A stretch of 64,000 nt of DNA from contig JAYEGM010000222.1 of assembly GCA_034659075.1 (NCBI GenBank), positions 290 to 64,289 of the forward strand, in the 5' to 3' direction. Position 1 is the stretch's first letter, and each line of letters begins with the position of its first letter. Under the pieces are notes generated by a model. The model ran no database searches, was not told the origin of the DNA, and saw nothing but the letters and a program-made list of their open reading frames with translations. Positions 1-64,000 of the stretch are shown here, piece by piece. The DNA is from Pseudomonadota bacterium. Its GTDB lineage: Bacteria; Pseudomonadota; Gammaproteobacteria; BMS3Bbin11. The translations under genes and the position numbers were made by a program.

Positions 1-206
1 TATGCATCACCCATCTGGCACAGGTAGCTGCCAATGCTCATCAACAAATTCTAATCAGCAAATCGGGCGATCCGGTAGAAGCCGTCATCGAGACCCTGGG
101 GAAAAAACAGCGAGTAGAAGAAATTGCCCGTATGATGGGAGGAATTGAAATTACAGAACAGACGCGTGCACATGCGGAGGAAATACTGAAACAGACGAAT
201 GGTTAG
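1..206 (+). CDS. recN: DNA repair protein RecN, C-terminal fragment (5-prime truncated by window edge)
   Basis: Frame ending at TAG 204-206 translates ...ITHLAQVAANAHQQ...IARMMGGIEITEQTRAHAEEILKQ, matching the conserved RecN C-terminus (VTHLPQVA ... LARLLGGSEVT...). Convergent with fur. Confidence 0.8.
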   Translation, partial: CITHLAQVAANAHQQILISKSGDPVEAVIETLGKKQRVEEIARMMGGIEITEQTRAHAEEILKQTNG

Positions 207-217
207 AGTAGAAGATT

Positions 218-270
218 CGGTTTACGGTTTACGGTTTAAAAACATAATACATAATACGTAACACGTAAAT
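218..270. repeat. Tandem heptamer array (cggttta x3, cataata x2, cgtaaca/cgtaaat) filling the recN-fur convergent gap
   Basis: Direct reading of the sequence; perfect 7-nt periodicity. Confidence 0.8.
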
Positions 271-271
271 C

Positions 272-721
272 TTATGATTTTATAACCTGCTTTTTAGAAC
301 ACTTGCCGTTCTTTTTCATGCCCCCGCAAACTCCGTACAGATACAGGCTATGGTCTTCAATACAAAAGTCTGATTCTTCGGCGACCTGTTTCTGGCGTTC
401 TTCAATACGCGAATCAAAAAATTCAAATACTTCACCGCATTCTACGCAAACCATGTGATCATGGTGTTTCCCTTCATTCAGCTCAAAAACTGAGCTGCCG
501 CCTTCAAAGTGATGGCGGATAACCAGACCTGCGCCTTCAAATTGGGTCAGGACACGATAAACAGTAGCAAGGCCAATATCCTCATCAGCATCAAGCAACT
601 GGCGGTAGACATCTTCCGCCGTCAGATGACGTTGATCGCTCAGTTCAAGCAGGCGAAGAATCTTCAGCCTGGGTACAGTCGTTTTGAGTCCAGCCTTCTT
701 CAGGTCTGATTTATCCGGCAT
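272..721 (-). CDS. fur: Ferric uptake regulator Fur
   Basis: 149 aa; N-terminal winged-helix PRLKILRLL..., metal site HHDHMVCVECGEV...; typical Fur length and motifs. Confidence 0.9.
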   Translation of the reverse strand: MPDKSDLKKAGLKTTVPRLKILRLLELSDQRHLTAEDVYRQLLDADEDIGLATVYRVLTQFEGAGLVIRHHFEGGSSVFELNEGKHHDHMVCVECGEVFEFFDSRIEERQKQVAEESDFCIEDHSLYLYGVCGGMKKNGKCSKKQVIKS

Positions 722-823
722 TTACGGCTCCAGAGAGTCATTTGAAGGATCAAAATAGTAGTCTGACCCGATACTATCAGCTATCATCCCATGCTGTCTA
801 AAAGAGTAAGGGTTAATTTTCGT

Positions 824-1246
824 ATGTCGAGATTATTGCGTATCACTGGAATTTTTCTGGCCCTGCTATTGCTGGCTTCATGTATCAAAACTTATAAACA
901 TGATGTGCAACAGGGCAATATCGTTGATCCTGACCGCCTGGCCAGGCTGGAACTGGGCATGAGCAAAAATGATGTTCAGGCCTTGCTCGGCACATCAATG
1001 CTGCAGGACAGCTTCCACCCGGATCGCTGGGACTATTTTTACTCGCTGCGCAAGGCAAGAGCAAAAAATACCGTACAAAAATTAATCACCCTTTATTTCG
1101 AAGACGATAAACTTTCGCGGATAGTCGGCACTATCACATCAACAGATGGAACAGAGGCAGGCAGCCAGACAAAAACTGTCATTATCGATGAAAAACCCTC
1201 ATCAGGCGGAATAATCCAGCGCGGCTGGGACAAGGTCTGGAAATAA
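824..1246 (+). CDS. bamE: Outer membrane protein assembly factor BamE (SmpA/OmlA lipoprotein)
   Basis: Start moved to MSRLLRITG (RBS aaggg 9 nt upstream); lipobox LLLASC; SmpA/OmlA-like sequence; conserved fur-bamE-ratB-ratA-smpB neighbourhood as in E. coli. Confidence 0.85.
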   Translation: MSRLLRITGIFLALLLLASCIKTYKHDVQQGNIVDPDRLARLELGMSKNDVQALLGTSMLQDSFHPDRWDYFYSLRKARAKNTVQKLITLYFEDDKLSRIVGTITSTDGTEAGSQTKTVIIDEKPSSGGIIQRGWDKVWK

Positions 1247-1248
1247 AC

Positions 1249-1315
1249 AAAAGGTAAAAGGTTAAAGGATAACCGGTTACGGTCCTGATAATTTTTTACC
1301 TTTTACCTTTTACCT
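1249..1315. terminator. Bidirectional hairpin between bamE and rnfH, built from heptamer repeats (aaaaggt x2-3 ... acctttt x2-3) around an aaccggtt core
   Basis: About 14-bp perfect stem aaaaggtaaaaggt / accttttacctttt with T/A runs; lies between convergent genes. Confidence 0.6.
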
Positions 1316-1627
1316 GATTTTCTCTTTCGCCCGCTGTTTGCGCATTTCCTTCGGGTCGGCAATCAATGGCCGGTATATCTCTACCCGGTCACCCGGATGC
1401 AGGACCGCATCTCTCTTTGCCGGCTTGCCGAAGACCCCCGTTTTATTGACCTCAAGATCGATTTCGGGGTATTTCTCCATTATTTTAGACTCTCTGATGG
1501 CATCATCTAACGTTGACTGCGCGGGCAGTTCAACATTAATAACGGCCTGCTCATCAGGCACGGCAAAAATAACATCAATGTGCATGGTTTCTTCATCTTT
1601 GGGTGAAGAATTTAATAAATCATTCAT
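1310..1627 (-). CDS. RnfH family protein (UPF0125, YfjF/RatB-like)
   Basis: C-terminal ...PGDRVEIYRPLIADPKEMRKQRAKE matches E. coli YfjF; ATGA start/stop overlap with upstream ratA suggests translational coupling. Confidence 0.8.
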   Translation of the reverse strand: MNDLLNSSPKDEETMHIDVIFAVPDEQAVINVELPAQSTLDDAIRESKIMEKYPEIDLEVNKTGVFGKPAKRDAVLHPGDRVEIYRPLIADPKEMRKQRAKEKIR

Positions 1628-2067
1628 AAATTTCTCGGTCCATACATTTCTACTGCTCGCTGCTGAAAAGCATCAACCATGCCATTGGCGATTATGCTGA
1701 ATACCGGACCTATAACGGCCCTGGCAAGCCGGTTGGAAAAATCAAATTCAAGATCAAAAAGAATCTTGCTTGCCTGCTCATCCAGTTCGATAAATTGCCA
1801 GACGCCGCTGAGAGAACTGAAAGGGCCCTTTTCCAACCTCATTGTAATCTGTTTTCCTTCATCATAGATATTTTTTGTAGTGAAGGATTGCCTGACTGCT
1901 TTAAATGCAATATCAACCTGTGCCATCACCTCGTCACCTTCCCGTTGAAGAATACGTGCCCCACTACACCAGGGCAGGAATTCATCATAATGCGGGACAT
2001 CTGTCACCACATTGAACATTTCCTGCGCCGTATAGGGCACCAGTGCAGAGCGCTGAATTCTAGGCAT
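1624..2067 (-). CDS. ratA: SRPBCC-family ribosome association toxin RatA (YfjG)
   Basis: MPRIQRSALVPYTAQEMF...FLPWCSGARIL...FTTKN... aligns along its length with E. coli RatA; start taken at MPRIQR. Confidence 0.8.
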   Translation of the reverse strand: MPRIQRSALVPYTAQEMFNVVTDVPHYDEFLPWCSGARILQREGDEVMAQVDIAFKAVRQSFTTKNIYDEGKQITMRLEKGPFSSLSGVWQFIELDEQASKILFDLEFDFSNRLARAVIGPVFSIIANGMVDAFQQRAVEMYGPRNL

Positions 2068-2085
2068 GGGCATCATCCTCCTGCA

Positions 2086-3462
2086 TTAGATCAGCCCGAA
2101 CAGATTCAGAATAACGACGGAGACCAGGGCTGGTGCCACATACTTGATCAGGAACTGCCATATCCTGTAACTGTGATTTAGAGCAAGCTCTTCCTTACTA
2201 TGCTTCGGTTTCATCATCCAGCCGGCGAAGATTGCGATCAACAATCCGCCTACCGGCAACATAATGTTAGCAGTAAGTATATCCAGAATATCAAACACAC
2301 CATTATGCTTAACCGTACCAAGAAAATTAAAATCGAATGCCCAGTGGCTGAATGAAAGAACCGTTGCTATACCCACCAGCCAGGTAATCACACCGCACCA
2401 GACAGCAGCCATGATCCGAGTCATGCCATGATTCTCAATCAACCAGGCAACAGCTGGCTCAATCAGGGATATAGATGATGTCCATGCAGCGACTACGATA
2501 AGGACAAAAAACAGCGCACCGAATATCTGTCCACCCGGCATCTGCGCAAAAGCCAGTGGCAATGTCTGGAATATAAGCCCCGGACCGGCTCCCGGCGCTA
2601 ATTCAGGAAAGCTAAAAACGATAGGAAAGATGGCCAGTCCGGCCAATAGTGCAATGCCCGTATCAGCGATAGAAATTATTATCGATGTCCTGGCTATAGA
2701 TGCATTCTCAGGCAGATACGAGCCATACATCATGATGGCTCCCATGCCCAGGCTGAGAGTAAAAAAGGCATGTCCCATTGCCGTGAGTATGGCCCCTCCG
2801 GTTAATTCACTAAAATCAGGCTTGAACAGAAAATCGATCCCTTCGTAGAAATGACCGGTATTCATCGCATAGCCAACCAGTACCAGCAGCAATATCAGCA
2901 GCACCGGCATCAGGAAGCGCACGGCTTTTTCAAGTCCCTGTTTTACACCACGGGCAACAACCACCATCGTCATGGCCATAAAGATGGTATGCCAGGCCAA
3001 CAGTTTTTCAGGATCCGACACCAGTTCAGAGAAGATATCCTGTATGCCTGCTGCATCGGCAGCCTGAATAGCACCAGAGCCTGTCCTGAACACATATGCC
3101 ATCGCCCAGCCGGCAATCACACTGTAATAGGATAGAATAAGAAATCCTGCCAGCACGCCCATCCAGCCTATCCAGGACCATATTCCATGTCGTCCTTCAG
3201 TCTTCGCCAATGAACGCATCGTATTAATCGGGCTCTGCCTGCCACGTCGACCAAGCATGACTTCTGCCATCATGATAGGAATCCCAATCAGAGCGACACA
3301 AACCAGATACACCAGAACGAAAGCCCCGCCACCGTATTCACCCGTTATATAGGGGAACTTCCAGATATTTCCCAGCCCTACCGCCGATCCGGTAGCAGCC
3401 AGAATAAAAGCCCAGCGACTGGACCATTGACCATGAATTGAAATATTTTTTTCTTTTGACAT
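2086..3462 (-). CDS. Sodium-dependent transporter, neurotransmitter:sodium symporter (NSS/SNF) family
   Basis: 458 aa, polytopic; N-terminal SRWAFILAATGSAVGLGNIWKFPY is the NSS signature. Confidence 0.85.
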   Translation of the reverse strand: MSKEKNISIHGQWSSRWAFILAATGSAVGLGNIWKFPYITGEYGGGAFVLVYLVCVALIGIPIMMAEVMLGRRGRQSPINTMRSLAKTEGRHGIWSWIGWMGVLAGFLILSYYSVIAGWAMAYVFRTGSGAIQAADAAGIQDIFSELVSDPEKLLAWHTIFMAMTMVVVARGVKQGLEKAVRFLMPVLLILLLVLVGYAMNTGHFYEGIDFLFKPDFSELTGGAILTAMGHAFFTLSLGMGAIMMYGSYLPENASIARTSIIISIADTGIALLAGLAIFPIVFSFPELAPGAGPGLIFQTLPLAFAQMPGGQIFGALFFVLIVVAAWTSSISLIEPAVAWLIENHGMTRIMAAVWCGVITWLVGIATVLSFSHWAFDFNFLGTVKHNGVFDILDILTANIMLPVGGLLIAIFAGWMMKPKHSKEELALNHSYRIWQFLIKYVAPALVSVVILNLFGLI

Positions 3463-3593
3463 ACTTGTATACCCTGATTCTTTCTACAAAATACGCTTTT
3501 ATCCGAAACCAGCTTCGCTGTTGACCTGTTTTATGATTGAATGCGACTTTACTACAGAACATTATTTAACATACTAAAGCCATTACACCAACC

Positions 3594-4076
3594 ATGTCCG
3601 GAAAATCAAAAAAGAAATCCTCACCTGGCAGCACCATAGCCTTAAACAAAAAGGCAAAATTTGATTACCACCTGGAAGAAAGGTATGAAGCCGGTATGGT
3701 ACTCGAAGGCTGGGAAGTCAAGAGTATGCGTGAAGGCCGCGCGCAGATGAAAGAAAGTTATGTGATTATCCGTAATGGTGAACTGTTCCTTTTCGGTGCG
3801 CATATCTCTCCGCTGATATCTGCCTCAACTCATATCCACCCCGACCCGACACGCATGCGAAAGCTGCTGCTCAACCGCCGGGAGATCAGCCATCTGATCG
3901 GTTCGGTAGAACGCGATGGCTATACCCTGGTACCGGTTGCCCTGTACTGGAAACATGGCCGAGCCAAGCTTGAAATTGCGCTGGCGAAAGGTAAAAAACA
4001 GCACGATAAGCGTGCATCTATCAAAGAGCGGGAATGGAAGCGGGACAAAGAGAGATTAATGAAACACAATCATTAA
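3594..4076 (+). CDS. smpB: SsrA-binding protein SmpB
   Basis: 160 aa; [39 protein letters not shown]... is canonical SmpB; immediately upstream of tmRNA. Confidence 0.95.
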
Positions 4077-4145
4077 AAGTCACCTCGATTCATCAGTGGC
4101 ACCCTTTGCACTTGAAATCCTCAACATTGCCAGCAAATAACTTGC

Positions 4146-4151
4146 TATAAT
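4146..4151 (+). promoter_or_regulatory. Candidate -10 box (TATAAT) of the ssrA promoter
   Basis: gctataatg sits 10 nt upstream of the tmRNA 5-prime GGGGG; no clean -35 found. Confidence 0.4.
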
Positions 4152-4161
4152 GATCAAACTT

Positions 4162-4518
4162 GGGGGCGACCGGTTTCGACACGGGTTACAAAGCCTTCAG
4201 TGCATGTCGAGGAGCAGATCCCCTCGTAAATCCAGCTGCACAACATAGTTGCCAACGACGACAACTACGCACTAGCCGCCTAATACCGGTTAGTCCTTTC
4301 ACCTTTGCTTGATTGTGGGCGGGGATTCGAAAGGTCATCTCACACAGTATCGCGATGAGGCATGTCTGTGGCCAAGTCGTTAAACTTTAAGCAGAATCGC
4401 CGTACGTTTTCCCAGTTTGCCGGGTAGCGGCCGGTTAAATCAAAGGTGCAAACTAAGCATGTAGATCTGGAGTGTAGAGGACTTGTGGACGGGAGTTCGA
4501 TTCTCCCCGCCTCCACCA
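4162..4518 (+). ncRNA. ssrA: tmRNA (SsrA), tag peptide ANDDNYALAA
   Basis: 5-prime GGGGGCGACCGGTTTCGACA; tag reading frame gccaacgacgacaactacgcactagccgcctaa = ANDDNYALAA*; 3-prime tRNA-like end GGACGGGAGTTCGATTCTCCCCGCCTCCACCA. Confidence 0.95.
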
Positions 4519-4724
4519 ATATTTAATACAACCCCTTGTTAATCAAGGGGTTTTTATTGGGTGAAATCCAATGAATTCACTGGTGAGATACAAAGGTATG
4601 TTACCAGTGAGTTCAAGAATCCCATCTTAACCTTACAAAAAACTGTTGAAGCACTACCTGTTTGAATAAAAACATTGAATCAGAATCATCCTCAGCAAAG
4701 CTTACAATACCAATAACTTTCTTA

Positions 4725-6500
4725 TCACTTCGCACATGCAGAGCCTATTTTTTTGAATAACTCGGTAGATTCAACAGGATGGCGTAGTGAATTCTTGAAT
4801 CCTTTTCCATCAACTTTAGAGGATTTATTATTTCCAATATTGGAATGACTAAACTTGATAAGGGCTAGAATGTCCTCAGAGAATTCAGAAATTTCATTTT
4901 CATTTAATGTGTCAACAACTACGCCATATTTGCATGAACAGCTTTGAGCAGCGTATTTTTTGAGCAGCCTTGATTCATCTTCACATGACCTTACATCGCT
5001 ATTTGATAACACTGCTAGCCGCATTTTACGTGAAAGTTTTTTCGTTGCTGTAATTGAAGAAGCAACACATTCATTGTAATCATTAATGAAATAACCTCCC
5101 CTTTCCCTATAGATTTCCGTGTATTTAATAATATTTTTTGGAAGTTTTTCTCTTTCAATCTTCGCTTTGGCATATAACTCTTTTCTTTCCTCGTGACACT
5201 TTTTATATTCTGCCTGGAAATCATGAATTGTCTTATTATTTGATGCAAGACTTACATATTTTGACGGAGGCTCTTCATTCCGACAATTCATAAAATCTTC
5301 ACCTGCTTTTTTACAAGTTAGGGAAATCAATTCAGTGTCATAACATTCTGTATATCTGGTAGCGATATATTCTTCAAGCCCATCAATCTTATCAAGCATT
5401 TTTGCTTTAGATGCATATTGATTTGGTTGTAGTTTTTTCAGGTTTACTGCATCTTCCTTCCCGCTCTTACATACATCTTCTATCAGCATGTCTGCCTGTG
5501 TCTTTTGTTTTAAGTAGAGCTCCTGGTTCTCCCTCTGAACCCTATTTTTCTCTTCTTCTATACGCCTTTTCTTTATCATTTCGAGTTCAGCCAGATATCC
5601 CTTTTTCCTCTTAGCTACAAGCTGTTCGTCTAATTCCCTCATTGCATTATTAGTTGCTTTGATATTTGCCAATGCAATACTCACTCCGGACAAATACGGC
5701 AAAATCATTTGCCGTTCAATATTGCTCATTTGATAGTCGAAAGGGGCCCCTTTAGTTCTATCAAACGCATTTTTTACATCTCTTTCACCATATGTACTAA
5801 ATGCTTCTTCCGAGTAGCCAATCTGTCCTTTCATTTGCTCTAACTGTCTCTTAAATTGGTCATCCCACAATGCAAAGCTATCTAGATTAAACTCTTTCCA
5901 GCCAGTAATATTGCACCAACGAGCAATAAGCGCCTCATCATTTTTACTAACTAAATAGGCATTCTGGCAACTTTTATTGAATCTCACCCTCAAATCCTCA
6001 GCACGTTTCTTCTCAGTGGCATAGCGACCTGGAACTTCTTCTACCACAGATATCCAGTCATGAAACCAGGCAAATGGTTTTTCAGATGTATGAGGAGGTA
6101 GTTTTAACCCTGAAACATCATGATTATTCTTAGAATATTCCTTATTATTGACCTTTCTCCTGGTAATTTCTTCTGGTGTAAAAGCAGCAGCCTTGCTACC
6201 GCTATTATTGTTGTCTATAGAAGGAATTGGGGTACTTGAAATAGTCGAATTATTTCGCCTGTAACATTTCTCATATTCTTTTCTTATAAGTGCTTCAAGT
6301 TCGATATATTTGCTACCAGCATTTTTCAGGGAGATTCCCCCAGAGTCCATGGTTTTTCCGCTTTTTGCATCATCTCTACCCATCTGACAACCCTGCTTAA
6401 TCAACATATTATGTTGATTAAGCACCTCTGCAGCATTTGAGTCTGAAATCATAATGGGAACAAAAAGTAATATTGCAAAAAAAGAAACTGCAATTTTCAT
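4725..6500 (-). CDS. Hypothetical secreted cysteine-rich coiled-coil protein (signal peptide; K/E-rich; recurring [E/T]Y-x-[EK]-C motifs)
   Basis: 591 aa uninterrupted ORF with N-terminal signal peptide MKIAVSFFAILLFVPIMISDSNA; coding region roughly 35% GC against about 48% in flanks; no recognisable catalytic motifs. Confidence 0.7.
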   Translation of the reverse strand: MKIAVSFFAILLFVPIMISDSNAAEVLNQHNMLIKQGCQMGRDDAKSGKTMDSGGISLKNAGSKYIELEALIRKEYEKCYRRNNSTISSTPIPSIDNNNSGSKAAAFTPEEITRRKVNNKEYSKNNHDVSGLKLPPHTSEKPFAWFHDWISVVEEVPGRYATEKKRAEDLRVRFNKSCQNAYLVSKNDEALIARWCNITGWKEFNLDSFALWDDQFKRQLEQMKGQIGYSEEAFSTYGERDVKNAFDRTKGAPFDYQMSNIERQMILPYLSGVSIALANIKATNNAMRELDEQLVAKRKKGYLAELEMIKKRRIEEEKNRVQRENQELYLKQKTQADMLIEDVCKSGKEDAVNLKKLQPNQYASKAKMLDKIDGLEEYIATRYTECYDTELISLTCKKAGEDFMNCRNEEPPSKYVSLASNNKTIHDFQAEYKKCHEERKELYAKAKIEREKLPKNIIKYTEIYRERGGYFINDYNECVASSITATKKLSRKMRLAVLSNSDVRSCEDESRLLKKYAAQSCSCKYGVVVDTLNENEISEFSEDILALIKFSHSNIGNNKSSKVDGKGFKNSLRHPVESTELFKKIGSACAK

Positions 6501-6758
6501 GGGTACTCCAAATAGTTAATAATTATCATATTACGGATAAATACTTGCTAATTTTAGTACATATTTTTTATTTGTGGTGGAAAGAATTATCATGAAACAA
6601 CTACTAAATCAGGAAACAAATTAAGCAAGTTGGGGGTGTGTTACAAAGGTGTGTTACACCTAAATTATCGTCATAATACAGCTGTTAATTCAATAGGTTG
6701 TGTGAGAGTGGGCAACCTCTCCCTGCCTCCTCCAAATACCCCCAGCAGTGCAGCAAGA

Positions 6759-6782
6759 GCCGCCCACCAGGGCGGCCCTTTT
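6759..6782 (+). terminator. Rho-independent terminator hairpin (gccgccc-acca-gggcggc then ccttttc), possibly the ancestral ssrA terminator
   Basis: 7-bp GC stem plus T-run on the plus strand, located 21 nt after a degenerate copy of the tmRNA 3-prime end. Confidence 0.5.
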
Positions 6783-6804
6783 CACTTTATATGGTAATGA
6801 ATGG

Positions 6805-7011
6805 CTAGTCCCGGTAGTGTGGGTCCATCCAGCACTTTGGCAAACTTTCGCCTGAAGGGAAACTTACCCCCACCTTCTTGAAATTTTCTGGTTCTGCGAC
6901 ATCTTCACCGAAATCCAGACGACCTGTGAATGAATCCTTGAAAGGATCAAATACCTCTGTAGGATCCAGTACTTCGATCAGATGACCGGAATTTTTTTCC
7001 ATAAGCAACAT
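6805..7011 (-). CDS. Small acidic hypothetical protein (68 aa)
   Basis: ORF only; no recognised family. Confidence 0.3.
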   Translation of the reverse strand: MLLMEKNSGHLIEVLDPTEVFDPFKDSFTGRLDFGEDVAEPENFKKVGVSFPSGESLPKCWMDPHYRD

Positions 7012-7252
7012 GACAAGTCTCCTTTTTTAATGCTGTGTTAAAACTCAATTATAATCCGAGTCTACGTAATAGCAATGATACAGATCAACTTCACTCTTGC
7101 AGGTTTTATTAAAACCTGGCCTGTTATCTGTTTCGGCTTCTTTACTTTCCTTATTATCCGTGTTTTTTTAAATATGGACAATTCCTCAGTCAAATTCTAC
7201 CTTTAGTCATTCCCTGCTTGAATCTGCTATTATTGACAGCTACTTTTGCTAT

Positions 7253-8467
7253 ATGGATCTTTACCTGGACAAAACATTACAATTAAAACCAATGCTTGAA
7301 GCTCTGGCACATTCATTAGCGGAAACGGATTACACGATTAACCGCGCCGATGTAGTTCGCTGGCTGCGCCCCTTTGCGGCGACCACACCTACTTTTTATC
7401 TACTATTTGTAATCCCGTTTGCTCTACTGGGATATTTTGCTCTGCTGCTGTTTCCCGCTCTTTCGATCTGGCTATATTTCAAGCTGATAAACTCACTTTA
7501 TTATGCTGCCGACTACCAGCACTGGCCTGACGCCATGATGATTGGCAGCTTCCTGTTACTCAGCACATTGGCAACCATCGCGCTGGCTAGACTGGCTTTC
7601 AGAAACCCGGCAGGAAGTGCTGTCAACGATGAGAGGACGCCGGTACTTTTCCACCTTGTAAAAAAGCTGCAGCAGCACTATGGCAATCCCGGAATTTCCA
7701 GGATACTCATCACGAGAGACGATAGTATACAAATTACCCGCAACCCTGTTAGCGGATTTCCAATTAAGTTTAGAAATACGCTCGAGATAGGCATGTCTGC
7801 CTTATTATGCACCTCACCAATGGAATTTCGCGGCATGCTTGCCAGGGAAATTGCCAAACTAGCCAGTCAGAAGAACCCTGTAACAGGCTGGATGTTAAGC
7901 CTGCATCGACAGTGGGCAGATTATCATTATTATCTTGAGCGTAGCGGAGGCCTTATACTGAAGCCACTGAGCTTTTTCTTTCGCTACTATTCACCTTTAT
8001 ATAATACCGTGTCGTTCTTCGCCGCTCGTCGAGCTGAAATACGGTCAGATCGCTACACACTGGAAGTCATGGAGGACGACGATGCCATCAACGCCATCAT
8101 TCAAACAATAATATTTCAGAATTTCCTGCGGGAAAAATACTGGCCACAGGTCGTGAATCAACCGAAAGACGGAAAACACCGGGTATTCCTGCCCTATAAG
8201 AAAATGAGCCAGACTGTTCGAAAAAACGTCAAACAAACTGATATAGAACGATGGGTTGAACTGGAGCTGCGAAAATTTGGCGATACCAGCACGACTCTAC
8301 CGCCGCTAAAGACCCGCCTTCATCTGTTAGGGCATATAATACCTGTCTATCCACCAGCACTTGAAGAAACTGCAGCAGAACACTATCTTGATTTATCTAT
8401 GCAGCAGCTATTAATTAACAGTTTCGATAAAAGCTGGATTAGGAAAGCAGGAATACAGTCCTCATAA
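7253..8467 (+). CDS. Membrane protein with a degenerate M48/M56-peptidase-like fold (HExxH replaced by RExxK)
   Basis: N-terminal TM helices; segment ...NTLEIGMSALLCTSPMEFRGMLAREIAKLASQKNP resembles the zincin region of M48/BlaR1 peptidases (..gLL..l..eEl.aVlAHElgHi..), but the first His is Arg and the second His is Lys (RExxK), which would abolish zinc binding. Confidence 0.55.
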   Translation: MDLYLDKTLQLKPMLEALAHSLAETDYTINRADVVRWLRPFAATTPTFYLLFVIPFALLGYFALLLFPALSIWLYFKLINSLYYAADYQHWPDAMMIGSFLLLSTLATIALARLAFRNPAGSAVNDERTPVLFHLVKKLQQHYGNPGISRILITRDDSIQITRNPVSGFPIKFRNTLEIGMSALLCTSPMEFRGMLAREIAKLASQKNPVTGWMLSLHRQWADYHYYLERSGGLILKPLSFFFRYYSPLYNTVSFFAARRAEIRSDRYTLEVMEDDDAINAIIQTIIFQNFLREKYWPQVVNQPKDGKHRVFLPYKKMSQTVRKNVKQTDIERWVELELRKFGDTSTTLPPLKTRLHLLGHIIPVYPPALEETAAEHYLDLSMQQLLINSFDKSWIRKAGIQSS

Positions 8468-10381
8468 TTTATCTTCGTGGATAACGATGTCAGATAATTC
8501 ATACAGGCCACGCTCGTAGTCTGAGAATAAATCCTCGCCTTTACGTTGCTTTATAACTAATCGAATTTGATTACGGATATCCTCTGGGACATCCTGTGGA
8601 TTTCCAGGCAGGATTTTTGTAACCGAAAAGATTACATAGTCGCCATTTGCCAGCTGTACACTTCCTGCCGCCTTGTCATTCGCATCAGCACTGACAGAAG
8701 AACGGAATACCTCACTCAACAATGCCGCCGACAAGCCGGTATTTCCACTACGGGAAAGTTCTTTATGATTGGCTAGCGCTAAGGCTTCTGTTTCAGCAAT
8801 CAGCGCAAGTGTCTTATCTCCTGACTGCAACGTCTTTATTAACTCAGCCACCTCTTTGGCAACCAGTTCATTGCTGCGCTGTTTGAGTAACATTTGCTTT
8901 ATTTCATCAGAGACATCTGCCAGCGGCTTTTGCTGCGGCTCACGATGTTCCAGCAACCTCAAGGCAACAAGAGTATCGTCTGATGTTTCAACTACTTCAC
9001 TGTTCAGCCCTTCAAGCAGCACATCTTCTGTAAATGCAGAATCAACAAAAGGACGCTTTTCAGCTATACCCTGCCCGCCTGCTCGCGAAAACCATTCAGT
9101 GGTCGCTATTTTTAACCCCAGTGCATCTGCTGCAGGCTGTAATGTCGTCGGCTGCTCATAGACGATATTTTGCAATTCCTCTGCCATTTGGCCATAGCGT
9201 AAAGATGCCTCACGAAGTGCGTACTCTTTACTGATTTGATCCCTTACATCATCAAAACTTTTCCCTGACTCTGGTCTGGTATCATTTAATTTAATGATGT
9301 GGATTCCGAAACGGCTTTTCACCGGCCCGGACACCTCACCTTCCTGCATGGCAAAAACCTTTTCATCAAAGGCTGCATCCATTACACCTTTTTCAAAATA
9401 TCCCAGGTCGCCGCCATTTTCGGAACTTATGCTATCGACAGAAAACTTCATTGCCATTTCAGCAAAATCCTGACCATCATTCAGCTGCTTCACAAGATCA
9501 GTTACCACTTCCTCTACGCGTTTAATTTCCTCATCACTGGCATCACTCGCGAGAGCAAGTAATATATGTTGAGCCTTACGCTGCTCAGGCTGTATGTACT
9601 GGTCTTTATTCTCCTGATAATAGGTACGCAAGGCCTCTTCATCAGGCTGTATCTGCTCTGCTATACCCATCAGCGACAAAGAAATGTACTCTACCTGCAC
9701 TTCTTCCTCTGTCATGTACTGCTTTTTATTTGATTCGTAATTCTGCTTAATATCTTCTTCCTGGATTTCAACTTTATCAAGGAAACTATCAGCCGCAAGC
9801 GTCACTGATTTAAAATTTCGCTTTTCCTGCTGCAGACGTAATAAATCATCCAGTTCCGCCTCGCTGCTAATAACTGAACGCGTAAAAGCTTCCTTGATCT
9901 GGCCGACAATATTTCCCATCCTTATCTGGCTTTCAAATGCAGTGGGACTAAGGCCATTGTTACGCACTGCCTGAGAGTACAGTTCAGGTGAAAAGGAGCC
10001 ATTCATCTGGAAAGAGGGGTTGGATCTCAAAAAACTGGCGAGTTGCTGATCACCTATCTGGTAATTCTGTTTCTGTATGTCGGCAGTCACCAGGCGCTGG
10101 GTAATCATTTCATTCAAAACCTGTTGCTTGAAAGCAGCTGATTCGAAAATTTTATTATCAACCTTACCGGCAAACTGCTGCCTCAGAGCGTTTCGCTGTC
10201 GTTGCAGCTGCCTCTGGTAATCCTGGGACACCAATTCACTACCATTTATTTCGGCAACCGGTACTTTTTTCTCTGCATCGAAATATTCATTAATACCCCA
10301 TAAAGCAAAGGGCACGGAGATAAGGATTACGATCACCCAGGCAATCCAGCCCTGGGCCCTTTCACGAATTGTAGTGAGCAT
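8462..10381 (-). CDS. ppiD: Periplasmic chaperone / peptidyl-prolyl isomerase PpiD
   Basis: 639 aa; N-terminal TM anchor MLTTIRERAQGWIAWVIVILISVPFALWG; SurA-like and parvulin regions; conserved position downstream of lon-hupB. Confidence 0.9.
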   Translation of the reverse strand: MLTTIRERAQGWIAWVIVILISVPFALWGINEYFDAEKKVPVAEINGSELVSQDYQRQLQRQRNALRQQFAGKVDNKIFESAAFKQQVLNEMITQRLVTADIQKQNYQIGDQQLASFLRSNPSFQMNGSFSPELYSQAVRNNGLSPTAFESQIRMGNIVGQIKEAFTRSVISSEAELDDLLRLQQEKRNFKSVTLAADSFLDKVEIQEEDIKQNYESNKKQYMTEEEVQVEYISLSLMGIAEQIQPDEEALRTYYQENKDQYIQPEQRKAQHILLALASDASDEEIKRVEEVVTDLVKQLNDGQDFAEMAMKFSVDSISSENGGDLGYFEKGVMDAAFDEKVFAMQEGEVSGPVKSRFGIHIIKLNDTRPESGKSFDDVRDQISKEYALREASLRYGQMAEELQNIVYEQPTTLQPAADALGLKIATTEWFSRAGGQGIAEKRPFVDSAFTEDVLLEGLNSEVVETSDDTLVALRLLEHREPQQKPLADVSDEIKQMLLKQRSNELVAKEVAELIKTLQSGDKTLALIAETEALALANHKELSRSGNTGLSAALLSEVFRSSVSADANDKAAGSVQLANGDYVIFSVTKILPGNPQDVPEDIRNQIRLVIKQRKGEDLFSDYERGLYELSDIVIHEDKL

Positions 10382-10421
10382 GTCTGATTAATTTATATTG
10401 TGATTAGAAAAAAATTAAAAA

Positions 10422-10445
10422 GGGCAAATCCTTCCGGATTTACCC
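10422..10445 (-). terminator. Rho-independent terminator downstream of the tRNA-Val/tRNA-Asp pair
   Basis: On the minus strand GGGUAAAUCC-GGAA-GGAUUUGCCC followed by a U-run (plus-strand A-run 10411-10421). Confidence 0.55.
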
Positions 10446-10455
10446 TGTTTTTTAA

Positions 10456-10532
10456 TGGCGGAGTGGACGGGACTCGAACCCGCGACCACCGGCGTGACAG
10501 GCCGGTATTCTAACCAACTGAACTACCACTCC
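10456..10532 (-). tRNA. tRNA-Asp (anticodon GUC)
   Basis: Reverse complement GGAGTGGTAGTTCAGTTGGTTAGAATACCGGCCTGTCACGCCGGTGGTCGCGGGTTCGAGTCCCGTCCACTCCGCCA; near-identical to E. coli tRNA-Asp; anticodon loop CUGUCAC. Confidence 0.95.
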
Positions 10533-10563
10533 TAAAAGTATCGCTATGCGTTACAAATACATT

Positions 10564-10639
10564 TGGTGGGTGCTGAGGGGATCGAACCCCCGACCCTCGC
10601 CTTGTAAGGGCGATGCTCTCCCAGCTGAGCTAAGCACCC
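10564..10639 (-). tRNA. tRNA-Val (anticodon UAC)
   Basis: Reverse complement GGGTGCTTAGCTCAGCTGGGAGAGCATCGCCCTTACAAGGCGAGGGTCGGGGGTTCGATCCCCTCAGCACCCACCA; anticodon loop CUUACAA. Confidence 0.95.
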
Positions 10640-10648
10640 GAGGGCGCG

Positions 10649-10921
10649 CTAGTTTACTGCATCCTTTAGTGCTTTGCCAGCCTTGAATTTAGGCATTTTA
10701 GAGGCTTTAATCTGGATAGCTTCACCAGTACGAGGGTTGCGTCCTGTACGTGCAGCACGTGCGCTTACAGAAAAAGTACCAAAGCCAACCAGCGTGACTG
10801 TATCCCCTTTTTTCAGGCTGTTTGAAATGCCTTCGAATACTGCGTCAACGGCACGGCCGGCTGCAGCTTTTGAAATATCGGCTGCTTCAGCAACCATATC
10901 TATCATTTCTGATTTATTCAC
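10649..10921 (-). CDS. hupB: DNA-binding protein HU-beta
   Basis: 90 aa [32 protein letters not shown]...[26 protein letters not shown] is canonical HU. Confidence 0.92.
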
Positions 10922-11160
10922 TATAATTTCCTCTCTTTCAATTCTAGGTTTGGTGGATTATATTCTTTTCCAGGACGGCTTTGTGTATCCTTTTAATGCC
11001 CATATTTACCACGGCACAGGATTGTAACCATGCTGGGCACTAGTATTCAAGGGGAATCCCGCTGAATGGGGCAGTTTTTATGCGCAAGATAGAAATAATT
11101 GCCGTATTATGACGAAATGTGCAGAAAACCCTCTTTTTAGAGAGTTTTCTACAGCAAATA

Positions 11161-13605
11161 TTAATGCGTAGTCACCCCTTCATCACCGGCTTTCTTGCTG
11201 CTCCGTGTAGCCGTTTTTTTGCTTTTTTCAGCCTTACTGGAGACCTTTTTCTTCAACGGTGTGGGTGCTTTTTCCAGCGCCACCTCCAGCACCTGATCGA
11301 TCCATTTGACGGGACGGATATCAAGTCCTTTCTTTATCACATCAGGCATATCTACCAGATCCTTGGTATTCTCATCAGGGATCACAACAATCTTAATCCC
11401 CCCCCTGTGGGCGGCCAGCAATTTTTCTTTCAATCCGCCAATCGGCAGCACTTCACCTCGTAAGGTGATTTCCCCGGTCATTGCCACATCAGCTCGTACC
11501 GGAATACCTGTCAGCCCGGAGACAATAGCCGTACACATACCGACACCGGCAGAAGGACCATCTTTAGGTGTCGCCCCCTCCGGCACATGCACATGGATAT
11601 CATTTTTCTGATAGAAGTCGGTGGCGATACCCAAAGACTCTGCACGGCTACGTACGACACTCATGGCCGCCTGGATAGATTCCTGCATAACTTCGCCCAG
11701 TTTACCGGTAAACTGCTGCTTGCCACTGCCTTTAAGTACGACGGCCTCGATGGTCAGCAACTCACCGCCAACTTCTGTCCACGCCAGACCTGTTACCTGC
11801 CCGACCTGGTTATGCTCTTCGGCTTCGCCATAACGGAAACGGCGCACACCAAGATATTTTTCCAGCTGCTTTGGCCCCACTACGGCTTTTTTGTGACGCT
11901 TATCCATCAAAAGGTCTTTCGCCACTTTACGTGAGACCTTGGCAATTTCGCGTTCCAGCCCACGGACGCCGGCTTCCCGCGTATAGTAACGCACCATGTC
12001 ACGCAATGCCGTGCGGGAAAGAGAAAGCTCATCATCTTTAAGACCGTTGCTTTCTTTCTGCTTTTTAACCAGATATCTCTCGGCTATCTGAACCTTTTCC
12101 TCTTCCGTATAACCTGCCAGTCGAATCACTTCCATCCGGTCAAGTAAAGGACCCGGTATGTTGAGCGAGTTAGCTGTCGCTATAAACATGGTTTCCGACA
12201 GGTCGTATTCCACTTCCAGATAATGATCGGTGAAAGTACTGTTCTGCTCGGGATCCAGCACTTCCAGTAAAGCGGAAGAAGGGTCACCACGGAAATCCAT
12301 CGACATCTTGTCGACTTCATCGAGCATTAGCAGCGGGTTTTTAGTCTTTACCTTACTCAGGTTCTGAATAATTTTACCCGGCATAGAACCAATATAGGTG
12401 CGTCTGTGTCCGCGAATTTCGGCTTCATCACGCACGCCACCCAGTGACATGCGAATGAACTTCCTGCCAGTCGCCCTGGCGATTGATTTCCCTAGCGAGG
12501 TCTTGCCCACACCTGGAGGACCAACAAGGCAAAGTATCGGGCCTTTAATCTGTTTGACGCGTTGCTGAACCGCCAGATATTCCAGTATGCGTTCTTTAAC
12601 TTTTTCCAGACCATAGTGATCAGCATCAAGGACTTCCTGCGCCTTTCCCAGATCCCTGCGCATCTTCGAGCGCTTCTTCCACGGTACGCTAACCAGCCAG
12701 TCTATGTAGTTCCTCACCACCGTCGCTTCCGCCGACATGGGTGACATCATTTTAAGTTTTTTGAGTTCGCTCTCGGCCTTCTCTTTGGCTTCTTTGGTCA
12801 TCCCTGCTTCAGTAATCTTTTTAGCCAGCTCTTCAAGTTCGTTAGGTGCTTCATCCATGTCACCCAGTTCTTTCTGAATGGCTTTCATCTGTTCATTCAG
12901 GTAGTACTCACGCTGGCTCTTTTCCATTTGCTTCTTGACCCGGCCGCGAATGCGCTTTTCCACCTGCAACAGGTCTATCTCGGCTTCCATCACACCAAGT
13001 ATATGCTCCAGTCGCTCACGCTCGTTGCTGATCTCGAGTATTTGCTGCTTTTCTTCCAGCTTCTGGCTGAGATGCGCTGCAATCGTATCAGCCAGTCTGC
13101 CAGGCTCTTCTATACCAGACAACGAGTTCAACACTTCAGGAGGTATTTTGTTGTTTAATTTGACGTACTGCTCAAAACTCCCCATGACAGTACGCATCAA
13201 TGCATCGGCTTCGTCCTCACTGAGGCCTTCAATTTCAATTTTTTCCGGTACGGCCATGAAGCATTCATCCGTTTCCGTGAACTCAACCACACGCGTGCGA
13301 TCGCCCCCCTCAACCAGGACTTTTACCGTACCATCCGGAAGCTTCAATAACTGCAGAATACTGGCCATAGTACCGATGGTATACAGATCACCTTTTACCG
13401 GATCATCATCCACCGCATCCTTTTGTGCCAGCAGCAGTATCTCTTTACCGCTATCCATTGCACGATCCAGTGCAACGATTGATTTTTCACGGCCCACAAA
13501 TAGAGGAATAACCATATTTGGAAAGACCACAACATCACGCAAAGGCAATACTGCTACGGTTTTATTCTGCGGGCTGGGATGCTGTATGCTTTCGTTTTCG
13601 CTCAT
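11161..13605 (-). CDS. lon: ATP-dependent Lon protease
   Basis: 814 aa; N-terminal [25 protein letters not shown]; Walker [10 protein letters not shown]; protease Ser motif PKDGPSAGV. Confidence 0.97.
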
Positions 13606-13801
13606 ATTAGATATCGACCTGATTTATGTTATACGTATCGTATGTTATGAATTCGGCCTGCCATTTATGCAGGCTGTGATATGGAAGATAGTGTCTGAAA
13701 AGCAAATATCAAGCATCTAAACACTGAGGTTTAATGCGGAATATTAAAATACTGACGAAGCCTGCTATTCGCTCATGCAGAATAGAGGCGCTCGTCGCAT
13801 G

Positions 13802-15085
13802 TTAATGCGTGGCTGCACTGGCTGAAACAGCTTGTTCGTCTTCGTAGATAAATAGGGGCTGAGTGCCGTCAGTGATTGCATTAGCATCAACGACAACTTC
13901 TCTTACTCCTGTCATGGCAGGTAGTTCGTACATGGTCTCGAGTAAGGCATGTTCAAGGATAGACCGCAGGCCGCGTGCACCAGTTTTTCGTTCCATTGCT
14001 TTTTTGGCTACTGCGCGCAGAGCCTCTTCGCGGATCGTCAGATCCACACCTTCCAGGCTGAAAAGCTTCTTATACTGTTTTACCAGTGCATTTTTGGGCT
14101 CTTTCAGTATACGAATAAGCGCTTCTTCATCCAGTTCTTCCAGCGTAGCGACAATAGGCAGACGCCCGACAAATTCTGGAATCAAACCATAGTGCACAAG
14201 ATCTTCTGGCTCGATACCCTTGAGAACTTCTCCTATCTTGCTCTCTTCATCCTTGCCCTTGATGGTTGCACCAAAACCAATACCGCTTTTTTCCGAGCGA
14301 TCCCGAATTATTTTGTCCAGGCCGGCAAATGCACCACCAACGATAAATAGAATATTCCGTGTATCGACCTGCAGGAATTCCTGCTGCGGGTGTTTTCTAC
14401 CCCCCTGAGGCGGCACCGAGGCAATCGTACCTTCAATCAGTTTCAACAGCGCCTGCTGTACGCCTTCACCAGAAACGTCGCGGGTGATCGATGGATTGTC
14501 CGATTTGCGTGAAATTTTGTCGATTTCATCAATATAAACGATACCCCGCTGAGCAAGTTCTATTTCATAGTCACATTTCTGCAGCAGTTTCTGAATGATA
14601 TTCTCTACATCTTCCCCGACATAACCCGCCTCGGTCAGGGTCGTCGCATCAGCAATGGTAAATGGTACATTCAGTAATTTTGCCAGAGTTTCAGCTAATA
14701 GTGTTTTACCTGACCCCGTAGGACCAACAAACAGGATATTGCTCTTGGCAATATCGACCTCATCGGCATCATCTTCATGTTTGATACGTTTATAGTGATT
14801 GTAGACCGCAACAGAGAGGATTTTCTTGGCTTCCTGCTGGCCGATGACATAGTTGTCCAGACGCTCCTTGATCTCGTGCGGCTTGAGGAACCCTTCGCCT
14901 TCGGTCTCCTCTTTCAGATCGACATCAATTTCTTCGCGAATGATCTCATTGCAAAGTTCGACGCATTCATCGCAGACGTAGACTGACGGACCGGCAATCA
15001 GCTTACGAACTTCATGCTGGGATTTTCCGCAAAAAGAACAATAAAGCAGCTTTTCGTCATTATTATCTTTTTCGTCGTCTGACAT
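13802..15085 (-). CDS. clpX: ATP-dependent Clp protease ATP-binding subunit ClpX
   Basis: Zinc-finger [14 protein letters not shown]...CDEC; Walker A GPTGSGKT; start set at the ATG giving MSDDEK (RBS gagagag upstream) rather than the GTG of the ORF track. Confidence 0.96.
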
Positions 15086-15171
15086 TAAATGCACTCTCTC
15101 TAAGTATAGTCAGAAACTTATCAGGTATATGACACTATTGGCAAGCCCAATAGACTGACAGCTCTAGTGGT

Positions 15172-15804
15172 TTATCCAGGTTCGCTTCTGTCTGTAATGA
15201 CTTTGTCGATAAGCCCGTATTTCATAGACTCTTCTGCTTCCAGGAATCGATCTCGTTCTGTATCGGCCTCAATGGTGGAAAGATCCTGACCGGTGTGCTT
15301 CTGTAAAATTTGATTAAGGCGCTCCCGCACACGGAGAATTTCGCGGGCATGTATTTCAATATCGCTGGCCTGGCCCTGGAACCCGCCCAGCGGCTGATGA
15401 ATCATCACCCTGGAATGCGGCAGGCAATACCGCTTACCGGCAGCACCGCCAGCCAGTATGAGTGCACCCATACTGGCAGCCTGGCCCATACATACTGTAC
15501 TGACATCAGGCTTGATAAACTGCATGGTATCGTAGATGGCCATACCTGCAGTCACTGCACCACCGGGAGAATTTACATACAGGTGTATGTCTTTATCCGG
15601 GTTCTCTGATTCTAAATAAAGCATCTGTGCCACAATAAGGTTAGCCATGTGGTCCTCTACCTGGCCGACCATAAAGATCACGCGCTCTTTCAGCAATCGA
15701 GAATAAATATCGAATGCACGCTCGCCTCTACCCGTGGTCTCGATGACCATAGGTACCAGACCGAGTGCCTGTGGATCTATCCTGTCATTGCTGATTTCTG
15801 TCAT
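15172..15804 (-). CDS. clpP: ATP-dependent Clp protease proteolytic subunit ClpP
   Basis: 210 aa; catalytic Ser context [11 protein letters not shown] and conserved flanks; tig-clpP-clpX-lon synteny. Confidence 0.97.
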
Positions 15805-15806
15805 AG

Positions 15807-17120
15807 CTACTCCTGTTTGCCAGCCTCAATTGCGGCCGGATTTACCAGCTCCTGAAAGCTGACCGCCTTATCTTTAATTTCAGCATCTTTCAGCAATTTG
15901 TCAACAACCATGCTTTCCAGAACCTGGGCTTCAATTTCTGACAGGCGCTTGCGGTCTGATTTATACCATTCCACGAATGACGCGGGGTCTTCATAGCTTT
16001 CTGCAAGTTTATGCAAGCGCTCTTCGACTGCTTTGGCCTCTGGCTGCATTTTCTCGTTTTCAGTAATCTCAGCAAGGATCAGACCCAGTGCCACACGACG
16101 CTCAGCAAGTTTGCCATACATGGCCAGCATTTTTTCATCTTTTTTTACGTCTGGCTGCTCTTTCTCGGCAGTCTCAATGAGCATATCCTTTTCCTGCCTG
16201 ACCAGAACCTGCGGCAAATCGATTTCATTGCTTTCCAGGACGGCCTGGAAAACCGTGTCCCGCGTCATGATCGCCAGACGGTCTTCAGCCTCTCGTGAGA
16301 GATTCTCTTTGATTTCCTCTCGAAATTTTTCCATGCCACCTTCCTTTACACCAAAGGCTTCTGCAAGTTCTTCGTCGATTTCAGGCAGTTCTTCTTCAGC
16401 AACCTCAGTCGCCTTTACTTCAAATACAGCCTCTTTCCCAGCCAGATCTTCTGCATGGTAATCATCCGGGAAAGAAACGGTTAATGTTCTTTCCTCACCT
16501 TCTTTTATACCGACCAACTGATCTTCAAAGCCAGGGATCAGAGAGCCGGAGCCAATCACTACAGGCATTTCCTTGCCTTCACCGCCGGCGAAAGGGGTGC
16601 CGTCTACACTGCCGGTAAAATCCAGTGTGACTCGGTAGCCTTCTTTTGCCTCGCCATCCGTTTTATTCCAGTTCATACGCTGACGACGTAAAGATTCCAG
16701 CGTTGTATCAATATCCTGATCAGATATTTCACAAACAGTACGTTCTATTTTAAGCGCTGTCAGAACCAGTTCTTTCAGATCAGGGAAAACCTCAAAGGTA
16801 GCAGTGTATTCAAGGTCCTTGCCTTCACCACCGGCCGAGGTTTCTATACTGGGCGGGCCTGCAGGCCGAATTTCCTCCTGTCCCAGCGCCTCCTGATAAG
16901 AAGACTGGATCAAATCTCCGATGACATCCTGCATAACCTGCCCGAGATAGCGTGATCTCATTATTTTCATCGGGATCTTTCCCGGGCGAAAACCCGGTAC
17001 TTTTACCTGTTTAGACAGTCGCTGCAACTGTCTGCTTATTTCGCTATCCACGCGTTCAGCGGGAACTGAAATAGTCATTTTTCTTTCAATATTACCCGAC
17101 TGCTCTAGGCTTATTTGCAT
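15807..17120 (-). CDS. tig: Trigger factor
   Basis: 437 aa [28 protein letters not shown]...; FKBP-like middle domain; position upstream of clpP. Confidence 0.95.
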
Positions 17121-17150
17121 TTTAATATTCTCACTGGTTACTCAATATCT

Positions 17151-17235
<85 letters not shown>

Positions 17236-17356
17236 TGGTATCACGAACATTCCTGGCAAATAAGCGTTATTTGGCAGAAAATGTTACAGAACCGCGTGAT
17301 TCTAGCGTAATACAGAATTAATTCAATCTACATTGATCATCACACGGCATGAATTA

Positions 17357-18307
17357 TTATTTTTCACTGCGTCGTGATAGCCAGACTTCCAGCCCCTGCA
17401 CAATGATACCGAGATCCAGATCAAGAACCTGAGCCAGCCGATCACTGCCCAGCTGACAACCGTGTTTTTTCAGTTCCTGATAAATATATCGTTCAACCGC
17501 CGGTGCCAGCGCCCTGTCAGAATCATCACAGTCAGTCGCCAGGGTAGCCAGCTCATCGATCATTCGATGCAGGGTGTTTACATAGAGAACGGGTTCATCA
17601 AGCTGGCCGAAATGCGTTAAATACATACGCTCCGGTTGCCATGCCATCAACCGGTCAATCGAAGCATGCCAGGCGGGCGGGTCAAACTGTACCGGGGTAG
17701 TCGGTGGAAAAATGAAAGCACGCCCGTCACAAGCAAGCTCGGGATAGGCGATGCCAAAAGTGTCACCCGTAAAAAAACCCCTGCTCTGCTCATCCCATAC
17801 ACAGAAATGGTGCCGGGCATGGCCCGGCGTATCGAGGACCAGTAATTCTCTTGCACCAACTCGGAAACGGTAGGAGTCAGCCGCTTCAATGACACGGCTT
17901 TCATCAACGGGAAATATTTCCCCAACGCTATCGCGTAAACCCTGCTTGCCGTAAACAGCTTCAGCACCGGCTATCAGGCGAGCAGGATCAATCATATGCC
18001 GGCTGCCAAAGGGGTGAATGACCAACCTGGCATGCTGGCAAAGCTGCATCAGTTTTCCCGCCCCGCCTGCATGATCAAGATGTACATGGGTAGGAACGAT
18101 GAAGTCTACATTATTGAACGTTAAGCCCTGCTCTGCGAGCACAACTTTCACACGATCACTAGTTCGTTCTACCCCTGTATCAATAACCGCCACACGGCTG
18201 TCATCAATGAGCAGGTAACAGGCCGCCAGTCCGGTTCGTAAGTAACCGCTATCAATCTGTATAATATGATGATCAAGTAATTTGCTGAAGGAGGCCATAT
18301 AAGTCAC
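17357..18307 (-). CDS. MBL-fold metallo-hydrolase
   Basis: 316 aa with THVHLDHAGG (HxHxDH) metallo-beta-lactamase fold motif. Confidence 0.8.
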   Translation of the reverse strand: MTYMASFSKLLDHHIIQIDSGYLRTGLAACYLLIDDSRVAVIDTGVERTSDRVKVVLAEQGLTFNNVDFIVPTHVHLDHAGGAGKLMQLCQHARLVIHPFGSRHMIDPARLIAGAEAVYGKQGLRDSVGEIFPVDESRVIEAADSYRFRVGARELLVLDTPGHARHHFCVWDEQSRGFFTGDTFGIAYPELACDGRAFIFPPTTPVQFDPPAWHASIDRLMAWQPERMYLTHFGQLDEPVLYVNTLHRMIDELATLATDCDDSDRALAPAVERYIYQELKKHGCQLGSDRLAQVLDLDLGIIVQGLEVWLSRRSEK

Positions 18308-18437
18308 CCCTGTTATTCGAGATATCAGTATCTTACATGTTTTTTATTTTAGCTACAGATGCTATTACTAGATAATTACTGAAAATAACCTATATTTCAG
18401 GCATAGGACACTCATAACATATCCCCTGTACAAAATA

Positions 18438-18932
18438 ATGGCAAAAGATACGGATAATCAGGTATACCGCGTAGTCATGGACGGTTATTTTCTTGCTGAT
18501 ACCAGCAAGACACAGGTGATTCGAAAATTGAGAAGGCTGTTTGGTATCACTGAAGAAAAAATGTTGAATATGTTTGATGGCCAGCCAACCATTATCAAAA
18601 GCCAGCTTCCCAAGCATAAGGCCTATCAATACCTCAGAACGATTACCAATGCAGGCGCCGCCTGCCACATCGACAGGCTGCACCTGACCGGCCCGGAAGA
18701 AACAACGCAGCTTCCTGTTCATATTGAAAGATTCAACGATATAGATAGCTTCGACCCTCTGGACAAAATAAAAAGGCGCATCCAGGACAGAAACGATTTC
18801 AGTGAAGTTATGCGACTGGAACTGATGGAAATGGATCAGGTGCGCAAAAAAAGCGATCTGATTATTACCACCCTGTTCATTTCACTGTTTCTCATTCTTA
18901 TTGCCGCAGTTATTTTTCTTTTCCTGTTTTAG
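18438..18932 (+). CDS. Hypothetical protein with C-terminal transmembrane anchor
   Basis: 164 aa ORF; hydrophobic C-terminus LIITTLFISLFLILIAAVIFLFLF; no family recognised. Confidence 0.45.
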   Translation: MAKDTDNQVYRVVMDGYFLADTSKTQVIRKLRRLFGITEEKMLNMFDGQPTIIKSQLPKHKAYQYLRTITNAGAACHIDRLHLTGPEETTQLPVHIERFNDIDSFDPLDKIKRRIQDRNDFSEVMRLELMEMDQVRKKSDLIITTLFISLFLILIAAVIFLFLF

Positions 18933-19040
18933 GGTATTCCTGCAGATCAAGGACGCCCTGGATAGTTTCAAATTCTCAATACTATTAGCCTGTTTCTGCT
19001 GTATAATCCCCGCCCTTTCTCTCCCTACCGGACTTAGAAC

Positions 19041-20867
19041 GTGTCTCGCAAACTTAGAAATATCGCTATCATCGCCCATGTCGATCATGGCAAAACAACT
19101 CTCGTTGATGCTCTGCTTGAACAATCTGGCACCTTCGGTGAGCGTGAACAGGCACCCGAACGAGCCATGGACTCCAATGATCTTGAGCGTGAGCGTGGAA
19201 TTACCATCCTCGCAAAAAACACCTCAGTCAGCTGGAAGGGCCACACAATAAACATCGTCGACACCCCCGGCCATGCCGATTTCGGTGGTGAAGTAGAACG
19301 CGTACTATCAATGGTCGATTCAGTCCTGCTGCTGGTCGATGCCGTGGAAGGCCCGATGCCGCAAACCCGCTTCGTCACTCAGAAAGCCTTTAACATGGGC
19401 TTCAAACCGATTGTCGTGATTAATAAAATTGACCGCGATGGCTCGCGTCCCGACTGGGTCATGGACCAGACATTCGATTTGTTCGACCGTCTCGGCGGCA
19501 CTGATGAACAACTTGATTTCCCGGTCGTTTATGCCTCAGCCATCAATGGTTATGCTACGATCGATCCGGATGTTAAAACTGACAACATGGATGCCCTGTT
19601 TGACATGATTATCGAGCATGTCAGTGCGCCAGATGTCGATGTCAACGGTCCGATGCAGTTGCAGGTATCCGCACTGGATTACGATTCCTTCAAAGGTATT
19701 ATCGGTATCGGCCGCGTTTCTCGAGGCAAGTTAACCCCCAATACCCCAGTAAAAGTCATCGATATCGACGGTAAAGTAAGAAACGGACGTATCCTGCAAT
19801 TAATGGGCCTGCATGGACTGCAGCGCACAGAAATAGAAGAAGCCGAAGCAGGTGACATCATCGCCTTCAGCGGCATGGATGAATTGCATATCTCTGATAC
19901 GCTCTGTGATCCGGACAATGTTGAGGCACTCACGCCTCTTTCGGTTGATGAGCCAACAGTAAGCATGTTTTTCCAGGTAAATAATTCCCCATTTGCCGGT
20001 AAAGAAGGTAAATATGTGACTTCCCGCCAGATTCGTGACCGCCTGCAGAAAGAATTACTGCATAATGTTGCCTTACGCGTAGAAGATACCCCGGATCCTG
20101 ATAAATTCCGTGTATCCGGTCGCGGTGAGCTGCATCTTTCAATTCTCATTGAAAACATGCGCCGCGAAGGCTTTGAACTTGGCGTCTCTCGACCTGTAGT
20201 TATCATCCGTGAAGTCGATGGCGAACAGCAAGAGCCCTATGAAATGCTGACGGTCGATGTAGAAACAGACCACCAGGGTACCATTATGGAAAAACTCGGT
20301 GAACGCAAAGGTGAACTGGCTGACATGCAGCCGGATGGGCGTGGCCGCGTCCGGCTGGACTACATGATTCCTGCCCGTGGGCTGATCGGTTTCCGTACTG
20401 AATTTCTGACCGCCACCCAGGGCACTGGACTGATGCACCATGTGTTTGATCATTATGGCAAGGTTAAACCCGGCGAAGTTGGTCAACGCATGAACGGTGT
20501 ATTGATCGCCAATGGGTCGGGTAAATGCCTCGGTTTTTCTCTGTTCAATCTACAGGAACGGGGTCGTCTGTTTCTCGGTCCCGGTGCGGAGGTTTACGAA
20601 GGCAGTATTATTGGCATTCACTCTCGCTCAAACGACCTCGTTGTCAACCCACTCAAAGGCAAGCAACTGACCAACGTCCGTGCCTCGGGCACCGATGAAG
20701 CTATTGATCTGGTTCCACCGATTAAATTCACCCTGGAACAGGCACTGGAATTCATCAATGATGATGAACTGGTTGAAGTGACACCGGAAAGCATACGTAT
20801 CCGTAAAAAACTACTGCTGGAGCATGAACGCAAGAAAGCCTCGCGGGTGCCGAAATCTGAAAGATAA
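19041..20867 (+). CDS. typA: Translational GTPase TypA/BipA
   Basis: 608 aa; [39 protein letters not shown]-motifs and the BipA-specific C-terminal domain. Confidence 0.95.
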
Positions 20868-20870
20868 AAC

Positions 20871-20920
20871 TTCTCTGTTAACCACAGAGGGCAGAGGGGT
20901 ACACAGAGAGAACCTTTTTT
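20871..20920 (+). terminator. Candidate intrinsic terminator of typA
   Basis: ttctctgt ... acagagagaa stem with nested ctctgt/acagag hairpin, followed by T6. Confidence 0.45.
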
Positions 20921-21153
20921 GAATTAATCCGTCATTGCGAGCACAGCGCGGCAATCTCTTTGTTTTGCTGCAGCCGTTTTGAGATTGCTTCGTCACTATG
21001 TTCCTCGTGATGACGAACCGAAGTCACTAGAATGTTTACATGATTCAGTTTTGCATTGGTGCAGACACAAGAAAAAATATCATAAAGGAACCTCTGTGAC
21101 CTCCGTGTCCTCTGTGGTGAAATAGCCTTTAGCCTTTAAATAGGAACTCCCCA

Positions 21154-23787
21154 ATGCGTGATGCCACCCCTTCAGCTATATACCTGAAAGACTACCATAA
21201 ACCCGATTATCTGATTGACACGGTTGATCTTGAATTCGACCTAAAACCTGACCAGACGACTGTCTCTTCCCGCATGCAGGTTCGTCGCCGTGAGGGCGTT
21301 TCAGCCTCTGCACCGTTGTTGCTTGATGGGCAGGAACTTGAACTTATTTCAGTCACTATTAACGATGCACAACAGGATGTATCCAGCCTGCTGCTGACCG
21401 ATAGTGAACTGACACTGACATCACTGCCGGACCGATTTACCCTTGAAATTATCTGCGCCATCAGACCTGAGTTAAACACTAAGCTCGAAGGTCTGTATAA
21501 ATCCGGCAGCATGTACTGCACGCAATGTGAAGCCGAAGGCTTCCGGCGCATTACTTATTTTCCTGATCGGCCGGATATCATGGCACGCTTCAGCACCCGT
21601 ATTATTGCCGATAAAACCGACTATCCCGTACTGCTTTCAAACGGCAACCTTGTGGAGGATGGAGACAGTGATGACAATCGTCACTGGACATACTGGGAAG
21701 ACCCCTACCCTAAACCCTGTTATCTGTTTGCTCTGGTTGCCGGCCCGCTAACTGTACTCGAGGACAGCTACCGCACAACATCTGGCCGCGAAGTCGCGCT
21801 GAAGCTTTATACCGAACCCCACAATAGCAGTAAAACCGATCATGCCATGTGCTCTCTAAAACAGGCCATGCAGTGGGATGAAGAAGTCTTTGGCCTCGAA
21901 TATGATCTCGATTGTTTCATGATCGTCGCAGTCGATGATTTCAACATGGGTGCAATGGAAAACAAGGGCCTGAATATTTTTAACACCGCCTGCGTACTGG
22001 CCCGGCCTGACACAGCGACGGATGCCGACTATGACCGTATACAGTCTATTGTTGGTCATGAATATTTCCATAACTGGACCGGTAACCGCGTCACCTGCCG
22101 CGACTGGTTTCAGCTGAGTCTGAAAGAAGGTTTAACAGTTTTTCGGGACCAGGAGTTTAGCGCAGACCTTAACTCTCGCGCAGTCAAACGAATTGAAGAA
22201 GTGCGCGTGCTGCGCGGCCATCAGTTTCCTGAAGATGACGGCCCGACAGCACATTCTGTAAGACCGGATAATTACATAGAAATAAGCAACTTCTACACCT
22301 CTACCATCTACCGCAAAGGAGCTGAAGTTATCCGCATGATGCATACACTGATCGGCGGCGATGCCTTTCGACGGGGCATGGATCTTTACTTCAAGCGCCA
22401 CGATGGCCAGGCGGTCACTACGGATGATTTTGTCTGTGCCATGGAAGATGCAAGCCAACAGGACCTGGGGCAATTTCGTCTCTGGTACAGCCAGGCCGGG
22501 ACACCGGAACTTGAAATCAGTACGGAGTTTGATGAAGTAAAAGCTGAGCTGAAACTTGAGGTCAGTCAGCATACGCCTGTCACCCCCGGTCAGTCGAATA
22601 AACTGCCTTTGCATATCCCCTTCTCCATCGGCCTGATCGATAAATGTGGCAACGACATCACCGTGCAACTCAGCAGTGAAAAGACTGCCCCTGCAGCAGG
22701 CACCCGGACATTGGATGTTCGCAACAGCAGCGAAACTTTTATTTTCAAAACAGGTAGTAATCGACCGCAGCTTTCGCTGCTGCGAAATTTCTCTGCACCG
22801 GTTCGCATCATCAGCAAACAGTCACTGGAAGAACTCTGCTTTCTACTACGCTACGACAGCGATCCGTTTAATCGGTGGGAAGCCGGCCAGCAACTGGCCA
22901 TGGCACAGATGCAGGCTCTCATAACAGATAAAAACCACCAGGTCCCGGATACTGTCTTCGATGCCTACGCAGAGGTACTCGAAAATCCAGCGCTGGATCC
23001 CACTCTGATTTCCGAGATATTTATCCTGCCGGGTGAAAGCTATCTTGCCGACAATATGGAAACCGTGGACATTGATGGCATACACAGAGCAAGCCGGCAC
23101 TTCGCAAAGCTTCTTGCAAAAAAACTGGAAAGCCAGTTCAGCGCAATTGCAGAGAGAAAAGTCACCCGCACAGCTTACAGTTTTAACGCCAAGGACGTTG
23201 CCAGGCGAAGATTGCACAATCTGTCTTTATCATACCTGATGGAACTACCCGACAGTAAATATGTAAAGCTTTGTTTGCAGCACTTTCAGCAGGCAGACAA
23301 CATGACCGACAGCCTGAATGCACTGATTGCCCTGTCAAACCGCGATTGTGGTGCATGCAACCAGGCGCTGGAGTCATTCTACGAAAAATGGTCTGCTGAT
23401 GTTCTGGTGGTGAATAAGTGGCTATCTGTACAGGCCATGTCCCGCTTGCCGGGCACACTCGACAGAGTTCGTGCGTTAACTGAACATGAAGCTTTTGAAA
23501 TCAGAAACCCCAATAAAGTACGTGCACTGATTGGCACTTTCTGTAGCGCTAACCAGGCCCAGTTTCATGCGGAAGATGGTCAGGGTTACGCCTTTCTGAC
23601 TGAATATATCATCAGTATTGATGCACTGAATCCGCAGATTGCTGCCAGGCTATTGACGCCCCTGACAAGATGGAAGCGCATGGATAGCAAGCGTCAATTG
23701 CTGATGAAAAAGGCTTTGGAGATTATACTCTCGCATGCAGGACTGTCCCGTGATGTGTATGAAATTGTCAGTAAGTCGCTGGCCTGA
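21154..23787 (+). CDS. pepN: Aminopeptidase N
   Basis: 877 aa; GAMEN and HEYFHNWTGNRVT...LKEG zinc motifs. Confidence 0.97.
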   Translation: MRDATPSAIYLKDYHKPDYLIDTVDLEFDLKPDQTTVSSRMQVRRREGVSASAPLLLDGQELELISVTINDAQQDVSSLLLTDSELTLTSLPDRFTLEIICAIRPELNTKLEGLYKSGSMYCTQCEAEGFRRITYFPDRPDIMARFSTRIIADKTDYPVLLSNGNLVEDGDSDDNRHWTYWEDPYPKPCYLFALVAGPLTVLEDSYRTTSGREVALKLYTEPHNSSKTDHAMCSLKQAMQWDEEVFGLEYDLDCFMIVAVDDFNMGAMENKGLNIFNTACVLARPDTATDADYDRIQSIVGHEYFHNWTGNRVTCRDWFQLSLKEGLTVFRDQEFSADLNSRAVKRIEEVRVLRGHQFPEDDGPTAHSVRPDNYIEISNFYTSTIYRKGAEVIRMMHTLIGGDAFRRGMDLYFKRHDGQAVTTDDFVCAMEDASQQDLGQFRLWYSQAGTPELEISTEFDEVKAELKLEVSQHTPVTPGQSNKLPLHIPFSIGLIDKCGNDITVQLSSEKTAPAAGTRTLDVRNSSETFIFKTGSNRPQLSLLRNFSAPVRIISKQSLEELCFLLRYDSDPFNRWEAGQQLAMAQMQALITDKNHQVPDTVFDAYAEVLENPALDPTLISEIFILPGESYLADNMETVDIDGIHRASRHFAKLLAKKLESQFSAIAERKVTRTAYSFNAKDVARRRLHNLSLSYLMELPDSKYVKLCLQHFQQADNMTDSLNALIALSNRDCGACNQALESFYEKWSADVLVVNKWLSVQAMSRLPGTLDRVRALTEHEAFEIRNPNKVRALIGTFCSANQAQFHAEDGQGYAFLTEYIISIDALNPQIAARLLTPLTRWKRMDSKRQLLMKKALEIILSHAGLSRDVYEIVSKSLA

Positions 23788-23902
23788 TTCTATGTGAAGC
23801 CAGTCTGCGATTCTCTCCCTTACAAGCAACGCCACTGATAACACGGTCTTTTACAGCAAAACATCAGTTATAATCATCAGAAATTAACTTTGTGATCTAC
23901 TG

Positions 23903-26900
23903 ATGAATTCATCCAGCCAGCAATCAATCGCTGACCTTTCCTTTGATTCCCTGAATACTGTTTCAGGCCTGCAGCAATTGGACCAGAACTTTCTTGCTGT
24001 GCTTGCTAACAGGGATCCATCGTTGCACAGGACATTGCTCGCCTATCGCCAGCAAAATATAAATCTCACTGCCATTGATCTGAGTGAATTTCTCCTTGCA
24101 CTAGCACCGTATATCGAAGCATATATTGCACTGAATTTCGGAATCGAAAATGAAACCGAAGCATCGCATAACCGTATCAATAACGAAAAAGCAATCCACG
24201 TATTTAAAAAACAATTCGTCCAACGCCGCTCACGCCGATATCGTGGCGACATGGACATTCCTTTTACTGAGCTTGATCAGTGGCTGAATAAACAGATAAG
24301 CAACAACGAAGACCGGGAACTTGCTGTCTCTCAATTTGCCATTGGTTTGCTTGAGGACACTGAAAAATTTAAGGAAGACATCCGGCGCCTTATACAATGG
24401 GTCATCCACATCCGGAAAAATAATGTGGCCACCGATATCCTTGAAAACTGGGTCAGTTTCAAATTGCCGGCACTTATCGATTATGCCCAGTTAGTCCCGC
24501 TGGAAGATATTGACAATGACCCTGTAGGCAGATGTCAGGCCAGCATGGAAAATCATGTAAGACGTGACGGCTTCAGCCTGACCGACCAGCGAATGAACCT
24601 GCGCCAGATCATGGGCGAAATTAACTACTGCATCTATTGTCACGACCATGACGGGGATTTCTGTTCACGTGGTTTCCCCGAAAACAAGAAGGATTCCGAC
24701 TCAGGCTTTCGTGTTAATCCGCTCGGTGAAACCCTGACAGGCTGTCCGCTGGGAGAAAAGATCTCCGAGATGCACCTGCTCAAGCGCGATGGTTATGATA
24801 TTGCCGCCCTCGCCATGGCAACTCGTGATAATCCCATGCTGCCCGCTACCGGTCACCGTATCTGTAATGATTGCATGAAGTCCTGCATCTATCAGAAACA
24901 GGATCCGGTGAATATCCCGGAAGTGGAAACCGGCATTCTGACTGACGTACTAAAGCTTACCTGGGGGGTAGAAATTTATTTGCTGCTGGTGCGCTGGAAC
25001 CCTTTGCGTCAGGAACAATACCTGCCCGAAGAAAACAACAAACGCCGCGTACTGGTCGTCGGCCTGGGACCTGCAGGTTTTACCATGGCACACTACCTTA
25101 GCATGGCAGGCTGTAATGTTACCGGCGTAGATGGTTTGAAGCTTGAACCACTGGATGAACATCTGCTGATGTCCCCCATACGTAATTACTCCAGCATTGT
25201 AGAATCGCTGGACGACCGGGTGCTGTCCGGTTTTGGTGGTGTAGCCGAATATGGAATAACCGTACGCTGGGATAAAAATTTTCTTAAACTGATTTATATC
25301 AGCCTTGCACGGCGCAAGAATATAGGCCTTTCCGGTGGTGTCCGTTTTGGCGGCACACTCACCATCGAAGATGCCTGGGAGCAGGGCTTCGAACATATCA
25401 GCATAGCCAATGGCGCTGGCCTGCCCAGGGTAATACCCATGATTAACAGTCTGGCCCGCGGCATGCGACAGGCCAATGACTTCCTGATGGCGCTGCAACT
25501 GACCGGCGCAGCAAAATTTGATAGCCTGGCCAACCTTCAGGTGCGCCTGCCGGCGGTGGTAATTGGCGGTGGTCTGACAGCCATCGATACTGCTACCGAA
25601 CTGCAGAGCTATTATATCCGCCAGGTTGAAAAGGCTCTCATACGCTTTACAATTCTTGATACAGAAATGGGCAGAGAAAAAATCTTTGCCGGCCTCGATA
25701 AAGAAAATCAGGGCATACTTGAAACCTTTCTCGAACATGGCAAAGCCGTCGTCAACGAAAGAAAACGGGCGGCTGCTTGCAATGAAAAACCAGACTTTCT
25801 TCCTCTGCTGCGGCAATGGGGCGGCGTTACCCTGACCTACCGCCGGGGCCTGAATGAATCACCGGCTTATTTGCGCAACCACGATGAAGTGGTCAAGGCT
25901 CTGCAGGAAGGCATCTATTATGCCGAAGGCGTGGAACCCGTCGAAGCCATGCTTGATGAGTATGGCCATGTATCAGGACTCAGATGCAGGGTTAAACAGC
26001 AACGCGATGGCCGCTGGCTGGCCAGCGAAGAACAAGTTTTACCCGCACGTGCGATCATGGTGGCGGCCGGTGCATCACCCAATACTATTTATGAAAATGA
26101 ATACCCCGGTAGCTTTAAAATGGAAGGCAATCACTTTTTGCCGCATATTTGCCACCCTTCAGGGGTGCAGCCCGTGGCGGTTGCCGAAAACTGCAAGGTG
26201 GATGAATTTGGTCCATTTACCTCCTATGCGTATCAGGACAAACGCATCAGTTTTATTGGAGACACGCACCCGGTTTTTCATGGCAGCGTGGTAAAAGCCA
26301 TTGCCTCAAGTCAGCGCACTTACCCTGAAATCATCAAATTACTCGATCAGCAAACTGAAGACCCAATGCGTGAAGAGGGTGATAATTTCACATCAGATTT
26401 CCAGCAGCAGCTATCTGCTACTGTTGATCGCATCGATGCATCACACCCTGCCGTTGTGGAAATATGGGTCAGGGCGCCAATGGCGGCAAAGAACTTTCAG
26501 CCCGGACAATTTTTCCGCCTGCAGACATTTGAAAAATATAGTCGCGTAGTGGCCGGCACACGTTTACAGATCCCCTTACAAACGGTCAGCGGCGCCGGAG
26601 TGGAGGGAGATTGCGTGCGACTGCTGCTATTACGTTTCGGGGCCAACGCTCGCATTGCTGAACAACTCAAGCCCGGCGACCCGCTGGTGCTGATGGGGCC
26701 GACAGGATCACCGGCAGAGCTGGGGCACCAGCGTACTGTACTGGTGATTGCTGGAGCATGGGGAGCTGCAGTAATGATAGACCTGGGCAGAGCCCTGCGT
26801 GCAGCAGGTAACCGTGTCCTGTTTTTCGCCTCCTTTCGCTGCCAGGATGACATCTATTTTAAAGATGAACTGGAACAATGTGCAGACCAGATCGTCTGGG

Positions 26901-27382
26901 CCAGTACATCAGAGGCACTTATTGAATGCCGCCGTCCTCAAGACAGCAGTATTCAGCAAGCCAACATCATTCAGTTGATCAAGGATTATGATAACGGCAG
27001 TATTTCTACTGACAATACTGAAAAGCTGATCAAGTTGTCTGATGTGGATGAAATTATGATTATGGGTTCTACCGGCCTTCTGAAATCCATGCAGCATTCA
27101 CTTAAAGATGACCTGAAACCTCTGTTCAAGAGGGGTGTACATGCCACTGGTACTGTCGGCAGCCCGATGCAATGCATGATGAAAGGTGTTTGTGGACAAT
27201 GCCTGCAATGGCAGATAGACCCTGCGACAGGCAAACGCACACGGGCCGTCTTTTCCTGCGCCAAACAGGACCAGCCCCTGTCATGGATTGATCTTGAAAA
27301 CCTCGCTGCGCGTCAGTCGCAGAACAGGCTGTCAGAATACATGACAGGTCTATGGGCAAATCATGTACTTCAGAGCAGCTGA
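23903..27382 (+). CDS. Large multidomain Fe-S/FAD/NAD(P)-dependent oxidoreductase (GltD/NfnB-like domain fused to PyrK/NfnA-like FNR-type domain)
   Basis: Cys clusters CIYCHDHDGDFC, CPLGEKISEMH, CNDCMKSC; two Rossmann-type dinucleotide motifs VLVVGLGPAGFTMAH and VVIGGGLTAIDTATE (GltD-like); C-terminal PGQFFRLQTF...MGPTGSP...VLVIAGAWGAA...CGQC resembles PyrK-type FAD/NAD domain with a 2Fe-2S motif. Confidence 0.7.
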   Translation: MNSSSQQSIADLSFDSLNTVSGLQQLDQNFLAVLANRDPSLHRTLLAYRQQNINLTAIDLSEFLLALAPYIEAYIALNFGIENETEASHNRINNEKAIHVFKKQFVQRRSRRYRGDMDIPFTELDQWLNKQISNNEDRELAVSQFAIGLLEDTEKFKEDIRRLIQWVIHIRKNNVATDILENWVSFKLPALIDYAQLVPLEDIDNDPVGRCQASMENHVRRDGFSLTDQRMNLRQIMGEINYCIYCHDHDGDFCSRGFPENKKDSDSGFRVNPLGETLTGCPLGEKISEMHLLKRDGYDIAALAMATRDNPMLPATGHRICNDCMKSCIYQKQDPVNIPEVETGILTDVLKLTWGVEIYLLLVRWNPLRQEQYLPEENNKRRVLVVGLGPAGFTMAHYLSMAGCNVTGVDGLKLEPLDEHLLMSPIRNYSSIVESLDDRVLSGFGGVAEYGITVRWDKNFLKLIYISLARRKNIGLSGGVRFGGTLTIEDAWEQGFEHISIANGAGLPRVIPMINSLARGMRQANDFLMALQLTGAAKFDSLANLQVRLPAVVIGGGLTAIDTATELQSYYIRQVEKALIRFTILDTEMGREKIFAGLDKENQGILETFLEHGKAVVNERKRAAACNEKPDFLPLLRQWGGVTLTYRRGLNESPAYLRNHDEVVKALQEGIYYAEGVEPVEAMLDEYGHVSGLRCRVKQQRDGRWLASEEQVLPARAIMVAAGASPNTIYENEYPGSFKMEGNHFLPHICHPSGVQPVAVAENCKVDEFGPFTSYAYQDKRISFIGDTHPVFHGSVVKAIASSQRTYPEIIKLLDQQTEDPMREEGDNFTSDFQQQLSATVDRIDASHPAVVEIWVRAPMAAKNFQPGQFFRLQTFEKYSRVVAGTRLQIPLQTVSGAGVEGDCVRLLLLRFGANARIAEQLKPGDPLVLMGPTGSPAELGHQRTVLVIAGAWGAAVMIDLGRALRAAGNRVLFFASFRCQDDIYFKDELEQCADQIVWASTSEALIECRRPQDSSIQQANIIQLIKDYDNGSISTDNTEKLIKLSDVDEIMIMGSTGLLKSMQHSLKDDLKPLFKRGVHATGTVGSPMQCMMKGVCGQCLQWQIDPATGKRTRAVFSCAKQDQPLSWIDLENLAARQSQNRLSEYMTGLWANHVLQSS

Positions 27383-27393
27383 AACAGGTTTTG

Positions 27394-29748
27394 TTAAAAA
27401 TGGATTTTATTACTATATATGTCTTCAGGTTTGACGGGCCTGCTAAAGTAATAGCCCTGCCCCATATCACATCCACTCTCAACCAGGAAATCGTACTGTT
27501 CCTTCTTTTCAACACCTTCCGCTATGACACTTATCCCAAGCTCCCTAGACATATTTATGATGCCGCGAATCAAGTTGCTGTCAGCTTCATCATCCGGCAC
27601 GCGCTGAATAAAGGCCTGATCAATTTTCAGGATATCTACAGCAAAGCGGCGTAAGTAGCTCAGAGATGAGAACCCCGTCCCAAAGTCATCGATTGCTATT
27701 TTACATCCCACCTCACGTATCTGCTCCAGAATGATTTCATTTTTAATATTATTTTCCATCAAGCTATTTTCTGTTATCTCAAGAATAATTCTTTCCGGGC
27801 TGACATTAAAATACTGTAGCTGGCTTCGCAAAAATTCCACGAAGGTATCATCCTGCAACTGACGCGGTGACAGGTTTATAGTCAGGCTATATCGCCTGTC
27901 GCTCTGATTATCAAGGGCGTGCAGATGTAACAGAGCATTCCGTATAACAAACTGGCCTATCGGACGAATCAGACCTGTCGTTTCAGCCAGCGGGATAAAT
28001 TCAGCTGGTGAAATATTCGGGAAATCTGGATGTGAGAACCTCAGCAGAACTTCGAACAGCTCACTCGACTTGTTCTTAATATCAACAATGGGCTGAAATA
28101 CGAGTGAAAACCTTTCTTCCTGTATGCCCATGCGCAGGACGCTGTCAAGATGAAGCTGCTTCTCCATCCGCTCGTGCATGTCGCCTTGATAAAACTCACA
28201 GGCATCACCCCCTCGATTCTTTGCATGGTACATAGCGGTATCGGCTGCGCCAATCAATTCGTCCGGGTTTTCACCATCGGAAGGGAAGGTGGCAATTCCA
28301 ATGCTTGCAGATAGATGTATCTCATGCTGCAGGATACGAAACGGATCAGCCAGTGTGCATAGAATATTTTCCGCCACCTTTGATTCCAGAACTTCTTCAC
28401 GCGACTTATGTAATGCAACAATAAATTCATCACCACCAAACCGGCTAACCAGTGACTGCGCCTCTGTGGCATTTTTTATTCTAGTTCCCGCCTCTGCAAG
28501 CAATACATCACCGACACTGTGACCAAATGTATCATTGACCCATTTAAAACGGTCAAGATCAATAAAAATTACGGAGACTGGACCTTCCGTCCTGCGAGCA
28601 GTATCAAGTAATGAGCGAAACCTGGTAGAAAAGAAAAAACGGTTTGGTAAATCTGTCACTACGTCGTAATTTGCCTGCCTGAAAACAGTATCCTGTGCAT
28701 GTACCTGTTTACTGATATCAGTCATCACACACAAACTCGTCTCGACAGACTCATCATCACTATCAGGACTGAGGGAAATGGTATTTATCAAAACATCTAT
28801 TTTCTCTCCGGTATTCGTTTTGATACAGGTTTGGAAATTGGATAAACGACCGCCCCTTTCCAGTCTGTCTGGAACCTCATTGCCTTTACCCGGGAAGTTA
28901 TCACAAACCATTTCAGATAGTGTGAGTCCGATCAATGACGCTTTCCTGTAGCCCAGCTTCTGCAGAAAATAAACACTCGCATCGGTAACCACCCCTTTCG
29001 TATTCATAGAAAAGAGCAGTGCAGGCGTTTTATTATAAAGATCCTGGTAGCGCAATGCACTCTCTACCAGGAACTTCTGATTTTTATTAAGCGAACGCTG
29101 CATAGCATTAAAGGCTGCTGCCAGTGTGCCGAATTCATCGTTCCTTTTCCACTCTATTAATATTGTATTTTCCCCTTTGGCATTTTCCACGAGGGCATCC
29201 ATAATCTTGTGAATAGGCGCATGTATATGCTGCCGGTAGACACGAAACAGTACGGCAGTGAAAGCAATGAGCAATACAGTAAGCAGGAAAAGCAGCTTTA
29301 TCATTTCAATAATAGCCGTGTTCAGAAAATTTTCCGGTACCAACTGATAGCGAACTACAGCCGCAGTTCTTTTCTCACCTTTCGCTACTGGTTTTTTTAT
29401 TATTCTTGTGACAGGCATTGCCTGTATACTGTCTACCTTTCCGACTGCCGCAATTACATTTCCGGAGCTATCACTCAGTTCAATAAATGGAACATTATTA
29501 TTTACAGCTAATAGCGCAAGCAGTTTTTCAGCTTTGACTGAATCAAAATCCCCGATATCATCAGGTATAACCTTATCAAGCAGATGGAGGAATTGTTTCT
29601 GTGATGCATCCTGCCTGTTTAGTGCTGAATGCTTCTCATACAGAACAATTAATATTGCAGCCAGGATAAGCGTAAGTATGAGCGAAGGTATCAATACGCG
29701 TAAAAAAGCGGATAGAATTGTCTGCTTCTTGTTTGAAGAAAAAATCAT
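27394..29748 (-). CDS. Membrane sensor diguanylate cyclase/phosphodiesterase (PAS-GGDEF-EAL)
   Basis: 784 aa; N-terminal TM; GGDEF motif RFGGDEFIV; EAL-domain motifs EVLLRF, EITE, DDFGTGFSSLSYL. Confidence 0.9.
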   Translation of the reverse strand: MIFSSNKKQTILSAFLRVLIPSLILTLILAAILIVLYEKHSALNRQDASQKQFLHLLDKVIPDDIGDFDSVKAEKLLALLAVNNNVPFIELSDSSGNVIAAVGKVDSIQAMPVTRIIKKPVAKGEKRTAAVVRYQLVPENFLNTAIIEMIKLLFLLTVLLIAFTAVLFRVYRQHIHAPIHKIMDALVENAKGENTILIEWKRNDEFGTLAAAFNAMQRSLNKNQKFLVESALRYQDLYNKTPALLFSMNTKGVVTDASVYFLQKLGYRKASLIGLTLSEMVCDNFPGKGNEVPDRLERGGRLSNFQTCIKTNTGEKIDVLINTISLSPDSDDESVETSLCVMTDISKQVHAQDTVFRQANYDVVTDLPNRFFFSTRFRSLLDTARRTEGPVSVIFIDLDRFKWVNDTFGHSVGDVLLAEAGTRIKNATEAQSLVSRFGGDEFIVALHKSREEVLESKVAENILCTLADPFRILQHEIHLSASIGIATFPSDGENPDELIGAADTAMYHAKNRGGDACEFYQGDMHERMEKQLHLDSVLRMGIQEERFSLVFQPIVDIKNKSSELFEVLLRFSHPDFPNISPAEFIPLAETTGLIRPIGQFVIRNALLHLHALDNQSDRRYSLTINLSPRQLQDDTFVEFLRSQLQYFNVSPERIILEITENSLMENNIKNEIILEQIREVGCKIAIDDFGTGFSSLSYLRRFAVDILKIDQAFIQRVPDDEADSNLIRGIINMSRELGISVIAEGVEKKEQYDFLVESGCDMGQGYYFSRPVKPEDIYSNKIHF

Positions 29749-29829
29749 TGACTCACGGTATCGCTAATATCTATTCAGATGTCGAAAAAAAATTTTTAAT
29801 ATTTTTATTTAGTGGGTCTCTGTATTATT

Positions 29830-30717
29830 TCACTCAGAGTCAGTTCGAATCCATCTGGCATCACTGCCAAGTTCATAGGATGCCAACCCTGCCAGTATCA
29901 TAACTGCACCAACCGTAATTTGCAGGCTAAGTGGCTCATCATTCAAATACCTCCCGAGCAATAATGCCGTAACGGGTGTCACCAGTGTAATTAAAGACAC
30001 GCGTGTGGCACTAACATGCTTAAGTATATAGAAAAAAAGAGCAAATCCTAATACAGATCCAAAAATTGCCAGATACAGAATCGACATCGCTGCACGGCTA
30101 ACTATCACCTCTGGAACAGTTCCATCAATCAAATACCAGATTAAGATATAAAATGGCATAGCAAACATAAGTCCTGTAGCCGTAATAGTCAATGCGGGTA
30201 TACCATGATTGTGCTGTTTCACCTTTATTGCCGTATACGAATATATGACAGTTGACAGCAAAACGGCAACGATACCCAGCACAGCATTCACACTGAGTGA
30301 AAAACCCGTGGTGAAAATTATGGCAAGCCCTGCCAGGCCGAGAAATAGTCCAATCAGCTTATCTTTACTAAATTCATTCTCTCCATACAGAGCAAGCATT
30401 AACAGCCCGGTAATAATGGGTGACAGGCCAAAAATCAATGATATCCAGCCTGAAGGAATATATTGAGACGCCCAGTAGACAAACATCATAGAAGCCGCAA
30501 TACCGAAGCCGGAAAAGAAATATGCCTTGACTGCAGGTTTATGCCATGGGATATCCAGTCGCATAACGAGCATCAATATTATCGCTATCACGGCACCCAG
30601 CACCATTCTGCTTGATACAGCAAAAGCAAAGCCTGTGCCCTCTGCACTCCACTTAATCGCCAACGGCGTTGTAGTCCAGATTAAGATAACTGTTATATAT
30701 GACAATGGTACAGACAC
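29830..30717 (-). CDS. DMT-superfamily (EamA-like) transporter
   Basis: About 10 TM helices, EamA-like repeats. Start placed at GTG 30717 (AGGAGG RBS 7 nt upstream), because the longer ORF-track start would run through an intrinsic terminator hairpin. Confidence 0.75.
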   Translation of the reverse strand: MSVPLSYITVILIWTTTPLAIKWSAEGTGFAFAVSSRMVLGAVIAIILMLVMRLDIPWHKPAVKAYFFSGFGIAASMMFVYWASQYIPSGWISLIFGLSPIITGLLMLALYGENEFSKDKLIGLFLGLAGLAIIFTTGFSLSVNAVLGIVAVLLSTVIYSYTAIKVKQHNHGIPALTITATGLMFAMPFYILIWYLIDGTVPEVIVSRAAMSILYLAIFGSVLGFALFFYILKHVSATRVSLITLVTPVTALLLGRYLNDEPLSLQITVGAVMILAGLASYELGSDARWIRTDSE

Positions 30718-30735
30718 GACAGGCCCTCCTGACAT

Positions 30736-30767
30736 AAAAAAAGGCCACAATTCCAGGAATTGTGGCC
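30736..30767 (-). terminator. Strong intrinsic terminator (perfect 12-bp palindrome ggccacaattcc/ggaattgtggcc plus U7) immediately upstream of the DMT gene RBS
   Basis: Read directly from the sequence; on the minus strand the hairpin is followed by TTTTTTT. Confidence 0.65.
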
Positions 30768-31164
30768 TTCGCGAGCGGTAATGCTAAAAATCTGTTACAT
30801 CGTTCTACACACGCAAAGGCCACTGGACGCCAGCCAGACCACTCTCACCAGTCGGAAAAGCTGCGCCGGAATCTTTACGAATTTGATTGAAATGATAATT
30901 AACATGATTGAAGTCAGTTTGCCTATGTAAACGCAATTCTGTCAAGTATAAAGAGGAAAATAGCCAATTTGTTTTTCTTACCCTGAACAACTGGATAGAC
31001 GCTCCACATGGTTCTGGTGCCTGAAAAGGTAATACAATTATCCAAAAATAGTATTTTGGTCTATTATTAAACAGAGGGTGCAGGGATGCTCCTTTGTCAG
31101 GGTATGGAGCCAACAAGGATAATACTAAAAAAATTAATAGAGTAAGTTCCCGAGTATTTTATCT

Positions 31165-31554
31165 ATGTCTAATCGATTGTATAGATTGATTGCCGGATTA
31201 GCTCTGCTTACCGGGCTATATTTTGATCTGCCTGCAGTGATCTATGCATTGATTGCCGTCGTCCTTTTCGAAGGCATCACCAACCTTCGCATACCAGTTA
31301 TCATATCAGAAATGCGTAATACTGCAGGCGATGAAAATGAAGGAACTCTTGGTTTATCTCTACACCCACGGTTTAATTTTGATGCGGAGCGGGCCTGGCG
31401 ATTAGTCCTTGGCAGCGTCCTGATTCTTGTCTACGTCATATTCTTTGATGAGGTCTGGTATCTGGCCTGGTTTATGGGCTTTGCTATCCTTGGTGCCGGC
31501 CTGAGCGGAGTTTGTCCTCTATTCATTTCTTTGAAATATCTAGGGTTCAGATGA
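31165..31554 (+). CDS. DUF2892 (YgaP-like) small membrane protein
   Basis: 129 aa; two hydrophobic segments and conserved C-terminal GVCP motif typical of DUF2892; stop overlaps the start of the downstream GGDEF-EAL gene (ATGA). Confidence 0.55.
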   Translation: MSNRLYRLIAGLALLTGLYFDLPAVIYALIAVVLFEGITNLRIPVIISEMRNTAGDENEGTLGLSLHPRFNFDAERAWRLVLGSVLILVYVIFFDEVWYLAWFMGFAILGAGLSGVCPLFISLKYLGFR

Positions 31555-34004
31555 GAAAAAAGCCAGCTAACGCCAATAATATCGGTACAATCTATACCAA
31601 CCTCCCGGTAAAGATTACCGGCATTGTTTTCTGGGGTCTGGTTCTGCTCGGCCTGGTTGCATCAGCAGCATTCATCAGTTTTCTTGAGTCCCAGCTCACT
31701 GCTGAACGTGAGCTCAAACTGGATCTCACACATGACTCAGTAAAATACATATTCAGCACCCCGCAGCCTGCATCCCCCCTCAACTACAGCTCAGCGCTTG
31801 AAACTCTCCGTCAACGTTTTGGGTTTAGCGCCATGGAAGTACGCCTTAATAATGAAGTCATACAAGCCGGGGAATACCAAGCTGATCTGGATGTCAGTGA
31901 AACAACTTTCCCCGTTTATACTTCATCAAAAGACGGCATAAATTTTCAGCAGCAAGCCAGAGTAAAGATATATTTATCGCCATTGAAAGATGAAATCACC
32001 CGCTACCGGAAGAATATCCTGGTCATCATGGCGGCAATTTTTCTGGGTTTCGGTCTTATTCTTCAGGCTATTTTGAAACATGTACTGTCACGCCCCATAA
32101 TCAACATGGTACAGACTGCTGACAGTATAGTCAGGGGTAACAGCAGTATCCGCTTCGATGAAAAAAGAGAGGATGAATTCGGCTTTCTCGGTTCCTTCAT
32201 TAATCGGGTACTCGATCATCTAACGACAAAGCAGGAGGAACTTGAAAATTCGCTTTCCGGACAGCAAATTGCAGAGCAATTCCTGTCCCGTGAAAAGGAA
32301 CGTGTTGAGATCACTCTTTATTCAATTTCCGATGCTGTCATCACGACTACACGTTCCGGCCACATTGATTTCATAAACCGTGCGGCAGAGGAGCTTTCCG
32401 GACTTAATGCCACAAGCTTGCACGGCAGGGAAATCAGTGCGGCTTTAAAATTACATTTTGATGATGGCAAAACACCGATGCAGCTTCCGGTAAATGCAGC
32501 TGTACACACGAATACGGACATCAAACACGTGCCCCTCAGAGGCACATGTGTAGTTATCCGTAATAATGGGAATAAATTAAATGTCCGCTATAACGTCGCG
32601 CCAATTCTGGATCGAAAAGGCGTCGTTATGGGCAGTGTCATCGTCCTTCATGATATTACAGATACACTGGCACTGACAGAGAAGCTTTCGCATCAGGCAA
32701 CGCATGACAGTCTGACCGGTTTGTTCAACAGGGCAGAATTCGACCATCGCATTCATCTCCTGCTTAAGCAATTACAAAACTCGAAAATTCATACCAAGCA
32801 TGCGCTGTTATATATGGACCTGGATCAGTTCAAGATTGTCAATGATAGCTGCGGCCATATGGCAGGGGACCAATTGCTTAGACACATCAGTGAGCGATTA
32901 CAGCAACGTCTTTCTGATTCCGGCACTCTTGCTCGTCTGGGTGGGGATGAATTCGGCGTATTGATCGAAAATTGCAATAGAATATCTGCACATAAAGTAG
33001 CAGATGAACTAAGAAAAGAAGTTGAAAATTTTCGCTTTCAATGGCAGGAAAAAACCTTCAGCCTCGGCATAAGTATCGGTGTCGTCATGATAGATAAAAA
33101 TAGCGAAAGTCCTGACCTCCTTCTCAGCATGGCTGACCGTGCATGTTATGCTGCCAAGGATACAGGCCGCAATAAAATTTGCATGTATCAGCCCAATGAT
33201 ATCGAAATGGTCCGGCGCAAGCGTGACACGCAATGGGTATCTCGCCTGAGAAAGGCGCTGGAAACAAACAGCCTGTTACTTTCGCAGCAGGCTATCGTAG
33301 CTGTTGGATCAAAGCAGAAGCACGGCAGTATGTTTGAAATACTGGTAGGTCTTGAAAATAATGAAGGTGAACGTATACCAGCAGGTGCTTTTCTGGCTGC
33401 AGCTGAACGGTTTGGCCTGATGCCACAAATGGATCGCTGGATCATTAACAATATTTTTCTGTGGTTGTCTCGCAACCCGGAGCAGTTACATCAACTTGAT
33501 AGATGCATGATCAACCTTTCCGGGCAGACACTCAATGATGAAACTATTGCCAGTTACATCATGAAATGCATGGAAAAATCTTCCATACCTGCTGAAAAAA
33601 TATGCTTTGAAATCACAGAAACATCAGCAATTTCGAACCTCGCAAAAACCAGCCGCCTGATCAGAAACCTGAAAACTGAAGGCTGCCACTTTGCCCTTGA
33701 TGATTTTGGGTCAGGCATGTCTTCCTATGCCTACCTTAAACATTTGCCAGTAGACTACATCAAGATTGATGGTATTTTTGTTCGTGATTTAGCTGAGGAC
33801 CCTATCGATCTTGCACTGGTACACTCGATCAACGAAATCGCCCATATTCTTGATAAAAAGACTATCGCTGAATATGTGGAGAATGATGATATACTGAAAA
33901 AGTTGCAGGAAATAGGCGTCGACTATGCTCAGGGCTTCGGTATTGCCTACCCGGAAGCGATTAAGGAAGAAATACCACCGGATGGTTCACAGGCATCGCA
34001 ATAA
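31551..34004 (+). CDS. Membrane sensor diguanylate cyclase/phosphodiesterase (HAMP-PAS-GGDEF-EAL)
   Basis: Start at ATG 31551 (MRKKPANAN...), overlapping the upstream stop; GGDEF motif RLGGDEFGVL; EAL motifs EITETSAI, LDDFGSGMSSYAYL. Confidence 0.9.
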   Translation: MRKKPANANNIGTIYTNLPVKITGIVFWGLVLLGLVASAAFISFLESQLTAERELKLDLTHDSVKYIFSTPQPASPLNYSSALETLRQRFGFSAMEVRLNNEVIQAGEYQADLDVSETTFPVYTSSKDGINFQQQARVKIYLSPLKDEITRYRKNILVIMAAIFLGFGLILQAILKHVLSRPIINMVQTADSIVRGNSSIRFDEKREDEFGFLGSFINRVLDHLTTKQEELENSLSGQQIAEQFLSREKERVEITLYSISDAVITTTRSGHIDFINRAAEELSGLNATSLHGREISAALKLHFDDGKTPMQLPVNAAVHTNTDIKHVPLRGTCVVIRNNGNKLNVRYNVAPILDRKGVVMGSVIVLHDITDTLALTEKLSHQATHDSLTGLFNRAEFDHRIHLLLKQLQNSKIHTKHALLYMDLDQFKIVNDSCGHMAGDQLLRHISERLQQRLSDSGTLARLGGDEFGVLIENCNRISAHKVADELRKEVENFRFQWQEKTFSLGISIGVVMIDKNSESPDLLLSMADRACYAAKDTGRNKICMYQPNDIEMVRRKRDTQWVSRLRKALETNSLLLSQQAIVAVGSKQKHGSMFEILVGLENNEGERIPAGAFLAAAERFGLMPQMDRWIINNIFLWLSRNPEQLHQLDRCMINLSGQTLNDETIASYIMKCMEKSSIPAEKICFEITETSAISNLAKTSRLIRNLKTEGCHFALDDFGSGMSSYAYLKHLPVDYIKIDGIFVRDLAEDPIDLALVHSINEIAHILDKKTIAEYVENDDILKKLQEIGVDYAQGFGIAYPEAIKEEIPPDGSQASQ

Positions 34005-34039
34005 CAGGTTTCAGGTTTCAGGTTTCAGGTTTCAGGTTT
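34005..34039. repeat. Perfect tandem heptamer repeat (caggttt)x5 immediately after the GGDEF-EAL stop codon
   Basis: Read directly from the sequence. Confidence 0.9.
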
Positions 34040-34112
34040 CAAGATGAAAACTGAAAACAATTATTTAATCAGAGGCTCCTTAAACTGTAGTAAAATTATC
34101 ACTCAATCCTCA

Positions 34113-34745
34113 TCAACCATTCGAAATATCCCCAAGCGATTCCTCTGCTATTTCACGTACCATTGCCGAATCATCATTTATACATTCCTGCAGTCGTTTA
34201 ATCGCCGCATCACTCCCCTGCAGTGAAAGAAAATGACAGGCGTCTGCTCGTGTTGTTTCGTCCACTGATTTAGACAGTTGAAGTAAATCAGGCAAAATAT
34301 CGTTAAGTGCAGCAGGGTCTTCCCGCAGGTCTTCAAGGATGGCACTTATGCCAATACGCACAGACATCGGTACCTCTTCCTCTCTTAACAATGCCAAAAG
34401 CTCAGATAGCTGAGATTTGTCACGTTCAATCAGTGCAGAAACCTCATCAAGCTGTCCATTTTTCAGCTGCTCAAAAAGATACTGTCGCTGGCCATTATCA
34501 CTGCCTGACATCTCGATAGCTTTCTCTAAATCAGCCCGGGATTGTGCACCGGCGAACTCCATCTCGCCCAGCTTTAACCACGGTACCGAGCGAACATTGT
34601 ATTTAGCTGCTTCATCAGGCTGCTCTGCAATATTGATCATTAACAAGCGGGAAATCTTGCCTTCTTTAAGCAAGTCACCCAGTAAGCTCATCATCGTGCT
34701 GCAATACTGACAGCCCGGTGCAATCAGCAGTTTTGCTTCTGTCAT
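34113..34745 (-). CDS. Thioredoxin-like (CxxC) domain fused to HEAT-repeat domain
   Basis: N-terminal APGCQYCS ... VRSVPW (thioredoxin-fold CxxC and cis-Pro); C-terminal PBS-lyase-type HEAT repeats (AMVREIAEESLGDI). Confidence 0.6.
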   Translation of the reverse strand: MTEAKLLIAPGCQYCSTMMSLLGDLLKEGKISRLLMINIAEQPDEAAKYNVRSVPWLKLGEMEFAGAQSRADLEKAIEMSGSDNGQRQYLFEQLKNGQLDEVSALIERDKSQLSELLALLREEEVPMSVRIGISAILEDLREDPAALNDILPDLLQLSKSVDETTRADACHFLSLQGSDAAIKRLQECINDDSAMVREIAEESLGDISNG

Positions 34746-34755
34746 AAGGGTACCC

Positions 34756-35448
34756 TCATCCTCTATCAGGTAAATCTTCAGTAAAAACTCGTCTTAACTG
34801 TCTGGAAATAAAAGAAAGAGCCTGATGCTCCTCAACAAATTCTTTGTAATGGGAATCTGAGCTAAGCACGTTCCCACAGACCTTTTCTTCAAGCTCTGCC
34901 CATCTACTGCAATTATTATAGATCTGGCTCAGCTCACTTTTACTAAACTGAATTTTTCGTTGATATGAACCCTGGTTTGACATAAAACCATCATCCAGCT
35001 GTGACACATCAATATAGGCCGCCATAACCTGCCTGAAATCGGTCAGTAAATTCTCGGTGCGAATCCAGTGATAGATGCTGTCCAGTTCATAATAATCAAA
35101 AATCACCTCATCAATTTTCACCAGTCGCCAGTCAGAAGTATAGGGCTCCAGCCACCAGATCATCCCCTGTAGCAACTGCCTTCGGGTGTAAGGCCGGTCA
35201 TCATTGCCCGGATTCCACTTACTGTGCTGACTATAGTGCACCCCCCAGCTTTTTAGTAATGAAGGCAAACGCCTGATATTTGAAATCCGGTTAAGTCCTG
35301 CGATGCCTTCCTGCCTGAATGAGTTGTGTTTTTCCTGCCCGTCAATAAACCGTAGGCTACCGTCATCCACAGTACGAAATAATAAATGCGTACTGTCTCC
35401 GCCTGTTTTGGGTATATGCGCCCAGGCGAATCTTTCACCTATAGCCAT
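34756..35448 (-). CDS. Putative sulfotransferase-family protein
   Basis: N-terminal HIPKTGGDS resembles the PAPS 5-prime-phosphosulfate-binding loop (PK[ST]G[ST]) of sulfotransferases; 10-nt gap to the downstream trx-HEAT gene suggests an operon. Confidence 0.45.
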   Translation of the reverse strand: MAIGERFAWAHIPKTGGDSTHLLFRTVDDGSLRFIDGQEKHNSFRQEGIAGLNRISNIRRLPSLLKSWGVHYSQHSKWNPGNDDRPYTRRQLLQGMIWWLEPYTSDWRLVKIDEVIFDYYELDSIYHWIRTENLLTDFRQVMAAYIDVSQLDDGFMSNQGSYQRKIQFSKSELSQIYNNCSRWAELEEKVCGNVLSSDSHYKEFVEEHQALSFISRQLRRVFTEDLPDRG

Positions 35449-35546
35449 CTATAGCCACCATTTACCCATTTGAGGGTGCAATCACGACCAAGCTCTCAAA
35501 CATGTCTTTTTAAACTGCTATAATCAGCAGCCGATTTATCGAAATA

Positions 35547-36581
35547 GTGATTCTAGCATTGAAAATTGCACATTGGTTATTGGGGATTTGCCTGCTGATC
35601 TTTCTAATGGTAGTGATCGGCGGCATGACACGCCTGACTGGCTCCGGCCTTTCCATGGTTAACTGGGCTCCGGCAACAGGATTCATTCCTCCGTTTACAG
35701 AAGCCCACTGGCAGGAACTGTTTGACAACTACAAACAGTATCCGCAGTTCCTCAAGCTTAACCAGCATATGGAACTTGTCGACTTTAAAGGTATCTTCTG
35801 GCTGGAATTCATTCATCGCGTACTGGGAAGAGTCATCGGCCTCGCTTTTTTACTGCCTTTTCTTTATTTCTGGTTTCGCGGCATGATTACAAAAAGTCTG
35901 GCACCAAAACTCGTCATCATGTTTATTCTTGGCGGCCTGCAGGGCGTTCTGGGCTGGTACATGGTCAAAAGCGGCCTGGTCAATGATCCGCATGTCAGTC
36001 AATACCGGCTAACAGCCCACCTGATGCTGGCGGTGGCTATCTACTGCTATGCACTGTGGGTCGCGCTTGGCCTGTTAGCAGAGGACAGGCCAGCTACAGG
36101 CTATACAATGGATATTGAAAAACTCACGGGAAAAAGCCTGCTATTGCTGGGGCTGGTGCTCATCACCATGGCATCAGGCGGTTTTGTCGCCGGTCTCAAG
36201 GCCGGACTGATTTACAATACCTTCCCACTAATGGGTGACAGCCTGATAGCCCCCGGAGTCTATTCCCTTTCGCCCTGGTATTTGTCCGCATTAGAAGATG
36301 CCGTTACAGTGCAATTCAATCACCGCCTGATTGCCCTGACGACTTTTTTCCTGATTGTCGGTTTATTTTTTTACAGTCGTAAACTTGACCTTCCCACACT
36401 GACAAAAAACCTGCTGACCCTGGTGCTGGTTGCCAGCATAATTCAGGTGAGCCTGGGAATTTCGACACTGCTGCTGAAAGTCCCGCTGGTACTCGGAGCC
36501 AGTCATCAGGCCGGTGCACTGATATTGTTGAGTAGTCTGCTGCTGCTGTACCACCATGTGAAAAATACAAAACCGGTATGA
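35547..36581 (+). CDS. ctaA: Heme A synthase (COX15/CtaA)
   Basis: 344 aa polytopic; GGMTRLTGSGLSMVNW ... HR motifs typical of COX15. Confidence 0.9.
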   Translation: MILALKIAHWLLGICLLIFLMVVIGGMTRLTGSGLSMVNWAPATGFIPPFTEAHWQELFDNYKQYPQFLKLNQHMELVDFKGIFWLEFIHRVLGRVIGLAFLLPFLYFWFRGMITKSLAPKLVIMFILGGLQGVLGWYMVKSGLVNDPHVSQYRLTAHLMLAVAIYCYALWVALGLLAEDRPATGYTMDIEKLTGKSLLLLGLVLITMASGGFVAGLKAGLIYNTFPLMGDSLIAPGVYSLSPWYLSALEDAVTVQFNHRLIALTTFFLIVGLFFYSRKLDLPTLTKNLLTLVLVASIIQVSLGISTLLLKVPLVLGASHQAGALILLSSLLLLYHHVKNTKPV

Positions 36582-36695
36582 GCATGGGGCTGTAGTGATT
36601 AACACGAAACTTAATAAATATAAACACTAGGGAACTCGAAGGAACTCACTATACATAACTGGTGTCTTTATTCTTGACAATAACAGGAAAACACC

Positions 36696-37682
36696 ATGTT
36701 CATAATACGATCCAACGATATCGGACAAAACTCTGGTATCAGCCCCAGTGAAATTACCAGTCAAGAAGTCTTCCAGTCACGCCGCCGTTTTCTGCAGGGA
36801 GGCGCCGCACTGGCTGTCGGCAGCGGCCTGGGCATAACATCCATGCTGGCGACACAAAAAGTCGGCCACGCAGCTGCCAAATTCAGCAACCTTATCAAAA
36901 GCCCCTTCAATACGGACGAAACGCAGACTCCCTATAAAGATGTCACGACCTATAATAACTTTTACGAATTCGGCACCAGCAAGGCCAGCCCGGCTGGCAT
37001 GGCGAAAAACTTTAAAGCTGAACCCTGGGCCATTGCCGTCACAGGTGAAGTAGAGAAACCACTGACGCTGGATATGGAAGACATACTCAAACGATACACA
37101 ATGGAAGAACGCATCTATCGCCTGCGCTGTGTCGAAGCCTGGTCTATGGTCGTGCCCTGGGTCGGCTTCCCGCTGGCGAGTTTAATCAGGGATCTGAAAC
37201 CCACTTCAAAAGCAAAATATGTCGCTTTTCGAACACTGCATGACCCGAAGCGAATGACAGGACAGAAAACTTCCCTGTTCGGCAGTGGGCTGGACTGGCC
37301 CTATCGCGAAGGCCTGCGCATGGATGAGGCCATGAATCCGTTGGCCATACTCGCTGTGGGTTTATACGGGGAGGTTCTGCCAAATCAAAATGGCGCACCT
37401 ATACGCCTTGTTGTGCCCTGGAAATATGGTTTCAAAAGTATCAAATCGATTGTTTCGATTGAGTTCATCGAGAAACAACCCGAAACGACCTGGGAGAAGT
37501 TAGCGCCAAAAGAATATGGCTTTTATGCCAACGTCAACCCTGAAGTCGATCATCCACGCTGGAGCCAGGCCAGAGAGCGGCGGCTGGGCGAGTTCCGTAA
37601 ACGCAAAACGCTAATGTTCAATGGCTATGAAGAACAGGTCGCCGGCATGTATAAAGGCCTTGATATGAAGAAGTTCTTTTAA
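36696..37682 (+). CDS. msrP: Protein-methionine-sulfoxide reductase catalytic subunit MsrP (YedY), Tat-exported molybdoenzyme
   Basis: Tat signal [15 protein letters not shown]; sulfite-oxidase-fold sequence; followed 5 nt later by msrQ. Confidence 0.92.
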
Positions 37683-37687
37683 GCTCC

Positions 37688-38311
37688 ATGACGAACAGAC
37701 AAATCACTTTCACAAAAATAAGCGTTTTCTTTCTGGCGCTGGTCCCATTTTCTCTACTTTTATTACGCGCCTGGAACAATGAGCTGGGGGCCAACCCTAT
37801 CGAGGCCATCACCGACATGACCGGCATTTGGACTATACGCTTTCTGGCCATTACACTGGCCATCACTCCCCTGCGCAGACTAACAGGACAGGTGATATTC
37901 ATCCGTTTCCGACGCATGCTTGGACTGTTCACTTTTTTCTATGCCAGTCTGCATTTCCTCACCTATGTCTGGCTGGATCAATATTTTGACTGGCCATTTA
38001 TAGTTAAAGATATTGCCGAGCACCCCTATATCATCGTCGGCTTCACCACTTTCCTTATCTTGCTTGGCATGGCGGTAACATCGCCTCGTTTTATGGTTCG
38101 CAAGATAGGTAAGAACTGGAAAAGATTGCATCGCCTGATCTATCCAGCAGCCTTCCTTGCATCATTACATTTTATCTGGCTAGTGAAATCTGACATTCGT
38201 GAACCACTACTTTATTTTGTTCTATTTACTGTGCTTATGCTATTGAGACTGCCGTCAGTGCAGCAGAAAACACCACTAGTCTCCAACTGGTTTCGTTCTG
38301 TAAAGATTTGA
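37688..38311 (+). CDS. msrQ: Protein-methionine-sulfoxide reductase heme-binding subunit MsrQ (YedZ)
   Basis: 207 aa, 6-TM ferric-reductase-like with conserved His residues; operon with msrP. Confidence 0.9.
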   Translation: MTNRQITFTKISVFFLALVPFSLLLLRAWNNELGANPIEAITDMTGIWTIRFLAITLAITPLRRLTGQVIFIRFRRMLGLFTFFYASLHFLTYVWLDQYFDWPFIVKDIAEHPYIIVGFTTFLILLGMAVTSPRFMVRKIGKNWKRLHRLIYPAAFLASLHFIWLVKSDIREPLLYFVLFTVLMLLRLPSVQQKTPLVSNWFRSVKI

Positions 38312-38400
38312 ACTCTATGTTCATTTCTTTTTTTATGAAAAAAGAAATCCACCCAATATGTTGGCCTACGGCTGCTCTGCGTTCTTCTGGGGTAGACGAC

Positions 38401-38417
38401 AAAAAAAAAGGGGGGGG
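38401..38417. repeat. Homopolymer tract A9G8 in the msrQ-batD convergent intergenic region
   Basis: Read directly from the sequence: aaaaaaaaagggggggg. Confidence 0.9.
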
Positions 38418-38597
38418 CGTGTCAGATCATAACCGAAGCCCCAGCTCATCCTGAAATTCTCGACAAAGGTAAAATCGAACAGGCCGTCGCATGCAGCTGT
38501 TCGTATTGCAGCAGGCAAATGCTTTAGCATCGATTTTGACCTGTATATCTCTTTTTGTGTTATCAAGCGGTGCGCTTGTCTGAGGTATTTTCGATCA

Positions 38598-40427
38598 TCA
38601 GTCAGGATAAAGAGGCTCTAATACATCGCGGACAGGCTTTTCACTTGCCCTGAAAGCCAGGCCATTCCTGAATTTTTCATAAAACCGCCGGCCATCCCAG
38701 CCCGTCTCATCCGTGGCATAAAGAAACCTGTCCAGCAGGATCAACTCCTCACTGCCCTGATCCAGCAAGGCCGCCAGAGCAGGCAGGGTTTTCGGTGGGT
38801 TTTCCGGTTTCGCCAGGGCGGCCATTTCCAGCAGGACGTCTACCGCAGCATTCGCATCATTACTATTGCATGCTTCATGTAAACGCTTCTGCAACTCACG
38901 CTGGCTCCGTATATGTTCTGCATTATCTTCTGCAACAAAAGGTATATTACGGCCCTTATCAGCGTTTTTACCAGAGACTCTATTCCGTCGCAGAAACAGT
39001 GCAATAATCAAAACCAGAAGTATCAGCAACAACCAATATTTCTGCAGAGTATTACCTAACCAGCCTGTCTGCCGGCGGCTGTCAGGATCATCTACACTAT
39101 CACCTATGGGTAAATCCGACATCTGGCCTGCCTCGGCTGTATTTTCAGTCTGTACCACAGAACCAGCCGGAAGATTTTTTCCGGCTACTACATCCACACT
39201 CCATTGAGGCAGCACCGCCGTGCGTTCAACTCCTGCCTCGGTATCCCACCAGTGTAATTTCAACTCAGGGATGACCAGTGCACCTGCCTTTGTCGGCATA
39301 TAAGTCAGGTTTTGTTTGCTGATACCATATACCCAGACTCCATCAGTTTGGGTTTCCGATACAGGCTGTTCCGGATAAATCTTAACGCCATCCACCTCAT
39401 TGACGTCCAGAGTTGGCAGCAGAGTTGCCAGCATGCCTTTTGCCTGAATTGTAATGCTGCGGCTGACGGGCTCACCGACTTTAAATTCCGGTGGCTGTTC
39501 AAGCCAGCTATCATTAAGTTTCAGTTCCGCCGATGGCAGCCAGTCGCTGGCTGAGTATGAAGCTGGACGTGGCAGGACCTGAATACTTAACGCCTTACCC
39601 TGTACCGTAACGGGTCTTCCACGGTCAAACGCGCTGGCAAATGGATCGCCGCCAAAAAATCGCCGCATGCTCGGGTCAATACCAGAAGGCTGTCGCCTGC
39701 CTGCCGTCCTGCTAACCAGACTTCCGGTGAAACGTAATGGCGGTATCACTAGCTCACCGCTTTTTTCAGGAAAGATCGCATAGCGACGCTCAATAACGGT
39801 AAATGGCTTGCCGTTGCGCTGGCTGGTATAACGTTTATTCTTAGCTAGCTGTTCAACCAACGCATTATCAGGTGCAGGCTCGGACAAGCTGCCATCCAGT
39901 ATAGGCTGATCAAAAACCAGCCGCACGGTGTAGAGTATTTGCTGCTGTAAATAGACAGGCTGGTCAGATGAAGCAACTTCGGCCTCTATAAAAATGTGCT
40001 GACCATCTTTCGCGGAGGATGCCACTGGCGGCGCTGATACTGTAACCTGTATCGGATTGGTCAGTTCTTTGCCTACCCGCAGTGACGGGATATGGAGCTT
40101 GCCGCTTGTTTTTGCCTGCAAACTAATCGTCCACGATGTTTTTGACGTCATCACACCATTGATAATCTGTACCTGCTGGCTGTTACCGGTACCCAGAATT
40201 TGAAAGTCTTTCTCCAGCAGCGATAAATCAGGCATTTCACGCTGCTTGCCATCACTGCTGATGAGCAGGGTGAAACTTTCACCTTCATAGACTATCGGCC
40301 TGTCGATACTCGCCTGCACAGATGCCTGGCTGAGTGATGTCGCCGTCAATAAGCCAAGTATTACCAGAAACTGGACAAACAACTTTCCATTTCTTGAAAT
40401 CATAATTTTTCTATAGTTCCACTTCAA
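38598..40427 (-). CDS. batD: BatD-family protein (aerotolerance operon, signal peptide plus C-terminal TM)
   Basis: 609 aa; signal peptide; C-terminal TM LLLILLVLIIALFL; last gene of the moxR-DUF58-batA-batB operon. Confidence 0.75.
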   Translation of the reverse strand: MKWNYRKIMISRNGKLFVQFLVILGLLTATSLSQASVQASIDRPIVYEGESFTLLISSDGKQREMPDLSLLEKDFQILGTGNSQQVQIINGVMTSKTSWTISLQAKTSGKLHIPSLRVGKELTNPIQVTVSAPPVASSAKDGQHIFIEAEVASSDQPVYLQQQILYTVRLVFDQPILDGSLSEPAPDNALVEQLAKNKRYTSQRNGKPFTVIERRYAIFPEKSGELVIPPLRFTGSLVSRTAGRRQPSGIDPSMRRFFGGDPFASAFDRGRPVTVQGKALSIQVLPRPASYSASDWLPSAELKLNDSWLEQPPEFKVGEPVSRSITIQAKGMLATLLPTLDVNEVDGVKIYPEQPVSETQTDGVWVYGISKQNLTYMPTKAGALVIPELKLHWWDTEAGVERTAVLPQWSVDVVAGKNLPAGSVVQTENTAEAGQMSDLPIGDSVDDPDSRRQTGWLGNTLQKYWLLLILLVLIIALFLRRNRVSGKNADKGRNIPFVAEDNAEHIRSQRELQKRLHEACNSNDANAAVDVLLEMAALAKPENPPKTLPALAALLDQGSEELILLDRFLYATDETGWDGRRFYEKFRNGLAFRASEKPVRDVLEPLYPD

Positions 40428-40537
40428 TTTGTTAGCTCTGTGCAGGTTTCCCTTAAGAATTAAATCCAGGCTAACGCTGTATTAACATCCTTCTCATGTT
40501 CATCAGCGGGTAAAAACGGTCCATGATTTCTCCTCTC

Positions 40538-42463
40538 CTACCATGGCTGTGGGTCACCGGCTTTACCGGAACCACCGCCACGTTGTATATACTGATAACG
40601 TAATTTCCGACGCAGCAAACCCGCCGGATCATCTGGAATCCGTCGCAGCCACTGTTCGGCTGCTATTTGTTCTTCGGAGCTTAAGTCTTCAGCTTCAGCA
40701 GTGGCTCTTCCTTTTCCTTGCTGATCACCATTCTCAGCTTGCTGTGGCTCTGCTGATTGAGCTTCTGACTGCTGAGCTTGTTCGGTACCTTTTTCACTGT
40801 CATTTCCTTCCTGCTGCTGAGCTGCCTGTTCTTCCTGCCGCTCAGACTCTTCACTTTCTGTATCCTTTCCAGCTTGTTCAGCGGCATCAGAAAAGGCGTT
40901 TTCATTGTCTTTCTTTTCTCCAGCGCCTGGCTTGTCCTCTGCCTGCTGCTGTACCTGTCCACCGCCTGAAGAATTGGATTCATCTCCCTGCTGACTATTC
41001 TTGCCCTGCTCATCCTGCTGGTTTTGCTTATCCTGATCGCCTTGCTGCTCTTTGTTGTCCTGCTTAGACTGTTGATTCTGTTCCGATTGCTTTTGCTGCT
41101 GCAGTAATTTCTCCACGGCTTTCCTGTTGAATTCAGCATCATCCATCCCTGGCTGCTCTTTCAATGCCTTATCATAAGCATCAATCGCTTCCTGCAACTT
41201 GCCAAGTTTTGCCAGCGCATTGCCCTTGTTGTAGGCCGCGTCAACACTTTCAAGTGAAAAAAAATCTTTAACCGCTGCTTCGTAATCACCCTTACGATAA
41301 TCTGCTACACCCTTGCGCAAAGGGTCCTGCGCCAGTTCAGATGCACGCTCTGCCTCACCTGCGAGCAGGGCTTTATGCGCCTGTTGATCCTGGCGCTGCC
41401 ACAGATCCGTCATACTGAATGCCATCGCCTGTTCATTTGGCATTACTGTAATGGCGAGCAGACAAACGCTCAGCAGCCAGCCACGCCGAAATGCCAGTGC
41501 GGCCAGTGGCAGGAGCAGGATAGCCAGCCAGGGCCCGGTTTCTTTCCAGCGGGTGGCCTCAAAAGTTTCATTTTCTGTATTGCTGCGAGAACCTTTGACG
41601 CGCGCTTCCATTAGCCGGCTGATATCCGCATCACTGGCAGAAAGGCTGACATAGCTGCCACCACCGGCATTGGTAAGCTTTTGCATTGCCGGAATATTAA
41701 GACTGGTAGTTATCACGTCACCGTCATTATTGGTAAAAAAACCACCCTTTCCGGTCGGCAATGGTGCGCCCTGCTCTGTGCCCATTCCCAGTACGGAGGT
41801 AATAACCCCCTGTTTTCGGAGTTTCTCTGCGACCTCGATAGTGCGCTGATCAGTATAAGAGTCGGCCAGCAGCAGAATTTCTCCCCGTAACCGCCCTGCC
41901 TGCTGCAGCAGTTCTGCTGCCTTCAGCAAACCCAGATCTGCGCGGCTGCCCTGCACCGGCATAATGCCAGGTTTCAGTGCCGGCAACATGGCGCTAATGG
42001 TGTCAGCATCACGTGTCAGCGGTGACACAACAAAAGCATCGCCGGCAAACACCACAAGCCCGATAACGCCTTCCTGCTGTAGTTTCAGTATATCGGACAC
42101 TTTAAATCGTGCACGCTCAATACGGGAGGGTTTAAGGTCGCTGCTGTTCATGGAACGGGATAGATCAAGTACGATAACACGCGCCTGATCTGTCTGAAAA
42201 ACAGGCTGCGGAAGCTTCTCCCATACCGGGTTAGCCAGAGCGATGACTGTAATGAACCAGCCTGTCGACAGCAGCCAAAATGGCAATCGGTTGCCGCTGC
42301 CGGCTTTAGAAATTCGCAACCAGCTCAATAGCTTTTTATCAATAATACTGGACCAGGCGTCATTTTCACTGCCACCCTGCCTCAGCAGCATGCCAAGAAG
42401 GAGAACTAAGGGCAGCAGTAAATAAAGCCACTGTGGCTGTAGAAAATGAAAATTTTCAGGCAT
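40538..42463 (-). CDS. BatB/BatC-like fusion: VWA domain plus TPR repeats with a long Q/E/D-rich low-complexity tail
   Basis: Start set at MPENFHF (N-terminal TM). VWA region VIVLDLSRSM...; TPR region AYNKGNALAKLGKLQEAIDAYDKAL; about 150 aa tail rich in Q, E, D and K. Confidence 0.8.
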   Translation of the reverse strand: MPENFHFLQPQWLYLLLPLVLLLGMLLRQGGSENDAWSSIIDKKLLSWLRISKAGSGNRLPFWLLSTGWFITVIALANPVWEKLPQPVFQTDQARVIVLDLSRSMNSSDLKPSRIERARFKVSDILKLQQEGVIGLVVFAGDAFVVSPLTRDADTISAMLPALKPGIMPVQGSRADLGLLKAAELLQQAGRLRGEILLLADSYTDQRTIEVAEKLRKQGVITSVLGMGTEQGAPLPTGKGGFFTNNDGDVITTSLNIPAMQKLTNAGGGSYVSLSASDADISRLMEARVKGSRSNTENETFEATRWKETGPWLAILLLPLAALAFRRGWLLSVCLLAITVMPNEQAMAFSMTDLWQRQDQQAHKALLAGEAERASELAQDPLRKGVADYRKGDYEAAVKDFFSLESVDAAYNKGNALAKLGKLQEAIDAYDKALKEQPGMDDAEFNRKAVEKLLQQQKQSEQNQQSKQDNKEQQGDQDKQNQQDEQGKNSQQGDESNSSGGGQVQQQAEDKPGAGEKKDNENAFSDAAEQAGKDTESEESERQEEQAAQQQEGNDSEKGTEQAQQSEAQSAEPQQAENGDQQGKGRATAEAEDLSSEEQIAAEQWLRRIPDDPAGLLRRKLRYQYIQRGGGSGKAGDPQPW

Positions 42464-43469
42464 GTTTCGCCTCTCTGCGCAGGAGGAAGCTGAGCAAAGA
42501 CAGTTTCGACAAGGCCAGCAATATAGATAGAACCATTGCAATCGACAGAGGCCAGAAATACAGTTCATTTACCGGCCGGTATACTTCTACGTCATCGGCT
42601 ATCGGCTCCACCTCATCCAGCAGACTGTAGATTTGCAGCAGTGATTCAACATCCCTGGCGCGGTAATAACTGCCGCCTGTCTTGTCGGATATAGCCTGTA
42701 AGGTTTCTTCATCGATATCGGCACTGACCGCTTGCTGTCGGCCAAACAAGTCTCGAACCATGCGACTGTCGGCACCCACGCCTATGGTATAAATTCTTAT
42801 CTTTTCCTGCGCGGCAAGATCGGCGGCCTTCAGCGGCTCGATAGTGCCTGCTGTATTACTGCCATCTGTTAACAGGATTAGAACGCGATTCTGTTCAGGC
42901 TCATTGCGTAAACGTTTGACTGCCAGGCCAATGGCATCACCGATGGCTGTTTTCTTTCCGGCCAGACCTATCGCAGACTCCTGCAGCAGTGTCTTTACTG
43001 TTTTTCTGTCCAGCGTCAGCGGAGTCTGCAGATATGCCCTGTCACCGAATAGAATCAAGCCAAGGCGATCACCGACACGTCGGTCGATAAACTCTCCGGC
43101 AACCGCCTTGACCGCGGCCAGACGTGATACCTGCCGGTTGCCAATTACCATATCATCGGCTTCCATGCTGCCCGAAAGGTCGACTGCAAGCATCAGGTTC
43201 CTGCCCTGTACCGGCAGTTGGATCGCATCACCAACTGACTGGGGGCGAGCGGCAGAAACCAGCAGCAGCAGCCAGATGACAACCGCAATTATGAGCCGGA
43301 TACGGGACGCCGGTCCGGCTTCATGCTGCAGTTGTGAGTGCATGGCAGCGTAAAAGGGTACACGGATGGTAGAGATCTGCAGCTCATCCGCCTTCGGTAG
43401 CAATAGCCTGATTAATAGCGGTAAAGGCAGCAGCAGAAAAATCCATGGTAATGAAAAATTTATATCCAT
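42456..43469 (-). CDS. batA: BatA-like VWA-domain membrane protein
   Basis: N-terminal TM MDINFSLPWIFLLLPLPLLI; VWA MIDAS region LMLAVDLSGSM...TDGSNTAG. Confidence 0.85.
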   Translation of the reverse strand: MDINFSLPWIFLLLPLPLLIRLLLPKADELQISTIRVPFYAAMHSQLQHEAGPASRIRLIIAVVIWLLLLVSAARPQSVGDAIQLPVQGRNLMLAVDLSGSMEADDMVIGNRQVSRLAAVKAVAGEFIDRRVGDRLGLILFGDRAYLQTPLTLDRKTVKTLLQESAIGLAGKKTAIGDAIGLAVKRLRNEPEQNRVLILLTDGSNTAGTIEPLKAADLAAQEKIRIYTIGVGADSRMVRDLFGRQQAVSADIDEETLQAISDKTGGSYYRARDVESLLQIYSLLDEVEPIADDVEVYRPVNELYFWPLSIAMVLSILLALSKLSLLSFLLRREAKHA

Positions 43470-43612
43470 TGTTGGCTTATATTTCTAAGTCCGCTGCACT
43501 CTCACAATCTCGTCTTTCCGGCGAATGCCGGATTCCAGTGGCGGTAAAAAATAAAATACTTTCTGGATACTCGCATACGCGTGCAGGACGGTTTTTTTGT
43601 ATCGGCATTGTT

Positions 43613-44092
43613 CTAGATTACCCTCGTATTTCGTTCAATCCATTTCCTGGCCAATTGCAGCAGGCCTTCTTTGTCTACATTACTTTTATGCATATAGGGC
43701 CCGGCCTCCAGCACACTGCCTGCGCCATTGACAAAGTCACCTTCTCCGCCATGCATGTCGAGAAAAGACAGCCAGCCTTTGCCTGTCAGTGCCGCCACTT
43801 CTTTTCGCGGGTATTTGAGTAAGGCAACGCGGCGCAGCAGCGTCGACACTGATGCCAGAAATTCAGGTATTTGGTCATCAGTCACCGTTTTCGATAAATC
43901 ATCCAGTAGCAAAAATATTTCCCTTTGGGCTCTTTTCCGTCGCCAGAAACTGATCAAACGAATAGCCAGCCAGCAGAGAATCGCCACAGCAAGCAGAGCT
44001 ACTATCCACCAGCCGGGTGCCGGCGGCCAGAATTCAGGACTGGCGGGCAGATGAACGTCTCGCAATTGTAATGTTTGCTCAGCAGGATTCAT
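43613..44092 (-). CDS. DUF4381-domain membrane protein
   Basis: 159 aa; single TM WWIVALLAVAILCWLAI; conserved position between the DUF58 and batA genes. Confidence 0.7.
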   Translation of the reverse strand: MNPAEQTLQLRDVHLPASPEFWPPAPGWWIVALLAVAILCWLAIRLISFWRRKRAQREIFLLLDDLSKTVTDDQIPEFLASVSTLLRRVALLKYPRKEVAALTGKGWLSFLDMHGGEGDFVNGAGSVLEAGPYMHKSNVDKEGLLQLARKWIERNTRVI

Positions 44093-45117
44093 GCCGCCGC
44101 TCTGCCTGGCACAGTTGCACCACTATTAGGATTCGCCATAAACCGGCGCAAAGCTATCGCCGCATCATCAGCTGTGGATAAGCGCAGTAAAGGGATAGCC
44201 CGTTTACGCATGACTTCGGCAACTGCCGAATTATGCTCAATGCACCATCGCTCATAGCGCTGACGTTGTTTAGTGGCGCGGGTATCAATAATGGCTGACT
44301 GTTGACCGTCACTGACCCCGTAAACCCCCGCTGGCGGCGGGGATGTTTCTATTGGATCAAACAACTGTATAGCCACCACATCATTATGCTGACGCAGTCG
44401 CAATAACTGGGCCGAAGTCTCTTCGCTGACATGATAAAAGTCACTGAGGATAAAAATCAGACTGCCGGGCTTTGTCACCCGACGACAGCGTTTTAGCGCA
44501 CTATCAAGACCGGGATTATCTGTCTTCTCCTGCGCCGACTGCATACCTTTCACAGGGTCCGTTGCCGACATCAGCAGCCTGAACAAACGCAGAGCACCCT
44601 TTGCCCCACCGGCAGGGGGAAGCTCCTGGTGTCTGCCATTAAAGACCAGGGCTCCAATTCGGTCGCCATTTGCCACCCCGGTCCATGCGATCAGCGCTGC
44701 CAGACGTGCAGCCTGTACAGACTTGAATGCTCCCCTTGTGGCAAAGAACATACCGGGATTGAGATCAATCAACAGCATTACCGGCCGTTCACGTTCTTCC
44801 TCATACATCTTGACGTAGGGATGACCGGCACGTGCGGTTACCCGCCAGTCCATGCTGCGCACATCATCACCCGGCTGATAGGCACGTGACTCCTGGTAAT
44901 CCATACCACGGCCGCGAAAGCGGGAGGCATGCGCACCAGTAATAGAACTGTTTTTTACCCGTGCCGAAGTCAGGCTGATGCCGCGTACAGCCGCTTTCAG
45001 TGCAATCAGTTCGCCTATACTCACCGCCACACAGGATGATGCTGCCGGATCATTGTGCCCTGCATCAGTCAGGGGCTTGTCGCCAAAACCCAGTTTATTC
45101 CAGATCCTCTGCAGCAT
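44089..45117 (-). CDS. DUF58-domain protein (MoxR-associated, VWA-like)
   Basis: 342 aa; conserved DUF58 region ...YQPGDDVRSMDWRVTAR...; 4-nt overlap with the downstream gene. Confidence 0.8.
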   Translation of the reverse strand: MLQRIWNKLGFGDKPLTDAGHNDPAASSCVAVSIGELIALKAAVRGISLTSARVKNSSITGAHASRFRGRGMDYQESRAYQPGDDVRSMDWRVTARAGHPYVKMYEEERERPVMLLIDLNPGMFFATRGAFKSVQAARLAALIAWTGVANGDRIGALVFNGRHQELPPAGGAKGALRLFRLLMSATDPVKGMQSAQEKTDNPGLDSALKRCRRVTKPGSLIFILSDFYHVSEETSAQLLRLRQHNDVVAIQLFDPIETSPPPAGVYGVSDGQQSAIIDTRATKQRQRYERWCIEHNSAVAEVMRKRAIPLLRLSTADDAAIALRRFMANPNSGATVPGRAAA

Positions 45118-46139
45118 CAGGAAACCGGCACTCGCCTCACCAGTTCATTAATAAAGTCATCAGGCGAGACGCCTTCTGCCTCGGCTTCAAAAGAAAGCAG
45201 TACACGATGCCGCAATACATTGTGCACAACTGCCTGTACATCTTCAGGCGAAACATAATCTCGCTGCTGCAGCCAGGCATGCGACCGCGCACAACGATCC
45301 AGCGCAATAGTTCCACGCGGACTGGCGCCATAATTCACCCAGCGCACAAGATCCTCACCATAAGACTTCGGTTTCCGACTGGCCATCACCAGCTGTACCA
45401 TATAATCCTCAACGGCTTCCGCCATATGTAAATCCAGCACTTCATTCTGAGCCTGCCGGATCTGGTCTTTGCTTAGAATCACTTCCACTGCAGGCAGGTT
45501 TGCAGTCTCAATCCTGGCCTGCTCTTTCGCCAGGGCAAGAATCTGTTTTTCTGTACCGACAGCCGGATAATCTATACTGATATGCATCAGAAAGCGGTCA
45601 AGCTGAGCTTCAGGCAACGGGTAGGTCCCTTCCTGTTCAATCGGATTCTGTGTCGCCATTACCAGAAATGGCCGCTCCAGCTTATAAGTAGTCTGGCCGA
45701 CGGTAACCTGATGTTCACCCATCGCCTCAAGCAGTGCAGACTGCACTTTGGCCGGGGCACGGTTGATTTCGTCTGCCAGCAATAAATTGTGGAAAATCGG
45801 CCCATGCTGAAAGTTAAACTCGCCGGTTTGCGGTCGATAGATCTCGGTTCCGGTCAGGTCACCGGGCAGCAGGTCCGGGGTAAACTGCAGTCGGTGAAAA
45901 TCACCTTCTATGCGTGATGCCAGCTCTTTAATAGCTGTTGTCTTGGCCAGGCCCGGTGCACCTTCAACCAGTAAATGACCATCTGCCAGCAAGGCTATCA
46001 GCAGGCTGTCAACCAGTGACTCCTGTCCGATAATTTTTTCCTGCAGCTGCGTACGCAGACGATTAAACGACGTGTATACTGTTGCCGAAGCTGTCGAGGC
46101 TGCTGCAACATTTTCCTGCGATGCCAGTTGTGAATCCAT
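45117..46139 (-). CDS. MoxR-family AAA+ ATPase
   Basis: Walker A GAPGLAKTT; Walker B LLLADEINRAP; typical MoxR length. Confidence 0.9.
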   Translation of the reverse strand: MDSQLASQENVAAASTASATVYTSFNRLRTQLQEKIIGQESLVDSLLIALLADGHLLVEGAPGLAKTTAIKELASRIEGDFHRLQFTPDLLPGDLTGTEIYRPQTGEFNFQHGPIFHNLLLADEINRAPAKVQSALLEAMGEHQVTVGQTTYKLERPFLVMATQNPIEQEGTYPLPEAQLDRFLMHISIDYPAVGTEKQILALAKEQARIETANLPAVEVILSKDQIRQAQNEVLDLHMAEAVEDYMVQLVMASRKPKSYGEDLVRWVNYGASPRGTIALDRCARSHAWLQQRDYVSPEDVQAVVHNVLRHRVLLSFEAEAEGVSPDDFINELVRRVPVS

Positions 46140-46342
46140 TAATACTCGCTCCTGTTTCTGAAATACACATTATGACCTGAATAGTCTTCTTTTGTTCCGT
46201 AATTCAGTTATTCCGGTCACTATTATTTACGGTCTTCTATTGAAGGATTCAAGCTATCTGATACAAAAGGACAGCCTGCTTGTACTTATTTATCAGACAG
46301 GAATATTATCCTTGAAACCTCTGCACATCAGGATCACTCAGA

Positions 46343-46840
46343 ATGAAAAACTTGCTTAGCTCTGTCGCTATAATACTTTCAACGTTACCCGCACCGCTGG
46401 CCCTGGCCACTGACGTCATCAGACACCGCAACATTGGCATGGAACTGGCGCGTGATCTGGCGACTGAAGCTATCATAGTCTGTCGCAAAGACGGTTACCA
46501 CATCAGCGCCGTTGTTGTTGATCGTTTCGGTATCCTTCGCGCAGCACTGCGTGATGATATAGCATCACGCTTCACGCTGCAGATTGCCGAGGAGAAGGCG
46601 AATGCTGTTGTCCTGGCCGGCATACCTTCAGGACAGTTTCGTGACAGCCGCGGGGATATCCGCCCTGAACTGAACCATATAAATGGTATTATCATGATGC
46701 AGGGCGGCCTTCCCATAAACGCCGGTGGCAGCCGTATTGGGGCAATCGGTGTCAGCGGAGCGCCGGGTGGCGAAAAGGATGAAGCCTGCGCGGCAAAGGC
46801 ACTGGAAATAATGATGGAACGGCTGGAGTTTGCTGAATAA
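46343..46840 (+). CDS. GlcG/HbpS-like (DUF336) heme-binding protein with signal peptide
   Basis: 165 aa; signal peptide; ...GIPSGQ...GGLPI...GAIGVSGAPGGEKDEACA matches the DUF336 core. Confidence 0.7.
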   Translation: MKNLLSSVAIILSTLPAPLALATDVIRHRNIGMELARDLATEAIIVCRKDGYHISAVVVDRFGILRAALRDDIASRFTLQIAEEKANAVVLAGIPSGQFRDSRGDIRPELNHINGIIMMQGGLPINAGGSRIGAIGVSGAPGGEKDEACAAKALEIMMERLEFAE

Positions 46841-46934
46841 TGAACCAAAAGCCTCTACGCTTGCAGCCTTCATTCCTGCTTAAAGGCAAAGAAATCTGCA
46901 ATAGTAATTTGATCAATTACGAGAGTGGAAAATC

Positions 46935-47252
46935 ATGACAACCTATAAAACTGTTTTAGTATCACTACTGTTACTTCTTTTGACTAGCTGTGTAACCGAT
47001 AACGAGATTTCACAGGAGGAGCTTGAGAAGCAAAATAAAGTATCTGAAATTATTTCTGCCGTTTTATTCGACAATGATCTTGATAGCCTGGCTTCCTATA
47101 ATATTAGAAGGAGTGGCTTCGTGGTCATTATTTTCGATGAATCTGTAGCCGATGAAAAATATAGAAAAGTTGTGGATCTGCTGCGATCAAATGCTGTCAT
47201 CAAAGGCGTCAGGGCAAAGCAAAATGGCGTGGAAATCTGCGGCCTGCCCTAG
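46935..47252 (+). CDS. Hypothetical lipoprotein
   Basis: Lipobox LLLTSC after hydrophobic leader; 105 aa. Confidence 0.5.
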   Translation: MTTYKTVLVSLLLLLLTSCVTDNEISQEELEKQNKVSEIISAVLFDNDLDSLASYNIRRSGFVVIIFDESVADEKYRKVVDLLRSNAVIKGVRAKQNGVEICGLP

Positions 47253-47311
47253 GGAACTTCTGATTACATGGCATATCTCTGGCTCAGCAGACATGCCGCC
47301 TGTTGCCCGAT

Positions 47312-50300
47312 TCATCCCAGCCAGACACGGGCATTTCTGAATAAACGCATCCAGCCACTGTCTTCACCCCAGTCTGCCGGGTGCCAGGAATTGGCCACGG
47401 TACGAAATACCCGCTCAGGATGCGGCATCATGACAGTGTAGCGGCCATCTGCTGTCGTCAGCCCGGTAATGCCCTGTGGTGAGCCATTTGGATTTGCCGG
47501 ATATTTTTCTGTTTTCACACCGTAATTATCGACAAAGTGCATGGCAACTATGGCGTTCTGCTGGTCTTTATGGGTAGTGAACTCCGCCCTCCCTTCGCCA
47601 TGTGCCACGGCAATCGGCAGTGTAGAGCCTGCCATGCCTGACATGAATATGGACGGGTTCTCGGGGATGCTGACCAACGAGCTGCGTGCTTCAAACTGTT
47701 CGGACTGATTGTTAACGAATCGCGGCCATTTTTCAGCCCCCGGGATAATGTCTTTTAATGTTGCCATCATCTGACAGCCGTTGCAGACACCCAGGGCAAA
47801 GCTGTCCTGCCGCCCAAAGAACTGGCTAAATACATCGCGTGCCTGGTTATTATAAAGAATCGACTTTGCCCAGCCGCCGCCGGCACCGAGAACATCGCCG
47901 TAGGAAAAACCGCCACAGGCAACCAGTCCCTGGATCGCTTTCAGTGTTTCGCGACCACTCAAAATGTCACTCATGGTGATATCTATGGCATCGAAACCTG
48001 CGCGATCGAATGCCGCCGCCATCTCCAGCTGTGAATTGATTCCCTGCTCCCGCAAGATGCCCATTTGCGGACGTTTGCAGCTATTGATATAGGGCAAACT
48101 GATATCTTCGGATGGATCGAAACTCAACTCGGCATGTAATCCCGGATCTTCCTGATCCAGCAGCTGATCAAATTCCTGTTGCGCATTGTCGGGGTTATCG
48201 CGCAGCGATTGTATGCACATGCTGGTTTCGCTCCAGACCCGATGGAACTCGGTGCGAGAGCCATGCAGACAGACTTTGCCGGCCTGGGAAAAGTATACTT
48301 CATCGCTGTCTACCGGCGCACCGATGACATGTGCACATTCAGACAGGCCGGCACTGGCAAACACAGCCAACACCTTTTCCAGATCATTGCGGCGAATCTG
48401 CAGTGCGGCCCCAAGCTCTTCATTAAACAGAATGTTCGCTACTTTATTGCCCAGGGTATCCAGCGTGATTGTCAGACCACAATGGCCGGTAAAAGCCATT
48501 TCAAGCAGACAGGCAAATAGACCACCGTCAGAGCGATCATGGTAGGCCAGCAGCATACTCTCTTCATTGAGTGTCTGAATGGCAGCGAAGAAACTGCTCA
48601 TGTCTTCTGCCTGGTCGAGATCAGGACACTCATTGCCCAGCTCACCGTAAACCTGGGCCAGACAGGAACCCCCCAGGCGATTCTGCCCACGGCCGAGATC
48701 AATAAAAATTAGATCGGTTTCACCCTGATCAAGTACTAATTGCGGTGTAAGCGTCTGGCGTACATCCAGCACCGGTGCGAAAGCAGATATTATTAATGAT
48801 AACGGGGCGGTGACAGAGTGCTCCTCACCCTGCTCCTGCCACACGCTACGCATAGACATGGAATCCTTGCCAACGGGGATGGAAAGCCCCAGCGCAGGGC
48901 AGAGTTCCATACCGACACTTTGCACAGCATCAAACAAATTGGCATCTTCACCCGGATGGCCGGCAGGTGCCATCCAGTTGGCAGAGAGCTTGATATCGGA
49001 CAACTCTTTTATCCGAGCGGCAGCAATATTGGTCAGCACTTCACCCACCGCCATGCGACCGCTGGCAGGGCCGTCAATTAATGCCAAAGGGGGTCGTTCT
49101 CCAACCGCCATAGCTTCGCCGGTGTTTTCTCCAAGATTTGTAGCCGTCACGGCCACATCCGCCACCGGCACCTGCCAGGGACCGACCATCTGATCACGAC
49201 AGACCAGGCCGGTTACACTGCGATCACCGATAGTAATCAGGAATGACTTACTGGCAACTGTCGGCAAACGCAGTACGCGCAAGGCAGCTTCATTCAAGTC
49301 TATGCTATCAGCATTGAAAGGCATGAGCTCAGCTGCCTTATGCTGCACGTCACGCAGCATTTTTGGCGGCTTGCCGAGCAATACATCCATCGGTATATCA
49401 ATCGGCCAGGCCAGATCACGACAGGCTGATGAGTTATCAGCAGGCTGATCAACAAAGTGCTGGTCATGCAAGCTCAGTCGCCGCTCTTCCGTAGCTTTTC
49501 CCACCACTGCATAGAGGCACCTTTCACGCTCACAGATCTGCGTAAAACCGTCCCAGTACCGGTCAGCAATCGCCAGCACATAGCGTTCCTGTGATTCATT
49601 GCTCCACAGTTGCATCGGTGACATACCCGGCTCGTCATTTAATACGTCGCGTAATTCAAAATTACCGCCACGGCCTGAATCATCCACCAGCTCCGGCAGG
49701 GCATTGGATATACCACCCGCGCCGACATCGTGGATCGACAGAATGGGACTGTCCGCTCCCTTTTCACAACAGCGGTTAATGACTTCCTGACAACGACGTT
49801 GCATCTCAGCATTACTGCGCTGTACAGAAGCAAAATCGAGATCTTCGGAACTGGAACCGGAAGCCATGCTGGACGCCGCACCTCCACCAAGTCCAATCAG
49901 CATAGATGGCCCACCCAGTACCACTATTCGACTACCGGCAGGGATGTTAGATTTTTCTGTGAACTCTGCCTGTATCGAACCCAAACCACCGGCCAGCATG
50001 ATTGGCTTGTGATAGCCACGCACTTCACCGGATGGCAATGCCTGCTCATAGCTGCGGAAATAGCCGCAGATGTTCGGTCGGCCAAATTCATTATTAAACG
50101 ATGCCGCACCTATCGGGCCTTCGAGCATGATGTCCAGTGCGCTGGCAATACGTTCAGGCTTGCCATAGTCCTGCTCCCAGGCCTGCACAGCATCCGGCAG
50201 CCTGAGATTGGAAACGCTGAACCCGCAAAGTCCTGCTTTAGGTTTACTGCCGCGACCGGTCGCCCCTTCATCGCGTATCTCGCCGCCTGATCCAGTTGCT

Positions 50301-51235
50301 GCACCGGGGTGCGGGGCAATGGCGGTCGGGTGATTATGGGTTTCCACCTTCATCAGTATATGAGCATCACCTTCCTGCCAGCGGTAATGCCGTCCCTCTT
50401 CATTGAGGCGGAAGTTAGCCGCTTCATAGCCGCTGATAACTGAAGAATTATCGCTGTAAGCAACTACCGTTCCCTGCGGATGGCTTTCGTGCGTGTTACG
50501 AATCATACCGAACAGAGATTTTTCCTGTTCTGCACCATCAATAATCCAGTCAGCATTGAAAATTTTATGGCGACAGTGTTCCGAATTCACCTGTGCGAAC
50601 ATCATCAGTTCTACATCGGTCGGGTTCCTGCCCAGTTCAGTAAACGATTCAAGAAGGTAATCAATCTCATCTTCTGATAACGCGAGTCCCCATTGCTGGT
50701 TGGCAACTAATAGTGCATCCTTTCCTTTGTTAAGCAGATCAACACAACGCATCGTGGCAGGGCTGTGCTGATCAAACAAAAGCTTAGCCTTATCCAGCGA
50801 GCTGTATACAGATTCCACCATGCGATCATGAATTAGCTCATGAACACTTTTCTTTTCGGATGCTTCCAGCAGGCGATGTTCTCTGGTGCTGATATGCCAG
50901 ACCACGCCACGTTCTATGCGCTGTACTTTTTCAAGGCCACAATGGCGGGCGATATCCGTTGCCTTGGTAGACCAGGGTGAAATCGTTCCGGGTCGAGGGA
51001 TTACCAGAAAAGGCTCACCGGGAACATCCAGTTCATGGCGTGACGGACCATAGTCAAGAATAACGGAAAGGTGCTCGAGTTCAGCTTCATCCAGATCGCT
51101 GGAGTGTTGAACAAAATGGTAGTAACTCGCCGAAATCTCGTCCAGGTCAGTAATTTTTTCCGACAGCAGACTGTGCAGCTTGTTGAGTCTGAAATCAGAG
51201 ATGGCAGGTGCGCCTTGTAATGACAGAAAACTCAT
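47312..51235 (-). CDS. purL: Phosphoribosylformylglycinamidine synthase (single-chain PurL)
   Basis: 1307 aa; N-terminal [20 protein letters not shown]; C-terminal glutaminase triad region GVCNGCQ. Confidence 0.97.
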
Positions 51236-51284
51236 TTTTCAGGACTCAATCTTGATCAATGTAGGGTAAAGCCTATGATTAAAT

Positions 51285-51317
51285 GAAAAAACCCGTCTGA
51301 AGACAAAAGACGGGTTT
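51285..51317 (-). terminator. Intrinsic terminator downstream of bamC
   Basis: acccgtct / agacgggt 8-bp stem with U-run on the minus strand. Confidence 0.6.
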
Positions 51318-51345
51318 AGATACTGCAAGCAATATAGCACAGGCC

Positions 51346-52530
51346 TTATCTTAATTGCTCATAAAGCAATTTTACGATCTGACTAGATACTTTTTCTGCT
51401 GCTGGCGAACCGTCTTTCTCCAGCACATCAAGCTTTGTTTGCTCACCGTCCGCCGTTAGTAAAATTTGATAGATACTATCTTCAGTAACATTCTTGTTTT
51501 TCTTGAACATTTTGCTGAAAAATCCGGGCTTTTTTCCATCCAGATCAGGATTGGCATAATCAACGAAATACTGCCATTGACTCTTGTCCCTGTCTTCTAC
51601 ATTAAAACCTACTCTGTCCAGTGTCTGGCCAACTCTGCGCCAGGCTATATCGATGGCATTATTGACTATCAATCGGGGCTGGCCATTTTCAGCCTTAATG
51701 ATGCTGGCCCGATCTGCTGACTTATCTGCCTTCGCATGGCTTGTTACTGCAGCAGCTTCACTGGCACCCATTTCTATCATTAACAACGACAGCATTTCAG
51801 CTTCAATACTGGGATCAGGGGGGGTCGCCTGCCAGGCAGTCTTAACAGCATCAACGCCAGTATCACTAACAACTGTCTCTATCATGCCTTTGTGAGTAAG
51901 GTAAATTTCTGTGGTATCCGTAGTACGGCCAGGCTCAATTCTGATACGAAACTTGTCTCGACTTGCGGAAGTATAAATGGATCCTAAATATTTGTTAAAC
52001 AATTTTTGCGTTCCACGCAAAACACCGGATGCATAATTGTCAGCCCAGGTCGTTTCAAGTATCCCGGCATCCTTGTCCTCCCGCTCCAGTGCCAAACCAG
52101 AGGACAGAATATAATCCCGCGCATCCGACCATGTCTCAGGATAAGACTGGTGTACGACCAGCCAGCGCTGGGAACCAGCCCGTTCGATATACATCTCTGG
52201 TGCATTACCCTCAGCCGAGGATATGGCTTTGGCAGCAGGTTCTGTCGTCTCACTAACTTCCAGGGCACTATCTTCAGCCGTTGCAGGTGATGCTATCTGT
52301 GCACCGGCAGCCGTGGCAGGTTTTTGCTTATAGGCAGGGACACTGAGACTCTTGTCAGAGGCATCGGAACTAAGATCTGGAGGTATTTCCAGTGCTGAAC
52401 GTTCTCTGCTTTCACGGTAATCCGTCAGAGCCTTCTGTTTCGGGTCTTTATCCTTTTTTGACCAGCTGCAGCCACTGGCGAAGGCAACGATCAATGCAAG
52501 TAATATGATTCCAGTAAAAGATTTTTTCAT
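51346..52530 (-). CDS. bamC: Outer membrane protein assembly factor BamC (NlpB) lipoprotein
   Basis: Lipobox AFASGC; conserved dapA-bamC adjacency; about 390 aa as expected for BamC. Confidence 0.7.
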   Translation of the reverse strand: MKKSFTGIILLALIVAFASGCSWSKKDKDPKQKALTDYRESRERSALEIPPDLSSDASDKSLSVPAYKQKPATAAGAQIASPATAEDSALEVSETTEPAAKAISSAEGNAPEMYIERAGSQRWLVVHQSYPETWSDARDYILSSGLALEREDKDAGILETTWADNYASGVLRGTQKLFNKYLGSIYTSASRDKFRIRIEPGRTTDTTEIYLTHKGMIETVVSDTGVDAVKTAWQATPPDPSIEAEMLSLLMIEMGASEAAAVTSHAKADKSADRASIIKAENGQPRLIVNNAIDIAWRRVGQTLDRVGFNVEDRDKSQWQYFVDYANPDLDGKKPGFFSKMFKKNKNVTEDSIYQILLTADGEQTKLDVLEKDGSPAAEKVSSQIVKLLYEQLR

Positions 52531-52639
52531 CGTATCAGTTTGTCACTTTAATAAATTCAAGAACGTTATATGCGGATCGATTACTAAAAACCCACCCTTG
52601 CTAAACTAAACCCTGCCTGGCCCCGTCACTGCACATCTT

Positions 52640-53515
52640 CTATTTCACGCCGGCTTTTGCCATGGCATCCCGGACAGCCTGATGATTTTCACTGGAAAGA
52701 GTGGTCAGAGGCAGACGTATCCCGCCTCCTATCAAACCCATCTGCTGCACTGCCCATTTGACCGGCATTGGATTCGCTTCCACAAACAAGTCCCGATGTA
52801 AGCCGGTAAGTGGTTCGTTGACTACTTCTGCCTGTTGTCGGTCACCCTGCCGCGCAAGCATTATCATCTCATGCATGGCCGCCGGTGAAATATTTGCGGT
52901 CACGGAAATCACACCGTCGCCGCCTGCCAGCACAAATTCCATCGCTGTTGCATCATCCCCTGAATACAGGGCGAATCCATCCGGACGATGCTTCACCAGC
53001 CATGCTGCACGCTGCAGATCTCCTGTTGCATCCTTAAGACCTATAATATTAGGTATTTCAGCAAGTCTCATGCTTGTTTCATCAGACATGTCACAGGCGG
53101 TACGTCCGGGTACATTATAAAGTATTTGCGGGACATCAACAGCTTCTGCAACAGATTTGTAATGCAGATAAAGGCCTTGCTGGCCGGGTTTATTATAGTA
53201 TGGGGTTACCAGCAGGCAGGCATCGACACCCAATTCAGCTGATCGGGCTGTGAGCGATATGGCTTCACGGGTAGAATTCGCGCCGGTGCCGGCAATAACG
53301 GGAATTCGACCATTGGCCAGGCTGACTATCTGCCTGACCACATCACAGTGCTCTTCAACGTCCAGCGTGGCAGACTCTCCAGTAGTGCCAACAGCCACTA
53401 TTGCATCGGTCTGGTTGTCTATGTGGAATTCGACCAGGCGCTCAAGCGCTGCCTGATCAACATTGCCGTCCTCATCCATAGGCGTGACGAGGGCAACAAG
53501 ACTGCCGTAAATCAT
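52640..53515 (-). CDS. dapA: 4-hydroxy-tetrahydrodipicolinate synthase
   Basis: MIYGSLVALVTPMDEDGNVDQAALERLV... aligns with the E. coli DapA N-terminus; catalytic Lys region; start set at the ATG (the ORF track used a TTG 15 nt upstream). Confidence 0.93.
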   Translation of the reverse strand: MIYGSLVALVTPMDEDGNVDQAALERLVEFHIDNQTDAIVAVGTTGESATLDVEEHCDVVRQIVSLANGRIPVIAGTGANSTREAISLTARSAELGVDACLLVTPYYNKPGQQGLYLHYKSVAEAVDVPQILYNVPGRTACDMSDETSMRLAEIPNIIGLKDATGDLQRAAWLVKHRPDGFALYSGDDATAMEFVLAGGDGVISVTANISPAAMHEMIMLARQGDRQQAEVVNEPLTGLHRDLFVEANPMPVKWAVQQMGLIGGGIRLPLTTLSSENHQAVRDAMAKAGVK

Positions 53516-53781
53516 GTTTGTTGTCCGCAAAATAAACTAAGCAGGCAATACTACTGTGCTACCCGATGATTGACAAGAAAAGACGCCTGTCAAAGTAGCA
53601 AGGCGTAGAATTAAGAGAGGAACAGATATGAAAGAGATAGGCGTATTTTCAGGGAACCGCGATTAATATTCAGATAGTCGCCCTTGTGAGCAAAGCACCA
53701 CATCCTCTATCATAAAAATCAATTGCTTAGAGACTGTTTCGTCACCACGTTTCTGGTATTGACGAATAAAATAGAGCTTAT

Positions 53782-53988
53782 TCAGGCGGCGTGCTCAGTC
53801 AATGACTCCCCGCGTGGAACATTGATAAACTCCCTGTGTCCATCGTCATATTCGATTTCCACTTCCGCCTCTTTCAGCCAGTGAAGGCAGGGTACGTCAG
53901 TACGATAGGGAACCAGTCCGTTGCTCAGTAATTCAGGATGCTCATAAAGAATTTCGTCAGTAAGTGGTATAAAAATATTAATCGACAT
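53782..53988 (-). CDS. Small hypothetical protein (68 aa)
   Basis: ORF with AGGAG RBS 8 nt upstream of the ATG; no family recognised. Confidence 0.45.
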   Translation of the reverse strand: MSINIFIPLTDEILYEHPELLSNGLVPYRTDVPCLHWLKEAEVEIEYDDGHREFINVPRGESLTEHAA

Positions 53989-54221
53989 AATTTGTGCTCC
54001 TGCTATCAGTTGCCTCTATGTTGCTTCGCTGGAGGATTTCAGTAACCTGAAAGCCTGCCCGTTTCGTTATATATAGTGAAGCAAATCGGACTGGCAGTGG
54101 AACCGCAAAGGAATGGCAATATGATGTGTAATTATGGTGAAAAAATGGTTTTTTCACAGGGCGCTGATTTCGCCAGCATACTGATATACTGTTGCGCGCG
54201 AAATCTATGGAGCCGCTATTT

Positions 54222-54917
54222 ATGAGTAGGAAAATTGCCATCGTTGAGGATGACCCTGATCAACGCGAAAACTATGCTGATGCCATGACTATGCATGGCT
54301 TTGAAGTAACCACCTACCCAAACAGGCCTGAAGCCCTGAAGGGCTTCAAGAACGAACTGCCAGATCTGGCCATTCTGGACATCATGCTGGAAGACGAGCC
54401 GGATGGCGGGTTCGACCTGTGCCGGGAGCTGCGAAGCATGTCCAGGAACCTGCCTATTATTTTCCTGACTGCTCGCGATAATGATATTGACACCGTTTCA
54501 GGCTTGCGCCTGGATGCCTGGGATTACCTCACCAAGCCGGTAAATTTACAGTACCTGGCGGTACGCGTGTCCTCATTATTCCGTATTGTAGATACCCTGA
54601 GTGCGCGCACAGTAGACGAAGACAAGGTCTATCGACTGGGTGATTTGATGGTTGACCAGCAAAGCATGTCCATCGCCTGGAAAGGCCAGCCATTGAATCT
54701 GACACTGACAGAATACTGGCTGGTCGAATCAATGTCACGGCATCCCGGCCACGTCCGCACCTATGACCACATGATGCAGGTTACCCGGCAAAGCATGGTT
54801 GAGCGAAATACTATCAATGGCTACATCAGGAGAATTCGCAACAAGTTCAAGGCGCAGGACAGTAAGTTTGATGCCATTCAAACCGTTTTTGGCGTGGGCT
54901 ACCGCTGGAAAGCCTAG
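54222..54917 (+). CDS. OmpR-family response regulator (receiver plus winged-helix)
   Basis: IAIVEDDPDQ ... LAILDIMLEDEPDGGFDLC ... winged-helix C-terminus ...VFGVGYRW. Confidence 0.9.
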   Translation: MSRKIAIVEDDPDQRENYADAMTMHGFEVTTYPNRPEALKGFKNELPDLAILDIMLEDEPDGGFDLCRELRSMSRNLPIIFLTARDNDIDTVSGLRLDAWDYLTKPVNLQYLAVRVSSLFRIVDTLSARTVDEDKVYRLGDLMVDQQSMSIAWKGQPLNLTLTEYWLVESMSRHPGHVRTYDHMMQVTRQSMVERNTINGYIRRIRNKFKAQDSKFDAIQTVFGVGYRWKA

Positions 54918-54938
54918 AAGAACTAAGGAATTCCTTCA

Positions 54939-57098
54939 ATGATTCGGGTAAGTATCCGCTACAAATTACTGCTGGTCGTGCTGACCCTGCTGCTGATTCC
55001 CTGGATGGGCTACCAATACGTAAGGGAAATGAAAACGTTTGCCCTGCAGGGACAGGAAGAAGCACTGTTGCTGACCGCGGGTGCCATCGCCACCGTACTG
55101 CACGACCGACCTGAACTATTTTCGTCTGAGAAAATCGTCCCTGCTACAGATAGAGAAATTGGTGATCTTCGGGTAATGAGACTTGACCATCCCTTAACGA
55201 TGGACGGTAAACTTGATGACTGGGGACGACTGGCTGAAAATGCCGGTCATTACTCCGTGCCCAGGTATTTAAAAAAGCCTGGCGGTCATGAAAAAGATCT
55301 GTCTTATAAGCATGTACTCGGCAGCTGGGGACGTTATCTGTATGCATTGTTCATCGTGCAGGACGACAAGGTCACGTACCGGGACACTAGCTATCGTCGA
55401 CTGGATAACAGCGATCATCTGCGGATTTATTTACGTAATGAAAAGGACACAATGACCCAGTTTGCTGCAGTGGCCGCTAAACCCGGCCGGATGGATGTAT
55501 ACGCTATGGATGAAGAATGGCGTTACCCGATTACCGGTGACCCAATCTACAGCATCGTCAGCTATTTCAGGCCACTGGAAAATGGCTATGCCATAGAACT
55601 TAGAATCCCGGGCAATATGGTGTCCGATGATACCCGCCTGGCGATCGCAATTGCTGATGTAGATGACGTAAAAAAACGAAAGGTGGAAACTGTACTCGGT
55701 ACTTCTACCGCCAAAAACACGACTGATCCTGGCAGAGTACGGATACCTTCCCCGGAGATTGACAGGATTCTCCGGGGCCTGGACAAACCCGGCACCAGAA
55801 TCTGGATCATTGACCAGAATAAATATGTCCGGGCTCTGGTCGGTGACCTTTCAACTCCACAGAACAGGGAAATCAAGCTCAGTGGCTCCAACATGAAGTC
55901 GCTGCAACAGTGGATGAATAAATTTCTTGGACCCGTTTTCAGGATAATACTGAATACCCCGGTGACCGAGTTTAAAGACCTGCCCGATGATACACGCACA
56001 CGAAACGAGGCTGTTATCTATCAGGTACTGGAAGGAAAACCGGCAACAGACAGGCGCGCCAGTGTTGACCAGCAGGCTGAACTGCTCATGGCAGCACACC
56101 CCATTTTAAATAATGACAAAATCATGGGTGCTGTGATTGTCGAACGCAGCAGTAATAATGTCGTCGACCTGCAAAACCAGCTGCTGCAAAACCTGATTGC
56201 TGTAACGGTGATTGTGTTCGCACTTGTGGGTGCGGCCCTGATGACCTTTGCCTGGCGACTGACCCGGCGCATTAGACGCCTCAGCAGAGCCAGCGGCCAT
56301 GCCATCAACCCGGAGGGGCGGCTACGAATGGAGCATGGGCTACCCGATACAAATGCCGGAGATGAAATCGGTGACCTGTCACGCAGTATATCGGGCATGC
56401 TGAAACGCCTGACACATTACACACGGTATCTTGAACGCATGCCAGACACCCTTGCCCATGAGCTTAACAACCCGCTAAACGTCGTCAATTCCTCACTGGA
56501 GAACCTTGGCACACAGCATCCAGATATTGCACAAAGCAAGTATATGTCACGCGCCCGAAACGGAGTAAACAGACTGGGCTCGTTACTGGCCAGCCTGACT
56601 GAAGCCGGCAACCTGGAAGAGGCGCTGGAAACCGAGCACCACGAAAAATTTAACCTCAATAAAATGCTGGCCATGCTCATCGAGGGCTACCAGGAAAGCC
56701 ACCCGGAATTCAAACAGGGCTTCATCACCCAGCTGCCCGAACATCAGGTAATCCTCGAAGGCAGCCCTGATCATATTGCGCAAATGATGGACAAACTGCT
56801 GGATAATGCAATGGACTTTTGTGCACCTCGGCAACCGGTATCATTTTCACTCAGCATCTGGCACCAACAGGCCATCATCAAGGTTATGAACATCGGCAAG
56901 ACCTTACCCGAAGGTATGGAAGAACGGCTATTCGACCCCATGATTTCACTGCGTCAATCAGGTGAATCACGCTCTCACCTGGGCATGGGATTGCACATCG
57001 TACGACTTATAGCCACAGCGCATGGCGGCACAGTAGATGCCAGGAATAATGAAGCGGGGAACGGGGTGGTGTTCGAGGTCAGACTGCCGTTGGCTTAA
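54939..57098 (+). CDS. Sensor histidine kinase with large periplasmic sensing domain (TM-periplasmic-TM-HAMP-HisKA-HATPase)
   Basis: H-box LAHELNNPLN; G-boxes ...GMGLHIV.., HGGTV; two TM segments flanking a periplasmic domain of about 360 aa. Confidence 0.9.
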   Translation: MIRVSIRYKLLLVVLTLLLIPWMGYQYVREMKTFALQGQEEALLLTAGAIATVLHDRPELFSSEKIVPATDREIGDLRVMRLDHPLTMDGKLDDWGRLAENAGHYSVPRYLKKPGGHEKDLSYKHVLGSWGRYLYALFIVQDDKVTYRDTSYRRLDNSDHLRIYLRNEKDTMTQFAAVAAKPGRMDVYAMDEEWRYPITGDPIYSIVSYFRPLENGYAIELRIPGNMVSDDTRLAIAIADVDDVKKRKVETVLGTSTAKNTTDPGRVRIPSPEIDRILRGLDKPGTRIWIIDQNKYVRALVGDLSTPQNREIKLSGSNMKSLQQWMNKFLGPVFRIILNTPVTEFKDLPDDTRTRNEAVIYQVLEGKPATDRRASVDQQAELLMAAHPILNNDKIMGAVIVERSSNNVVDLQNQLLQNLIAVTVIVFALVGAALMTFAWRLTRRIRRLSRASGHAINPEGRLRMEHGLPDTNAGDEIGDLSRSISGMLKRLTHYTRYLERMPDTLAHELNNPLNVVNSSLENLGTQHPDIAQSKYMSRARNGVNRLGSLLASLTEAGNLEEALETEHHEKFNLNKMLAMLIEGYQESHPEFKQGFITQLPEHQVILEGSPDHIAQMMDKLLDNAMDFCAPRQPVSFSLSIWHQQAIIKVMNIGKTLPEGMEERLFDPMISLRQSGESRSHLGMGLHIVRLIATAHGGTVDARNNEAGNGVVFEVRLPLA

Positions 57099-57109
57099 AT
57101 CGTAAAAAC

Positions 57110-57526
57110 TTATTTTTTCAGGCTGCTCTGGTCCCAATGCACGGTGCAATCAAGCAGAGACAGTACTGAAATCAGGTCATTGCGGCTACCGCGACCCAGA
57201 ATTTCTACCGGACGATGGTTATCCAGATGACGGTTTTTCTGTTTGATCCAGAACATGGCCATTTGAGGATTGGTCGGATAAGTGGTTCTTAAGGCATCAC
57301 TGATATGCGCCAGAAGTGAGACCCGCTGCTGGATCTGTTCATCATCAGGGAAAGGCTTGTTCTCGCGGTGCTGGCGCAATGTACGCGTGCGCGTGCCTTC
57401 TGGAAACCCCAAAACCCGTATCTGCTGCTCTGCATCCAGTCCGAACTGGTCAAGCATACGAATTATGCCCTGTGTCTGCTGCATCTTTTTTTCCTGTAAG
57501 TCCTGATCCATAACTCTCACCCTCAA
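57110..57526 (-). CDS. DUF2384 / Xre-like antitoxin-family protein (ParS/MbcA-type toxin-binding domain), solitary
   Basis: C-terminal ...PTNPQMAMFWIKQKNRHLDNHRPVEILGRGSRNDLISVLSLLDCTVHW matches the DUF2384 consensus (..PNPALGGRRPLDLL.TE.G...V..LLGRIEHGV.); N-terminal Xre-like HTH region; no RES-domain gene adjacent. Confidence 0.6.
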   Translation of the reverse strand: MRVRVMDQDLQEKKMQQTQGIIRMLDQFGLDAEQQIRVLGFPEGTRTRTLRQHRENKPFPDDEQIQQRVSLLAHISDALRTTYPTNPQMAMFWIKQKNRHLDNHRPVEILGRGSRNDLISVLSLLDCTVHWDQSSLKK

Positions 57527-57539
57527 TAGAGCCCGAAAT

Positions 57540-57567
57540 TATACCTGACTTTATTCATCAGGTATAA
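57540..57567. promoter_or_regulatory. Palindromic operator (atacctga-N9-tcaggtat) overlapping divergent -10 boxes
   Basis: 8-bp inverted repeat 57540-47 / 57557-64; plus-strand TATAAT 57562-67 and minus-strand TATAAT 57542-37. Confidence 0.5.
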
Positions 57568-57610
57568 TCATACACATTATTTCAGGGGATATATCAGGAA
57601 TATAATTAAA

Positions 57611-57814
57611 ATGAAATGGATAGATAAACTGTCATGGCCGGTGGTGATTGTAATAACCGCCACACTGGGTCTTGCACCCTTTTCTCCACAACCTCATGTA
57701 GTCGAAAAGCTGGCTATGCTGCTCAATGGAACACTGTCCAGACCCATTGATATATTCGACCTTCTGCTGCATGGTACGCCGTGGGTTTTTCTTGGATATG
57801 GGGAAAGAAGCTAA
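57611..57814 (+). CDS. Small membrane protein (67 aa), unknown function
   Basis: One TM helix WPVVIVITATLGLAPF; divergent from the DUF2384 gene. Confidence 0.45.
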   Translation: MKWIDKLSWPVVIVITATLGLAPFSPQPHVVEKLAMLLNGTLSRPIDIFDLLLHGTPWVFLGYGERS

Positions 57815-57826
57815 ATGAAAGTATTA

Positions 57827-57877
57827 CGTTTTATGGTTTAGGTTTTACGTAAAACCTAATACCTAAAACCTAAAACA
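57827..57877. repeat. Palindromic heptamer-repeat element (22-bp perfect palindrome ttaggttttacgtaaaacctaa flanked by cctaaaa repeats)
   Basis: Read directly from the sequence; lies immediately after the stop of the 67-aa gene. Confidence 0.85.
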
Positions 57878-58083
57878 TCTGTCCTTCATCCAGCTCTTCC
57901 ATGTGACAGGTAGCATTTCTGTGAGGTTTGTCATCAGGCTTCATTTCGGCCATAGTGCACCATATTTTTTAAAATCGTGACCTTATAATCTGAAATAAAC
58001 ATCGTGTCTCAGAAAAATTGTCGAGTGCGGCTTTACATCATAATCCAGTACAGTCTGCTATCAAAATGAGATCCTGAAATTCC

Positions 58084-58860
58084 ATGTCAGTCCCACCTTC
58101 TTCTCATCTTCTAAAAATCTCAGACCTGACCGTGGCGATTGGAGATCAGATACTTTGCCGGTCATTATCTATTGACATGTCTGCAGGTGAGTCCTGGGCT
58201 ATTCTCGGTTCGAATGGTTCGGGTAAAACCACTCTATTGCTTACCCTGGCCGGCCTGCGAGATGCCCGGTCAGGGGAAATACGGCTGCAGGGGAAAAAAA
58301 TTTCATCCTACAGTCCGCGGCAACTCGCTACCCTGCGCAGCATGCTTTTTCAAAAAACAGATGATGCCTTCCCCACCATGGTTATGGAGACTGTGCTATC
58401 CGGACGCCACCCGCACATCCCCTACTGGCAAACCGAGACAATTGAGGATTTCAGAATTGCCCAACAGGCACTGGACAAGGTCGACATGTCTGGCTTTGAA
58501 GATCGTGACATCAACAGCCTTTCCGGCGGCGAACGTCAGCGTGTCTCGATTGCAGCCTGTCTGGCACAGAAATCACCAATCCGTATGTTTGATGAACCTG
58601 CCAATCACCTGGACATGAAACATCAGAATAGCATCCTGCAGTTGATCAGTGAAAACTATCAGCACCTGAATCTGGTGGTACTACAGGATATAAATCAGGC
58701 ATGGCGATATTGCAGTCATGCCTTGTTGCTGTACCCGGATGGCTCGGTCGAAACGGGCAGCATTAAAGATATGCTGGTCATTGAAAAACTTGAAGCTCTG
58801 TATGGTTGTAAGTTGAAGATTGTTCAGGATGGGAATGATCGGATATTTGTTCATTCATAG
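58084..58860 (+). CDS. ABC transporter ATP-binding protein (FecE/HmuV/BtuD-like), solitary
   Basis: Walker A GSNGSGKTT; signature LSGGERQR; Walker B MFDEP; no permease or binding-protein gene adjacent. Confidence 0.85.
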   Translation: MSVPPSSHLLKISDLTVAIGDQILCRSLSIDMSAGESWAILGSNGSGKTTLLLTLAGLRDARSGEIRLQGKKISSYSPRQLATLRSMLFQKTDDAFPTMVMETVLSGRHPHIPYWQTETIEDFRIAQQALDKVDMSGFEDRDINSLSGGERQRVSIAACLAQKSPIRMFDEPANHLDMKHQNSILQLISENYQHLNLVVLQDINQAWRYCSHALLLYPDGSVETGSIKDMLVIEKLEALYGCKLKIVQDGNDRIFVHS

Positions 58861-58969
58861 TGGGGCTAAAGTTCAGACTAAGGATAAAAGATAAAACCGT
58901 CATTCCGGCATGCTTTTAGCCGGAATCCATCAAATTAAAAAAACTGGATTTGCTTTCCCCCTTTCCTCC

Positions 58970-59518
58970 TTAGCCCTTAGTCTTATCCGTTGACCTCCCA
59001 TCCCCTTCGTCTACCTCCACCAAAATCCTTCGCCACTGCTCAAGCTTCTCATCAAAACGCATCGCCGCATATGCCGGGCTGGTAGAAGGCAGCTTTTGAT
59101 AACGCAGCTCGCAAGAATAAATCTCTTTCTGGCAGAGAACATGTTTTTTATATAATCGCTCAGCAGTACCGCCATTAAAGTAGACACATCTAATCGAGCG
59201 ATGAGCAGAAAATAATCGGACAAAATCATTCGCCTGCTCAGTAGCAGTCTCGATGCTCGAATCCAGACTGCCAACCCTATTGCAGGTTTTCAATACATCC
59301 CAGACAGCCAGGCCACAGTCCGTAAGCCTTGTACAACGTTCATCATAGTCGCTGCCCCGTTCGATATCGAGCAGCTCTTGCATAATCGGCCAGAACGCAT
59401 TTCTGGGGTGCGCATAGTATTGCTGCTGTCGTAAAGAAGCCACGCCCGGCATGGATCCCAGAATCAGAACTCTGCAATTTTCCTGCACCACAGGATCAAA
59501 GCTTCTTAAAAGGGCCAT
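58970..59518 (-). CDS. UDG-superfamily DNA glycosylase (DNA-deoxyinosine / hypoxanthine glycosylase-like)
   Basis: RVLILGSMPGVASL motif and overall UDG-fold pattern; start set at MALLRSF. Confidence 0.65.
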   Translation of the reverse strand: MALLRSFDPVVQENCRVLILGSMPGVASLRQQQYYAHPRNAFWPIMQELLDIERGSDYDERCTRLTDCGLAVWDVLKTCNRVGSLDSSIETATEQANDFVRLFSAHRSIRCVYFNGGTAERLYKKHVLCQKEIYSCELRYQKLPSTSPAYAAMRFDEKLEQWRRILVEVDEGDGRSTDKTKG

Positions 59519-60684
59519 ACATCTCTTGCCAGGCGCAAGCCGGCAAACATATGGCGTTTTTCCGGCTGGTAGAAGTTGCGAAATGATGGGTGGCAAACAG
59601 TCTTTCCTGAAAACCGACTATTACCTTTTAATGTGTAATGATTGCCATCAAACCAGGGACTGGAATAGCGTTCATACGGGAAGGCCTTGAAGCCCGGATA
59701 GGGGAAAAAGGTATTGGCGCACCATTCCCACACTTCTCCGGTCGACTTATTTAACACAGGATCTGATGCCACTGCAGCCTCCCATTCGTGTTCATGCGGT
59801 AATCGGCAAGCCGCATAACGTGCAAAAGCATCCGCTTCATACCAGCTAATTCCCGAAACAGCTGCATCGGGATCAATATCTACAACCCCCTCTGGGCTTA
59901 TTTCACACCAGTTTTCTGATTTATCACGCAGCCAGAATTCAGGTGCATGTAATTGTCTCTCTGTTATCCATTGCCAGCCAGCCCTGCTCCAGAAACTTTT
60001 TTGCTGATAACCGGCGGCCTGCATAAAACCCAGATACTCGGCATTACTGACCGGTTTCTCAGCAAGTTGATAAGCAGCAAGCTCTGTTTCATGTACCGGT
60101 TGTTCATTATCACAGGCCAGAACATCATTGGAGCCGACTTCGTATCTACCTTGTTCAAACGATGCTTCTGGCAACGCGGGTCCGTGTGCATCAAAGCTTT
60201 TAACCATTGAATTTGTTACAGATGCCGTTCCAAGGGCTTTCTGATGCAGTGCCATCTGCATCGTTTCCAGGTGCTGTTCGCCGTGCTGGAGCAGAAACCA
60301 GCCAATATAATCATATTCCAGCAGCGGATGCTTCTGTTGCCTGGATAGTTTTTCGAATAACAGGACGGACAATAAATTTTCCGCATCAGAAAAGTCATGC
60401 TGCAGACGTGAAAAGTCAGTCATCCCCGGCAACTCACCGCGTTCAGACTTAGCTATCATTTCCGGAAAATAACAGTGATGAAAACCTGCAGTTCTGCTGT
60501 TGTCATTCAGCAAAACTTCGCGCAACCAGTACTGCTCGATAAACGCAACATGTGCAAGATGCCAGCCCAACTGACTGAGATCAGCGTGATACTGATTACG
60601 CAATTCTGCCTCAGAACAGGTGGAAAACTGTTTTATCAGCCGATCATGTAGAGATGAAAGACCCTCTGCAACTGATGTATTCAC
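59506..60684 (-). CDS. egtB: Ergothioneine biosynthesis sulfoxide synthase EgtB-like (DinB_2 plus FGE-sulfatase domains)
   Basis: N-terminal DinB-like HxxxE region (WHLAHVAFIEQYW); C-terminal FGE-like domain (...GEVWEWC...); 4-nt overlap with upstream egtC; egtD adjacent. Confidence 0.75.
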   Translation of the reverse strand: MNTSVAEGLSSLHDRLIKQFSTCSEAELRNQYHADLSQLGWHLAHVAFIEQYWLREVLLNDNSRTAGFHHCYFPEMIAKSERGELPGMTDFSRLQHDFSDAENLLSVLLFEKLSRQQKHPLLEYDYIGWFLLQHGEQHLETMQMALHQKALGTASVTNSMVKSFDAHGPALPEASFEQGRYEVGSNDVLACDNEQPVHETELAAYQLAEKPVSNAEYLGFMQAAGYQQKSFWSRAGWQWITERQLHAPEFWLRDKSENWCEISPEGVVDIDPDAAVSGISWYEADAFARYAACRLPHEHEWEAAVASDPVLNKSTGEVWEWCANTFFPYPGFKAFPYERYSSPWFDGNHYTLKGNSRFSGKTVCHPSFRNFYQPEKRHMFAGLRLARDVWPF

Positions 60685-61460
60685 AAATGGATTTCTACCG
60701 GCACATTACCGCCGTCAAAAACCATTAATGACTGCGGTGTCACTTCTGTCCAGTCCGCATCATCCGTCAACGGCTCAGAGGCAACCAGACAGGCGCCGGG
60801 AAATGGCGGGGGATTTAGTGAGTAATATAACGAAGGACAGTTTCCATTGATTGCACAGCGCATCGCCCAGATTTTCCCGGGGACAGCAATGATTATATTT
60901 AACAGACCGCGTTCATCTTTTAACCAGGCTTTTAATCGCGAAACCATTTCAATCAATGCCGCAGCCGGGTCATTTGTATTCATTTCCCACATGATTTGCT
61001 TAAACAGGATGAACAAGTGCTCTGAATCGGTATTGCCTTCGATAAAATCCTCGAATTCAGGTTTAAATTCTCGCCGTAAACATGAACGAAGTGTGCGTGA
61101 AAATTTATTAATATAACCGTTATGCATGAACTGAAATTTTTCATCCGCATAAGGCATGGTATTGGCAAGATTGATCGGGATATTTGTCGTGGCACTGCGC
61201 ACAACAGCTACCCAGGTATCAGATTTCAACCCTCGGCCTAACTCAGGCAAATTCGGATCGGTCCAGATAGGCATGGTCTGTCGATATCGTAATGGCTGAC
61301 CCATCTGATCAAACCAGCCAAAGCCGTAGCCATCAGCATTCAGCCTGGCTTCTATCATTTCTCTGGGAGCCCATGACTGCTTCACCAGGCTATGCTCCGG
61401 CTTGAGCAGCATTTCTTCTAGCCGCAAAGCAGGACCAATATAAGCTGCAAGTCTGCACAT
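60681..61460 (-). CDS. egtC: Class-II glutamine amidotransferase EgtC-like amidohydrolase
   Basis: N-terminal MCRLAAYIG (Ntn Cys nucleophile); ...DGYGFGWFD; about 259 aa, typical of EgtC. Confidence 0.75.
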   Translation of the reverse strand: MCRLAAYIGPALRLEEMLLKPEHSLVKQSWAPREMIEARLNADGYGFGWFDQMGQPLRYRQTMPIWTDPNLPELGRGLKSDTWVAVVRSATTNIPINLANTMPYADEKFQFMHNGYINKFSRTLRSCLRREFKPEFEDFIEGNTDSEHLFILFKQIMWEMNTNDPAAALIEMVSRLKAWLKDERGLLNIIIAVPGKIWAMRCAINGNCPSLYYSLNPPPFPGACLVASEPLTDDADWTEVTPQSLMVFDGGNVPVEIHL

Positions 61461-61536
61461 AATTCTCTCTGAAACTTTATTAGACAGTAAACTGTCACTT
61501 AGTATAATGAAAAATAATTAAAAACAAAGGAATGCT

Positions 61537-62541
61537 ATGCAAGAAGCTGTAAAAATTGACTCAAGCCGGTTTCAGTTAAACCGGCTATCACCGGAACAGC
61601 ATCTAGATTCACTGGTAGAGGACATCTACGCAGGTTTGCTGAGCCGCCCCCGCAGCTTGCCGCCAAAGTACTTCTATGATGAGCGCGGCTCTATGCTATT
61701 TGATCAGATTTGCCAGACCAATGAGTATTACCTGACGCGAGCTGAATCCGCACTTTTAAAGAAGCATGCCGATGAGATCGTCGCCACTGTAAGGCCAACG
61801 GCTATTGTTGAATACGGCAGTGGCACATCCGAAAAAACCGAGCTGCTTATTCAGGCAGCCAATCAGCATTACGACTGGTTGCATTACCTGCCGCTGGATG
61901 TCTGCGAAGAAATACTGATTGAGTCGTCGAAGCGTCTGTTAGACAGATATCCCTGGTTATCCATTGATGCATGGCATGGTGACTTTTTACATGATATGCA
62001 ACTATTCAATAATAGTCATACACGCAGCCTTTATACTTTTCTTGGCAGCTCCTTAGGTAATTTTTCATATGATGAGGCCAGCCAGTTTTTGCGCGATGTG
62101 AGAAATACAGCCTATGACGATGACTGGTTTCTGCTGGGTATTGATATGGTCAAAGATCACAGCATCCTGAATGCTGCCTATAATGACATTGAGGGATACA
62201 CAGCAGCATTTAACCTTAATCTGCTGAATGTACTGAACCAGGCACTTGATGGTAATTTTAATACTGAAAAATTCGAACACCACGCTTTTTTTGATGTTGA
62301 TAATTCCCGTGTCGAAATGCGTTTACGCTCCTGTTGCCGGCAAACCGTTATACTCCGGGATATTGATTTAAAGATAGATTTCGAGGATGGCGAACACATT
62401 ACTACGGAATACAGCCGGAAATACACAGCCGACTCGATACACCAGCTATTGACCAGCACCGGCTTCTCTCCAGAGCATATATACACGGGTGACAACAATG
62501 AATTTATGCTGATCCTTTCTCGATGTTCAAAAGCCGATTAA
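61537..62541 (+). CDS. egtD: L-histidine N-alpha-methyltransferase EgtD
   Basis: Hallmark motif LPPKYFYDERGSMLFDQI... and SAM-binding VEYGSGTSEKT; about 330 aa. Confidence 0.88.
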   Translation: MQEAVKIDSSRFQLNRLSPEQHLDSLVEDIYAGLLSRPRSLPPKYFYDERGSMLFDQICQTNEYYLTRAESALLKKHADEIVATVRPTAIVEYGSGTSEKTELLIQAANQHYDWLHYLPLDVCEEILIESSKRLLDRYPWLSIDAWHGDFLHDMQLFNNSHTRSLYTFLGSSLGNFSYDEASQFLRDVRNTAYDDDWFLLGIDMVKDHSILNAAYNDIEGYTAAFNLNLLNVLNQALDGNFNTEKFEHHAFFDVDNSRVEMRLRSCCRQTVILRDIDLKIDFEDGEHITTEYSRKYTADSIHQLLTSTGFSPEHIYTGDNNEFMLILSRCSKAD

Positions 62542-62600
62542 GAATAATAGTTCAAAGTTGGAAGACAGAAGACAATAGGGTATAAAATAACTCTCTTCTT

Positions 62601-63911
62601 ATGACAAAAACGACCAGAACTTTAGCCCCGCGAAAAGAACTTATTTCCTGGGCAATGTATGACTTTGCTAATTCCGGCTACACCACCGTTGTTTTAACTG
62701 CTATTTTCAATGCCTATTTTGTTGGCGTTATCGCCGCATCAGTTGATAGCACTAACGGTGGCACAGGCACCTTGCTGTGGAGTTTAAGTATCGGTGCTGC
62801 AAATACATTGATTCTTTTTACTGCGCCTGTACTCGGAGCAATCGCTGACTTCTCAGCGTCCAAGAAAAAGATGCTTGCCTATAGCACGATTGGCTGTATC
62901 GTCATGACTGCCCTGCTAGGTTTTACCGGTCCAGATCAACTGCTACTCAGCATGTTATTTCTGGCGGGCTCGGCATTTTTGTTTGGTACCGGCGAAAACC
63001 TGATCGCGGCATTTCTGCCGGAAATTGCCCCGCCGGATAAAGTCGGCAAGGTTTCCGGTTTCAGCTGGGCACTGGGCTATGTAGGCGGCCTGCTGGTACT
63101 CGCACTCTGCCTCATCTATATAGAAAGCGTTAAGCCATTGGGACAGACTGCAGAACAATATGTCCCTGTTACACTCTGGATTACCGCCCTGATTTTTGCC
63201 CTGGCAGCTACACCAACTTTCCTTTTCCTGAAAGAAAGGGCTCAACCAGCAGGCAGTACGCCTTCCACAATATCTTCTTATACCCGGACCGGCTTTTCCC
63301 GCCTCAAGCAAACCCTGCAGCACAGGCACCAGTTTCGTGACCTGTTTCGGTTTCTTTTCGCATTGAGCATCTTCAGCAGCGGGGTCTATACCGTTATTGT
63401 CATCGCAGCCATCTATGCCCAGGAAGTGATGCACTTCTCCACTACTGAAAATATCATCATGATCATGGTGGTCAATATCACAGCTGCTATCGGTGCCTTT
63501 GTCTTCGGGCTGTTTCAGGATCGCCTGGGAGCTAAACGCACATTAGAGCTGACATTACTAATATGGATACTCGCCATTACTGTTGCCTGGCAAGGTGAGA
63601 CGAAGACCCAATTCTGGATCGCCGCCAATTTAATCGGGCTGGCCATGGGCTCCAGTCAGTCAGCCGGGCGTGCCCTGGTGGCTCTGTTTGCCCCGGATGG
63701 CCGCACAGCTGAATTTTTTGGCCTGTGGGGCCTGTCAATCAAACTGGCCGCCATCATTGGCCCCATGAGCTATGGAATCATCGCCTGGTACAGCAACGGC
63801 GACCACCGCCAGGCCATTTTCTCTACTTTGATGTTTTTTGTTGTCGGATTAATCGTCCTGTTTACTGTAAATGAAAAGCGTGGACGGGAGGCGGCGGTGG
63901 TTGGGGAGTAG
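62601..63911 (+). CDS. MFS transporter (UMF1/Atg22-like family)
   Basis: 436 aa, 12 TM; N-terminal SWAMYDFANSGYTTVVLTAIF is characteristic of Atg22-like MFS. Confidence 0.85.
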   Translation: MTKTTRTLAPRKELISWAMYDFANSGYTTVVLTAIFNAYFVGVIAASVDSTNGGTGTLLWSLSIGAANTLILFTAPVLGAIADFSASKKKMLAYSTIGCIVMTALLGFTGPDQLLLSMLFLAGSAFLFGTGENLIAAFLPEIAPPDKVGKVSGFSWALGYVGGLLVLALCLIYIESVKPLGQTAEQYVPVTLWITALIFALAATPTFLFLKERAQPAGSTPSTISSYTRTGFSRLKQTLQHRHQFRDLFRFLFALSIFSSGVYTVIVIAAIYAQEVMHFSTTENIIMIMVVNITAAIGAFVFGLFQDRLGAKRTLELTLLIWILAITVAWQGETKTQFWIAANLIGLAMGSSQSAGRALVALFAPDGRTAEFFGLWGLSIKLAAIIGPMSYGIIAWYSNGDHRQAIFSTLMFFVVGLIVLFTVNEKRGREAAVVGE

Positions 63912-63912
63912 A

Positions 63913-63975
63913 AGTTTCAAGTTTCAAGTTTCAAGTCTTAAGACGAAAGACGAAAGACGAAAGACGAAAGACGAA
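63913..63975. repeat. Tandem heptamer arrays (agtttca)x3 then (agacgaa)x5 directly after the MFS stop codon
   Basis: Read directly from the sequence. Confidence 0.9.
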
Positions 63976-64000
63976 AAATTATGGAGCAAGGGGGAAAATG

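Follow-up and report, generated by a model that had tools for sequence, protein, structure and literature searches.

REP, BIME and REPIN sequences are imperfect extragenic palindromes at the 3' ends of genes, in many cases between convergent ones, and are linked to REP-associated tyrosine (RAYT) transposases. Heterocystous cyanobacteria reportedly carry short tandemly repeated repetitive (STRR) heptanucleotides, a report that goes back to Mazel and colleagues in 1990. Heptanucleotide repeats of Calothrix PCC7601 are also cited in a study on simple sequence repeats (SSRs) from Xanthomonas (GGGAATC) and Nostoc (GGGGA(C/T)T), according to which bacterial SSRs are enriched in heptamers, with polymerase slippage proposed as the cause (Rehm et al. 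2015, PMC4692102). The Xanthomonas heptamers lie between the same gene pairs across related species with highly variable length and sequence, seldom separate divergent genes and in part form inverted pairs (PMC4692102). In marine Beggiatoaceae, which are also gammaproteobacterial, the heptamer TAACTGA forms abundant intergenic direct repeats of 2-6 copies with a sporadic phylogenetic distribution and an unexplained mechanism (MacGregor 2015, PMC4679880). At H. influenzae hmw1A/hmw2A, a phase-variable, transcribed (ATCTTTC)n array is one arm of a long, functional RNA hairpin that is cut by RNase III (PMC12721329).

The window, by which we mean the whole 64,000-nt stretch of DNA analysed here, from an uncultured gammaproteobacterium, contains a new lineage example of this known and unexplained class of intergenic heptanucleotide SSRs, with REP/REPIN-like traits. 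Like the Xanthomonas/Nostoc repeats, a class without established function, its arrays are tandem 7-nt units with a strong non-coding bias that lie near ORF ends, are rare between divergent genes and include inverted pairs between convergent genes. The Xanthomonas/Nostoc repeats, however, use one G-rich unit per genome, favour four copies and form G-quadruplexes (PMC4692102), whereas the present arrays draw on many units per genome, never with more than two consecutive G, so G-quadruplexes are not expected, and inverted pairing is common. Cyanobacterial STRRs likewise comprise several tandem heptanucleotide families per genome outside genes, but they belong to another phylum, have other unit sequences and share units genome-wide, whereas each locus within the 64-kb window has its own unit. 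The Beggiatoaceae repeat is a single unit, positioned mostly a few nucleotides upstream of starts where it replaces Shine-Dalgarno sites, with just one indirect (inverted) repeat among 170 sets (PMC4679880); here the units are diverse and the arrays stand at 3' ends, often inverted. The hmw unit resembles those described here, ATCTTTC itself being present in relative L082, but hmw is a single 5'-UTR locus with at least 11 copies, strain-level length variation and a G-rich non-repeat partner arm (PMC12721329), in contrast to the inverted array partners, many 3'-end loci and 2-7 copies seen here. Likeness to REP/BIME/REPIN extends to extragenic imperfect palindromes at 3' ends, inverted units forming hairpins, the coexistence of several families in a genome, close relatives that differ in the presence or absence of an element, and loops into which other elements insert. 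REP arms, however, are unique 20-40 nt sequences with a genome-wide consensus, not variable-copy tandem heptamers.

Arrays were detected using Tandem Repeats Finder (TRF), a perfect-array script and direct sequence inspection. Every heptamer array listed in a preliminary description of this DNA was recovered in place by sequence and TRF, and its claim of a strict 7-nt unit was borne out, as 7 alone of the tandem-repeat periods in the window is in excess. Five perfect arrays of at least three copies have period 7 and none has a period of 4-6 or 8-15; 100 dinucleotide-preserving shuffles yielded none. Period-7 arrays of at least two copies number 16 (shuffle mean 3.4, maximum 9), and with one lag-match score for every period from 4 to 15, seven arrays emerged at period 7 and none at others. 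In 2.1 Mb of unrelated loci, too, 7 outranks every other non-triplet period. At least five unit types are present in the window, varying by locus, and no family occurs there twice. Each unit combines an A or T run with 3-4 mixed bases; 12 of 15 units have 3-4 A or T in a row, compared to a fraction of 0.29 expected from composition, and the T-rich strand is not always the transcribed strand. The individual elements are listed in Table 1.

Table 1. Heptamer arrays and related elements of the window.
Feature	Sequence	Position	Context
Element A, left arm	(CGGTTTA) x3	218-238	11 nt past recN stop codon (204-206); TRF, perfect-array script
Element A, right arm	Degenerate heptamers ACATAAT ACATAAT ACGTAAC ACGTAAA	242-270	75-78% complementary to left arm in two registers; ends 1-3 nt short of fur stop codon (272-274, minus strand); TRF span of CATAATA/CGTAACA units 242-268
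Element B (family 1), left arm	AAAAGGT AAAAGGT TAAAGG	1249-1268	2 nt past bamE stop codon
Element B, loop	Motif AACCGGTTACGG	1269-1293	Conserved in family-1 copies of L082 and L084 (alignment, blast)
Element B, right arm	(TTTTACC) x3.1	1294-1315	Includes rnfH stop codon (1310-1312, minus strand)
Element with 9-nt-unit inverted arms (related but distinct)	CACAGAGGG... at 20878-20910; ACCTCTGTG x3 at 21090-21121	20878-21121	Arms enclose ~180 nt with inner palindrome; arm type seen again in L086, L172, L096 and L111
Array	(TAGCCTT) x2.3	21123-21138	Adjoins the element with 9-nt-unit arms; 16 nt upstream of pepN start
Element C	(CAGGTTT) x5.3	34005-34041	Begins first base past GGDEF-EAL gene stop codon (34002-34004)
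Element C, partner	(TGAAAAC) x2	34045-34058	92% complementarity with CAGGTTT array in each of three registers offset by 7 nt; shares its unit with family 2 (GTTTTCA); additional to preliminary description
Element D, left arm	Imperfect heptamers TTACGTT TTATGGT TTAGGTT TTACG	57824-57850	9 nt past stop codon of 67-aa ORF (57611-57814), which is conserved in L084
Element D, centre of inverted arms	22-nt perfect palindrome	57838-57859	
Element D, right arm	(TAAAACC) x3.9	57850-57876	
Minor array	(GATAAAA) x2	58883-58896	Convergent spacer; adjoins small GC-rich palindrome; additional
Array	(GAAGACA) x2	62561-62574	Between egtD-like gene and MFS gene; three units at matching L172 site (GAAGACA GAAGACA GCAGACA); additional
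Element E1	(AAGTTTC) x3.6	63912-63936	Begins first base past MFS stop codon (63909-63911); hairpin left arm, the right arm (CTTGAAA/CTTGGAA units) lying at the clpB promoter in relatives; window stops earlier
Element E2	(AAGACGA) x5.3	63940-63976	7-nt phase matches E1; both units begin AAG

All arrays of the window are non-coding. Across 158 kb of the window and its relatives, 18 of 18 array loci are intergenic, although intergenic DNA makes up only 9% (chance ~2e-19). Among 83 spacers with a 3' end, 14 have arrays; none of 32 divergent spacers does, although the latter hold 37% of intergenic bases (Fisher p = 0.007, an optimistic value as orthologous spacers are counted separately). The earlier assertion that all arrays are intergenic and at gene 3' ends therefore agrees with these counts. 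That they lie immediately after stop codons is correct for the main arrays, which begin 0 to 11 nt past the stop and fill the room between stop codons, but not for the array at 21123, located 256 nt past the previous stop. Most arrays are flanked by convergent stop codons and have no downstream gene, those at 21123 and 63940 are just upstream of start codons, and the flanking genes are housekeeping genes. The arrays could in principle be mutational debris, that is, functionless and immobile products of in-place slippage in unconstrained DNA, their units alike through AT-rich convergence. Such an origin would fit the different unit at each window locus, the filling of the space between stops, the partnerless arrays such as AAGACGA x5, the rank of period 7 in unrelated loci, and the matching spacers of the related lineages L083, L167-169 and L171, which have no arrays, making the arrays dispensable. 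We nevertheless consider it unlikely, given that divergent spacers are devoid of arrays and that A/T runs exceed what composition predicts; the pairing and recurrence of the arrays described below also count against it.

Inverted array pairs are found at four of the five main window loci. An inverted two-unit partner lies within 300 nt of 10 of 19 arrays; unit-shuffled controls predict 1.2, about eight times fewer, which is difficult to reconcile with debris. Because both arms are periodic, they pair in several registers that differ by 7 nt, and the hairpin tolerates unequal arm lengths. Element A proved to be an imperfect inverted pair, a point beyond the preliminary description. RNA folding gave z-scores of about -3.4 to -4.1 for three elements: A (207-271, plus strand; -13.9 kcal/mol, z -3.4), B (-23.6 and -23.9 kcal/mol on its two strands, z -4.0 and -4.1) and D (-17.1 and -20.3 kcal/mol, z -4.0 and -4.1). 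Elements C and E, as folded in the window, were no better than shuffles (z -0.5 and -1.0), and E2 has no inverted partner within the window. Five hairpins of relatives were folded: four reached z -4.6 to -7.3, and that of L087, with z -1.5, was not significant. Intrinsic (Rho-independent) terminators are likewise hairpins directly past stop codons, and U-rich sequence trails element B on both strands. The stems here differ in being AU-rich with periodic mismatches, and the loops are long (~25 nt, and far longer where insertions sit inside). A simple terminator scan for the canonical pattern made no call on the hairpins; other parts of the window do contain canonical terminators, such as the one at 4530-4552 that follows tmRNA. 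The hairpins may act as terminators or RNA stabilisers.

Alternatively, the repeats might be putative binding platforms for an OB-fold protein of the cold-shock domain or S1 type that binds single-stranded nucleic acid, with 6-7 nt per domain, serving post-transcriptional control at mRNA 3' ends. B. subtilis CspB binds heptamer direct repeats, each heptamer taking up one protein, with a preference for T-rich sequence (summarised in PMC4679880). The unit length here equals that reported footprint, the A or T runs of 12 of 15 units would suit it, and direct arrays such as (CAGGUUU)5 would remain single-stranded. Against this, the units vary widely, the T-rich strand is not consistently transcribed and half of the arrays would be locked in stable duplex; we find this role very improbable.

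The arrays had been described as genome-specific, which does not hold: they are lineage-wide, occurring also in related metagenome-assembled genomes (MAGs) and in some unrelated gammaproteobacterial MAGs. Relatives at 94-97% nucleotide identity (Arenicellales-like MAGs) have heptamer arrays in matching spacers, built from other units. Compared to L081, array spacers are 54% and 43% identical, whereas genes and promoter spacers are 92-98% identical; in L170 and L172 (96-97% identity) array spacers are likewise replaced. The E2 array was not found in any of six relatives. The heptamer repeats change far faster than the surrounding genes. At 94-97% identity the change seen is whole-spacer replacement, and more distant relatives display copy-number change together with unit substitutions fixed across all copies of an array, such as CCTAAAA in the window and CCGAAAA in L084. 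At the orthologous MFS-clpB site the left arm reads AAGTTTC x3.6 in the window, AAGTTTC x4.3 in L084 or AAGTTCC x4, and right arms have 4.7, 5 or, in L084, 12 inverted units, differences that support the slippage-type mechanism suggested earlier. Three samples of one population have identical arrays, with no copy-number variation, so slippage is not fast at the population timescale.

Differences in copy number could also make the arrays contingency loci that alter downstream promoter spacing or 5'-UTR structure, for which the (ATCTTTC)n array at H. influenzae hmw is a precedent. In relatives the MFS-clpB right arm is a CTTGAAA/CTTGGAA run, units that match the consensus of the sigma-32 -35 box; the gene-proximal unit in L084 lies 14 nt upstream of CCCCATAT, ahead of clpB, and the arrays at 21123 and 63940 also precede start codons. 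We think such switching scarcely plausible. Most arrays have no downstream gene, the flanking genes are housekeeping genes, the three same-population samples do not vary, and growth away from the -10 element would keep the proximal -35 unit, so that expression need not change.

Two families recur at non-orthologous spacers, in agreement with the proposed REP-like class, most arrays being arms of extragenic hairpins. This evidence for spread comes from two families in ~190 kb from several genomes. Family 1 (element B), including its loop, recurs at a non-orthologous L084 spacer with 84% identity over 67 nt. The window counterpart of that site is only 11 nt long; the edges between filled and empty site are clean, and no target-site duplication was seen there. 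Family 2, present at four loci in three genomes, has a common loop start and an identical 22-mer, an arm conserved between genomes that are ~78-86% identical elsewhere (chance ~0.01-0.04). Neither this identity nor the common family-1 loop is expected of debris. Nested insertions are present inside hairpin loops in L082, L084, L086 and L172.

These observations raise the question of REPIN/MITE-type mobile elements, moved by a dedicated enzyme (RAYT or IS200/IS605-type TnpA) that acts on single-stranded hairpins, with the heptamers as its binding sites and the protein setting the number seven. Sequence kept while location turns over, replacement of orthologous spacers between genomes 94-97% identical, elements nested in the loops of others, and unit cores specific to other lineages (AGTCnnn in L011, CTCGnnn in L012) are all consistent with mobility, and the clean L084 site fits hairpin-dependent transposition. 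Yet no transposase or RAYT gene is present in the window or the relatives' gene tables (~190 kb), and at least five unit types share the window with no family in two copies. The family-1 divergence between window and L084 is moreover close to the genome divergence, which also fits old copies lost differentially. We therefore regard enzyme-driven mobility as distinctly unlikely.

Considering all of the above, we hold it moderately probable that the arrays are heptanucleotide SSRs forming the arms, or arm remnants, of extragenic hairpins in post-gene spacers, evolving by slippage and partly dispersed, with a putative RNA role at 3' ends. Slipped-strand events would add or remove whole 7-nt units, and variants would spread inside an arm by concerted evolution; copy number and unit sequence would therefore drift fast with each arm remaining internally uniform. 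Whole elements would be replaced and spread, placing the same hairpin families in non-orthologous 3' spacers of different genomes; their loops would take further insertions, and partnerless arrays such as AAGACGA x5 would be local expansions. The number seven may reflect a replication machinery that slips preferentially on 7-nt units, as has been proposed, the evasion of mismatch repair by units longer than about 4 nt, and the frameshift caused by a 7-nt unit, which would confine arrays to non-coding DNA. Transcribed at convergent or tandem gene ends, the hairpins would most likely be 3'-end RNA structures like REP/BIME, and may serve as weak or bidirectional terminators, 3' exonuclease barriers or RNase III substrates.

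The heptamer arrays at the gene ends of the window have a strict 7-nt periodicity. Tandem Repeats Finder and direct reading recovered every array listed in the preliminary description, and three small arrays were added to that list (see the table). Perfect arrays of at least three copies numbered five for period 7 and zero for periods 4-6 and 8-15, which bears out the proposed excess of this period within the window; none occurred in 100 dinucleotide-preserving shuffles of the same sequence. There were 16 period-7 arrays of at least two copies, whereas the shuffles averaged 3.4 and never exceeded 9, and a mismatch-tolerant lag-match score, applied identically to periods 4-15, returned seven arrays in the window, all of period 7. 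Per Mb, the window has 109 period-7 arrays; close relatives have 162, from 9 arrays within 55 kb, and unrelated loci 14. The unrelated set comprised 156 loci (2.1 Mb) from a contig scan with Fur as query, in which the best among the matches listed was 70% identical. Period 7 was its commonest non-triplet period, with 30 arrays against four for period 8 and two for period 5, and these 30 were confined mostly to 15 of the 156 loci. Some of the unrelated array-bearing lineages share a common unit core, AGTCnnn in contig L011 and CTCGnnn in L012, and the arrays of L004 repeat GCAAGTG. Dense heptamer arrays of their own were observed in unrelated gammaproteobacterial MAGs (L011, L012, L004, L142 and L067), several of them directly 3' of fur, as in the window. 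We discarded an assembly artefact, since sequencing reads are longer than the arrays, which are also seen in independent NCBI, JGI, ENA and Logan assemblies.

The window is a stretch of ordinary housekeeping chromosome, with recN, fur, bamE, rnfH, ratA and smpB followed by the tmRNA gene, then ppiD, lon, clpX, clpP and tig, as well as typA, pepN and purL, a MoxR/BatA-D cluster and an egtB/C/D-like cluster. Within it, the arrays are restricted to non-coding DNA at gene 3' ends. They occur in three of the seven convergent spacers, in three tandem spacers and in none of the ten divergent ones. When the window and its relatives were pooled (158 kb), all array loci were intergenic, with none in coding DNA, and arrays were present in 14 of 83 spacers containing a 3' end versus 0 of 32 divergent spacers, in agreement with the 3'-end association first proposed. 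The corresponding Fisher p value of 0.007 is optimistic because orthologous spacers enter the test as separate counts. The description of the arrays as lying immediately after stop codons holds for the five main loci, elements A-E (0 to 11 nt past the stop), and fails for the array at 21123, which is 256 nt past the previous stop.

Several other loci of the window were recorded. Just downstream of the tmRNA gene are two large ORFs without Pfam or NCBIfam match that are conserved in a relative. At this position contig L166 carries a phage-type integrase and a RadC gene, which makes the ssrA-adjacent position a probable site of island integration. An antitoxin gene of Xre/MbcA/ParS-like type, whose Pfam matches are weak, has no adjoining toxin gene, and its stop lies 11 nt from the stop of a convergent histidine-kinase gene. 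A BatB-like gene contains a 27-nt tandem repeat, and upstream of an MFS/Atg22-like transporter gene lies an ergothioneine-like cluster with FGE-sulfatase/DinB_2, class-II glutamine amidotransferase and histidine-specific methyltransferase domains.

Beyond mere direct repeats, inverted pairs of arrays make up four of the five main loci (A-D). In element A a CGGTTTA arm stands opposite a degenerate CGTAAAC-type arm, with 75-78% complementarity. The arms of B are 94% complementary and those of D 83%, the latter with a 22-nt perfect palindrome at the centre, and in C the (TGAAAAC)2 array is 92% complementary to the CAGGTTT array in three registers spaced exactly 7 nt apart. An inverted two-unit partner was found within 300 nt for 10 of the 19 arrays of the window and relatives, whereas unit-shuffled controls predicted 1.2. 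Folding of A, B and D is much more stable than that of shuffled sequence: the plus-strand RNA of A reaches -13.9 kcal/mol (z -3.4), the two strands of B -23.6 and -23.9 kcal/mol (z -4.0 and -4.1) and those of D -17.1 and -20.3 kcal/mol (z -4.0 and -4.1). The folds of C (-17.1 and -16.4 kcal/mol, z -0.5 and -0.4 for the two strands) and E (-12.6 kcal/mol, z -1.0) were not significant against shuffles. The stem of A is broken every 7 nt (8 bp, 2-nt internal loop, 5 bp, 2-nt loop, 3 bp), as expected if each arm were homogenised independently.

Intrinsic terminators have a GC-rich stem, a 3-8-nt loop and a U-tract, whereas the array hairpins have AU-rich stems and, in B, a 25-nt loop; B has U-rich tails on both strands. 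Canonical terminators were dropped because a terminator pattern scan of the window called no array hairpin. Array-free 3' spacers do not carry strong hairpins instead (z about 0), which makes the comparison uninformative on terminator function. At gathering thresholds, Rfam returned only the tmRNA and three tRNAs in the window and nothing at the arrays. A non-heptamer 3' hairpin, the A/U-only 11-bp UUUCUUUUUUU AUGA AAAAAAGAAA, was observed directly past the stop of a ferric-reductase-like gene.

The relatives, reached through BamE, MFS and Trx-HEAT homologues, are uncultured gammaproteobacterial MAGs, several of them labelled Arenicellales by their depositors. Contigs L081 and L172, both from MAG GCA_048633015.1, are 94.5% and 96.3% identical to the window in nucleotide sequence, and L170, a Logan contig, is 96-97% identical. 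The MFS protein is 92% identical in L173 and 85-89% in L084-L087, and BamE is 83% identical in L082 and 80% in L164. In L083, L167-169 and L171, at about 74-83% amino acid identity, heptamer arrays are essentially absent from the orthologous spacers and 20 kb of flanking sequence, which makes array richness a sub-lineage trait.

Four orthologous spacers (recN-fur, bamE-rnfH, GGDEF-Trx and MFS-clpB), compared across L081-L087, L164 and L170-L173, proved hypervariable, differing in length and sequence at the same intergenic site. Between the window and L081 the genes and promoter-bearing spacers are 92-98% identical, and the array spacers are effectively unrelated (54% for A and 43% for B). L081 has (GTTTTCA)4 3' of recN and CTAAGGA CAAAGGA CAAAGGA ... 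TTTTCTT TCGTCTT TATTCTT TAGTCTT 3' of bamE. Spacer C and the final nine codons of the GGDEF-EAL gene could not be aligned with L170, in which the flanks are 96-97% identical. Units are uniform within arms: locus D reads TAAAACC TAATACC TAAAACC in the window and TGAAAAC TGAACAC CGAAAAC CGAAAAC in L084, and unit variants have therefore spread to every copy of the array. A stepwise gradient, GTTGAGG TTTGAGG ATTAAGG ATAAAAG ATGAAAG ATGAAAG, lies 3' of recN in L082. Spacer replacement, arm copy numbers and unit variants together carry the signature expected of slipped-strand unit gain and loss under concerted evolution. We regard it as unlikely that the arrays are pure mutational debris. Copy number does change between relatives; as to the suggested variation among strains, the arrays are identical in three samples of one population (L164-166), and change is therefore not visible at the scale of one population. 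In L164 and L165 the divergent fur-bamE spacer (69 nt in the window) is enlarged by about 300 nt of inserted sequence, a palindromic element of non-heptamer type in which long stretches are complementary to each other (GTGCCATGTCTCTGCGAGACC ... GAGATATGGCACAAT).

The spacer 3' of the MFS gene was traced through seven genomes (window, L172, L173 and L084-L087). The gene downstream is clpB (NCBIfam NF008118); the window ends short of it, and its sequence past 63976 is unlike that of all relatives. CTTGAAA/CTTGGAA units make up the right arm of the element, and in L084 14 nt separate the gene-proximal unit from CCCCATAT downstream. The sigma-32 promoter consensus is CTTGAAA, followed after 13-15 nt by CCCCATnT, and we take the L084 unit and CCCCATAT to match it. 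In the relatives, a heptamer array of at most 12 units supplies, with its gene-proximal unit, the -35 box of a sigma-32-type clpB promoter. Only two of these units, CTTGAGA and CTTGTTA, are present in L087. A sigma-32-type consensus is also found upstream of grpE in L083. Units that double as a -35 box indicate that an array can incorporate, or grow from, a functional 7-nt motif. The clpB-promoter arrays of the relatives differ in copy number (4.7, 5 and 12 units). Most arrays lie at 3' ends; a phase-variable SSR would lie in a promoter, 5'-UTR or ORF and differ in copy number among strains of one population. We consider it very improbable that the arrays are contingency loci. The loops of the MFS-clpB hairpins hold unrelated inserts, namely a (GTTTTCA)-armed element in L172, an element with arms of 9-nt units in L086, 145 nt in L084 and 85 nt in L173.

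Two hairpin families recur at non-orthologous sites, and some insertions are nested. The first is the type of element B, which over 67 nt matches an element of L084 at 84% identity, loop motif AACCGRTTACGRT included; this L084 copy folds at -36.9 kcal/mol (z -7.3). It is located between histidine-kinase and Xre-like genes, where the orthologous spacer of the window is 11 nt only. Comparison of the filled L084 site with the empty window site revealed clean edges and no evident target duplication. In L082 a family-1 element is split by a 2.7-kb two-gene insertion between loop and right arm. The insertion in this bamE-rnfH hairpin loop comprises an NTP-transferase/GlmU-like gene and a 315-aa ORF without Pfam match. 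The second family is built as (GTTTTCA)n, a loop starting AAGTnTAT, and then CTGAAAA CTGAACA CCGAAAA C; its L172 hairpin, very stable like that of the family-1 copy in L084, folds at -33.3 kcal/mol (z -6.1). It was found in the MFS-clpB spacers of L172 and L087, between recN and fur in L081 and at locus D in L084, with a remnant adjoining array C in the window. It occurs twice within one MAG, GCA_048633015.1 (L081 and L172), and a 22-mer is identical in L172 and L084, although the coding DNA of these lineages shares only about 78-86% identity with that of the window.

A conserved element sequence at shifting locations is the pattern of dispersed elements such as REPINs. The REP-like class suggested in the preliminary description agrees in position, hairpin form and turnover, and elements A-D share with REP, BIME and REPIN sequences the extragenic inverted pairs at gene 3' ends. 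The 64-kb window contains no second copy of any one family, and neither it nor the relatives' gene tables include a RAYT or Y1 transposase. The elements differ from MITEs in having no clear target-site duplication and in the differing interiors of the MFS-clpB elements (L084, L086, L172 and L173). A dedicated REPIN or MITE system is an improbable account of the arrays. Transposon target-site-duplication footprints were also rejected, since the arms are inverted and not direct and the filled and empty sites show no duplication. The window does contain a MITE-like element, whose inverted arms, each of three 9-nt units of CACAGAGGG and ACCTCTGTG type, enclose about 180 nt with an inner palindrome (GAGATTGCTTCGTCA / TGACGAACCGAAGTCA). 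The arm type is common to close relatives and two unrelated metagenome contigs, with differing interiors.

Positions of arrays, elements and neighbouring loci
Feature	Sequence	Positions	Details
Element A	window	218-270	starts 11 nt past recN stop, ends 1-3 nt short of fur stop
Element B	window	1249-1315	starts 2 nt past bamE stop; rnfH stop inside array
Element C	window	34005-34058	starts at first base past GGDEF-EAL gene
Element D	window	57824-57876	starts 9 nt past conserved 67-aa ORF
Element E, (AAGTTTC) array	window	63912-63936	starts at first base past MFS gene
Element E, (AAGACGA) array	window	63940-63976	
(TAGCCTT) array	window	21123-21138	ends 16 nt upstream of pepN start
Small array, (TGAAAAC) x2	window	34045	
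Small array, (GATAAAA) x2	window	58883	
Small array, (GAAGACA) x2	window	62561	
MFS-clpB spacer	window		MFS side (AAGTTTC)3.6, AAGTCTT, (AAGACGA)5.3; clpB-side arm past window end
MFS-clpB spacer	L172		MFS side one AAGTTCC, then (GTTTTCA)7 and own inverted arm; clpB side CTTGGAA
MFS-clpB spacer	L173		MFS side AAGATCC AAGTTTC AAGTTCC; clpB side five CTTGGAA-type units
MFS-clpB spacer	L084		MFS side (AAGTTTC)4.3; clpB side twelve CTTGAAA/CTTAAAA/CTTGGAA units
MFS-clpB spacer	L085		MFS side different unit, TTTTACG-type; clpB side matching inverted arm
MFS-clpB spacer	L086		MFS side (AAGTTCC)-type x4; clpB side (GGAACTT)4.7
MFS-clpB spacer	L087		MFS side different unit, GTTTTCA/GTGTTCT; clpB side matching inverted arm
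Sigma-32-type clpB promoter region	L084	11488-11640	
Sigma-32-type clpB promoter region	L086	1982-2075	
Sigma-32-type clpB promoter region	L173	4320-4415	
Sigma-32-type clpB promoter region	L172	2735-2805	
Sigma-32-type clpB promoter region	L087	3380-3455	
Empty family-1 site	window	57099-57109	
Insertion in bamE-rnfH hairpin loop	L082	10596-12769	
MITE-like element	window	20878-21121	
9-nt-unit arm type	L086	1806-1960	
9-nt-unit arm type	L172	about 5395-5478	
9-nt-unit arm type	L096	682-815	
9-nt-unit arm type	L111	17042-17167	
fur-bamE insertion	L164	9633-10000	
fur-bamE insertion	L165	4338-4705	
AGTCnnn arrays	L011	12662-12769	up to 9.4 copies
CTCGnnn arrays	L012	505-553, 7655-7698, 10486-10529	up to 7 copies
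GCAAGTG-unit arrays	L004	411-436, 7397-7470	
Heptamer arrays	L142		five arrays
tmRNA	window	4162-4518	
tmRNA-downstream ORF, 591 aa	window	4725-6500	minus strand; L169 4496-6265
tmRNA-downstream ORF, 404 aa	window	7253-8467	plus strand; L169 7071-8237
A/U-only hairpin	window	38312-38340	
27-nt tandem repeat	window	41005-41064	2.2 copies, 73% match; inside VWA/TPR gene 40538-42568
Antitoxin gene	window	57110-57526	minus strand
egtB/C/D-like cluster	window	59506-62541	

Of 15 canonical units, 12 include a run of three to four A or T, where a fraction of 0.29 was expected (p = 6.5e-5, with some units interrelated). Provision of stops in all three frames following read-through was dropped because CAGGTTT, AAGTTTC and AAGACGA have no stop codon on the plus strand, and CsrA sites because GGA occurs in only some units. 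Rho utilisation sites are spaced at about 12 nt and Hfq sites at about 3 nt; both were dropped, as these spacings do not match the 7-nt unit.

The arrays display every testable feature of the intergenic heptanucleotide SSR class: a head-to-tail 7-nt unit in at least about three copies, an excess of period 7, a non-coding bias with depletion between divergent genes, and variation at the same site. According to the summary in PMC4692102, Mrazek et al. 2007 noted this class; heptameric SSRs are described there as over-represented in many bacteria, and polymerase slippage is proposed as an explanation. In Xanthomonas and Nostoc the heptamers are intergenic, near ORF ends and rare between divergent genes; they lie between the same gene pairs in related species, where their length and sequence vary extensively, inverted arrangements occur in some cases, and no function is known for them (PMC4692102). 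The G-quadruplex repeats GGGAATC and GGGGAYT need a G-tract of at least three per unit, whereas GGG or CCC occurs in 0 of the 15 canonical units here. The TAACTGA unit of Beggiatoaceae is absent from our arrays, and it lies a few nt upstream of gene starts, whereas the arrays here begin 0 to 11 nt past stops. With the SSR features present and both of these memberships excluded, the arrays therefore represent a new lineage example of a known, still unexplained kind. For the TAACTGA repeats, cold-shock-domain, S1 and CsrA proteins have been discussed as binders (PMC4679880); that our arrays are a binding platform for OB-fold proteins seems to us highly unlikely. In H. influenzae a transcribed (ATCTTTC)n array is one arm of a long hairpin cut by RNase III (PMC12721329).

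On balance we lean towards a composite explanation, in which slippage-evolving hairpin elements at 3' ends are partly dispersed. Slipped-strand mispairing would drive array change. Pairing in several registers, or repair templated on the palindrome, would allow the changes of one arm to be copied into the other or tolerated there; quasipalindrome template switching provides a basis for this. Whole elements may disperse by a hairpin-dependent route, and the transcribed hairpins could serve as 3'-end RNA structures. A more speculative and rather doubtful proposal is that the arrays belong to an undescribed, self-spreading class of extragenic hairpins with heptamer-microsatellite arms, the unit length being set by a lineage-specific factor that measures seven nt. 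If true, one element would join REPIN-like spread to new 3' spacers with length hypervariability and multi-register pairing, and a hairpin-binding transposase or an OB-fold protein would be the candidate factor. Such a factor could explain why other lineages have cores of their own (TAACTGA, GGGAATC, AGTCnnn, CTCGnnn). Of these findings, it is the evidence for spread that could turn out to be new.

Repeats of exactly seven bases have been a puzzle since their description in cyanobacteria, their function and generating mechanism not being established. The present lineage is unusually informative, with many units per genome, hairpin-paired arrays and complete turnover of array spacers at 94-97% identity, to which the conserved hairpin families at non-orthologous sites add. 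As markers the array spacers are hypervariable, and short-read assemblies of such MAGs are likely to break or contain errors at them. The natural variation of this lineage could help to separate slippage, mobility and RNA-level function.

Follow-up and report, generated by a model that had tools for sequence, protein, structure and literature searches.

Genomic islands and prophages are known to integrate at the 3′ end of the tmRNA gene, ssrA, with a direct repeat of that end at their borders; examples are the ssrA islands of Dehalococcoides (PMC3146451) and Klebsiella (bioRxiv 10.1101/2020.11.02.365908). The T-loop is one described sublocation for integrases that use t(m)RNA genes, with sites typically spanning the T-loop to the CCA (bioRxiv 10.1101/2020.11.02.365908). 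Also related are the cis-mobilizable elements (CIMEs), decayed remnants of ICEs or IMEs that keep attL and attR minus the genes for integration and transfer (PMC5704250); integrase-less elements bounded by att sites have been described under this name (PMC5704250, PMC3146451).

The locus considered here lies in the window, by which we mean the whole stretch of 64,000 nucleotides that was analysed; the host belongs to an uncultured marine or sediment lineage of the Gammaproteobacteria. Within the window, positions 4520-6717 very likely constitute a small integrated element that inserted site-specifically into the 3′ end of ssrA (Table 1). Relative to empty sites in related genomes there is an insertion at this point, flanked by a repeat, with the ssrA terminator displaced to its far side, a pair of motifs near each end, and no integrase inside.

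By these features, the islet belongs to the textbook kind of genomic islet at t(m)RNA genes and is unusual only in being so small, in having no integrase and in carrying a protein that is uncharacterised. It begins at 4520, 3′ of an intact gene, a repeat marks its far border, empty sites exist and its composition is deviant; an integrase of its own beside the att site is lacking. It resembles the islands of Dehalococcoides and Klebsiella in its single-copy tmRNA gene target, in a crossover in or at the T-loop with the gene regenerated at attL, in the hypervariability of the region downstream of ssrA and in a composition unlike that of the host. Unlike those islands, it is only 2.2 kb long, with one gene and without an integrase or integration module, whereas a serine-recombinase module beside attL is usual in the islands of Dehalococcoides (PMC3146451); its cargo is also an uncharacterised secreted protein rather than a metabolic, virulence or defence function.

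Table 1. Features of the ssrA-o404 region, in positions of the window
Feature	Position	Strand	Basis
smpB, conserved left neighbour	3594..4076	+	Pfam SmpB, E = 4.6e-60
ssrA (tmRNA gene), full length and intact	4162..4518	+	ARAGORN; Rfam RF00023, 227.7 bits
attL core	4502..4519	+	16/18 direct repeat of 6718-6735
Element-derived left end	4519..4592	+	common to relatives' islets with different cargo
T1, terminator hairpin supplied by the element	4530..4552	+	terminator scan: 9-bp stem, then TTTTTATT
20-nt inverted repeat, overlapping the left motif pair	4572..4615	.	85% complementary, 4-nt spacer
Tandem GGTRWGWTAC pair, candidate arm-type recombinase site	4582..4604	+	62 nt from attL core
Cargo module (591-aa gene, flanked by about 62 nt on its 3′ side and 127 nt on its 5′ side)	4663..6627	-	blastn
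591-aa ORF, the cargo gene	4725..6500	-	translation
Second tandem GGTRWGWTAC pair, candidate P-arm sites	6635..6657	+	60 nt from attR core
attR core, displaced ancestral ssrA 3′ end with 2 mismatches	6718..6735	+	aligns with empty-site tmRNA 3′ ends
T2, ancestral ssrA terminator, now apart from ssrA	6759..6782	+	terminator scan; homology to empty sites
o68, conserved 68-aa gene, first chromosomal gene right of the islet	6805..7011	-	tblastn
o404, conserved right-hand anchor gene for finding related loci	7253..8467	+	alignment; 40 homologues; tree

The preliminary description had reported an AT-rich stretch of about 2.2 kb beyond the end of the tmRNA gene, holding a single 591-aa gene and no integrase, and windowed GC content (400 nt), an ORF listing and searches with the islet's protein bear out all three points. 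Between about 4600 and 6800 the GC content is 0.33-0.40, as against 0.45-0.50 to the left and right and 0.475 for the window as a whole. The 591-aa ORF (GC 0.367, GC3 0.311) is about 4 sd below the other genes in both measures (n = 35 tested; mean GC 0.484, sd 0.029; mean GC3 0.495, sd 0.046), and it is the sole non-shadow ORF of at least 60 aa in the low-GC stretch. Neither an integrase nor an excisionase was found in the islet, whose one gene has no recombinase match and no match in Pfam, NCBIfam or PADLOC. In the flanking stretches of 200 nt no ORF exceeds 55 aa, and 10 mid-size ORFs (306-394 aa) from the rest of the window were tested and gave no integrase. Because the low GC of the cargo gene is intrinsic to its family in all contexts (37-39% in every genome and locus of occurrence), it neither dates the insertion nor proves a recent arrival, and acquisition should not be dated from low GC alone.

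The intact ssrA gene encodes the tag peptide ANDDNYALAA. Its attL core, TCTCCCCGCCTCCACCAA (4502-4519), comprises in the Rfam alignment the last T-loop base, the 3′ strands of the T-stem and the acceptor stem, the discriminator, the CCA and one further nucleotide, and it recurs at 6718-6735 as TCTCCCTGCCTCCTCCAA, with identity at 16 of 18 positions. With up to three mismatches allowed, the core has no other match in the 64 kb, whichever strand is searched. When the downstream 5 kb was shuffled with dinucleotides preserved, a match at two or fewer mismatches appeared in 0 of 2000 sequences; in two-strand shuffles of the whole window, one appeared in 2 of 300. The similarity, for which a comparison with shuffled sequence had been proposed, is thus better than chance. 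The repeat had been given as 21 nt; it is real, but its length is 18 nt, the final three positions of the 21-mer being mismatched. A longer tmRNA remnant to the left of 6718 was considered and rejected, as 100 of 2000 shuffles equalled its score and the match was out of register.

The anchor gene o404, whose true start is probably M14, at 7292, served to locate related loci; L-numbers denote related metagenome contigs. Among the matches listed in a scan of a genome collection with SmpB, the relatives reached at most 77% identity and were of no use for a synteny comparison. Three of the contigs have an empty site: L116 and L091, which are the closest relatives found, and the more distant L121, in which the order is ssrA, terminator, o404, with no islet. 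L116 is collinear with window positions 3500-4519 and 6804-7119 and has 175 nt in place of the window's 2284 nt; amino acid identity to the window is 96.9% for SmpB, 95% for an SNF transporter, 94% for o68 and 90.5% for o404. The arrangement in L091 is the same, with identities of 93% for o404 and 97% for o68. In the o404 tree, the window clusters with both L091 and L116, and o68 is found by tblastn at 85-97% identity in L091, L093, L095, L097, L116 and L120.

In L091 and L116, which are collinear with the window on both sides of the islet, ssrA is directly followed by a homologue of T2: about 20 nt after the tmRNA CCA comes GGCCGTCCatctGG(G/A)CGGCC, and then TTTTT. The T2 hairpin of the window (6759-6776) is GCCGCCCaccaGGGCGGC, followed by CCTTTTC, and the 41-nt stretch that contains it (6750-6790) has a folding energy of -17.8 kcal/mol (z = -4.35). 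Window positions 6718-6790 align with the tmRNA end plus T2 of L091 and L116 (58/77 and 57/78 columns, respectively). It follows from this homology that 6718-6735 is the displaced end of ssrA (attR) and that 6759-6776 is the ancestral terminator. The comparison of ssrA junctions suggested in the preliminary description therefore gives a homologous terminator directly after ssrA in both relatives, and the insertion into the 3′ end of ssrA between attL and attR, as proposed there, is supported by the empty sites, the repeat and the displaced terminator. That account was right about the ancestral terminator but overlooked a second terminator-like hairpin, T1, right after the tmRNA CCA. The 44-nt stretch containing T1 (4519-4562) has a folding energy of -16.7 kcal/mol (z = -3.7), and the copy in L097 folds alike. 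T1 came with the element and now ends ssrA transcription.

T1 lies in the left end of the islet, a segment that may correspond to a P′ arm. Window positions 4110-4592 match L097 10-495 at 89%, despite the different cargo in L097, and positions 4533-4592 match L120 9-69 at 82%, where a phosphoribosyltransferase gene follows downstream; none of the empty sites in L091, L116 and L121 has the segment. It is common to deep branches of the host tree, a distribution that could also reflect a long-established islet that exchanged its cargo later on.

Both ends of the islet carry a tandem pair of the motif GGTRWGWTAC. There are four copies in the 64 kb (starts 4582/4595 and 6635/6648), all on one strand and at the islet ends only, against 0.52 expected, and 0 of 100 shuffles gave four or more. 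The motif pairs coincide with a 23-nt direct repeat that is identical at 20 of 23 positions, and no repeat as good was seen in 300 shuffles. Position and statistics suggest that the pairs are arm-type binding sites for a tyrosine recombinase. In a lambda-type attP, the core is flanked by arm-type integrase binding sites; the islet is similar in that short motifs in direct orientation flank the core at a distance of tens of nucleotides and are split between the two ends after integration, but the consensus and spacing of the motif come from a single islet.

The following scenario would account for the present arrangement. A circular or otherwise mobile DNA, with a core matching the last ~18 nt of ssrA from T-loop to CCA, would have recombined through this core with the chromosomal ssrA 3′ end, presumably by the action of an integrase. 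The attL junction would have rebuilt an intact tmRNA gene, now ending at the element's T1, while the old 18-nt gene end and T2 would have been pushed 2.2 kb downstream to attR, where the displaced gene end, free of selection, would have gained two substitutions. The element now consists of two short arms, each with a motif pair about 60 nt from the core, and one cargo module. Most likely the site was empty when the insertion occurred, and the event took place in the window's own lineage, later than its split from the relatives that are nearest among those sampled. With its mutated attR, the islet is probably immobile now.

The islet may be either a decayed remnant or a mini-element that can be mobilised in cis or in trans. 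The preliminary description had it as a decayed islet, which is one option; it could also always have been integrase-less and mobilised by an integrase encoded elsewhere. It resembles a CIME in that attL and attR are kept (attR with two mismatches), paired motifs occur in both arms, integration and transfer genes are lacking, and the site is a tRNA-type gene where other elements land. However, CIMEs are defined in Firmicutes beside known ICEs, the attR of the window islet has two mismatches, and neither a parent element nor an excision product was found for it. An integron gene cassette was rejected, since the islet sits in ssrA, whose 3′ end it repeats, and is bounded by direct repeats instead of an attC with its imperfect palindrome; the ORFs tested in the window included no integron integrase. 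A prophage or phage satellite was likewise rejected on the grounds of a single gene with no match in PADLOC, Pfam or NCBIfam and of the lack of related ends in viral contigs. Scans of viral contigs with the left-end and arm-motif patterns gave 0 matches and no donor or circular form, and the matches of the 28-nt tmRNA 3′ end, for the most part tRNA-Ala genes of phages and tmRNA or tmRNA-like sequences, were not relevant to this locus.

The cargo protein is secreted (it has a signal peptide), contains 14 invariant cysteines and is predicted to be all-helical. Its 18 homologues, of which 16 are full length, are 53-72% identical to it. Searches of NCBIfam and PADLOC gave no match, nor did Pfam with either the single sequence or 16 family members, and the best hit of a PDB profile search (E = 0.02, to a coiled-coil stretch of EDS1) was treated as noise. 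An AlphaFold2 model has a mean pLDDT of 59.9 and is confident only at residues ~300-450; a Foldseek comparison with the PDB yielded nothing at E <= 0.001. Among 1.84e9 representative proteins, a profile search retrieved only the protein's own cluster and four fragments. The protein belongs to a family that has no recognisable relatives and is restricted to this lineage.

Wherever the gene adjoins ssrA, the cargo module is conserved (blastn: 4663-6627 with L107 at 78.6%, 4718-6619 with L081 at 78%). In relatives, homologues also occur on one side or the other of a tRNA-Arg(CCT) gene; a search around those in L084, L090 and L102 for att-like repeats derived from the 3′ end of tRNA-Arg found none. 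At the locus where the gene is most often located, its neighbours are cell-envelope genes (Amidase_2, SLT, FlgT_N-like). The window's gene is at least 28% diverged from every sampled homologue, and a mosaic origin from the two nearest subgroups was rejected because there is no block structure; with this divergence and no mosaicism, recent transfer is not demonstrable. It had been proposed beforehand that the same gene at this position in related genomes, with equally low GC and no empty site, would speak against an insertion. Part of this is indeed observed in a more distant clade, where the gene adjoins ssrA in L081/L082 and L107 with equally low GC, but empty sites do exist, and in closer relatives. 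No attR is detectable in L081 or L107, and the gene lies to the right of the apparent native terminator, so that either the neighbourhood of ssrA was reached in more than one way, or the history is older and more complex.

The interval between ssrA and o404 has at least six occupancy states: it may be empty, hold the window islet, hold an islet with a phosphoribosyltransferase or one with a lipoprotein as cargo, be filled by a large stack of defence genes (AbiE, RES/Xre, type I R-M, SNF2 helicase), or have the cargo gene without att sites. Accretion at the ssrA site is plausible from the larger defence islands stacked there in L092 and L117. The window islet shares a left end of about 75 nt with the islets of L097, whose cargo is a lipoprotein, and of L120, whose cargo is a phosphoribosyltransferase; at the right end of the L120 islet and of the matching one in L093 there is a tmRNA 3′ remnant of 36-60 nt. 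The common left end and the remnants point to related elements that struck the ssrA site repeatedly. The T2 stem is intact in the window and decayed in the phosphoribosyltransferase islets, which fits a separate, younger event in the window. Remnants of phosphoribosyltransferase or lipoprotein cargo were sought inside the window islet, and none were found.

Three rival readings have to be weighed against the one favoured here. The first reverses the polarity: the islet would be an old resident, L091, L116 and L121 would have been emptied by precise integrase-mediated excision, and the window would have kept its islet, possibly with a swap of cargo. We regard this as rather unlikely. It agrees with the distribution of the left-end segment (T1 onward), which is present in both major host clades (window, L120, L097), and with the islets at the ssrA site in every sister group of the trio formed by the window, L091 and L116; the deep divergence of the cargo gene from all sampled relatives and its position beside ssrA in L081 and L107 too are also in keeping with it. 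However, at least two independent excisions would be required within the closest trio, compared with one gain, and the attR and T2 of the window are far better kept than those of the phosphoribosyltransferase islets, with a 75% match to the empty sites. The junctions in L081 and L107 are different and have no attR. Moreover, the tmRNA remnant is 18 nt in the window versus 36-60 nt in L120 and L093, which implies that the insertions were not the same event.

The second alternative, which we consider quite unlikely, is that the islet is not a decayed island but one of a set of integrase-less single-gene cassettes (attP, terminator and gene), put into ssrA in trans by an unlinked integrase. Three one-gene islets with the same left end of ~75 nt and the same site, in the window, L097 and L120/L093, show no integrase, both arms of the window islet look intact with their paired motifs, and CIMEs offer a described precedent for att-bounded elements that lack an integrase (PMC5704250, PMC3146451). 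Yet the sharing is limited to the left end, as the islets differ in their right arms and in how long the tmRNA remnant is; in L097 and L120 the motif is present once, and neither a motif pair nor a right arm can be recognised; searches turned up no integrase, no circular form and no cassette in a second copy; and the three cases are also compatible with deletional decay that kept a selected gene. A lineage-wide system of minimal cassettes targeted to ssrA, each with the shared arm and terminator, arm-type repeats and one gene, and served by an integrase in trans, is improbable to the same degree. If it were true, it would be a functional analogue of integron cassettes, aimed at ssrA, and the cargo gene would habitually travel with recombination sites of t(m)RNA genes.

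The third, that there is no mobile element and that an 18-nt similarity arisen by chance or local duplication stands beside an ordinary, vertically inherited AT-rich gene, would suit the gene's place beside ssrA and its equally low GC in L081/L082 and L107, the low GC of the family in every context and its restriction to this lineage, but is made highly improbable by the shuffle tests on the repeat, the existence of three empty sites, two of them in the closest relatives, which are exactly collinear with the window to the left and right of the islet, the homology between 6718-6790 and a tmRNA end plus native terminator, and the motif pairs at matching distances from both cores.

Finally, we note that the site-specific insertion favoured here provides a clean, small case of integration into a tmRNA gene in an uncultured lineage, confirmed against relatives, and that it shows how an element can swap the terminator of its target gene, leaving the original stranded downstream. 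The comparison also maps the ssrA-o404 interval as a hotspot. Should the shared left arm and the motif pairs be sites for a recombinase, they would give a handle on the missing integrase and on the range of cargo carried by this family of elements.

The AT-rich islet and the repeat at the 3′ end of the tmRNA gene (ssrA) are confirmed, and their interpretation as an insertion into that end is supported. GC content does fall past the tmRNA: 400-nt windows give 0.33-0.40 over approximately 4600-6800 and 0.45-0.50 to either side, and the window overall has 0.475. The AT-rich stretch holds one real ORF, as first noticed: gene X, encoding a 591-aa protein. With a GC of 0.367 and a GC3 of 0.311, X lies about 4 sd below the 35 other window genes tested (0.484 ± 0.029 and 0.495 ± 0.046, respectively). 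The copy of the tmRNA 3′ end at the far border is present, with a length of 18 nt rather than the 21 nt of the preliminary description: TCTCCCCGCCTCCACCAA in ssrA and TCTCCCTGCCTCCTCCAA at the border are identical at 16 of 18 positions. Neither strand of the 64 kb has another match within three mismatches. When the downstream 5 kb was shuffled with dinucleotides preserved, a match this good arose in 0 of 2000 trials; when the whole window was shuffled and both strands were scanned, it arose in 2 of 300. The terminator-like hairpin past the far border (T2) also holds up (-17.8 kcal/mol, z = -4.35) and is followed by CCTTTTC. A second such hairpin (T1), previously unnoticed, comes directly after the CCA end and is followed by TTTTTATT; the 44-nt stretch that holds it (4519-4562) gives -16.7 kcal/mol (z = -3.7).

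Coordinates of features in the window and in related contigs
Feature	Location	Strand	Remarks
smpB	3594-4076	+	Upstream of ssrA; Pfam
ssrA (tmRNA)	4162-4518	+	Directly after smpB; ARAGORN; Rfam 227.7 bits
Repeat, left copy (attL core)	4502-4519		ssrA 3′ end
T1 hairpin	4530-4552
Inverted repeat, 20 nt	4572-4591 and 4596-4615		Overlaps left motif pair
Direct repeat, 23 nt	4582-4604 and 6635-6657		Candidate arm-type sites
Cargo module	~4663-6627		Between the arms
X	4725-6500	-	591 aa
Palindrome	6394-6424		Inside 5′ part of X coding region
Repeat, right copy (attR core)	6718-6735
T2 hairpin	6759-6776
o68	6805-7011	-	68 aa
o404	7253-8467	+	Right-hand anchor gene
MoxR-type AAA_3 ATPase, DUF58 and VWA-domain proteins	42456-46139	-	Close together
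FGE-sulfatase/DinB_2 protein	59506-60684	-	Two genes from Methyltransf_33
ORF, 259 aa	60681-61460	-	Between its two neighbours in this list
Methyltransf_33 histidine methyltransferase	61537-62541	+
Defence stack upstream of o404	L117 1-9866; L092 1-3251		Phosphoribosyltransferase gene after it
ORF, 243 aa, off contig start	L095 2-733		Transposase-like by eye; no NCBIfam match
tRNA-Arg(CCT) with X homologues on opposite sides	L084 9489-11773; L090 2887-4865; L102 5196-7121		Same tRNA gene
tRNA-Arg(CCT) gene of L090	4788-4865		78 nt
tmRNA 3′ end, exact 28 nt	L108 10690-10800; L114 3558-3640		Viral contigs; outside ARAGORN-called genes

Relatives were reached through the 591-aa protein and through o404; among the matches listed, a SmpB search of the genome collection gave relatives of at most 77% identity. 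Two related contigs have the order that had been predicted, with ssrA followed by its terminator and then the downstream genes. L116 (amino-acid identity to the window 96.9% for SmpB, 95.2% for the SNF transporter, 94% for o68 and 90.5% for o404) reads RnfH, cyclase, SNF, SmpB, tmRNA, o68, o404, without the islet. In L091 (o404 93%, o68 97%), the tmRNA 3′ end is at position 92, the terminator at about 113-141 and o68 at 272-475. A third contig without the islet, L121 (o404 82%), has SmpB, tmRNA, GCCGTCtcagGACGGC with TTTTTT, approximately 270 nt and then o404. By blastn, window 3500-4519 corresponds to L116 2343-3353 and window 6804-7119 to L116 3529-3847, which sets 2284 nt of the window (4520-6803) against 175 nt in L116, where aacatccccacagtagtaactaaGGCCGTCCatctGGACGGCCttttt follows the CCA end. 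The tmRNA end and terminator of these contigs align with window 6718-6790, in 58 of 77 columns for L091 and 57 of 78 for L116, and no significant tmRNA similarity was found left of 6718. This empty-site layout supports the original proposal of an insertion that left the ancestral gene end and terminator at attR. The right-hand repeat copy is the displaced ssrA end, attR, and T2 the ancestral ssrA terminator; T1 came with the insert and now ends ssrA transcription. The o68 protein is well conserved (85-97% identical in six relatives) and has no Pfam or NCBIfam family; the locus lacks it in L081/L107, L092/L117 and L121.

Site-specific insertion into ssrA is our best account of the islet as a whole, and a probable one. 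An attP would have recombined with attB at a core reaching from the ssrA T-loop to CCA, restoring ssrA at attL with a terminator carried by the element and shifting the former gene end and terminator to attR; the recombination genes would have been lost afterwards, or the islet may always have relied on an integrase located elsewhere. In the register of the Rfam alignment, the core spans the last T-loop base, the 3′ strands of the T-stem and acceptor, and CCA. The T-loop is one described sublocation for integrases of t(m)RNA genes, and sites there typically reach the CCA end (bioRxiv 10.1101/2020.11.02.365908).

As had been claimed, an integrase is lacking: the insert (4520-6717) has no integrase, excisionase or other noteworthy ORF, and the 10 mid-size ORFs elsewhere in the window that were searched for a recombinase are all ordinary housekeeping or metabolic genes. 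A repeat search found a 23-nt direct repeat (20 of 23 identical); shuffling the two insert ends 300 times never gave such a score. Within each copy, the motif GGTRWGWTAC stands twice in tandem at a distance of 13 nt, and the two pairs hold all four copies in the window (0.52 expected; at least four in none of 100 shuffles). The four motif copies share one strand, and the pairs stand 62 nt (left, attL) and 60 nt (right, attR) from the core. By their position and statistics, they are candidate arm-type recombinase sites, possibly the P′ and P arms of a former attP. The cargo module has 78-79% nucleotide identity wherever X adjoins ssrA. Because attR carries two mismatches, the islet is now probably fixed and immobile. 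The palindrome within X is perfect (15 + 15 nt with a 1-nt spacer, TGCTTAATCAACATA / TATGTTGATTAAGCA); its encoded peptide, LNQHNMLIKQ, is not conserved in homologues.

The insert begins with ~75 nt (T1 and caatgaattcactggtgagataca) that are present at the same place in L097, with a 98-aa lipoprotein-like ORF as cargo behind them, and in L120, with a 229-aa phosphoribosyltransferase. In L120 there follow a 36-nt tmRNA 3′ remnant, a decayed T2 and o68, and the L093 islet has an equivalent remnant of ~60 nt. L092 and L117-L119 have the phosphoribosyltransferase with a large defence-type block ahead of it (HsdM fragment, AAA_15/SMC, AbiEii/AbiEi, SNF2 (SNF2/ResIII) helicase and RES toxin/Xre antitoxin), in L095 a transposase-like ORF stands next to a broken phosphoribosyltransferase, and L096-L098 have a GGDEF protein ahead of o404. 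Given these many occupancy states, the ssrA-o404 interval is a recombination hotspot.

In the o404 tree, the window clusters with L091 and L116, both of them empty; the phosphoribosyltransferase islets fall in sister groups of these three, and L097 and a second X-bearing clade are on the other major branch. The T2 stem is intact in the window and decayed in the phosphoribosyltransferase islets, and the tmRNA remnant measures 18 nt versus 36-60 nt. We conclude that related elements with a common left arm struck the ssrA site several times, and that the window's event was separate from the other islets and comparatively young. The opposite polarity, in which an old islet would have been excised in L091 and L116, is unlikely. 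That the islets form a system of ssrA-targeted cassettes mobilised in trans is, in our estimation, improbable.

The 591-aa protein has 18 homologues (53-72% identity), 16 of which are full length (575-597 aa) and none of which has a Pfam domain on record. Their alignment contains a signal peptide, 14 invariant cysteines and a low-complexity linker, and on our own reading may contain repeated helical modules of the form C-x2-G-x-D/E-D-A ... Y-x2-C. Searches of Pfam, NCBIfam, PADLOC and PDB sequences gave no match; the AlphaFold2 model is of low quality outside a helical core and gave no match in a Foldseek search. Because the only hits of a profile search among 1.84 billion representative proteins were the family itself and four fragments, the X family is without recognisable relatives and restricted to this bacterial lineage. 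In each of the seven other loci examined, the GC of X lies within 0.366-0.394, which is 3-10 points lower than its surroundings; low GC is therefore a standing property of the gene and does not point to recent acquisition from a distant donor. The two nearest subgroups stand at about the same distance from the window's copy, which is not a mosaic of them.

X occurs in t(m)RNA-gene neighbourhoods in at least three arrangements, with the full signature of site-specific integration only in the window. The commonest locus (L084-L090, L102-L106) reads Aldedh ... FlgT_N-like ... X ... Amidase_2, 114 aa, SulP, DUF350, SLT; within it, X is 3′ of a tRNA-Arg(CCT) gene in L090 and L102 and 5′ of it in L084, and a search around X for att-like repeats of the tRNA-Arg 3′ end was negative. 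In a more distant clade (L081/L082/L083 and L107; SmpB 88.6%, measured on L081/L082), X adjoins ssrA. No attR was found in the L081/L107 clade, and X lies beyond a hairpin apparently homologous to T2, and therefore on the opposite side of the native terminator from the window's X. In L090, the TPP-enzyme gene next to X and tRNA-Arg(CCT) is cut to 76 aa, and the tRNA gene owes its length to an internal duplication of 10 nt (gctggatagagctggatagag); this may reflect an assembly artefact or damage to the tRNA gene.

Of the two viral contigs with the exact tmRNA 3′ end, L108 seems to have a permuted, two-piece tmRNA and L114 a short element resembling a tRNA; the same 28 nt occur in phage tRNA-Ala genes of L110, L112, L113 and L115. 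Elsewhere in the window, the FGE-sulfatase/DinB_2 and Methyltransf_33 genes resemble an EgtB/EgtD-type pair for ergothioneine biosynthesis, and the ATPase, DUF58 and VWA genes are a MoxR-VWA type cluster.

Islands in ssrA bounded by a gene-end repeat of ~20 bp are well described, including tandem arrays and T-loop crossovers, and their integrase-less members were suggested by the authors to be cis-mobilizable (PMC3146451). The islet resembles a t(m)RNA-gene island in its position, repeat and empty site, but lacks the integrase. It also matches the structural definition of a cis-mobilizable element (CIME), in which attL and attR are kept and the integration and transfer genes are lost (PMC5704250). 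It is not an integron cassette, prophage or satellite. The value of the islet lies in a clean comparative proof, candidate arm sites and a family of one-gene islets with a common left arm, and in a mobile, lineage-restricted cargo protein without recognisable relatives.

Follow-up and report, generated by a model that had tools for sequence, protein, structure and literature searches.

How does a single gene come to lie alone behind a tmRNA gene, and what might the protein that it encodes do for its carrier? The question is raised by an open reading frame (ORF) for 591 aa, read on the minus strand, in a 64,000-nucleotide stretch of gammaproteobacterial DNA, which is referred to below as the window. 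A first-pass annotation of the window had described the product of this ORF as the orphan cargo of an islet at ssrA. The locus was compared with its relatives, and all the data used come from metagenome contigs and MAGs.

The islet at the ssrA site

The segment at 4520-6735 of the window is a 2.2-kb, AT-rich, integrase-less islet, which site-specific recombination placed in the chromosome at the ssrA 3' end. Its components and immediate surroundings are the following.

4162-4518, plus strand: tmRNA gene (ssrA) with tag peptide ANDDNYALAA, the integration target (ARAGORN; Rfam RF00023, 227.7 bits)
4502-4519, plus strand: attL-like core TCTCCCCGCCTCCACCAA, the last 17 nt of ssrA plus 1 nt (direct repeat family D9)
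4520-4592, plus strand: ssrA-proximal island arm, about 89% with L024 422-495 (blastn and alignment), the cargo of L024 being different
4520-6717, no strand: inserted islet body, 2,216 bp from repeat to repeat, GC 0.361 (filled site versus the empty site of L018; composition; ORF list)
4530-4552: replacement terminator hairpin for ssrA, inside the island arm (terminator scan)
4582-4604, plus strand: tandem pair of the 10-mer GGTRWGWTAC, 63 nt inside attL (repeat D3)
4725-6500, minus strand: target CDS, 591 aa, stop codon at 4725-4727, predicted exported all-alpha protein with 14 invariant cysteines
6504-6509, minus strand: Shine-Dalgarno GGAGTA, 3 nt upstream of the ATG
6548-6562, minus strand: upstream element ATGTACTAAAATTAG with a -10-like TAnAAT box, preceding the gene at all three of its insertion sites
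6635-6657, plus strand: second tandem pair of the 10-mer GGTGTGTTAC, 61 nt inside attR
6718-6735, plus strand: attR-like remnant of the ssrA 3' end TCTCCCTGCCTCCTCCAA, 16/18 match (direct repeat and L018 alignment)
6759-6776, plus strand: displaced native ssrA terminator, GCCGCCC-ACCA-GGGCGGC then a T-run (terminator scan)
6805-7011, minus strand: orf68, small conserved chromosomal gene just outside the islet, flank marker
7253-8467, plus strand: hyp404, conserved membrane protein, flank marker for empty sites

The 18-bp direct repeat that bounds the islet is imperfect, the degenerate attR copy at 6718-6735 differing from 4502-4519 at two positions. A second copy of the core with at most 2 mismatches was obtained in 0 of 100 shuffles of the 64-kb window. 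The corresponding empty site is found in L018, the nearest relative by flanking genes (amino acid identity of 93% for hyp404, 97% for orf68 and 82% for ppiD), where ssrA is directly followed by a homologous terminator, orf68 and hyp404, without the target gene. Positions 5-92 of L018 align with 4432-4519 of the window and positions 268-586 with 6804-7119. The end of ssrA and the terminator are recovered on the far side of the islet, window 6718-6782 matching L018 75-139 with 82% identity over 66 nt (E = 9e-11). The insertion duplicated 18 bp of the ssrA end, provided ssrA with a new terminator and moved the original one 2.2 kb downstream.

The foreign composition proposed in the first-pass annotation is confirmed. 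No other 2.2-kb segment of the window has a GC content as low as that of the islet (z = -3.6), and the target CDS (GC 0.367) displays a GC3 of 0.311, the lowest among 37 long ORFs, versus a window mean of 0.496 +/- 0.058. As had also been stated, the target is the sole cargo, no other ORF being present between the att-like repeats. The islet is devoid of integrase according to the ORF list and to the absence of Pfam, NCBIfam or PHROG matches for the target, and a scan of 20 other large ORFs of the window detected none either.

L024 matches the island arm over 74 bp from its start, after which the sequences diverge, and the first 10-mer copy is present there at an equal distance from ssrA. Four copies of GGTRWGWTAC occur in the 64-kb window, all of them at the islet ends, a number reached in 0 of 100 shuffles; the two pairs are candidate arm-type sites of a recombinase. 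Neither the island arm nor the 10-mer pair has a copy in viral contigs. In other relatives, unrelated cargo is located between ssrA and hyp404, and L020 carries another ssrA remnant: the ssrA site is an integration hotspot. The flank marker orf68 is conserved at 85-97% amino acid identity in L018, L020, L022 and L024, and the ssrA loci of clade B lack both attR and orf68.

A gene under purifying selection

The GGAGTA Shine-Dalgarno is found in clades A, B and C and is replaced by GGGATT in clade D (L004/L009). The upstream element was aligned by eye in the window, L001, L004, L008, L009 and L011, and nucleotide homology with the relatives continues for 66-127 nt beyond the ATG on its upstream side. 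The frame is full-length in about 20 lineages and intact in each relative examined, barring entries truncated by short contigs. In an alignment of 16 homologues, 112 columns are invariant, including 14/14 cysteines. Pairwise dN/dS ranges from 0.24 to 0.58 (about 0.3); regionally, values of 0.24-0.35 for the folded parts contrast with about 0.75 for both the linker and the signal peptide.

Judging by this pattern of substitution, the ORF is a real gene under purifying selection. A spurious or decaying, non-functional ORF could be suspected in view of the lack of a family match, the AT-richness and the low full-length AF2 confidence. The number of lineages with an intact full frame, the invariant columns and cysteines, the dN/dS values with their domain-structured selection and the retention of the promoter-like element and Shine-Dalgarno leave this reading with practically no probability, and it was ruled out by the selection analysis.

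Family and database searches

About 20 full-length relatives sharing 52-73% identity were collected, 18 from a large protein database and 2 from GTDB genomes. All originate from marine-sediment gammaproteobacterial metagenomes or MAGs, one being labeled Arenicellales, and carriers represent 2 of the 185,579 GTDB species genomes. The designation 'orphan' is thus inexact with respect to homologues, but it holds in that nothing was found outside one narrow family: an exhaustive profile search of 1.84 billion representative proteins returned only the family itself and its own fragments.

No match for the target was obtained in Pfam, NCBIfam, PHROG or PADLOC, and none of 16 family members matched Pfam, NCBIfam or PADLOC models even at E <= 5. 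The relationship to DUF1311/LprI that had been suggested for verification received no support from any profile search, the window protein having no match at E <= 1 and the 16 members no DUF1311 match at E <= 5. Sel1/Hcp was rejected as well, with no Sel1 profile match and no PDB sequence or profile match; the PDB searches returned nothing beyond low-complexity EDS1 noise (E about 0.02). The earlier remark that no enzymatic motifs are apparent agrees with the lack of a recognisable enzymatic family in Pfam, NCBIfam, PHROG, PADLOC and the PDB. No characterised family was matched at all, and in all relatives purifying selection acts on an intact ORF. Among other candidates, a known anti-phage defence system was discarded since the target matches no PADLOC model, and a phage or plasmid origin since no homologue was retrieved from 50,697 phage records, 72,556 plasmids and the IMG/VR contigs. 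At roughly 17 loci carrying the target, no adjacent integrase or phage gene was observed. A conserved pair with the divergent upstream neighbour was also rejected, hyp404 of the window being unrelated to the FlgT_N-like neighbour of clades C and D.

Protein architecture

The product is predicted to be a modular, wholly alpha-helical protein of about 63 kDa with Sec-type export. All the segments below are encoded on the minus strand.

6432-6500: signal peptide, residues 1-23 (MKIAVSFFAILLFVPIMISDSNA|AE), the sole 19-residue window with a Kyte-Doolittle value >1.6
6246-6431: repeat R1, residues 24-85, helical hairpin bracketed by C38 and C79 and ending in EYEKCY (hhalign)
6096-6245: variable S/T/N-rich linker, residues 86-135, predicted disordered (pLDDT <50)
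5628-6095: most conserved domain, residues 136-291, predicted elongated three-helix bundle with C178 and C196
5472-5627: long charged helix, residues 292-343, the helix running on to about residue 352 (AF2 pLDDT >90)
5166-5471: repeats R2 (344-392, C344...C386) and R3 (393-445, C396...C435), Cys-bracketed helical hairpins (hhalign; AF2 pLDDT 88-97)
4728-5165: C-terminal Cys-rich helical region, residues 446-591, with C478, C506, C521, C523 and C589

The signal peptide that had been proposed is borne out by hydropathy and motif inspection. Residues 1-23 form the only hydrophobic segment and end in an S-N-A|A type cleavage motif; the small residues at -3/-1, the absence of a lipobox and the absence of any other transmembrane segment are those of a Sec-exported type I signal. 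A hydrophobic N-terminus is seen in all homologues, and the regional dN/dS of the signal peptide is 0.75. The protein is indeed rich in lysine (65) and glutamate (55), but its cysteines number 14 and not about 20. The 14 cysteines could form seven disulfides after export.

R1 and R2 align in hhalign with a probability of 95.9% (E = 6e-9, 53 columns), and R1 has predicted helices at H20-46 and H65-85. The predicted hairpin unit spans about 50 residues, follows the pattern C-x2-G-x-[DE]-D-A ... Y-x-x-C and is present in two to three copies. Y-x-x-C occurs at residues 76, 383, 432 and 475. The four instances of a recurring motif quoted in the first-pass annotation all exist in this looser form, but its strict version, [E/T]-Y-x-[E/K]-C, fits only 2 of the 4. 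In the linker, column identity drops to 0.54 with a dN/dS of 0.74. The charged stretch corresponds to a predicted helix of 61 residues, 46% of which are charged. Its description as heptad-like could not be maintained: hydrophobic occupancy of the a/d positions in residues 292-352 is 33% at best, by a simple count and not a COILS-type predictor, and a canonical coiled coil was rejected for this reason. Full-length AF2 modeling gave a mean pLDDT of 59.9, and fold searches returned only generic helical matches.

Other insertion sites and proposed lateral movement

The gene occurs in three insertion contexts, namely at ssrA, on the 3' side of tRNA-Arg(CCT) and on the 5' side of tRNA-Arg(CCT). The tRNA-Arg(CCT) inserts, of about 2.2 kb, are carried by related marine-sediment Gammaproteobacteria and display reciprocal filled and empty states: L011 has an insert of 2,156 bp relative to L017, and L017 and L004 have inserts of 2.2-2.4 kb relative to L013. 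The order of gene and tRNA is suspect in L007, whose tRNA is malformed, but the same order was confirmed in L011 and L013. No tRNA-derived direct repeat bounds the insert at the two tRNA-Arg sites. The L011 insert begins 9 nt past the tRNA, and in L013 a tandem duplication of local extent, about 175 bp, is all that was seen. At these sites, the gene may have moved by other means, for instance by homologous or illegitimate recombination. Common ends or terminal repeats are also absent across the sites, where homology is restricted to the CDS and 66-127 nt upstream (the gene plus a detectable 66-71 nt upstream in clade C, the coding region only in clade D), and a transposon-like unit was consequently rejected.

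Synonymous divergence (pS) between the window and L001 is 0.42 for the target and 0.67-0.86 for nine of the ten flanking genes. At positions with identical amino acids, the same codon is kept in 74% of cases in the target versus 44% expected, an excess of 0.53; the excess is 0.00-0.30 in the flanks, hupB aside (0.47). As hupB likewise has a low synonymous divergence, codon selection is a possible contributor. The window copy clusters with the tRNA-Arg-3' clade with 100% bootstrap and not with the other ssrA-site clade. A mosaic or recombinant window copy was dismissed, since a sliding-window identity scan gave no clear breakpoint.

The recurrence of the gene next to tRNA-Arg and its low synonymous divergence relative to the flanks point to a laterally moving, CIME-like single-gene cassette, which would spread inside a narrow lineage. 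At ssrA, a tyrosine integrase could act on the cassette in trans from a larger ssrA-targeting element; as neither an integrase or excisionase nor a circular form came to light, such mobilisation is something that we infer. Horizontal acquisition at an integration hotspot, as first proposed, is strongly supported by the empty L018 site, the 18-bp repeat, the different cargo found elsewhere and the tRNA-Arg sites.

Two other histories were considered for the islet. The gene could be a vertically inherited, lineage-specific envelope gene whose low GC reflects a K/E/N-rich composition and whose position at ssrA is coincidental. Synteny with L001, L014, L015 and L016 is indeed kept, and the identity of 64-69% falls in the flanking range (67-96%). 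This history is nevertheless largely refuted, and very improbable, given the empty site of the nearest relative with its precise ssrA-terminator junction, the att-like repeat, a GC3 of 0.31 versus 0.50 that is independent of amino acid content, the presence of the gene at three different sites and a synonymous divergence far lower than that of the flanks. Alternatively, the islet could be the remnant of a decayed prophage or ICE/IME that once possessed an integrase, with the gene as cargo of the 'moron' type (a protein for superinfection exclusion or envelope defence, for example), now fixed and immobile; the other sites would then be separate ancient integrations of related elements. The att-like repeats, the island arm shared with L024 despite different cargo and the hotspot character of the site all fit such a remnant, CIMEs have been described as decayed ICE/IME elements (PMC5704250) and ssrA islands with direct repeats are on record (PMC3146451). 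It is however at odds with the lack of homologues in the phage, plasmid and IMG/VR collections, the absence of the island arm and 10-mer pair from viral contigs, the roughly 17 gene-bearing loci without an adjacent integrase or phage gene, and a low synonymous divergence that favours recent over ancient spread. We regard it as unlikely.

Comparison with known systems

The islet resembles the Dehalococcoides vcr islands in its insertion at the 3' end of ssrA and in the direct repeat of that end (PMC3146451). With these and with the ssrA islands and prophages of enterobacteria, it has in common an atypical composition, cargo that varies among other relatives at the same site and the existence of a close relative whose site is precisely empty. 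Unlike ssrA islands that use a tyrosine integrase, it measures only 2.2 kb, contains one gene and has no mobility gene; an integrase of its own next to the att site, usual for islands integrated in t(m)RNA genes, is lacking, none being found among the 20 large window ORFs scanned. CIMEs are elements devoid of integration and transfer genes but retaining attL and attR (PMC5704250). Similarly, the islet has att-like repeats at both ends, that of attR degenerate, and neither recombinase nor transfer genes, and the att-proximal arm that it shares with L024 suggests a common parent element family. It differs from CIMEs in that these were defined in Firmicutes ICE/IME with experimental mobilisation, while the present case is read from sequence with no parent seen, and in that the cassette lacks an att duplication at the two tRNA-Arg sites.

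As for the protein, Helicobacter Hcp/Sel1-like proteins and LprI/DUF1311 are exported and all-alpha, with repeated helix-loop-helix units that are each bracketed by a cysteine pair. The target, as modeled, is likewise exported and all-alpha with Cys-bracketed helical repeats. It departs from these proteins by the lack of a sequence-profile relationship, by a Cys-Cys spacing of 39-42 residues and by the addition of a long three-helix bundle and a charged helix. Sequence identity to T. brucei HpHbR, ISG65 and GARP and to Plasmodium RBP2b is 3-11%. The similarity to such three-helix-bundle receptors is an architectural resemblance only, because the scores are no better than those of de novo designed bundles.

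Function

The account that we consider probable, with a fair margin of doubt, combines the ssrA islet, a laterally spreading CIME-like cassette and an exported, non-enzymatic envelope or extracellular protein. The sole gene of the islet possesses its own promoter-like element and Shine-Dalgarno. Its product is predicted to be composed of Cys-bracketed hairpins, a flexible S/T/N-rich linker, a three-helix bundle, a charged helix and a Cys-rich C-terminal region. Most likely, it would be rod-like and non-enzymatic, and in the envelope or outside the cell it would bind or shield something such as a phage, a toxin, or a surface or host ligand. This reading of function is drawn from the signals for export, the potential for disulfides, the evolutionary rate and the lack of a match to catalytic families. 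The benefit would be accessory and related to conflict or to a niche, which is proposed as the reason for the fast evolution of the protein. A bolder form, in which a minimal integrase-less one-gene cassette repeatedly relocates beside tRNA/tmRNA genes inside one gammaproteobacterial lineage of marine sediments and encodes a new disulfide-stapled, rod-like helical fold family that would serve at the envelope in conflict between organisms, for instance by keeping phages or toxins from entering, is unlikely on present evidence.

Other functions can be envisaged for such a product, among them the adhesin, effector or immunity-like roles put forward in the first-pass annotation. It could be a secreted or surface adhesin, or a ligand-binding receptor for a eukaryotic host or particles, to which we attach a low probability. 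It could also be a periplasmic inhibitor or immunity protein directed against peptidoglycan-degrading enzymes, which would either inhibit lysozyme in the manner of LprI/DUF1311 or confer immunity to amidase or muramidase toxins. Such a role would suit an exported protein with Cys-bracketed helical modules, the more so as the gene of clades C and D adjoins ampD-like (Amidase_2) ... SLT genes. However, DUF1311, Pfam, NCBIfam and PADLOC were unmatched by 16 members at E <= 5 and there is no PDB profile match. The ampD/SLT genes belong to the core chromosomal flank of the tRNA-Arg site, where they are present regardless of the side occupied by the gene, and the ssrA site lacks them. AmpD-type Amidase_2 enzymes are, moreover, cytoplasmic. 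An inhibitor of this kind is accordingly quite improbable.

Significance of the locus

Small islets at tmRNA genes are a well-known phenomenon, and the locus is therefore chiefly a clean and fully delimited example, in which attL, attR, the displaced terminator, the empty site of a relative and alternative cargo can be observed at one hotspot. The payload belongs to a family that has no relatives beyond itself among 1.84 billion representative proteins; predicted to be exported, with 14 invariant cysteines, fast-evolving and apparently mobile, it has the traits expected of accessory proteins of the envelope that serve in conflict or in adaptation to a niche. The occurrence of a one-gene insert of about 2.2 kb at three positions adjacent to tRNA or tmRNA genes, without recombinase, raises the question of how minimal cassettes move. 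If exclusion of phages or toxins proved to be the function, the gene would represent a new one-gene envelope module with a new helical, disulfide-stapled domain. If the bolder reading is true, the cassette would constitute a new one-gene type of envelope defence or exclusion with its own unusual mode of spread.

The islet at ssrA and its empty site

The 591-aa open reading frame described in the first-pass annotation was recovered in full (termed the target below). It lies on the strand opposite to an intact tmRNA gene (ssrA), and the two genes therefore converge. The features of the region are as follows.

4162-4518 (+), tmRNA gene, intact (ARAGORN, Rfam)
4502-4519, left islet repeat (attL), TCTCCCCGCCTCCACCAA
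4530-4552, new hairpin terminator 3' of ssrA
4582-4604 and 6635-6657, tandem pairs of GGTRWGWTAC
4725-6500 (-), target, 591 aa
6718-6735, right islet repeat (attR), TCTCCCTGCCTCCTCCAA
6759-6776, native ssrA terminator, displaced
6805-7011 (-), orf68, flank marker
7253-8467 (+), hyp404, flank marker

Using hyp404 as bait in metagenome contigs, 11 loci were retrieved. The closest relative by flanking genes, locus L018 (amino acid identities of 93% for hyp404, 97% for orf68 and 82% for ppiD), lacks the target gene: the tmRNA 3' end is directly followed by a terminator, then orf68 and hyp404. Its blastn matches to the window are:

L018 5-92, window 4432-4519, ssrA 3' part
L018 75-139, window 6718-6782, 82% over 66 nt, E = 9e-11
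L018 268-586, window 6804-7119, orf68 region

The window therefore holds a 2,216-bp insertion bounded by the repeats, and the islet is proven by the empty site in L018. No shuffle of the 64-kb window gave a second copy of the bounding repeat. The islet has the lowest GC content of any 2.2-kb segment in the window (0.361, z = -3.6) and the target, its only ORF, the lowest GC3 among the 37 window ORFs of at least 200 aa (0.311 versus 0.496 +/- 0.058), in agreement with the foreign composition and sole-cargo status first proposed.

The flank marker orf68 is a conserved small gene (85-97% amino acid identity in L018, L020, L022 and L024), always located between ssrA and hyp404 and absent from the clade-B loci L001 and L015; it has no match in Pfam, NCBIfam or PHROG. 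The hyp404 gene encodes a conserved membrane protein beside ppiD in all relatives (70-93% identity), without a family match; its translation probably begins at the internal Met14, which corresponds to the start in the relatives. Ordinary core content of the window includes a Bat-type aerotolerance-like operon (BatD, VWA-TPR, VWA, DUF58 and MoxR-AAA; 38598-46139, -) and two GGDEF-EAL sensor proteins (27394-29748 and 31512-34004).

Modular cargo and candidate arm sites

In other hyp404-bearing relatives, the ssrA-hyp404 interval contains unrelated DNA:

L019 1-3385, HsdM-like and phosphoribosyltransferase-like ORFs
L020 1-332, degenerate 61-nt ssrA remnant
L024 422-4030, 98-aa lipoprotein-like ORF and 628-aa ORF
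L025 1-2100, 620-aa ORF

This differing cargo bears out the earlier view of ssrA as an integration hotspot. The first 74 bp after ssrA, comprising the hairpin terminator and the first GGTGAGATAC, are common to L024 and the window (~89%), and beyond them the two diverge completely. GGTRWGWTAC is present four times in the 64-kb window, as one tandem pair 63 nt inward of attL and another, placed symmetrically, 61 nt inward of attR; none of the shuffled windows reached four copies. The pairs are candidate recombinase arm-type sites. In L024 the first copy (485-494) is equally far from ssrA and lies exactly where homology to the window stops; the sites may be recombinase arm sites or mark a recombination breakpoint.

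Islands at ssrA with bounding direct repeats have been described (PMC3146451). The 20 other large ORFs of the window encode core functions, with no integrase among them. The islet would be mobilised by an integrase supplied in trans, which would make it CIME-like (cis-mobilizable element) under the definition of PMC5704250.

Other insertion sites and lateral spread

Relatives of the target gene occupy the ssrA site and two others:

Clade B (P0005-8, P0011), between hyp388 and ssrA as in the window, without attR or orf68
Clade C (P0002, P0004, L013), gene converging on the 3' end of tRNA-Arg(CCT)
Clade D (P0014, P0015, P0017), between the 5' end of the same tRNA-Arg(CCT) and an ampD-like gene

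For P0009, assigned to clade C, the contig stops just past the gene with the tRNA out of view, and the upstream genes fit the clade C arrangement. The two tRNA-Arg arrangements act as mutual empty sites, with an insert of 2,156 bp starting 9 nt beyond the tRNA in L011 versus L017, and inserts of 2.2-2.4 kb in L017 and L004 versus L013. These inserts are not flanked by repeats derived from the tRNA. From one site to another, only the target CDS and 66-127 nt upstream of it are homologous. The Amidase_2/SLT neighbours were rejected as partners of the target, being core genes of the tRNA-Arg region. In L013 (5576-5858), the spacer that separates the target gene from tRNA-Arg is covered by a ~175-bp tandem duplication, in which 19 nt of the tRNA 3' end persist as a remnant (TGGTGCCCCGGAGCCGATT); it looks like a footprint of recombination at this tRNA. 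In L007 (4788-4865), the tRNA-Arg gene has a malformed 5' end with GCTGGATAGAG duplicated internally, and several of the genes nearby are broken into fragments; an error in metagenome assembly is the probable cause.

Synonymous divergence was compared between the window and L001, which share the ssrA context. Nine of the ten flanking genes are saturated (pS 0.67-0.86, dN/dS 0.01-0.10) whereas the target displays a pS of 0.42, a dS of 0.62 and a dN/dS of 0.33. In a composition-aware test, the target retains the same codon at 73.6% of identical amino-acid positions versus 43.7% expected, an excess of 0.53; the excess in the flanks is 0.00-0.30, except for the short gene hupB (0.47). The latter (10649-10921, -; GC3 0.34, pS 0.35) is the only flank resembling the target here, which presumably reflects strong selection on the codons of a highly expressed gene. 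Neighbour-joining places the window copy with clade C at 100% bootstrap and not with clade B; the rooting is uncertain, and the tree by itself could therefore be accounted for by as few as two relocations. Together with the empty site and the three insertion sites, the low pS upholds the proposed horizontal acquisition: these comparisons demonstrate insertion, hotspot and lateral movement of the gene.

Sequence, constraint and predicted architecture of the target

The target contains 65 K, 55 E and 14 C, the earlier figure of about 20 cysteines being an over-count. Its sole hydrophobic stretch, residues 1-23, ends in SDSNA|AE without a lipobox cysteine, which fits a type I Sec signal and the signal peptide initially noted. 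Within the CDS, close to the boundary of the signal peptide, two perfectly matching 15-nt arms separated by 1 nt (TGCTTAATCAACATA / TATGTTGATTAAGCA; 6394-6424) form an inverted repeat.

The 16-sequence family alignment has 112 invariant columns, including all 14 cysteines. Pairwise dN/dS (Nei-Gojobori) is 0.24-0.58; by region, it is 0.24-0.35 in the folded parts, 0.74 in the S/T/N-rich linker (residues 86-135) and 0.75 in the signal peptide. An upstream element, ATGTACTAnAATT (a -10-like box), ~60 nt before the ATG, is found in all three genomic contexts, and a Shine-Dalgarno GGAGTA in clades A-C but not D. Judged by these signals, the target is a real, constrained gene.

The suggested structure prediction yielded an all-alpha AF2 model (mean pLDDT 59.9), exceeding 90 only around residues 300-450, where a 61-residue helix precedes a helical bundle. 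Residues 136-300 modelled alone gave three long helices in two of five models (pLDDT 81.7, pTM 0.74). Profile-profile comparison (hhalign) shows residues 28-85 to be homologous to residues 334-392 (probability 95.9%, E = 6e-9, 53 columns), with a third, weaker copy at 388-445. The repeat unit is a helix-loop-helix within a cysteine pair (C38/C79, C344/C386, C396/C435) ending in Y-x-x-C, hence the recurrence of this motif. All four instances quoted earlier are present as Y-x-x-C (residues 76, 383, 432 and 475); only two of them conform to the stricter [E/T]-Y-x-[E/K]-C. The charged helix (46% charged) had been taken for a heptad-like coiled coil; hydrophobic a/d positions reach only 33% in the best register, and a canonical coiled coil is therefore not supported. 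Foldseek against PDB assigned no fold (best E = 1), and the matches are architectural resemblances only.

Family distribution and possible role

Eighteen relatives (53-72% identity) were found in a 5.8-billion-sequence database, nearly all of 589-597 aa, all unnamed and all from metagenomes or MAGs. Among 185,579 GTDB species genomes, the phyletic survey located the gene in only two, both MAGs, one labelled "Arenicellales bacterium" and the other an unclassified member of the Gammaproteobacteria. When 1.84 billion representative proteins were searched exhaustively with a HMMER profile, the only matches were the 50% cluster of the family itself and four fragments. The "orphan" label thus stands for anything beyond the family but not for the protein itself, and the family is, by these searches, very narrow rather than an orphan. 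Phage, plasmid and viral-contig databases contain no homologue. Neither single-sequence nor profile nor member-by-member searches matched anything in Pfam, NCBIfam, PHROGs, PADLOC or PDB; the suggested DUF1311/LprI relationship is therefore unsupported, and the absence of any catalytic family agrees with the reported lack of enzymatic motifs.

Seven disulfides would form after export. The export signal, invariant cysteines, lack of a catalytic family, flexible linker, dN/dS ~3- to 30-fold above that of the neighbours, and mobility point, tentatively and at less than even confidence, to a non-enzymatic, rod-like envelope or extracellular protein with a binding or shielding role and an accessory, conflict- or niche-related benefit. 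The small ssrA islet is a conventional kind of genetic feature, here well delimited, and its cargo is a novel, narrowly distributed protein predicted to be exported.

Follow-up and report, generated by a model that had tools for sequence, protein, structure and literature searches.

A predicted membrane-anchored pseudo-peptidase with RExxK in place of HExxH belongs to a large degenerate clade of M48 homologs

The main finding of this work is that the open reading frame at 7253-8467 (+) of the window, as we call the whole 64-kb stretch of DNA that was analysed, encodes a protein whose common ancestry and fold with the M48 peptidases could be shown through intermediate sequences. Because three of the four zinc ligands have been lost, the protein most likely cannot bind catalytic zinc in the M48 manner and would not be a zinc protease. 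As judged from the alignments, it is one member of a large and unannotated degenerate M48 clade, sister to a clade of equal membrane architecture that keeps HExxH, and it appears to be an undescribed example of a bacterial pseudo-metallopeptidase. The first-pass annotation of this DNA had interpreted the protein as a membrane pseudo-peptidase; that interpretation was supported overall and is here extended to a sizeable undescribed clade.

The reading frame is intact over 404 codons and closes with a TAA stop at 8465-8467, and the 404-aa membrane protein described in the first-pass annotation was recovered there, its N-terminal membrane helices being apparent from hydropathy. Residues 1-13 are not conserved and the majority of homologs begin at the equivalent of Met14; since the frame upstream of this position is closed by in-frame stops in six of the eight ortholog loci (L001, L002, L004, L005, L006, and L010), the true start is probably the Met14 ATG at 7292-7294, which would give a product of 391 aa. 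Hydropathy and the helices of the AF2 model place two predicted membrane helices at residues ~46-76 (7388-7480; AF2 helix 46-83) and ~93-112 (7529-7588), with a predicted periplasmic loop of ~16 aa, and the M48-fold domain occupies residues 118-398 (7604-8446). The mean number of Lys plus Arg residues in 144 family members was 2.94 in the N-terminal flank, 0.47 in the loop and 2.95 in the C-terminal flank. From this pattern we predict, on the basis of the positive-inside rule only, an N-in/C-in two-helix hairpin and a cytoplasmic location for the M48-like domain.

Direct searches gave no hint of M48 ancestry. Hmmscan of the protein against Pfam returned no M48 or M56 match even at E ≤ 10, PF01435 included, no NCBIfam model was matched, the HtpX model among them, and comparison with PDB sequences revealed no significant match. 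Profiles of the close family (A1) or of degenerate proteins only (A3, 42 sequences) retrieved noise from the same three collections, and the names returned by these direct searches (NBAS, heme lyase, MerF, and Gemin6) were discarded as such. With a mixed profile (A2), the PDB matches were dominated by TPR proteins owing to the long relatives, M48 proteins and BlaR1 appearing only at E = 0.08-0.5, and a word-indexed profile search with A3 recovered nearly always the same close family, with no informative names. The first-pass annotation had proposed that its reading be abandoned if no significant profile match was found; taken literally, this is the outcome for the protein alone, and the ancestry was settled through intermediates.

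An exhaustive phmmer search over 1.84 billion cluster representatives yielded 1,816 relatives (cluster representatives) at E ≤ 1e-3, 1,104 of them at E ≤ 1e-10. The top ~150 of the 1,816 were aligned and comprised 28 HExxH and 122 degenerate proteins. In the 28, H-E-x-x-H falls exactly in the columns of R198-E199-x-x-K202, and positions 262 and 266 of the same proteins are invariably Glu and Asp, with T-H-P-x4-R at 348-355. All five HExxH relatives that were scanned pass Pfam PF01435 with 36-53 bits against a gathering score of 20.3, and weak NCBIfam HtpX matches were also obtained for this group; one degenerate relative (P0045) reached 17.2 bits, under the same gathering score. The profile search suggested by the first-pass annotation, with PF01435 and PF05569, was thus negative for the protein itself and positive, for PF01435, in its HExxH relatives. 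BLASTP aligned residues 24-397 of the protein with the HExxH relative P0176 (1e-29), LAREIAKL standing opposite LAHECGHL, and hhalign of the close-family profile against the HExxH group (A4) gave a probability of 100% and E = 1.2e-46 over 369 columns, pairing REIAK with HExGH, E262 with the zinc Glu and L349-P-x4-R355 with HPx4R. The A4 profile in turn matched the PDB sequences of Ste24p (5.8e-7) and ZMPSTE24 (9e-4). Since full-length homology sets the motif column for column on HExxH, RExxK goes beyond a chance resemblance, and the claim that this segment tracks the M48 zincin active-site region is borne out. In a neighbour-joining tree the HExxH group was monophyletic; as the tree was midpoint-rooted and carried no support values, it is no guide to the order of the residue losses.

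The structure prediction and comparison proposed in the first-pass annotation led to the same family. The AF2 model built from a 105-sequence alignment had the HtpX domain 3cqb as its top Foldseek match, with a probability of 0.99; the other structures tabulated, with an unlabelled figure each, were Ste24p (9.2), ZMPSTE24 (8.6), BepA (8.4), proabylysin (7.7), the M48 protein 3c37 (7.7), projannalysin (7.3), and selecase (7.3). An initial AlphaFold model from a shallow alignment of 20 sequences (pLDDT 63.8) had produced meaningless Foldseek matches and was replaced by the 105-sequence model.

M48 peptidases are defined by HExxH, a zinc-binding Glu and an HPx4R active-site plug, the His of which is the fourth zinc ligand (Bryant et al., PMC7950410). 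The segment quoted in the first-pass annotation, NTLEIGMSALLCTSPMEFRGMLAREIAKLASQKNP (residues 175-209, 7775-7879), holds the counterpart of the first feature, R198-E199-I-A-K202 (7844-7858), where Arg198 and Lys202 occupy the alignment columns of the two zinc-ligating His residues, as had been proposed, and the general-base Glu199 is all that persists of the motif. The second feature is kept: in E262-I-R-S-D266 (8036-8050), which corresponds to the ExxAD motif, the third ligand Glu262 and Asp266 align with the Glu and Asp that are each present in 28 of 28 HExxH proteins. The plug has become L349-P-P-L-K-T-R355 (8297-8317), with Leu for the His and with Pro350 and Arg355 retained. This His occurs in 28/28 members of the HExxH group and is replaced by Met, Thr, Val or Leu in the degenerate group. 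With Glu199, Glu262 and Asp266 in place, the residues could in principle support another metal or some other chemistry.

The substitutions follow a pattern in the degenerate group, which accounts for at least ~120 of the clusters (50% identity) that make up the top 150 relatives. Position 198 is Arg in 99 of 122 proteins, position 199 is Arg in 44, Lys in 27 and Glu in 16, and position 202 is Gln in 82, Arg in 14 and His in 8, so the consensus reads R-[R/K/E]-x-x-[Q/R/K]; E262 (83/122), D266 (116/122) and R355 (115/122) are largely kept. The subfamily of our protein is of the RExx[K/R/N] type, all 20 aligned close homologs having Arg at 198 and Lys, Arg or Asn at 202, and 19 of the 20 retaining E199. 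On the question raised earlier of whether relatives keep HExxH, the answer is none of the 20 close homologs and 28 of the top ~150 wider relatives. A comparison of the two groups singled out thirteen positions at which the HExxH group is conserved and the 122 degenerate relatives have changed or lost the residue, H198, H202, H207 and H349 among them, and both groups share the scaffold residues G180, W221, D266, W297, P350, R355 and W395. The His at 207 is an additional feature of the HExxH sister clade, found five residues past the motif (HExxHxxxxH) in 27/28 members, in the column of Lys207 of our protein; it lies outside the canonical M48 motif set and is absent from most of the degenerate clade. 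Relatives of 500-650 aa, HExxH and degenerate alike (P0106, P0110, P0044, P0046, and others), add C-terminal TPR repeats; this combination of M48 and TPR on a membrane anchor recalls BepA, and the subfamily of our protein is devoid of TPR.

The degenerate gene is functional and under purifying selection, as shown by dN/dS values of 0.06-0.13 against the five orthologs with unsaturated dS; all 40 homologs at 49-91% identity were intact. Enzyme homology, missing essential ligands and purifying selection are together what characterizes a pseudo-peptidase, the inactivity itself being predicted from residues. Arg198 is invariant in the 42-sequence alignment, and within the degenerate clade the association of R198 with E262 exceeds that of any of 60 comparably variable columns (Fisher p = 4e-5, a value that is not phylogeny-corrected). 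This covariation suggests that an Arg-Glu pair may stand in for zinc.

The genomic setting agrees with the placement between the ssrA islet and ppiD given by the first-pass annotation, with the tmRNA gene at 4162-4518 on one side and ppiD at 8462-10381, which encodes SurA_N and Rotamase domains (Pfam), on the other. The order in the window is tmRNA, two ORFs, the pseudo-M48 gene, convergent ppiD, tRNA-Asp, tRNA-Val, hupB and lon. The 3' ends of the pseudo-M48 gene and ppiD overlap by 6 nt (8462-8467), the TGA stop of ppiD lying on the minus strand at 8462-8464, and in the loci L001 and L002 a gap of 54-184 nt lies between the two genes. Both intervening ORFs are free of Pfam matches. The first, of 591 aa (4725-6500, -), directly follows the tmRNA gene and has the look of a variable insertion beside ssrA; a 67%-identical copy was found in only one ortholog locus (L006), and in L002 the interval from ssrA to the gene measures only ~0.8 kb. 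The second, of 68 aa (6805-7011, -), points away from the pseudo-M48 gene; as it recurs with 89-96% identity at the equivalent place in the nearest ortholog loci (L004, L005, and L010), it is probably a genuine, conserved small gene. Elsewhere in the 64-kb window no second M48-like gene was found. An 884-aa ORF (21133-23784, +) carries GHEYFHNWTGN, an HExxH-containing motif that we take to be that of aminopeptidase N (M1); no other plausible intact zincin motif was found among the large ORFs of the window, and this one is unrelated to the pseudo-M48 gene.

A genome scan with the close-family profile recovered only MAG orthologs from Arenicellales and other unclassified Gammaproteobacteria, 70-89% identical, plus one 29%-identical match. 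The close homologs that were looked at, down to 49% identity, share the gene order smpB-ssrA-[gene], convergent ppiD, hupB, lon and clpX. Distant RRxxQ members lie in unrelated genomic contexts, with no recurrent operon partner in the five that were inspected. Because these members sit elsewhere and ppiD is convergent, the chaperone and protease neighbourhood is suggestive at most as a functional clue. The 29%-identical relative (L011, JABDRC010000177.1, 182-1198) comes from a 4.2-kb contig assigned to a 'Halobacteria archaeon' MAG, and either this is a mis-binned bacterial contig or the degenerate family extends into archaea.

Taking these findings jointly, we consider it probable that the protein holds no catalytic zinc and is not a protease, that Arg198 and Glu262 stabilize the former active-site cleft, and that the groove and plug scaffold binds a peptide or partner on the inner side of the membrane. 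The N-terminal hairpin would anchor the M48-fold domain at the inner membrane, facing the cytoplasm. There, the guanidinium of Arg198 may pair with Glu262, and possibly Asp266, so that the former metal site is filled and the cleft stays folded although zinc is missing. The substrate groove and the plug scaffold, which are preserved, could then bind, and not cut, an extended polypeptide or a partner protein at the cytoplasmic membrane face, so that the protein would serve as a non-catalytic holder, adaptor or regulator, by analogy with other pseudo-peptidases. A more specific proposal, which we put forward tentatively and would not yet bet on, is that the Arg-Glu bridge permanently replaces zinc across the whole clade and that these proteins act as non-cleaving substrate traps or adaptors in membrane-protein quality control on the cytoplasmic side. 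Clients might, for example, be handed to FtsH, Lon or HtpX, or shielded from them.

The retained residues also admit a re-tooled enzyme, in which R198, E199, K/R202, E262, D266 and R355 (R, R/K, Q, E, D and R across the wider clade) would make up a new site for catalysis or ligand binding. Such a site might coordinate Mg, Mn or Ca through carboxylates with Glu199 as base, or it might bind an anion or phosphate and act on lipid head groups, phosphopeptides or C-terminal carboxylates. That the former active-site positions are selected and not drifting, as seen in the clade-wide conservation of R198, D266, R355 and E262, in the near-constant E199 of the close family and in a whole-gene dN/dS of ~0.1, is what this explanation would lead one to expect, but structural and binding roles explain the conservation equally well. 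Moreover, position 199 is Arg or Lys in 71/122 degenerate proteins and Glu in only 16, which makes a common Glu-based hydrolytic mechanism unlikely, and we know of no M48 relative with metal-independent activity. We therefore regard a new catalytic function as doubtful.

The first-pass annotation had also likened the protein to M56 peptidases and to anti-sigma or signal-transducing pseudoenzymes, and here its reading found no support. A transducer of the BlaR1/MecR1 or anti-sigma type, whose protease-like domain would relay a signal to a transcription regulator, shares with our protein a membrane-anchored, zincin-like cytoplasmic domain, and BlaR1 was a very weak match of the mixed profile in the PDB (E = 0.49). 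Nevertheless, PF05569 was not matched by the protein or by any of 10 relatives, no sensor domain was found around a periplasmic loop as short as the one predicted, and neither the window nor the ortholog loci contain a BlaI/MecI-type regulator gene adjacent to the pseudo-M48 gene. The M56 profile, the extracytoplasmic sensor and the adjacent repressor that mark BlaR1/MecR1 proteins are thus all missing. With neither an M56 match nor a sensor domain nor a conserved operon partner found, the signalling analogy is without support and a role of this kind seems very improbable, so that of the proposed M48/M56 likeness the M48 half stands, by homology through intermediates, and the M56 half is unsupported. 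A chance RExxK in an unrelated membrane protein, or a decaying protease pseudogene, would account for the lack of direct Pfam, NCBIfam and PDB sequence matches of the protein alone, but it is refuted to near certainty by the 1,816 relatives, the intermediates that pass PF01435, the hhalign result and the dN/dS range.

The degenerate proteins have so far gone under uninformative or misleading names. They are publicly annotated as 'hypothetical', for instance in Thiohalophilus (WP_310693022.1), the close homologs P0015 and P0029 carry the wrong label 'Zn-dependent protease with chaperone function', and no Pfam or NCBIfam model covering such proteins was found when our protein and its relatives were scanned. 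A 2024 review of pseudo-metallopeptidases makes no mention of M48, HtpX, Ste24 or M56 (PMC11266112), and full-text literature searches returned nothing relevant on pseudo-enzymes of M48 or HtpX. The present alignments permit the building of profiles that would end both the 'hypothetical' and the erroneous 'Zn-dependent protease' labels. They define a large degenerate M48 clade with a conserved and selected pattern, Arg for the first His, Gln, Lys or Arg for the second, and the plug His lost, and this clade offers a natural experiment on the metal-free stabilization of a gluzincin fold. M48 proteases such as HtpX, BepA, Ste24 and Oma1 are central in membrane and envelope protein quality control, and the clade described here is a candidate non-catalytic partner of that machinery. 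If the trap or adaptor proposal were true, a defined role would for the first time be attached to a bacterial M48 pseudo-protease.

Among known systems, the protein is most like HtpX in placement and fold. HtpX, an M48B zinc protease, resides in the inner membrane of E. coli and other bacteria, and its N-in/C-in hairpin leaves the M48 domain in the cytoplasm. In our protein, too, a transmembrane hairpin at the N-terminus precedes an M48 domain of predicted cytoplasmic location; the protein has the core fold for which 3cqb was the top Foldseek match, and it keeps the Glu that serves as third ligand as well as the Px4R of the plug. It differs in having RExxK for HExxH and Leu for the plug His, so that no zinc site is predicted, in being ~100 aa longer, residues ~275-398 forming a helical extension at the C-terminus, and in the stretch that links motif helix to Glu helix, which is only mildly hydrophobic. 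As two of the three M48-defining motif features are missing and the Pfam threshold is not reached, the protein is, on sequence grounds, better classed as an M48 homolog and predicted pseudo-peptidase than as an M48 peptidase.

The HExxH sister clade, labelled 'Zn-dependent protease with chaperone function' in JGI, consists of proteins of 376-650 aa with a membrane anchor and an M48 domain, the longer ones with C-terminal TPR repeats. Its members are collinear with our protein over ~370 residues, membrane hairpin included, but they keep H198, E199, H202, H207, E262 and H349 and pass PF01435, whereas the clade of our protein is without the four His and the protein itself has neither the Pfam match nor the TPR tail. 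BepA (YfgC), whose zinc site is intact (H136, H140, E201, and H246; PMC7950410), is a soluble periplasmic M48 protease and chaperone with TPR repeats, unlike our protein, which is membrane-anchored, predicted to be cytoplasmic and without TPR or zinc His. The CAAX prenyl proteases Ste24p and ZMPSTE24 (M48A) form a seven-helix membrane barrel with HExxH...E intact, in contrast to the two predicted membrane helices and the missing zinc site found here. A further parallel would be with the known pseudo-metallopeptidases, which keep a peptidase fold, have lost the catalytic metal ligands and are presumed to have a non-catalytic role (PMC11266112).
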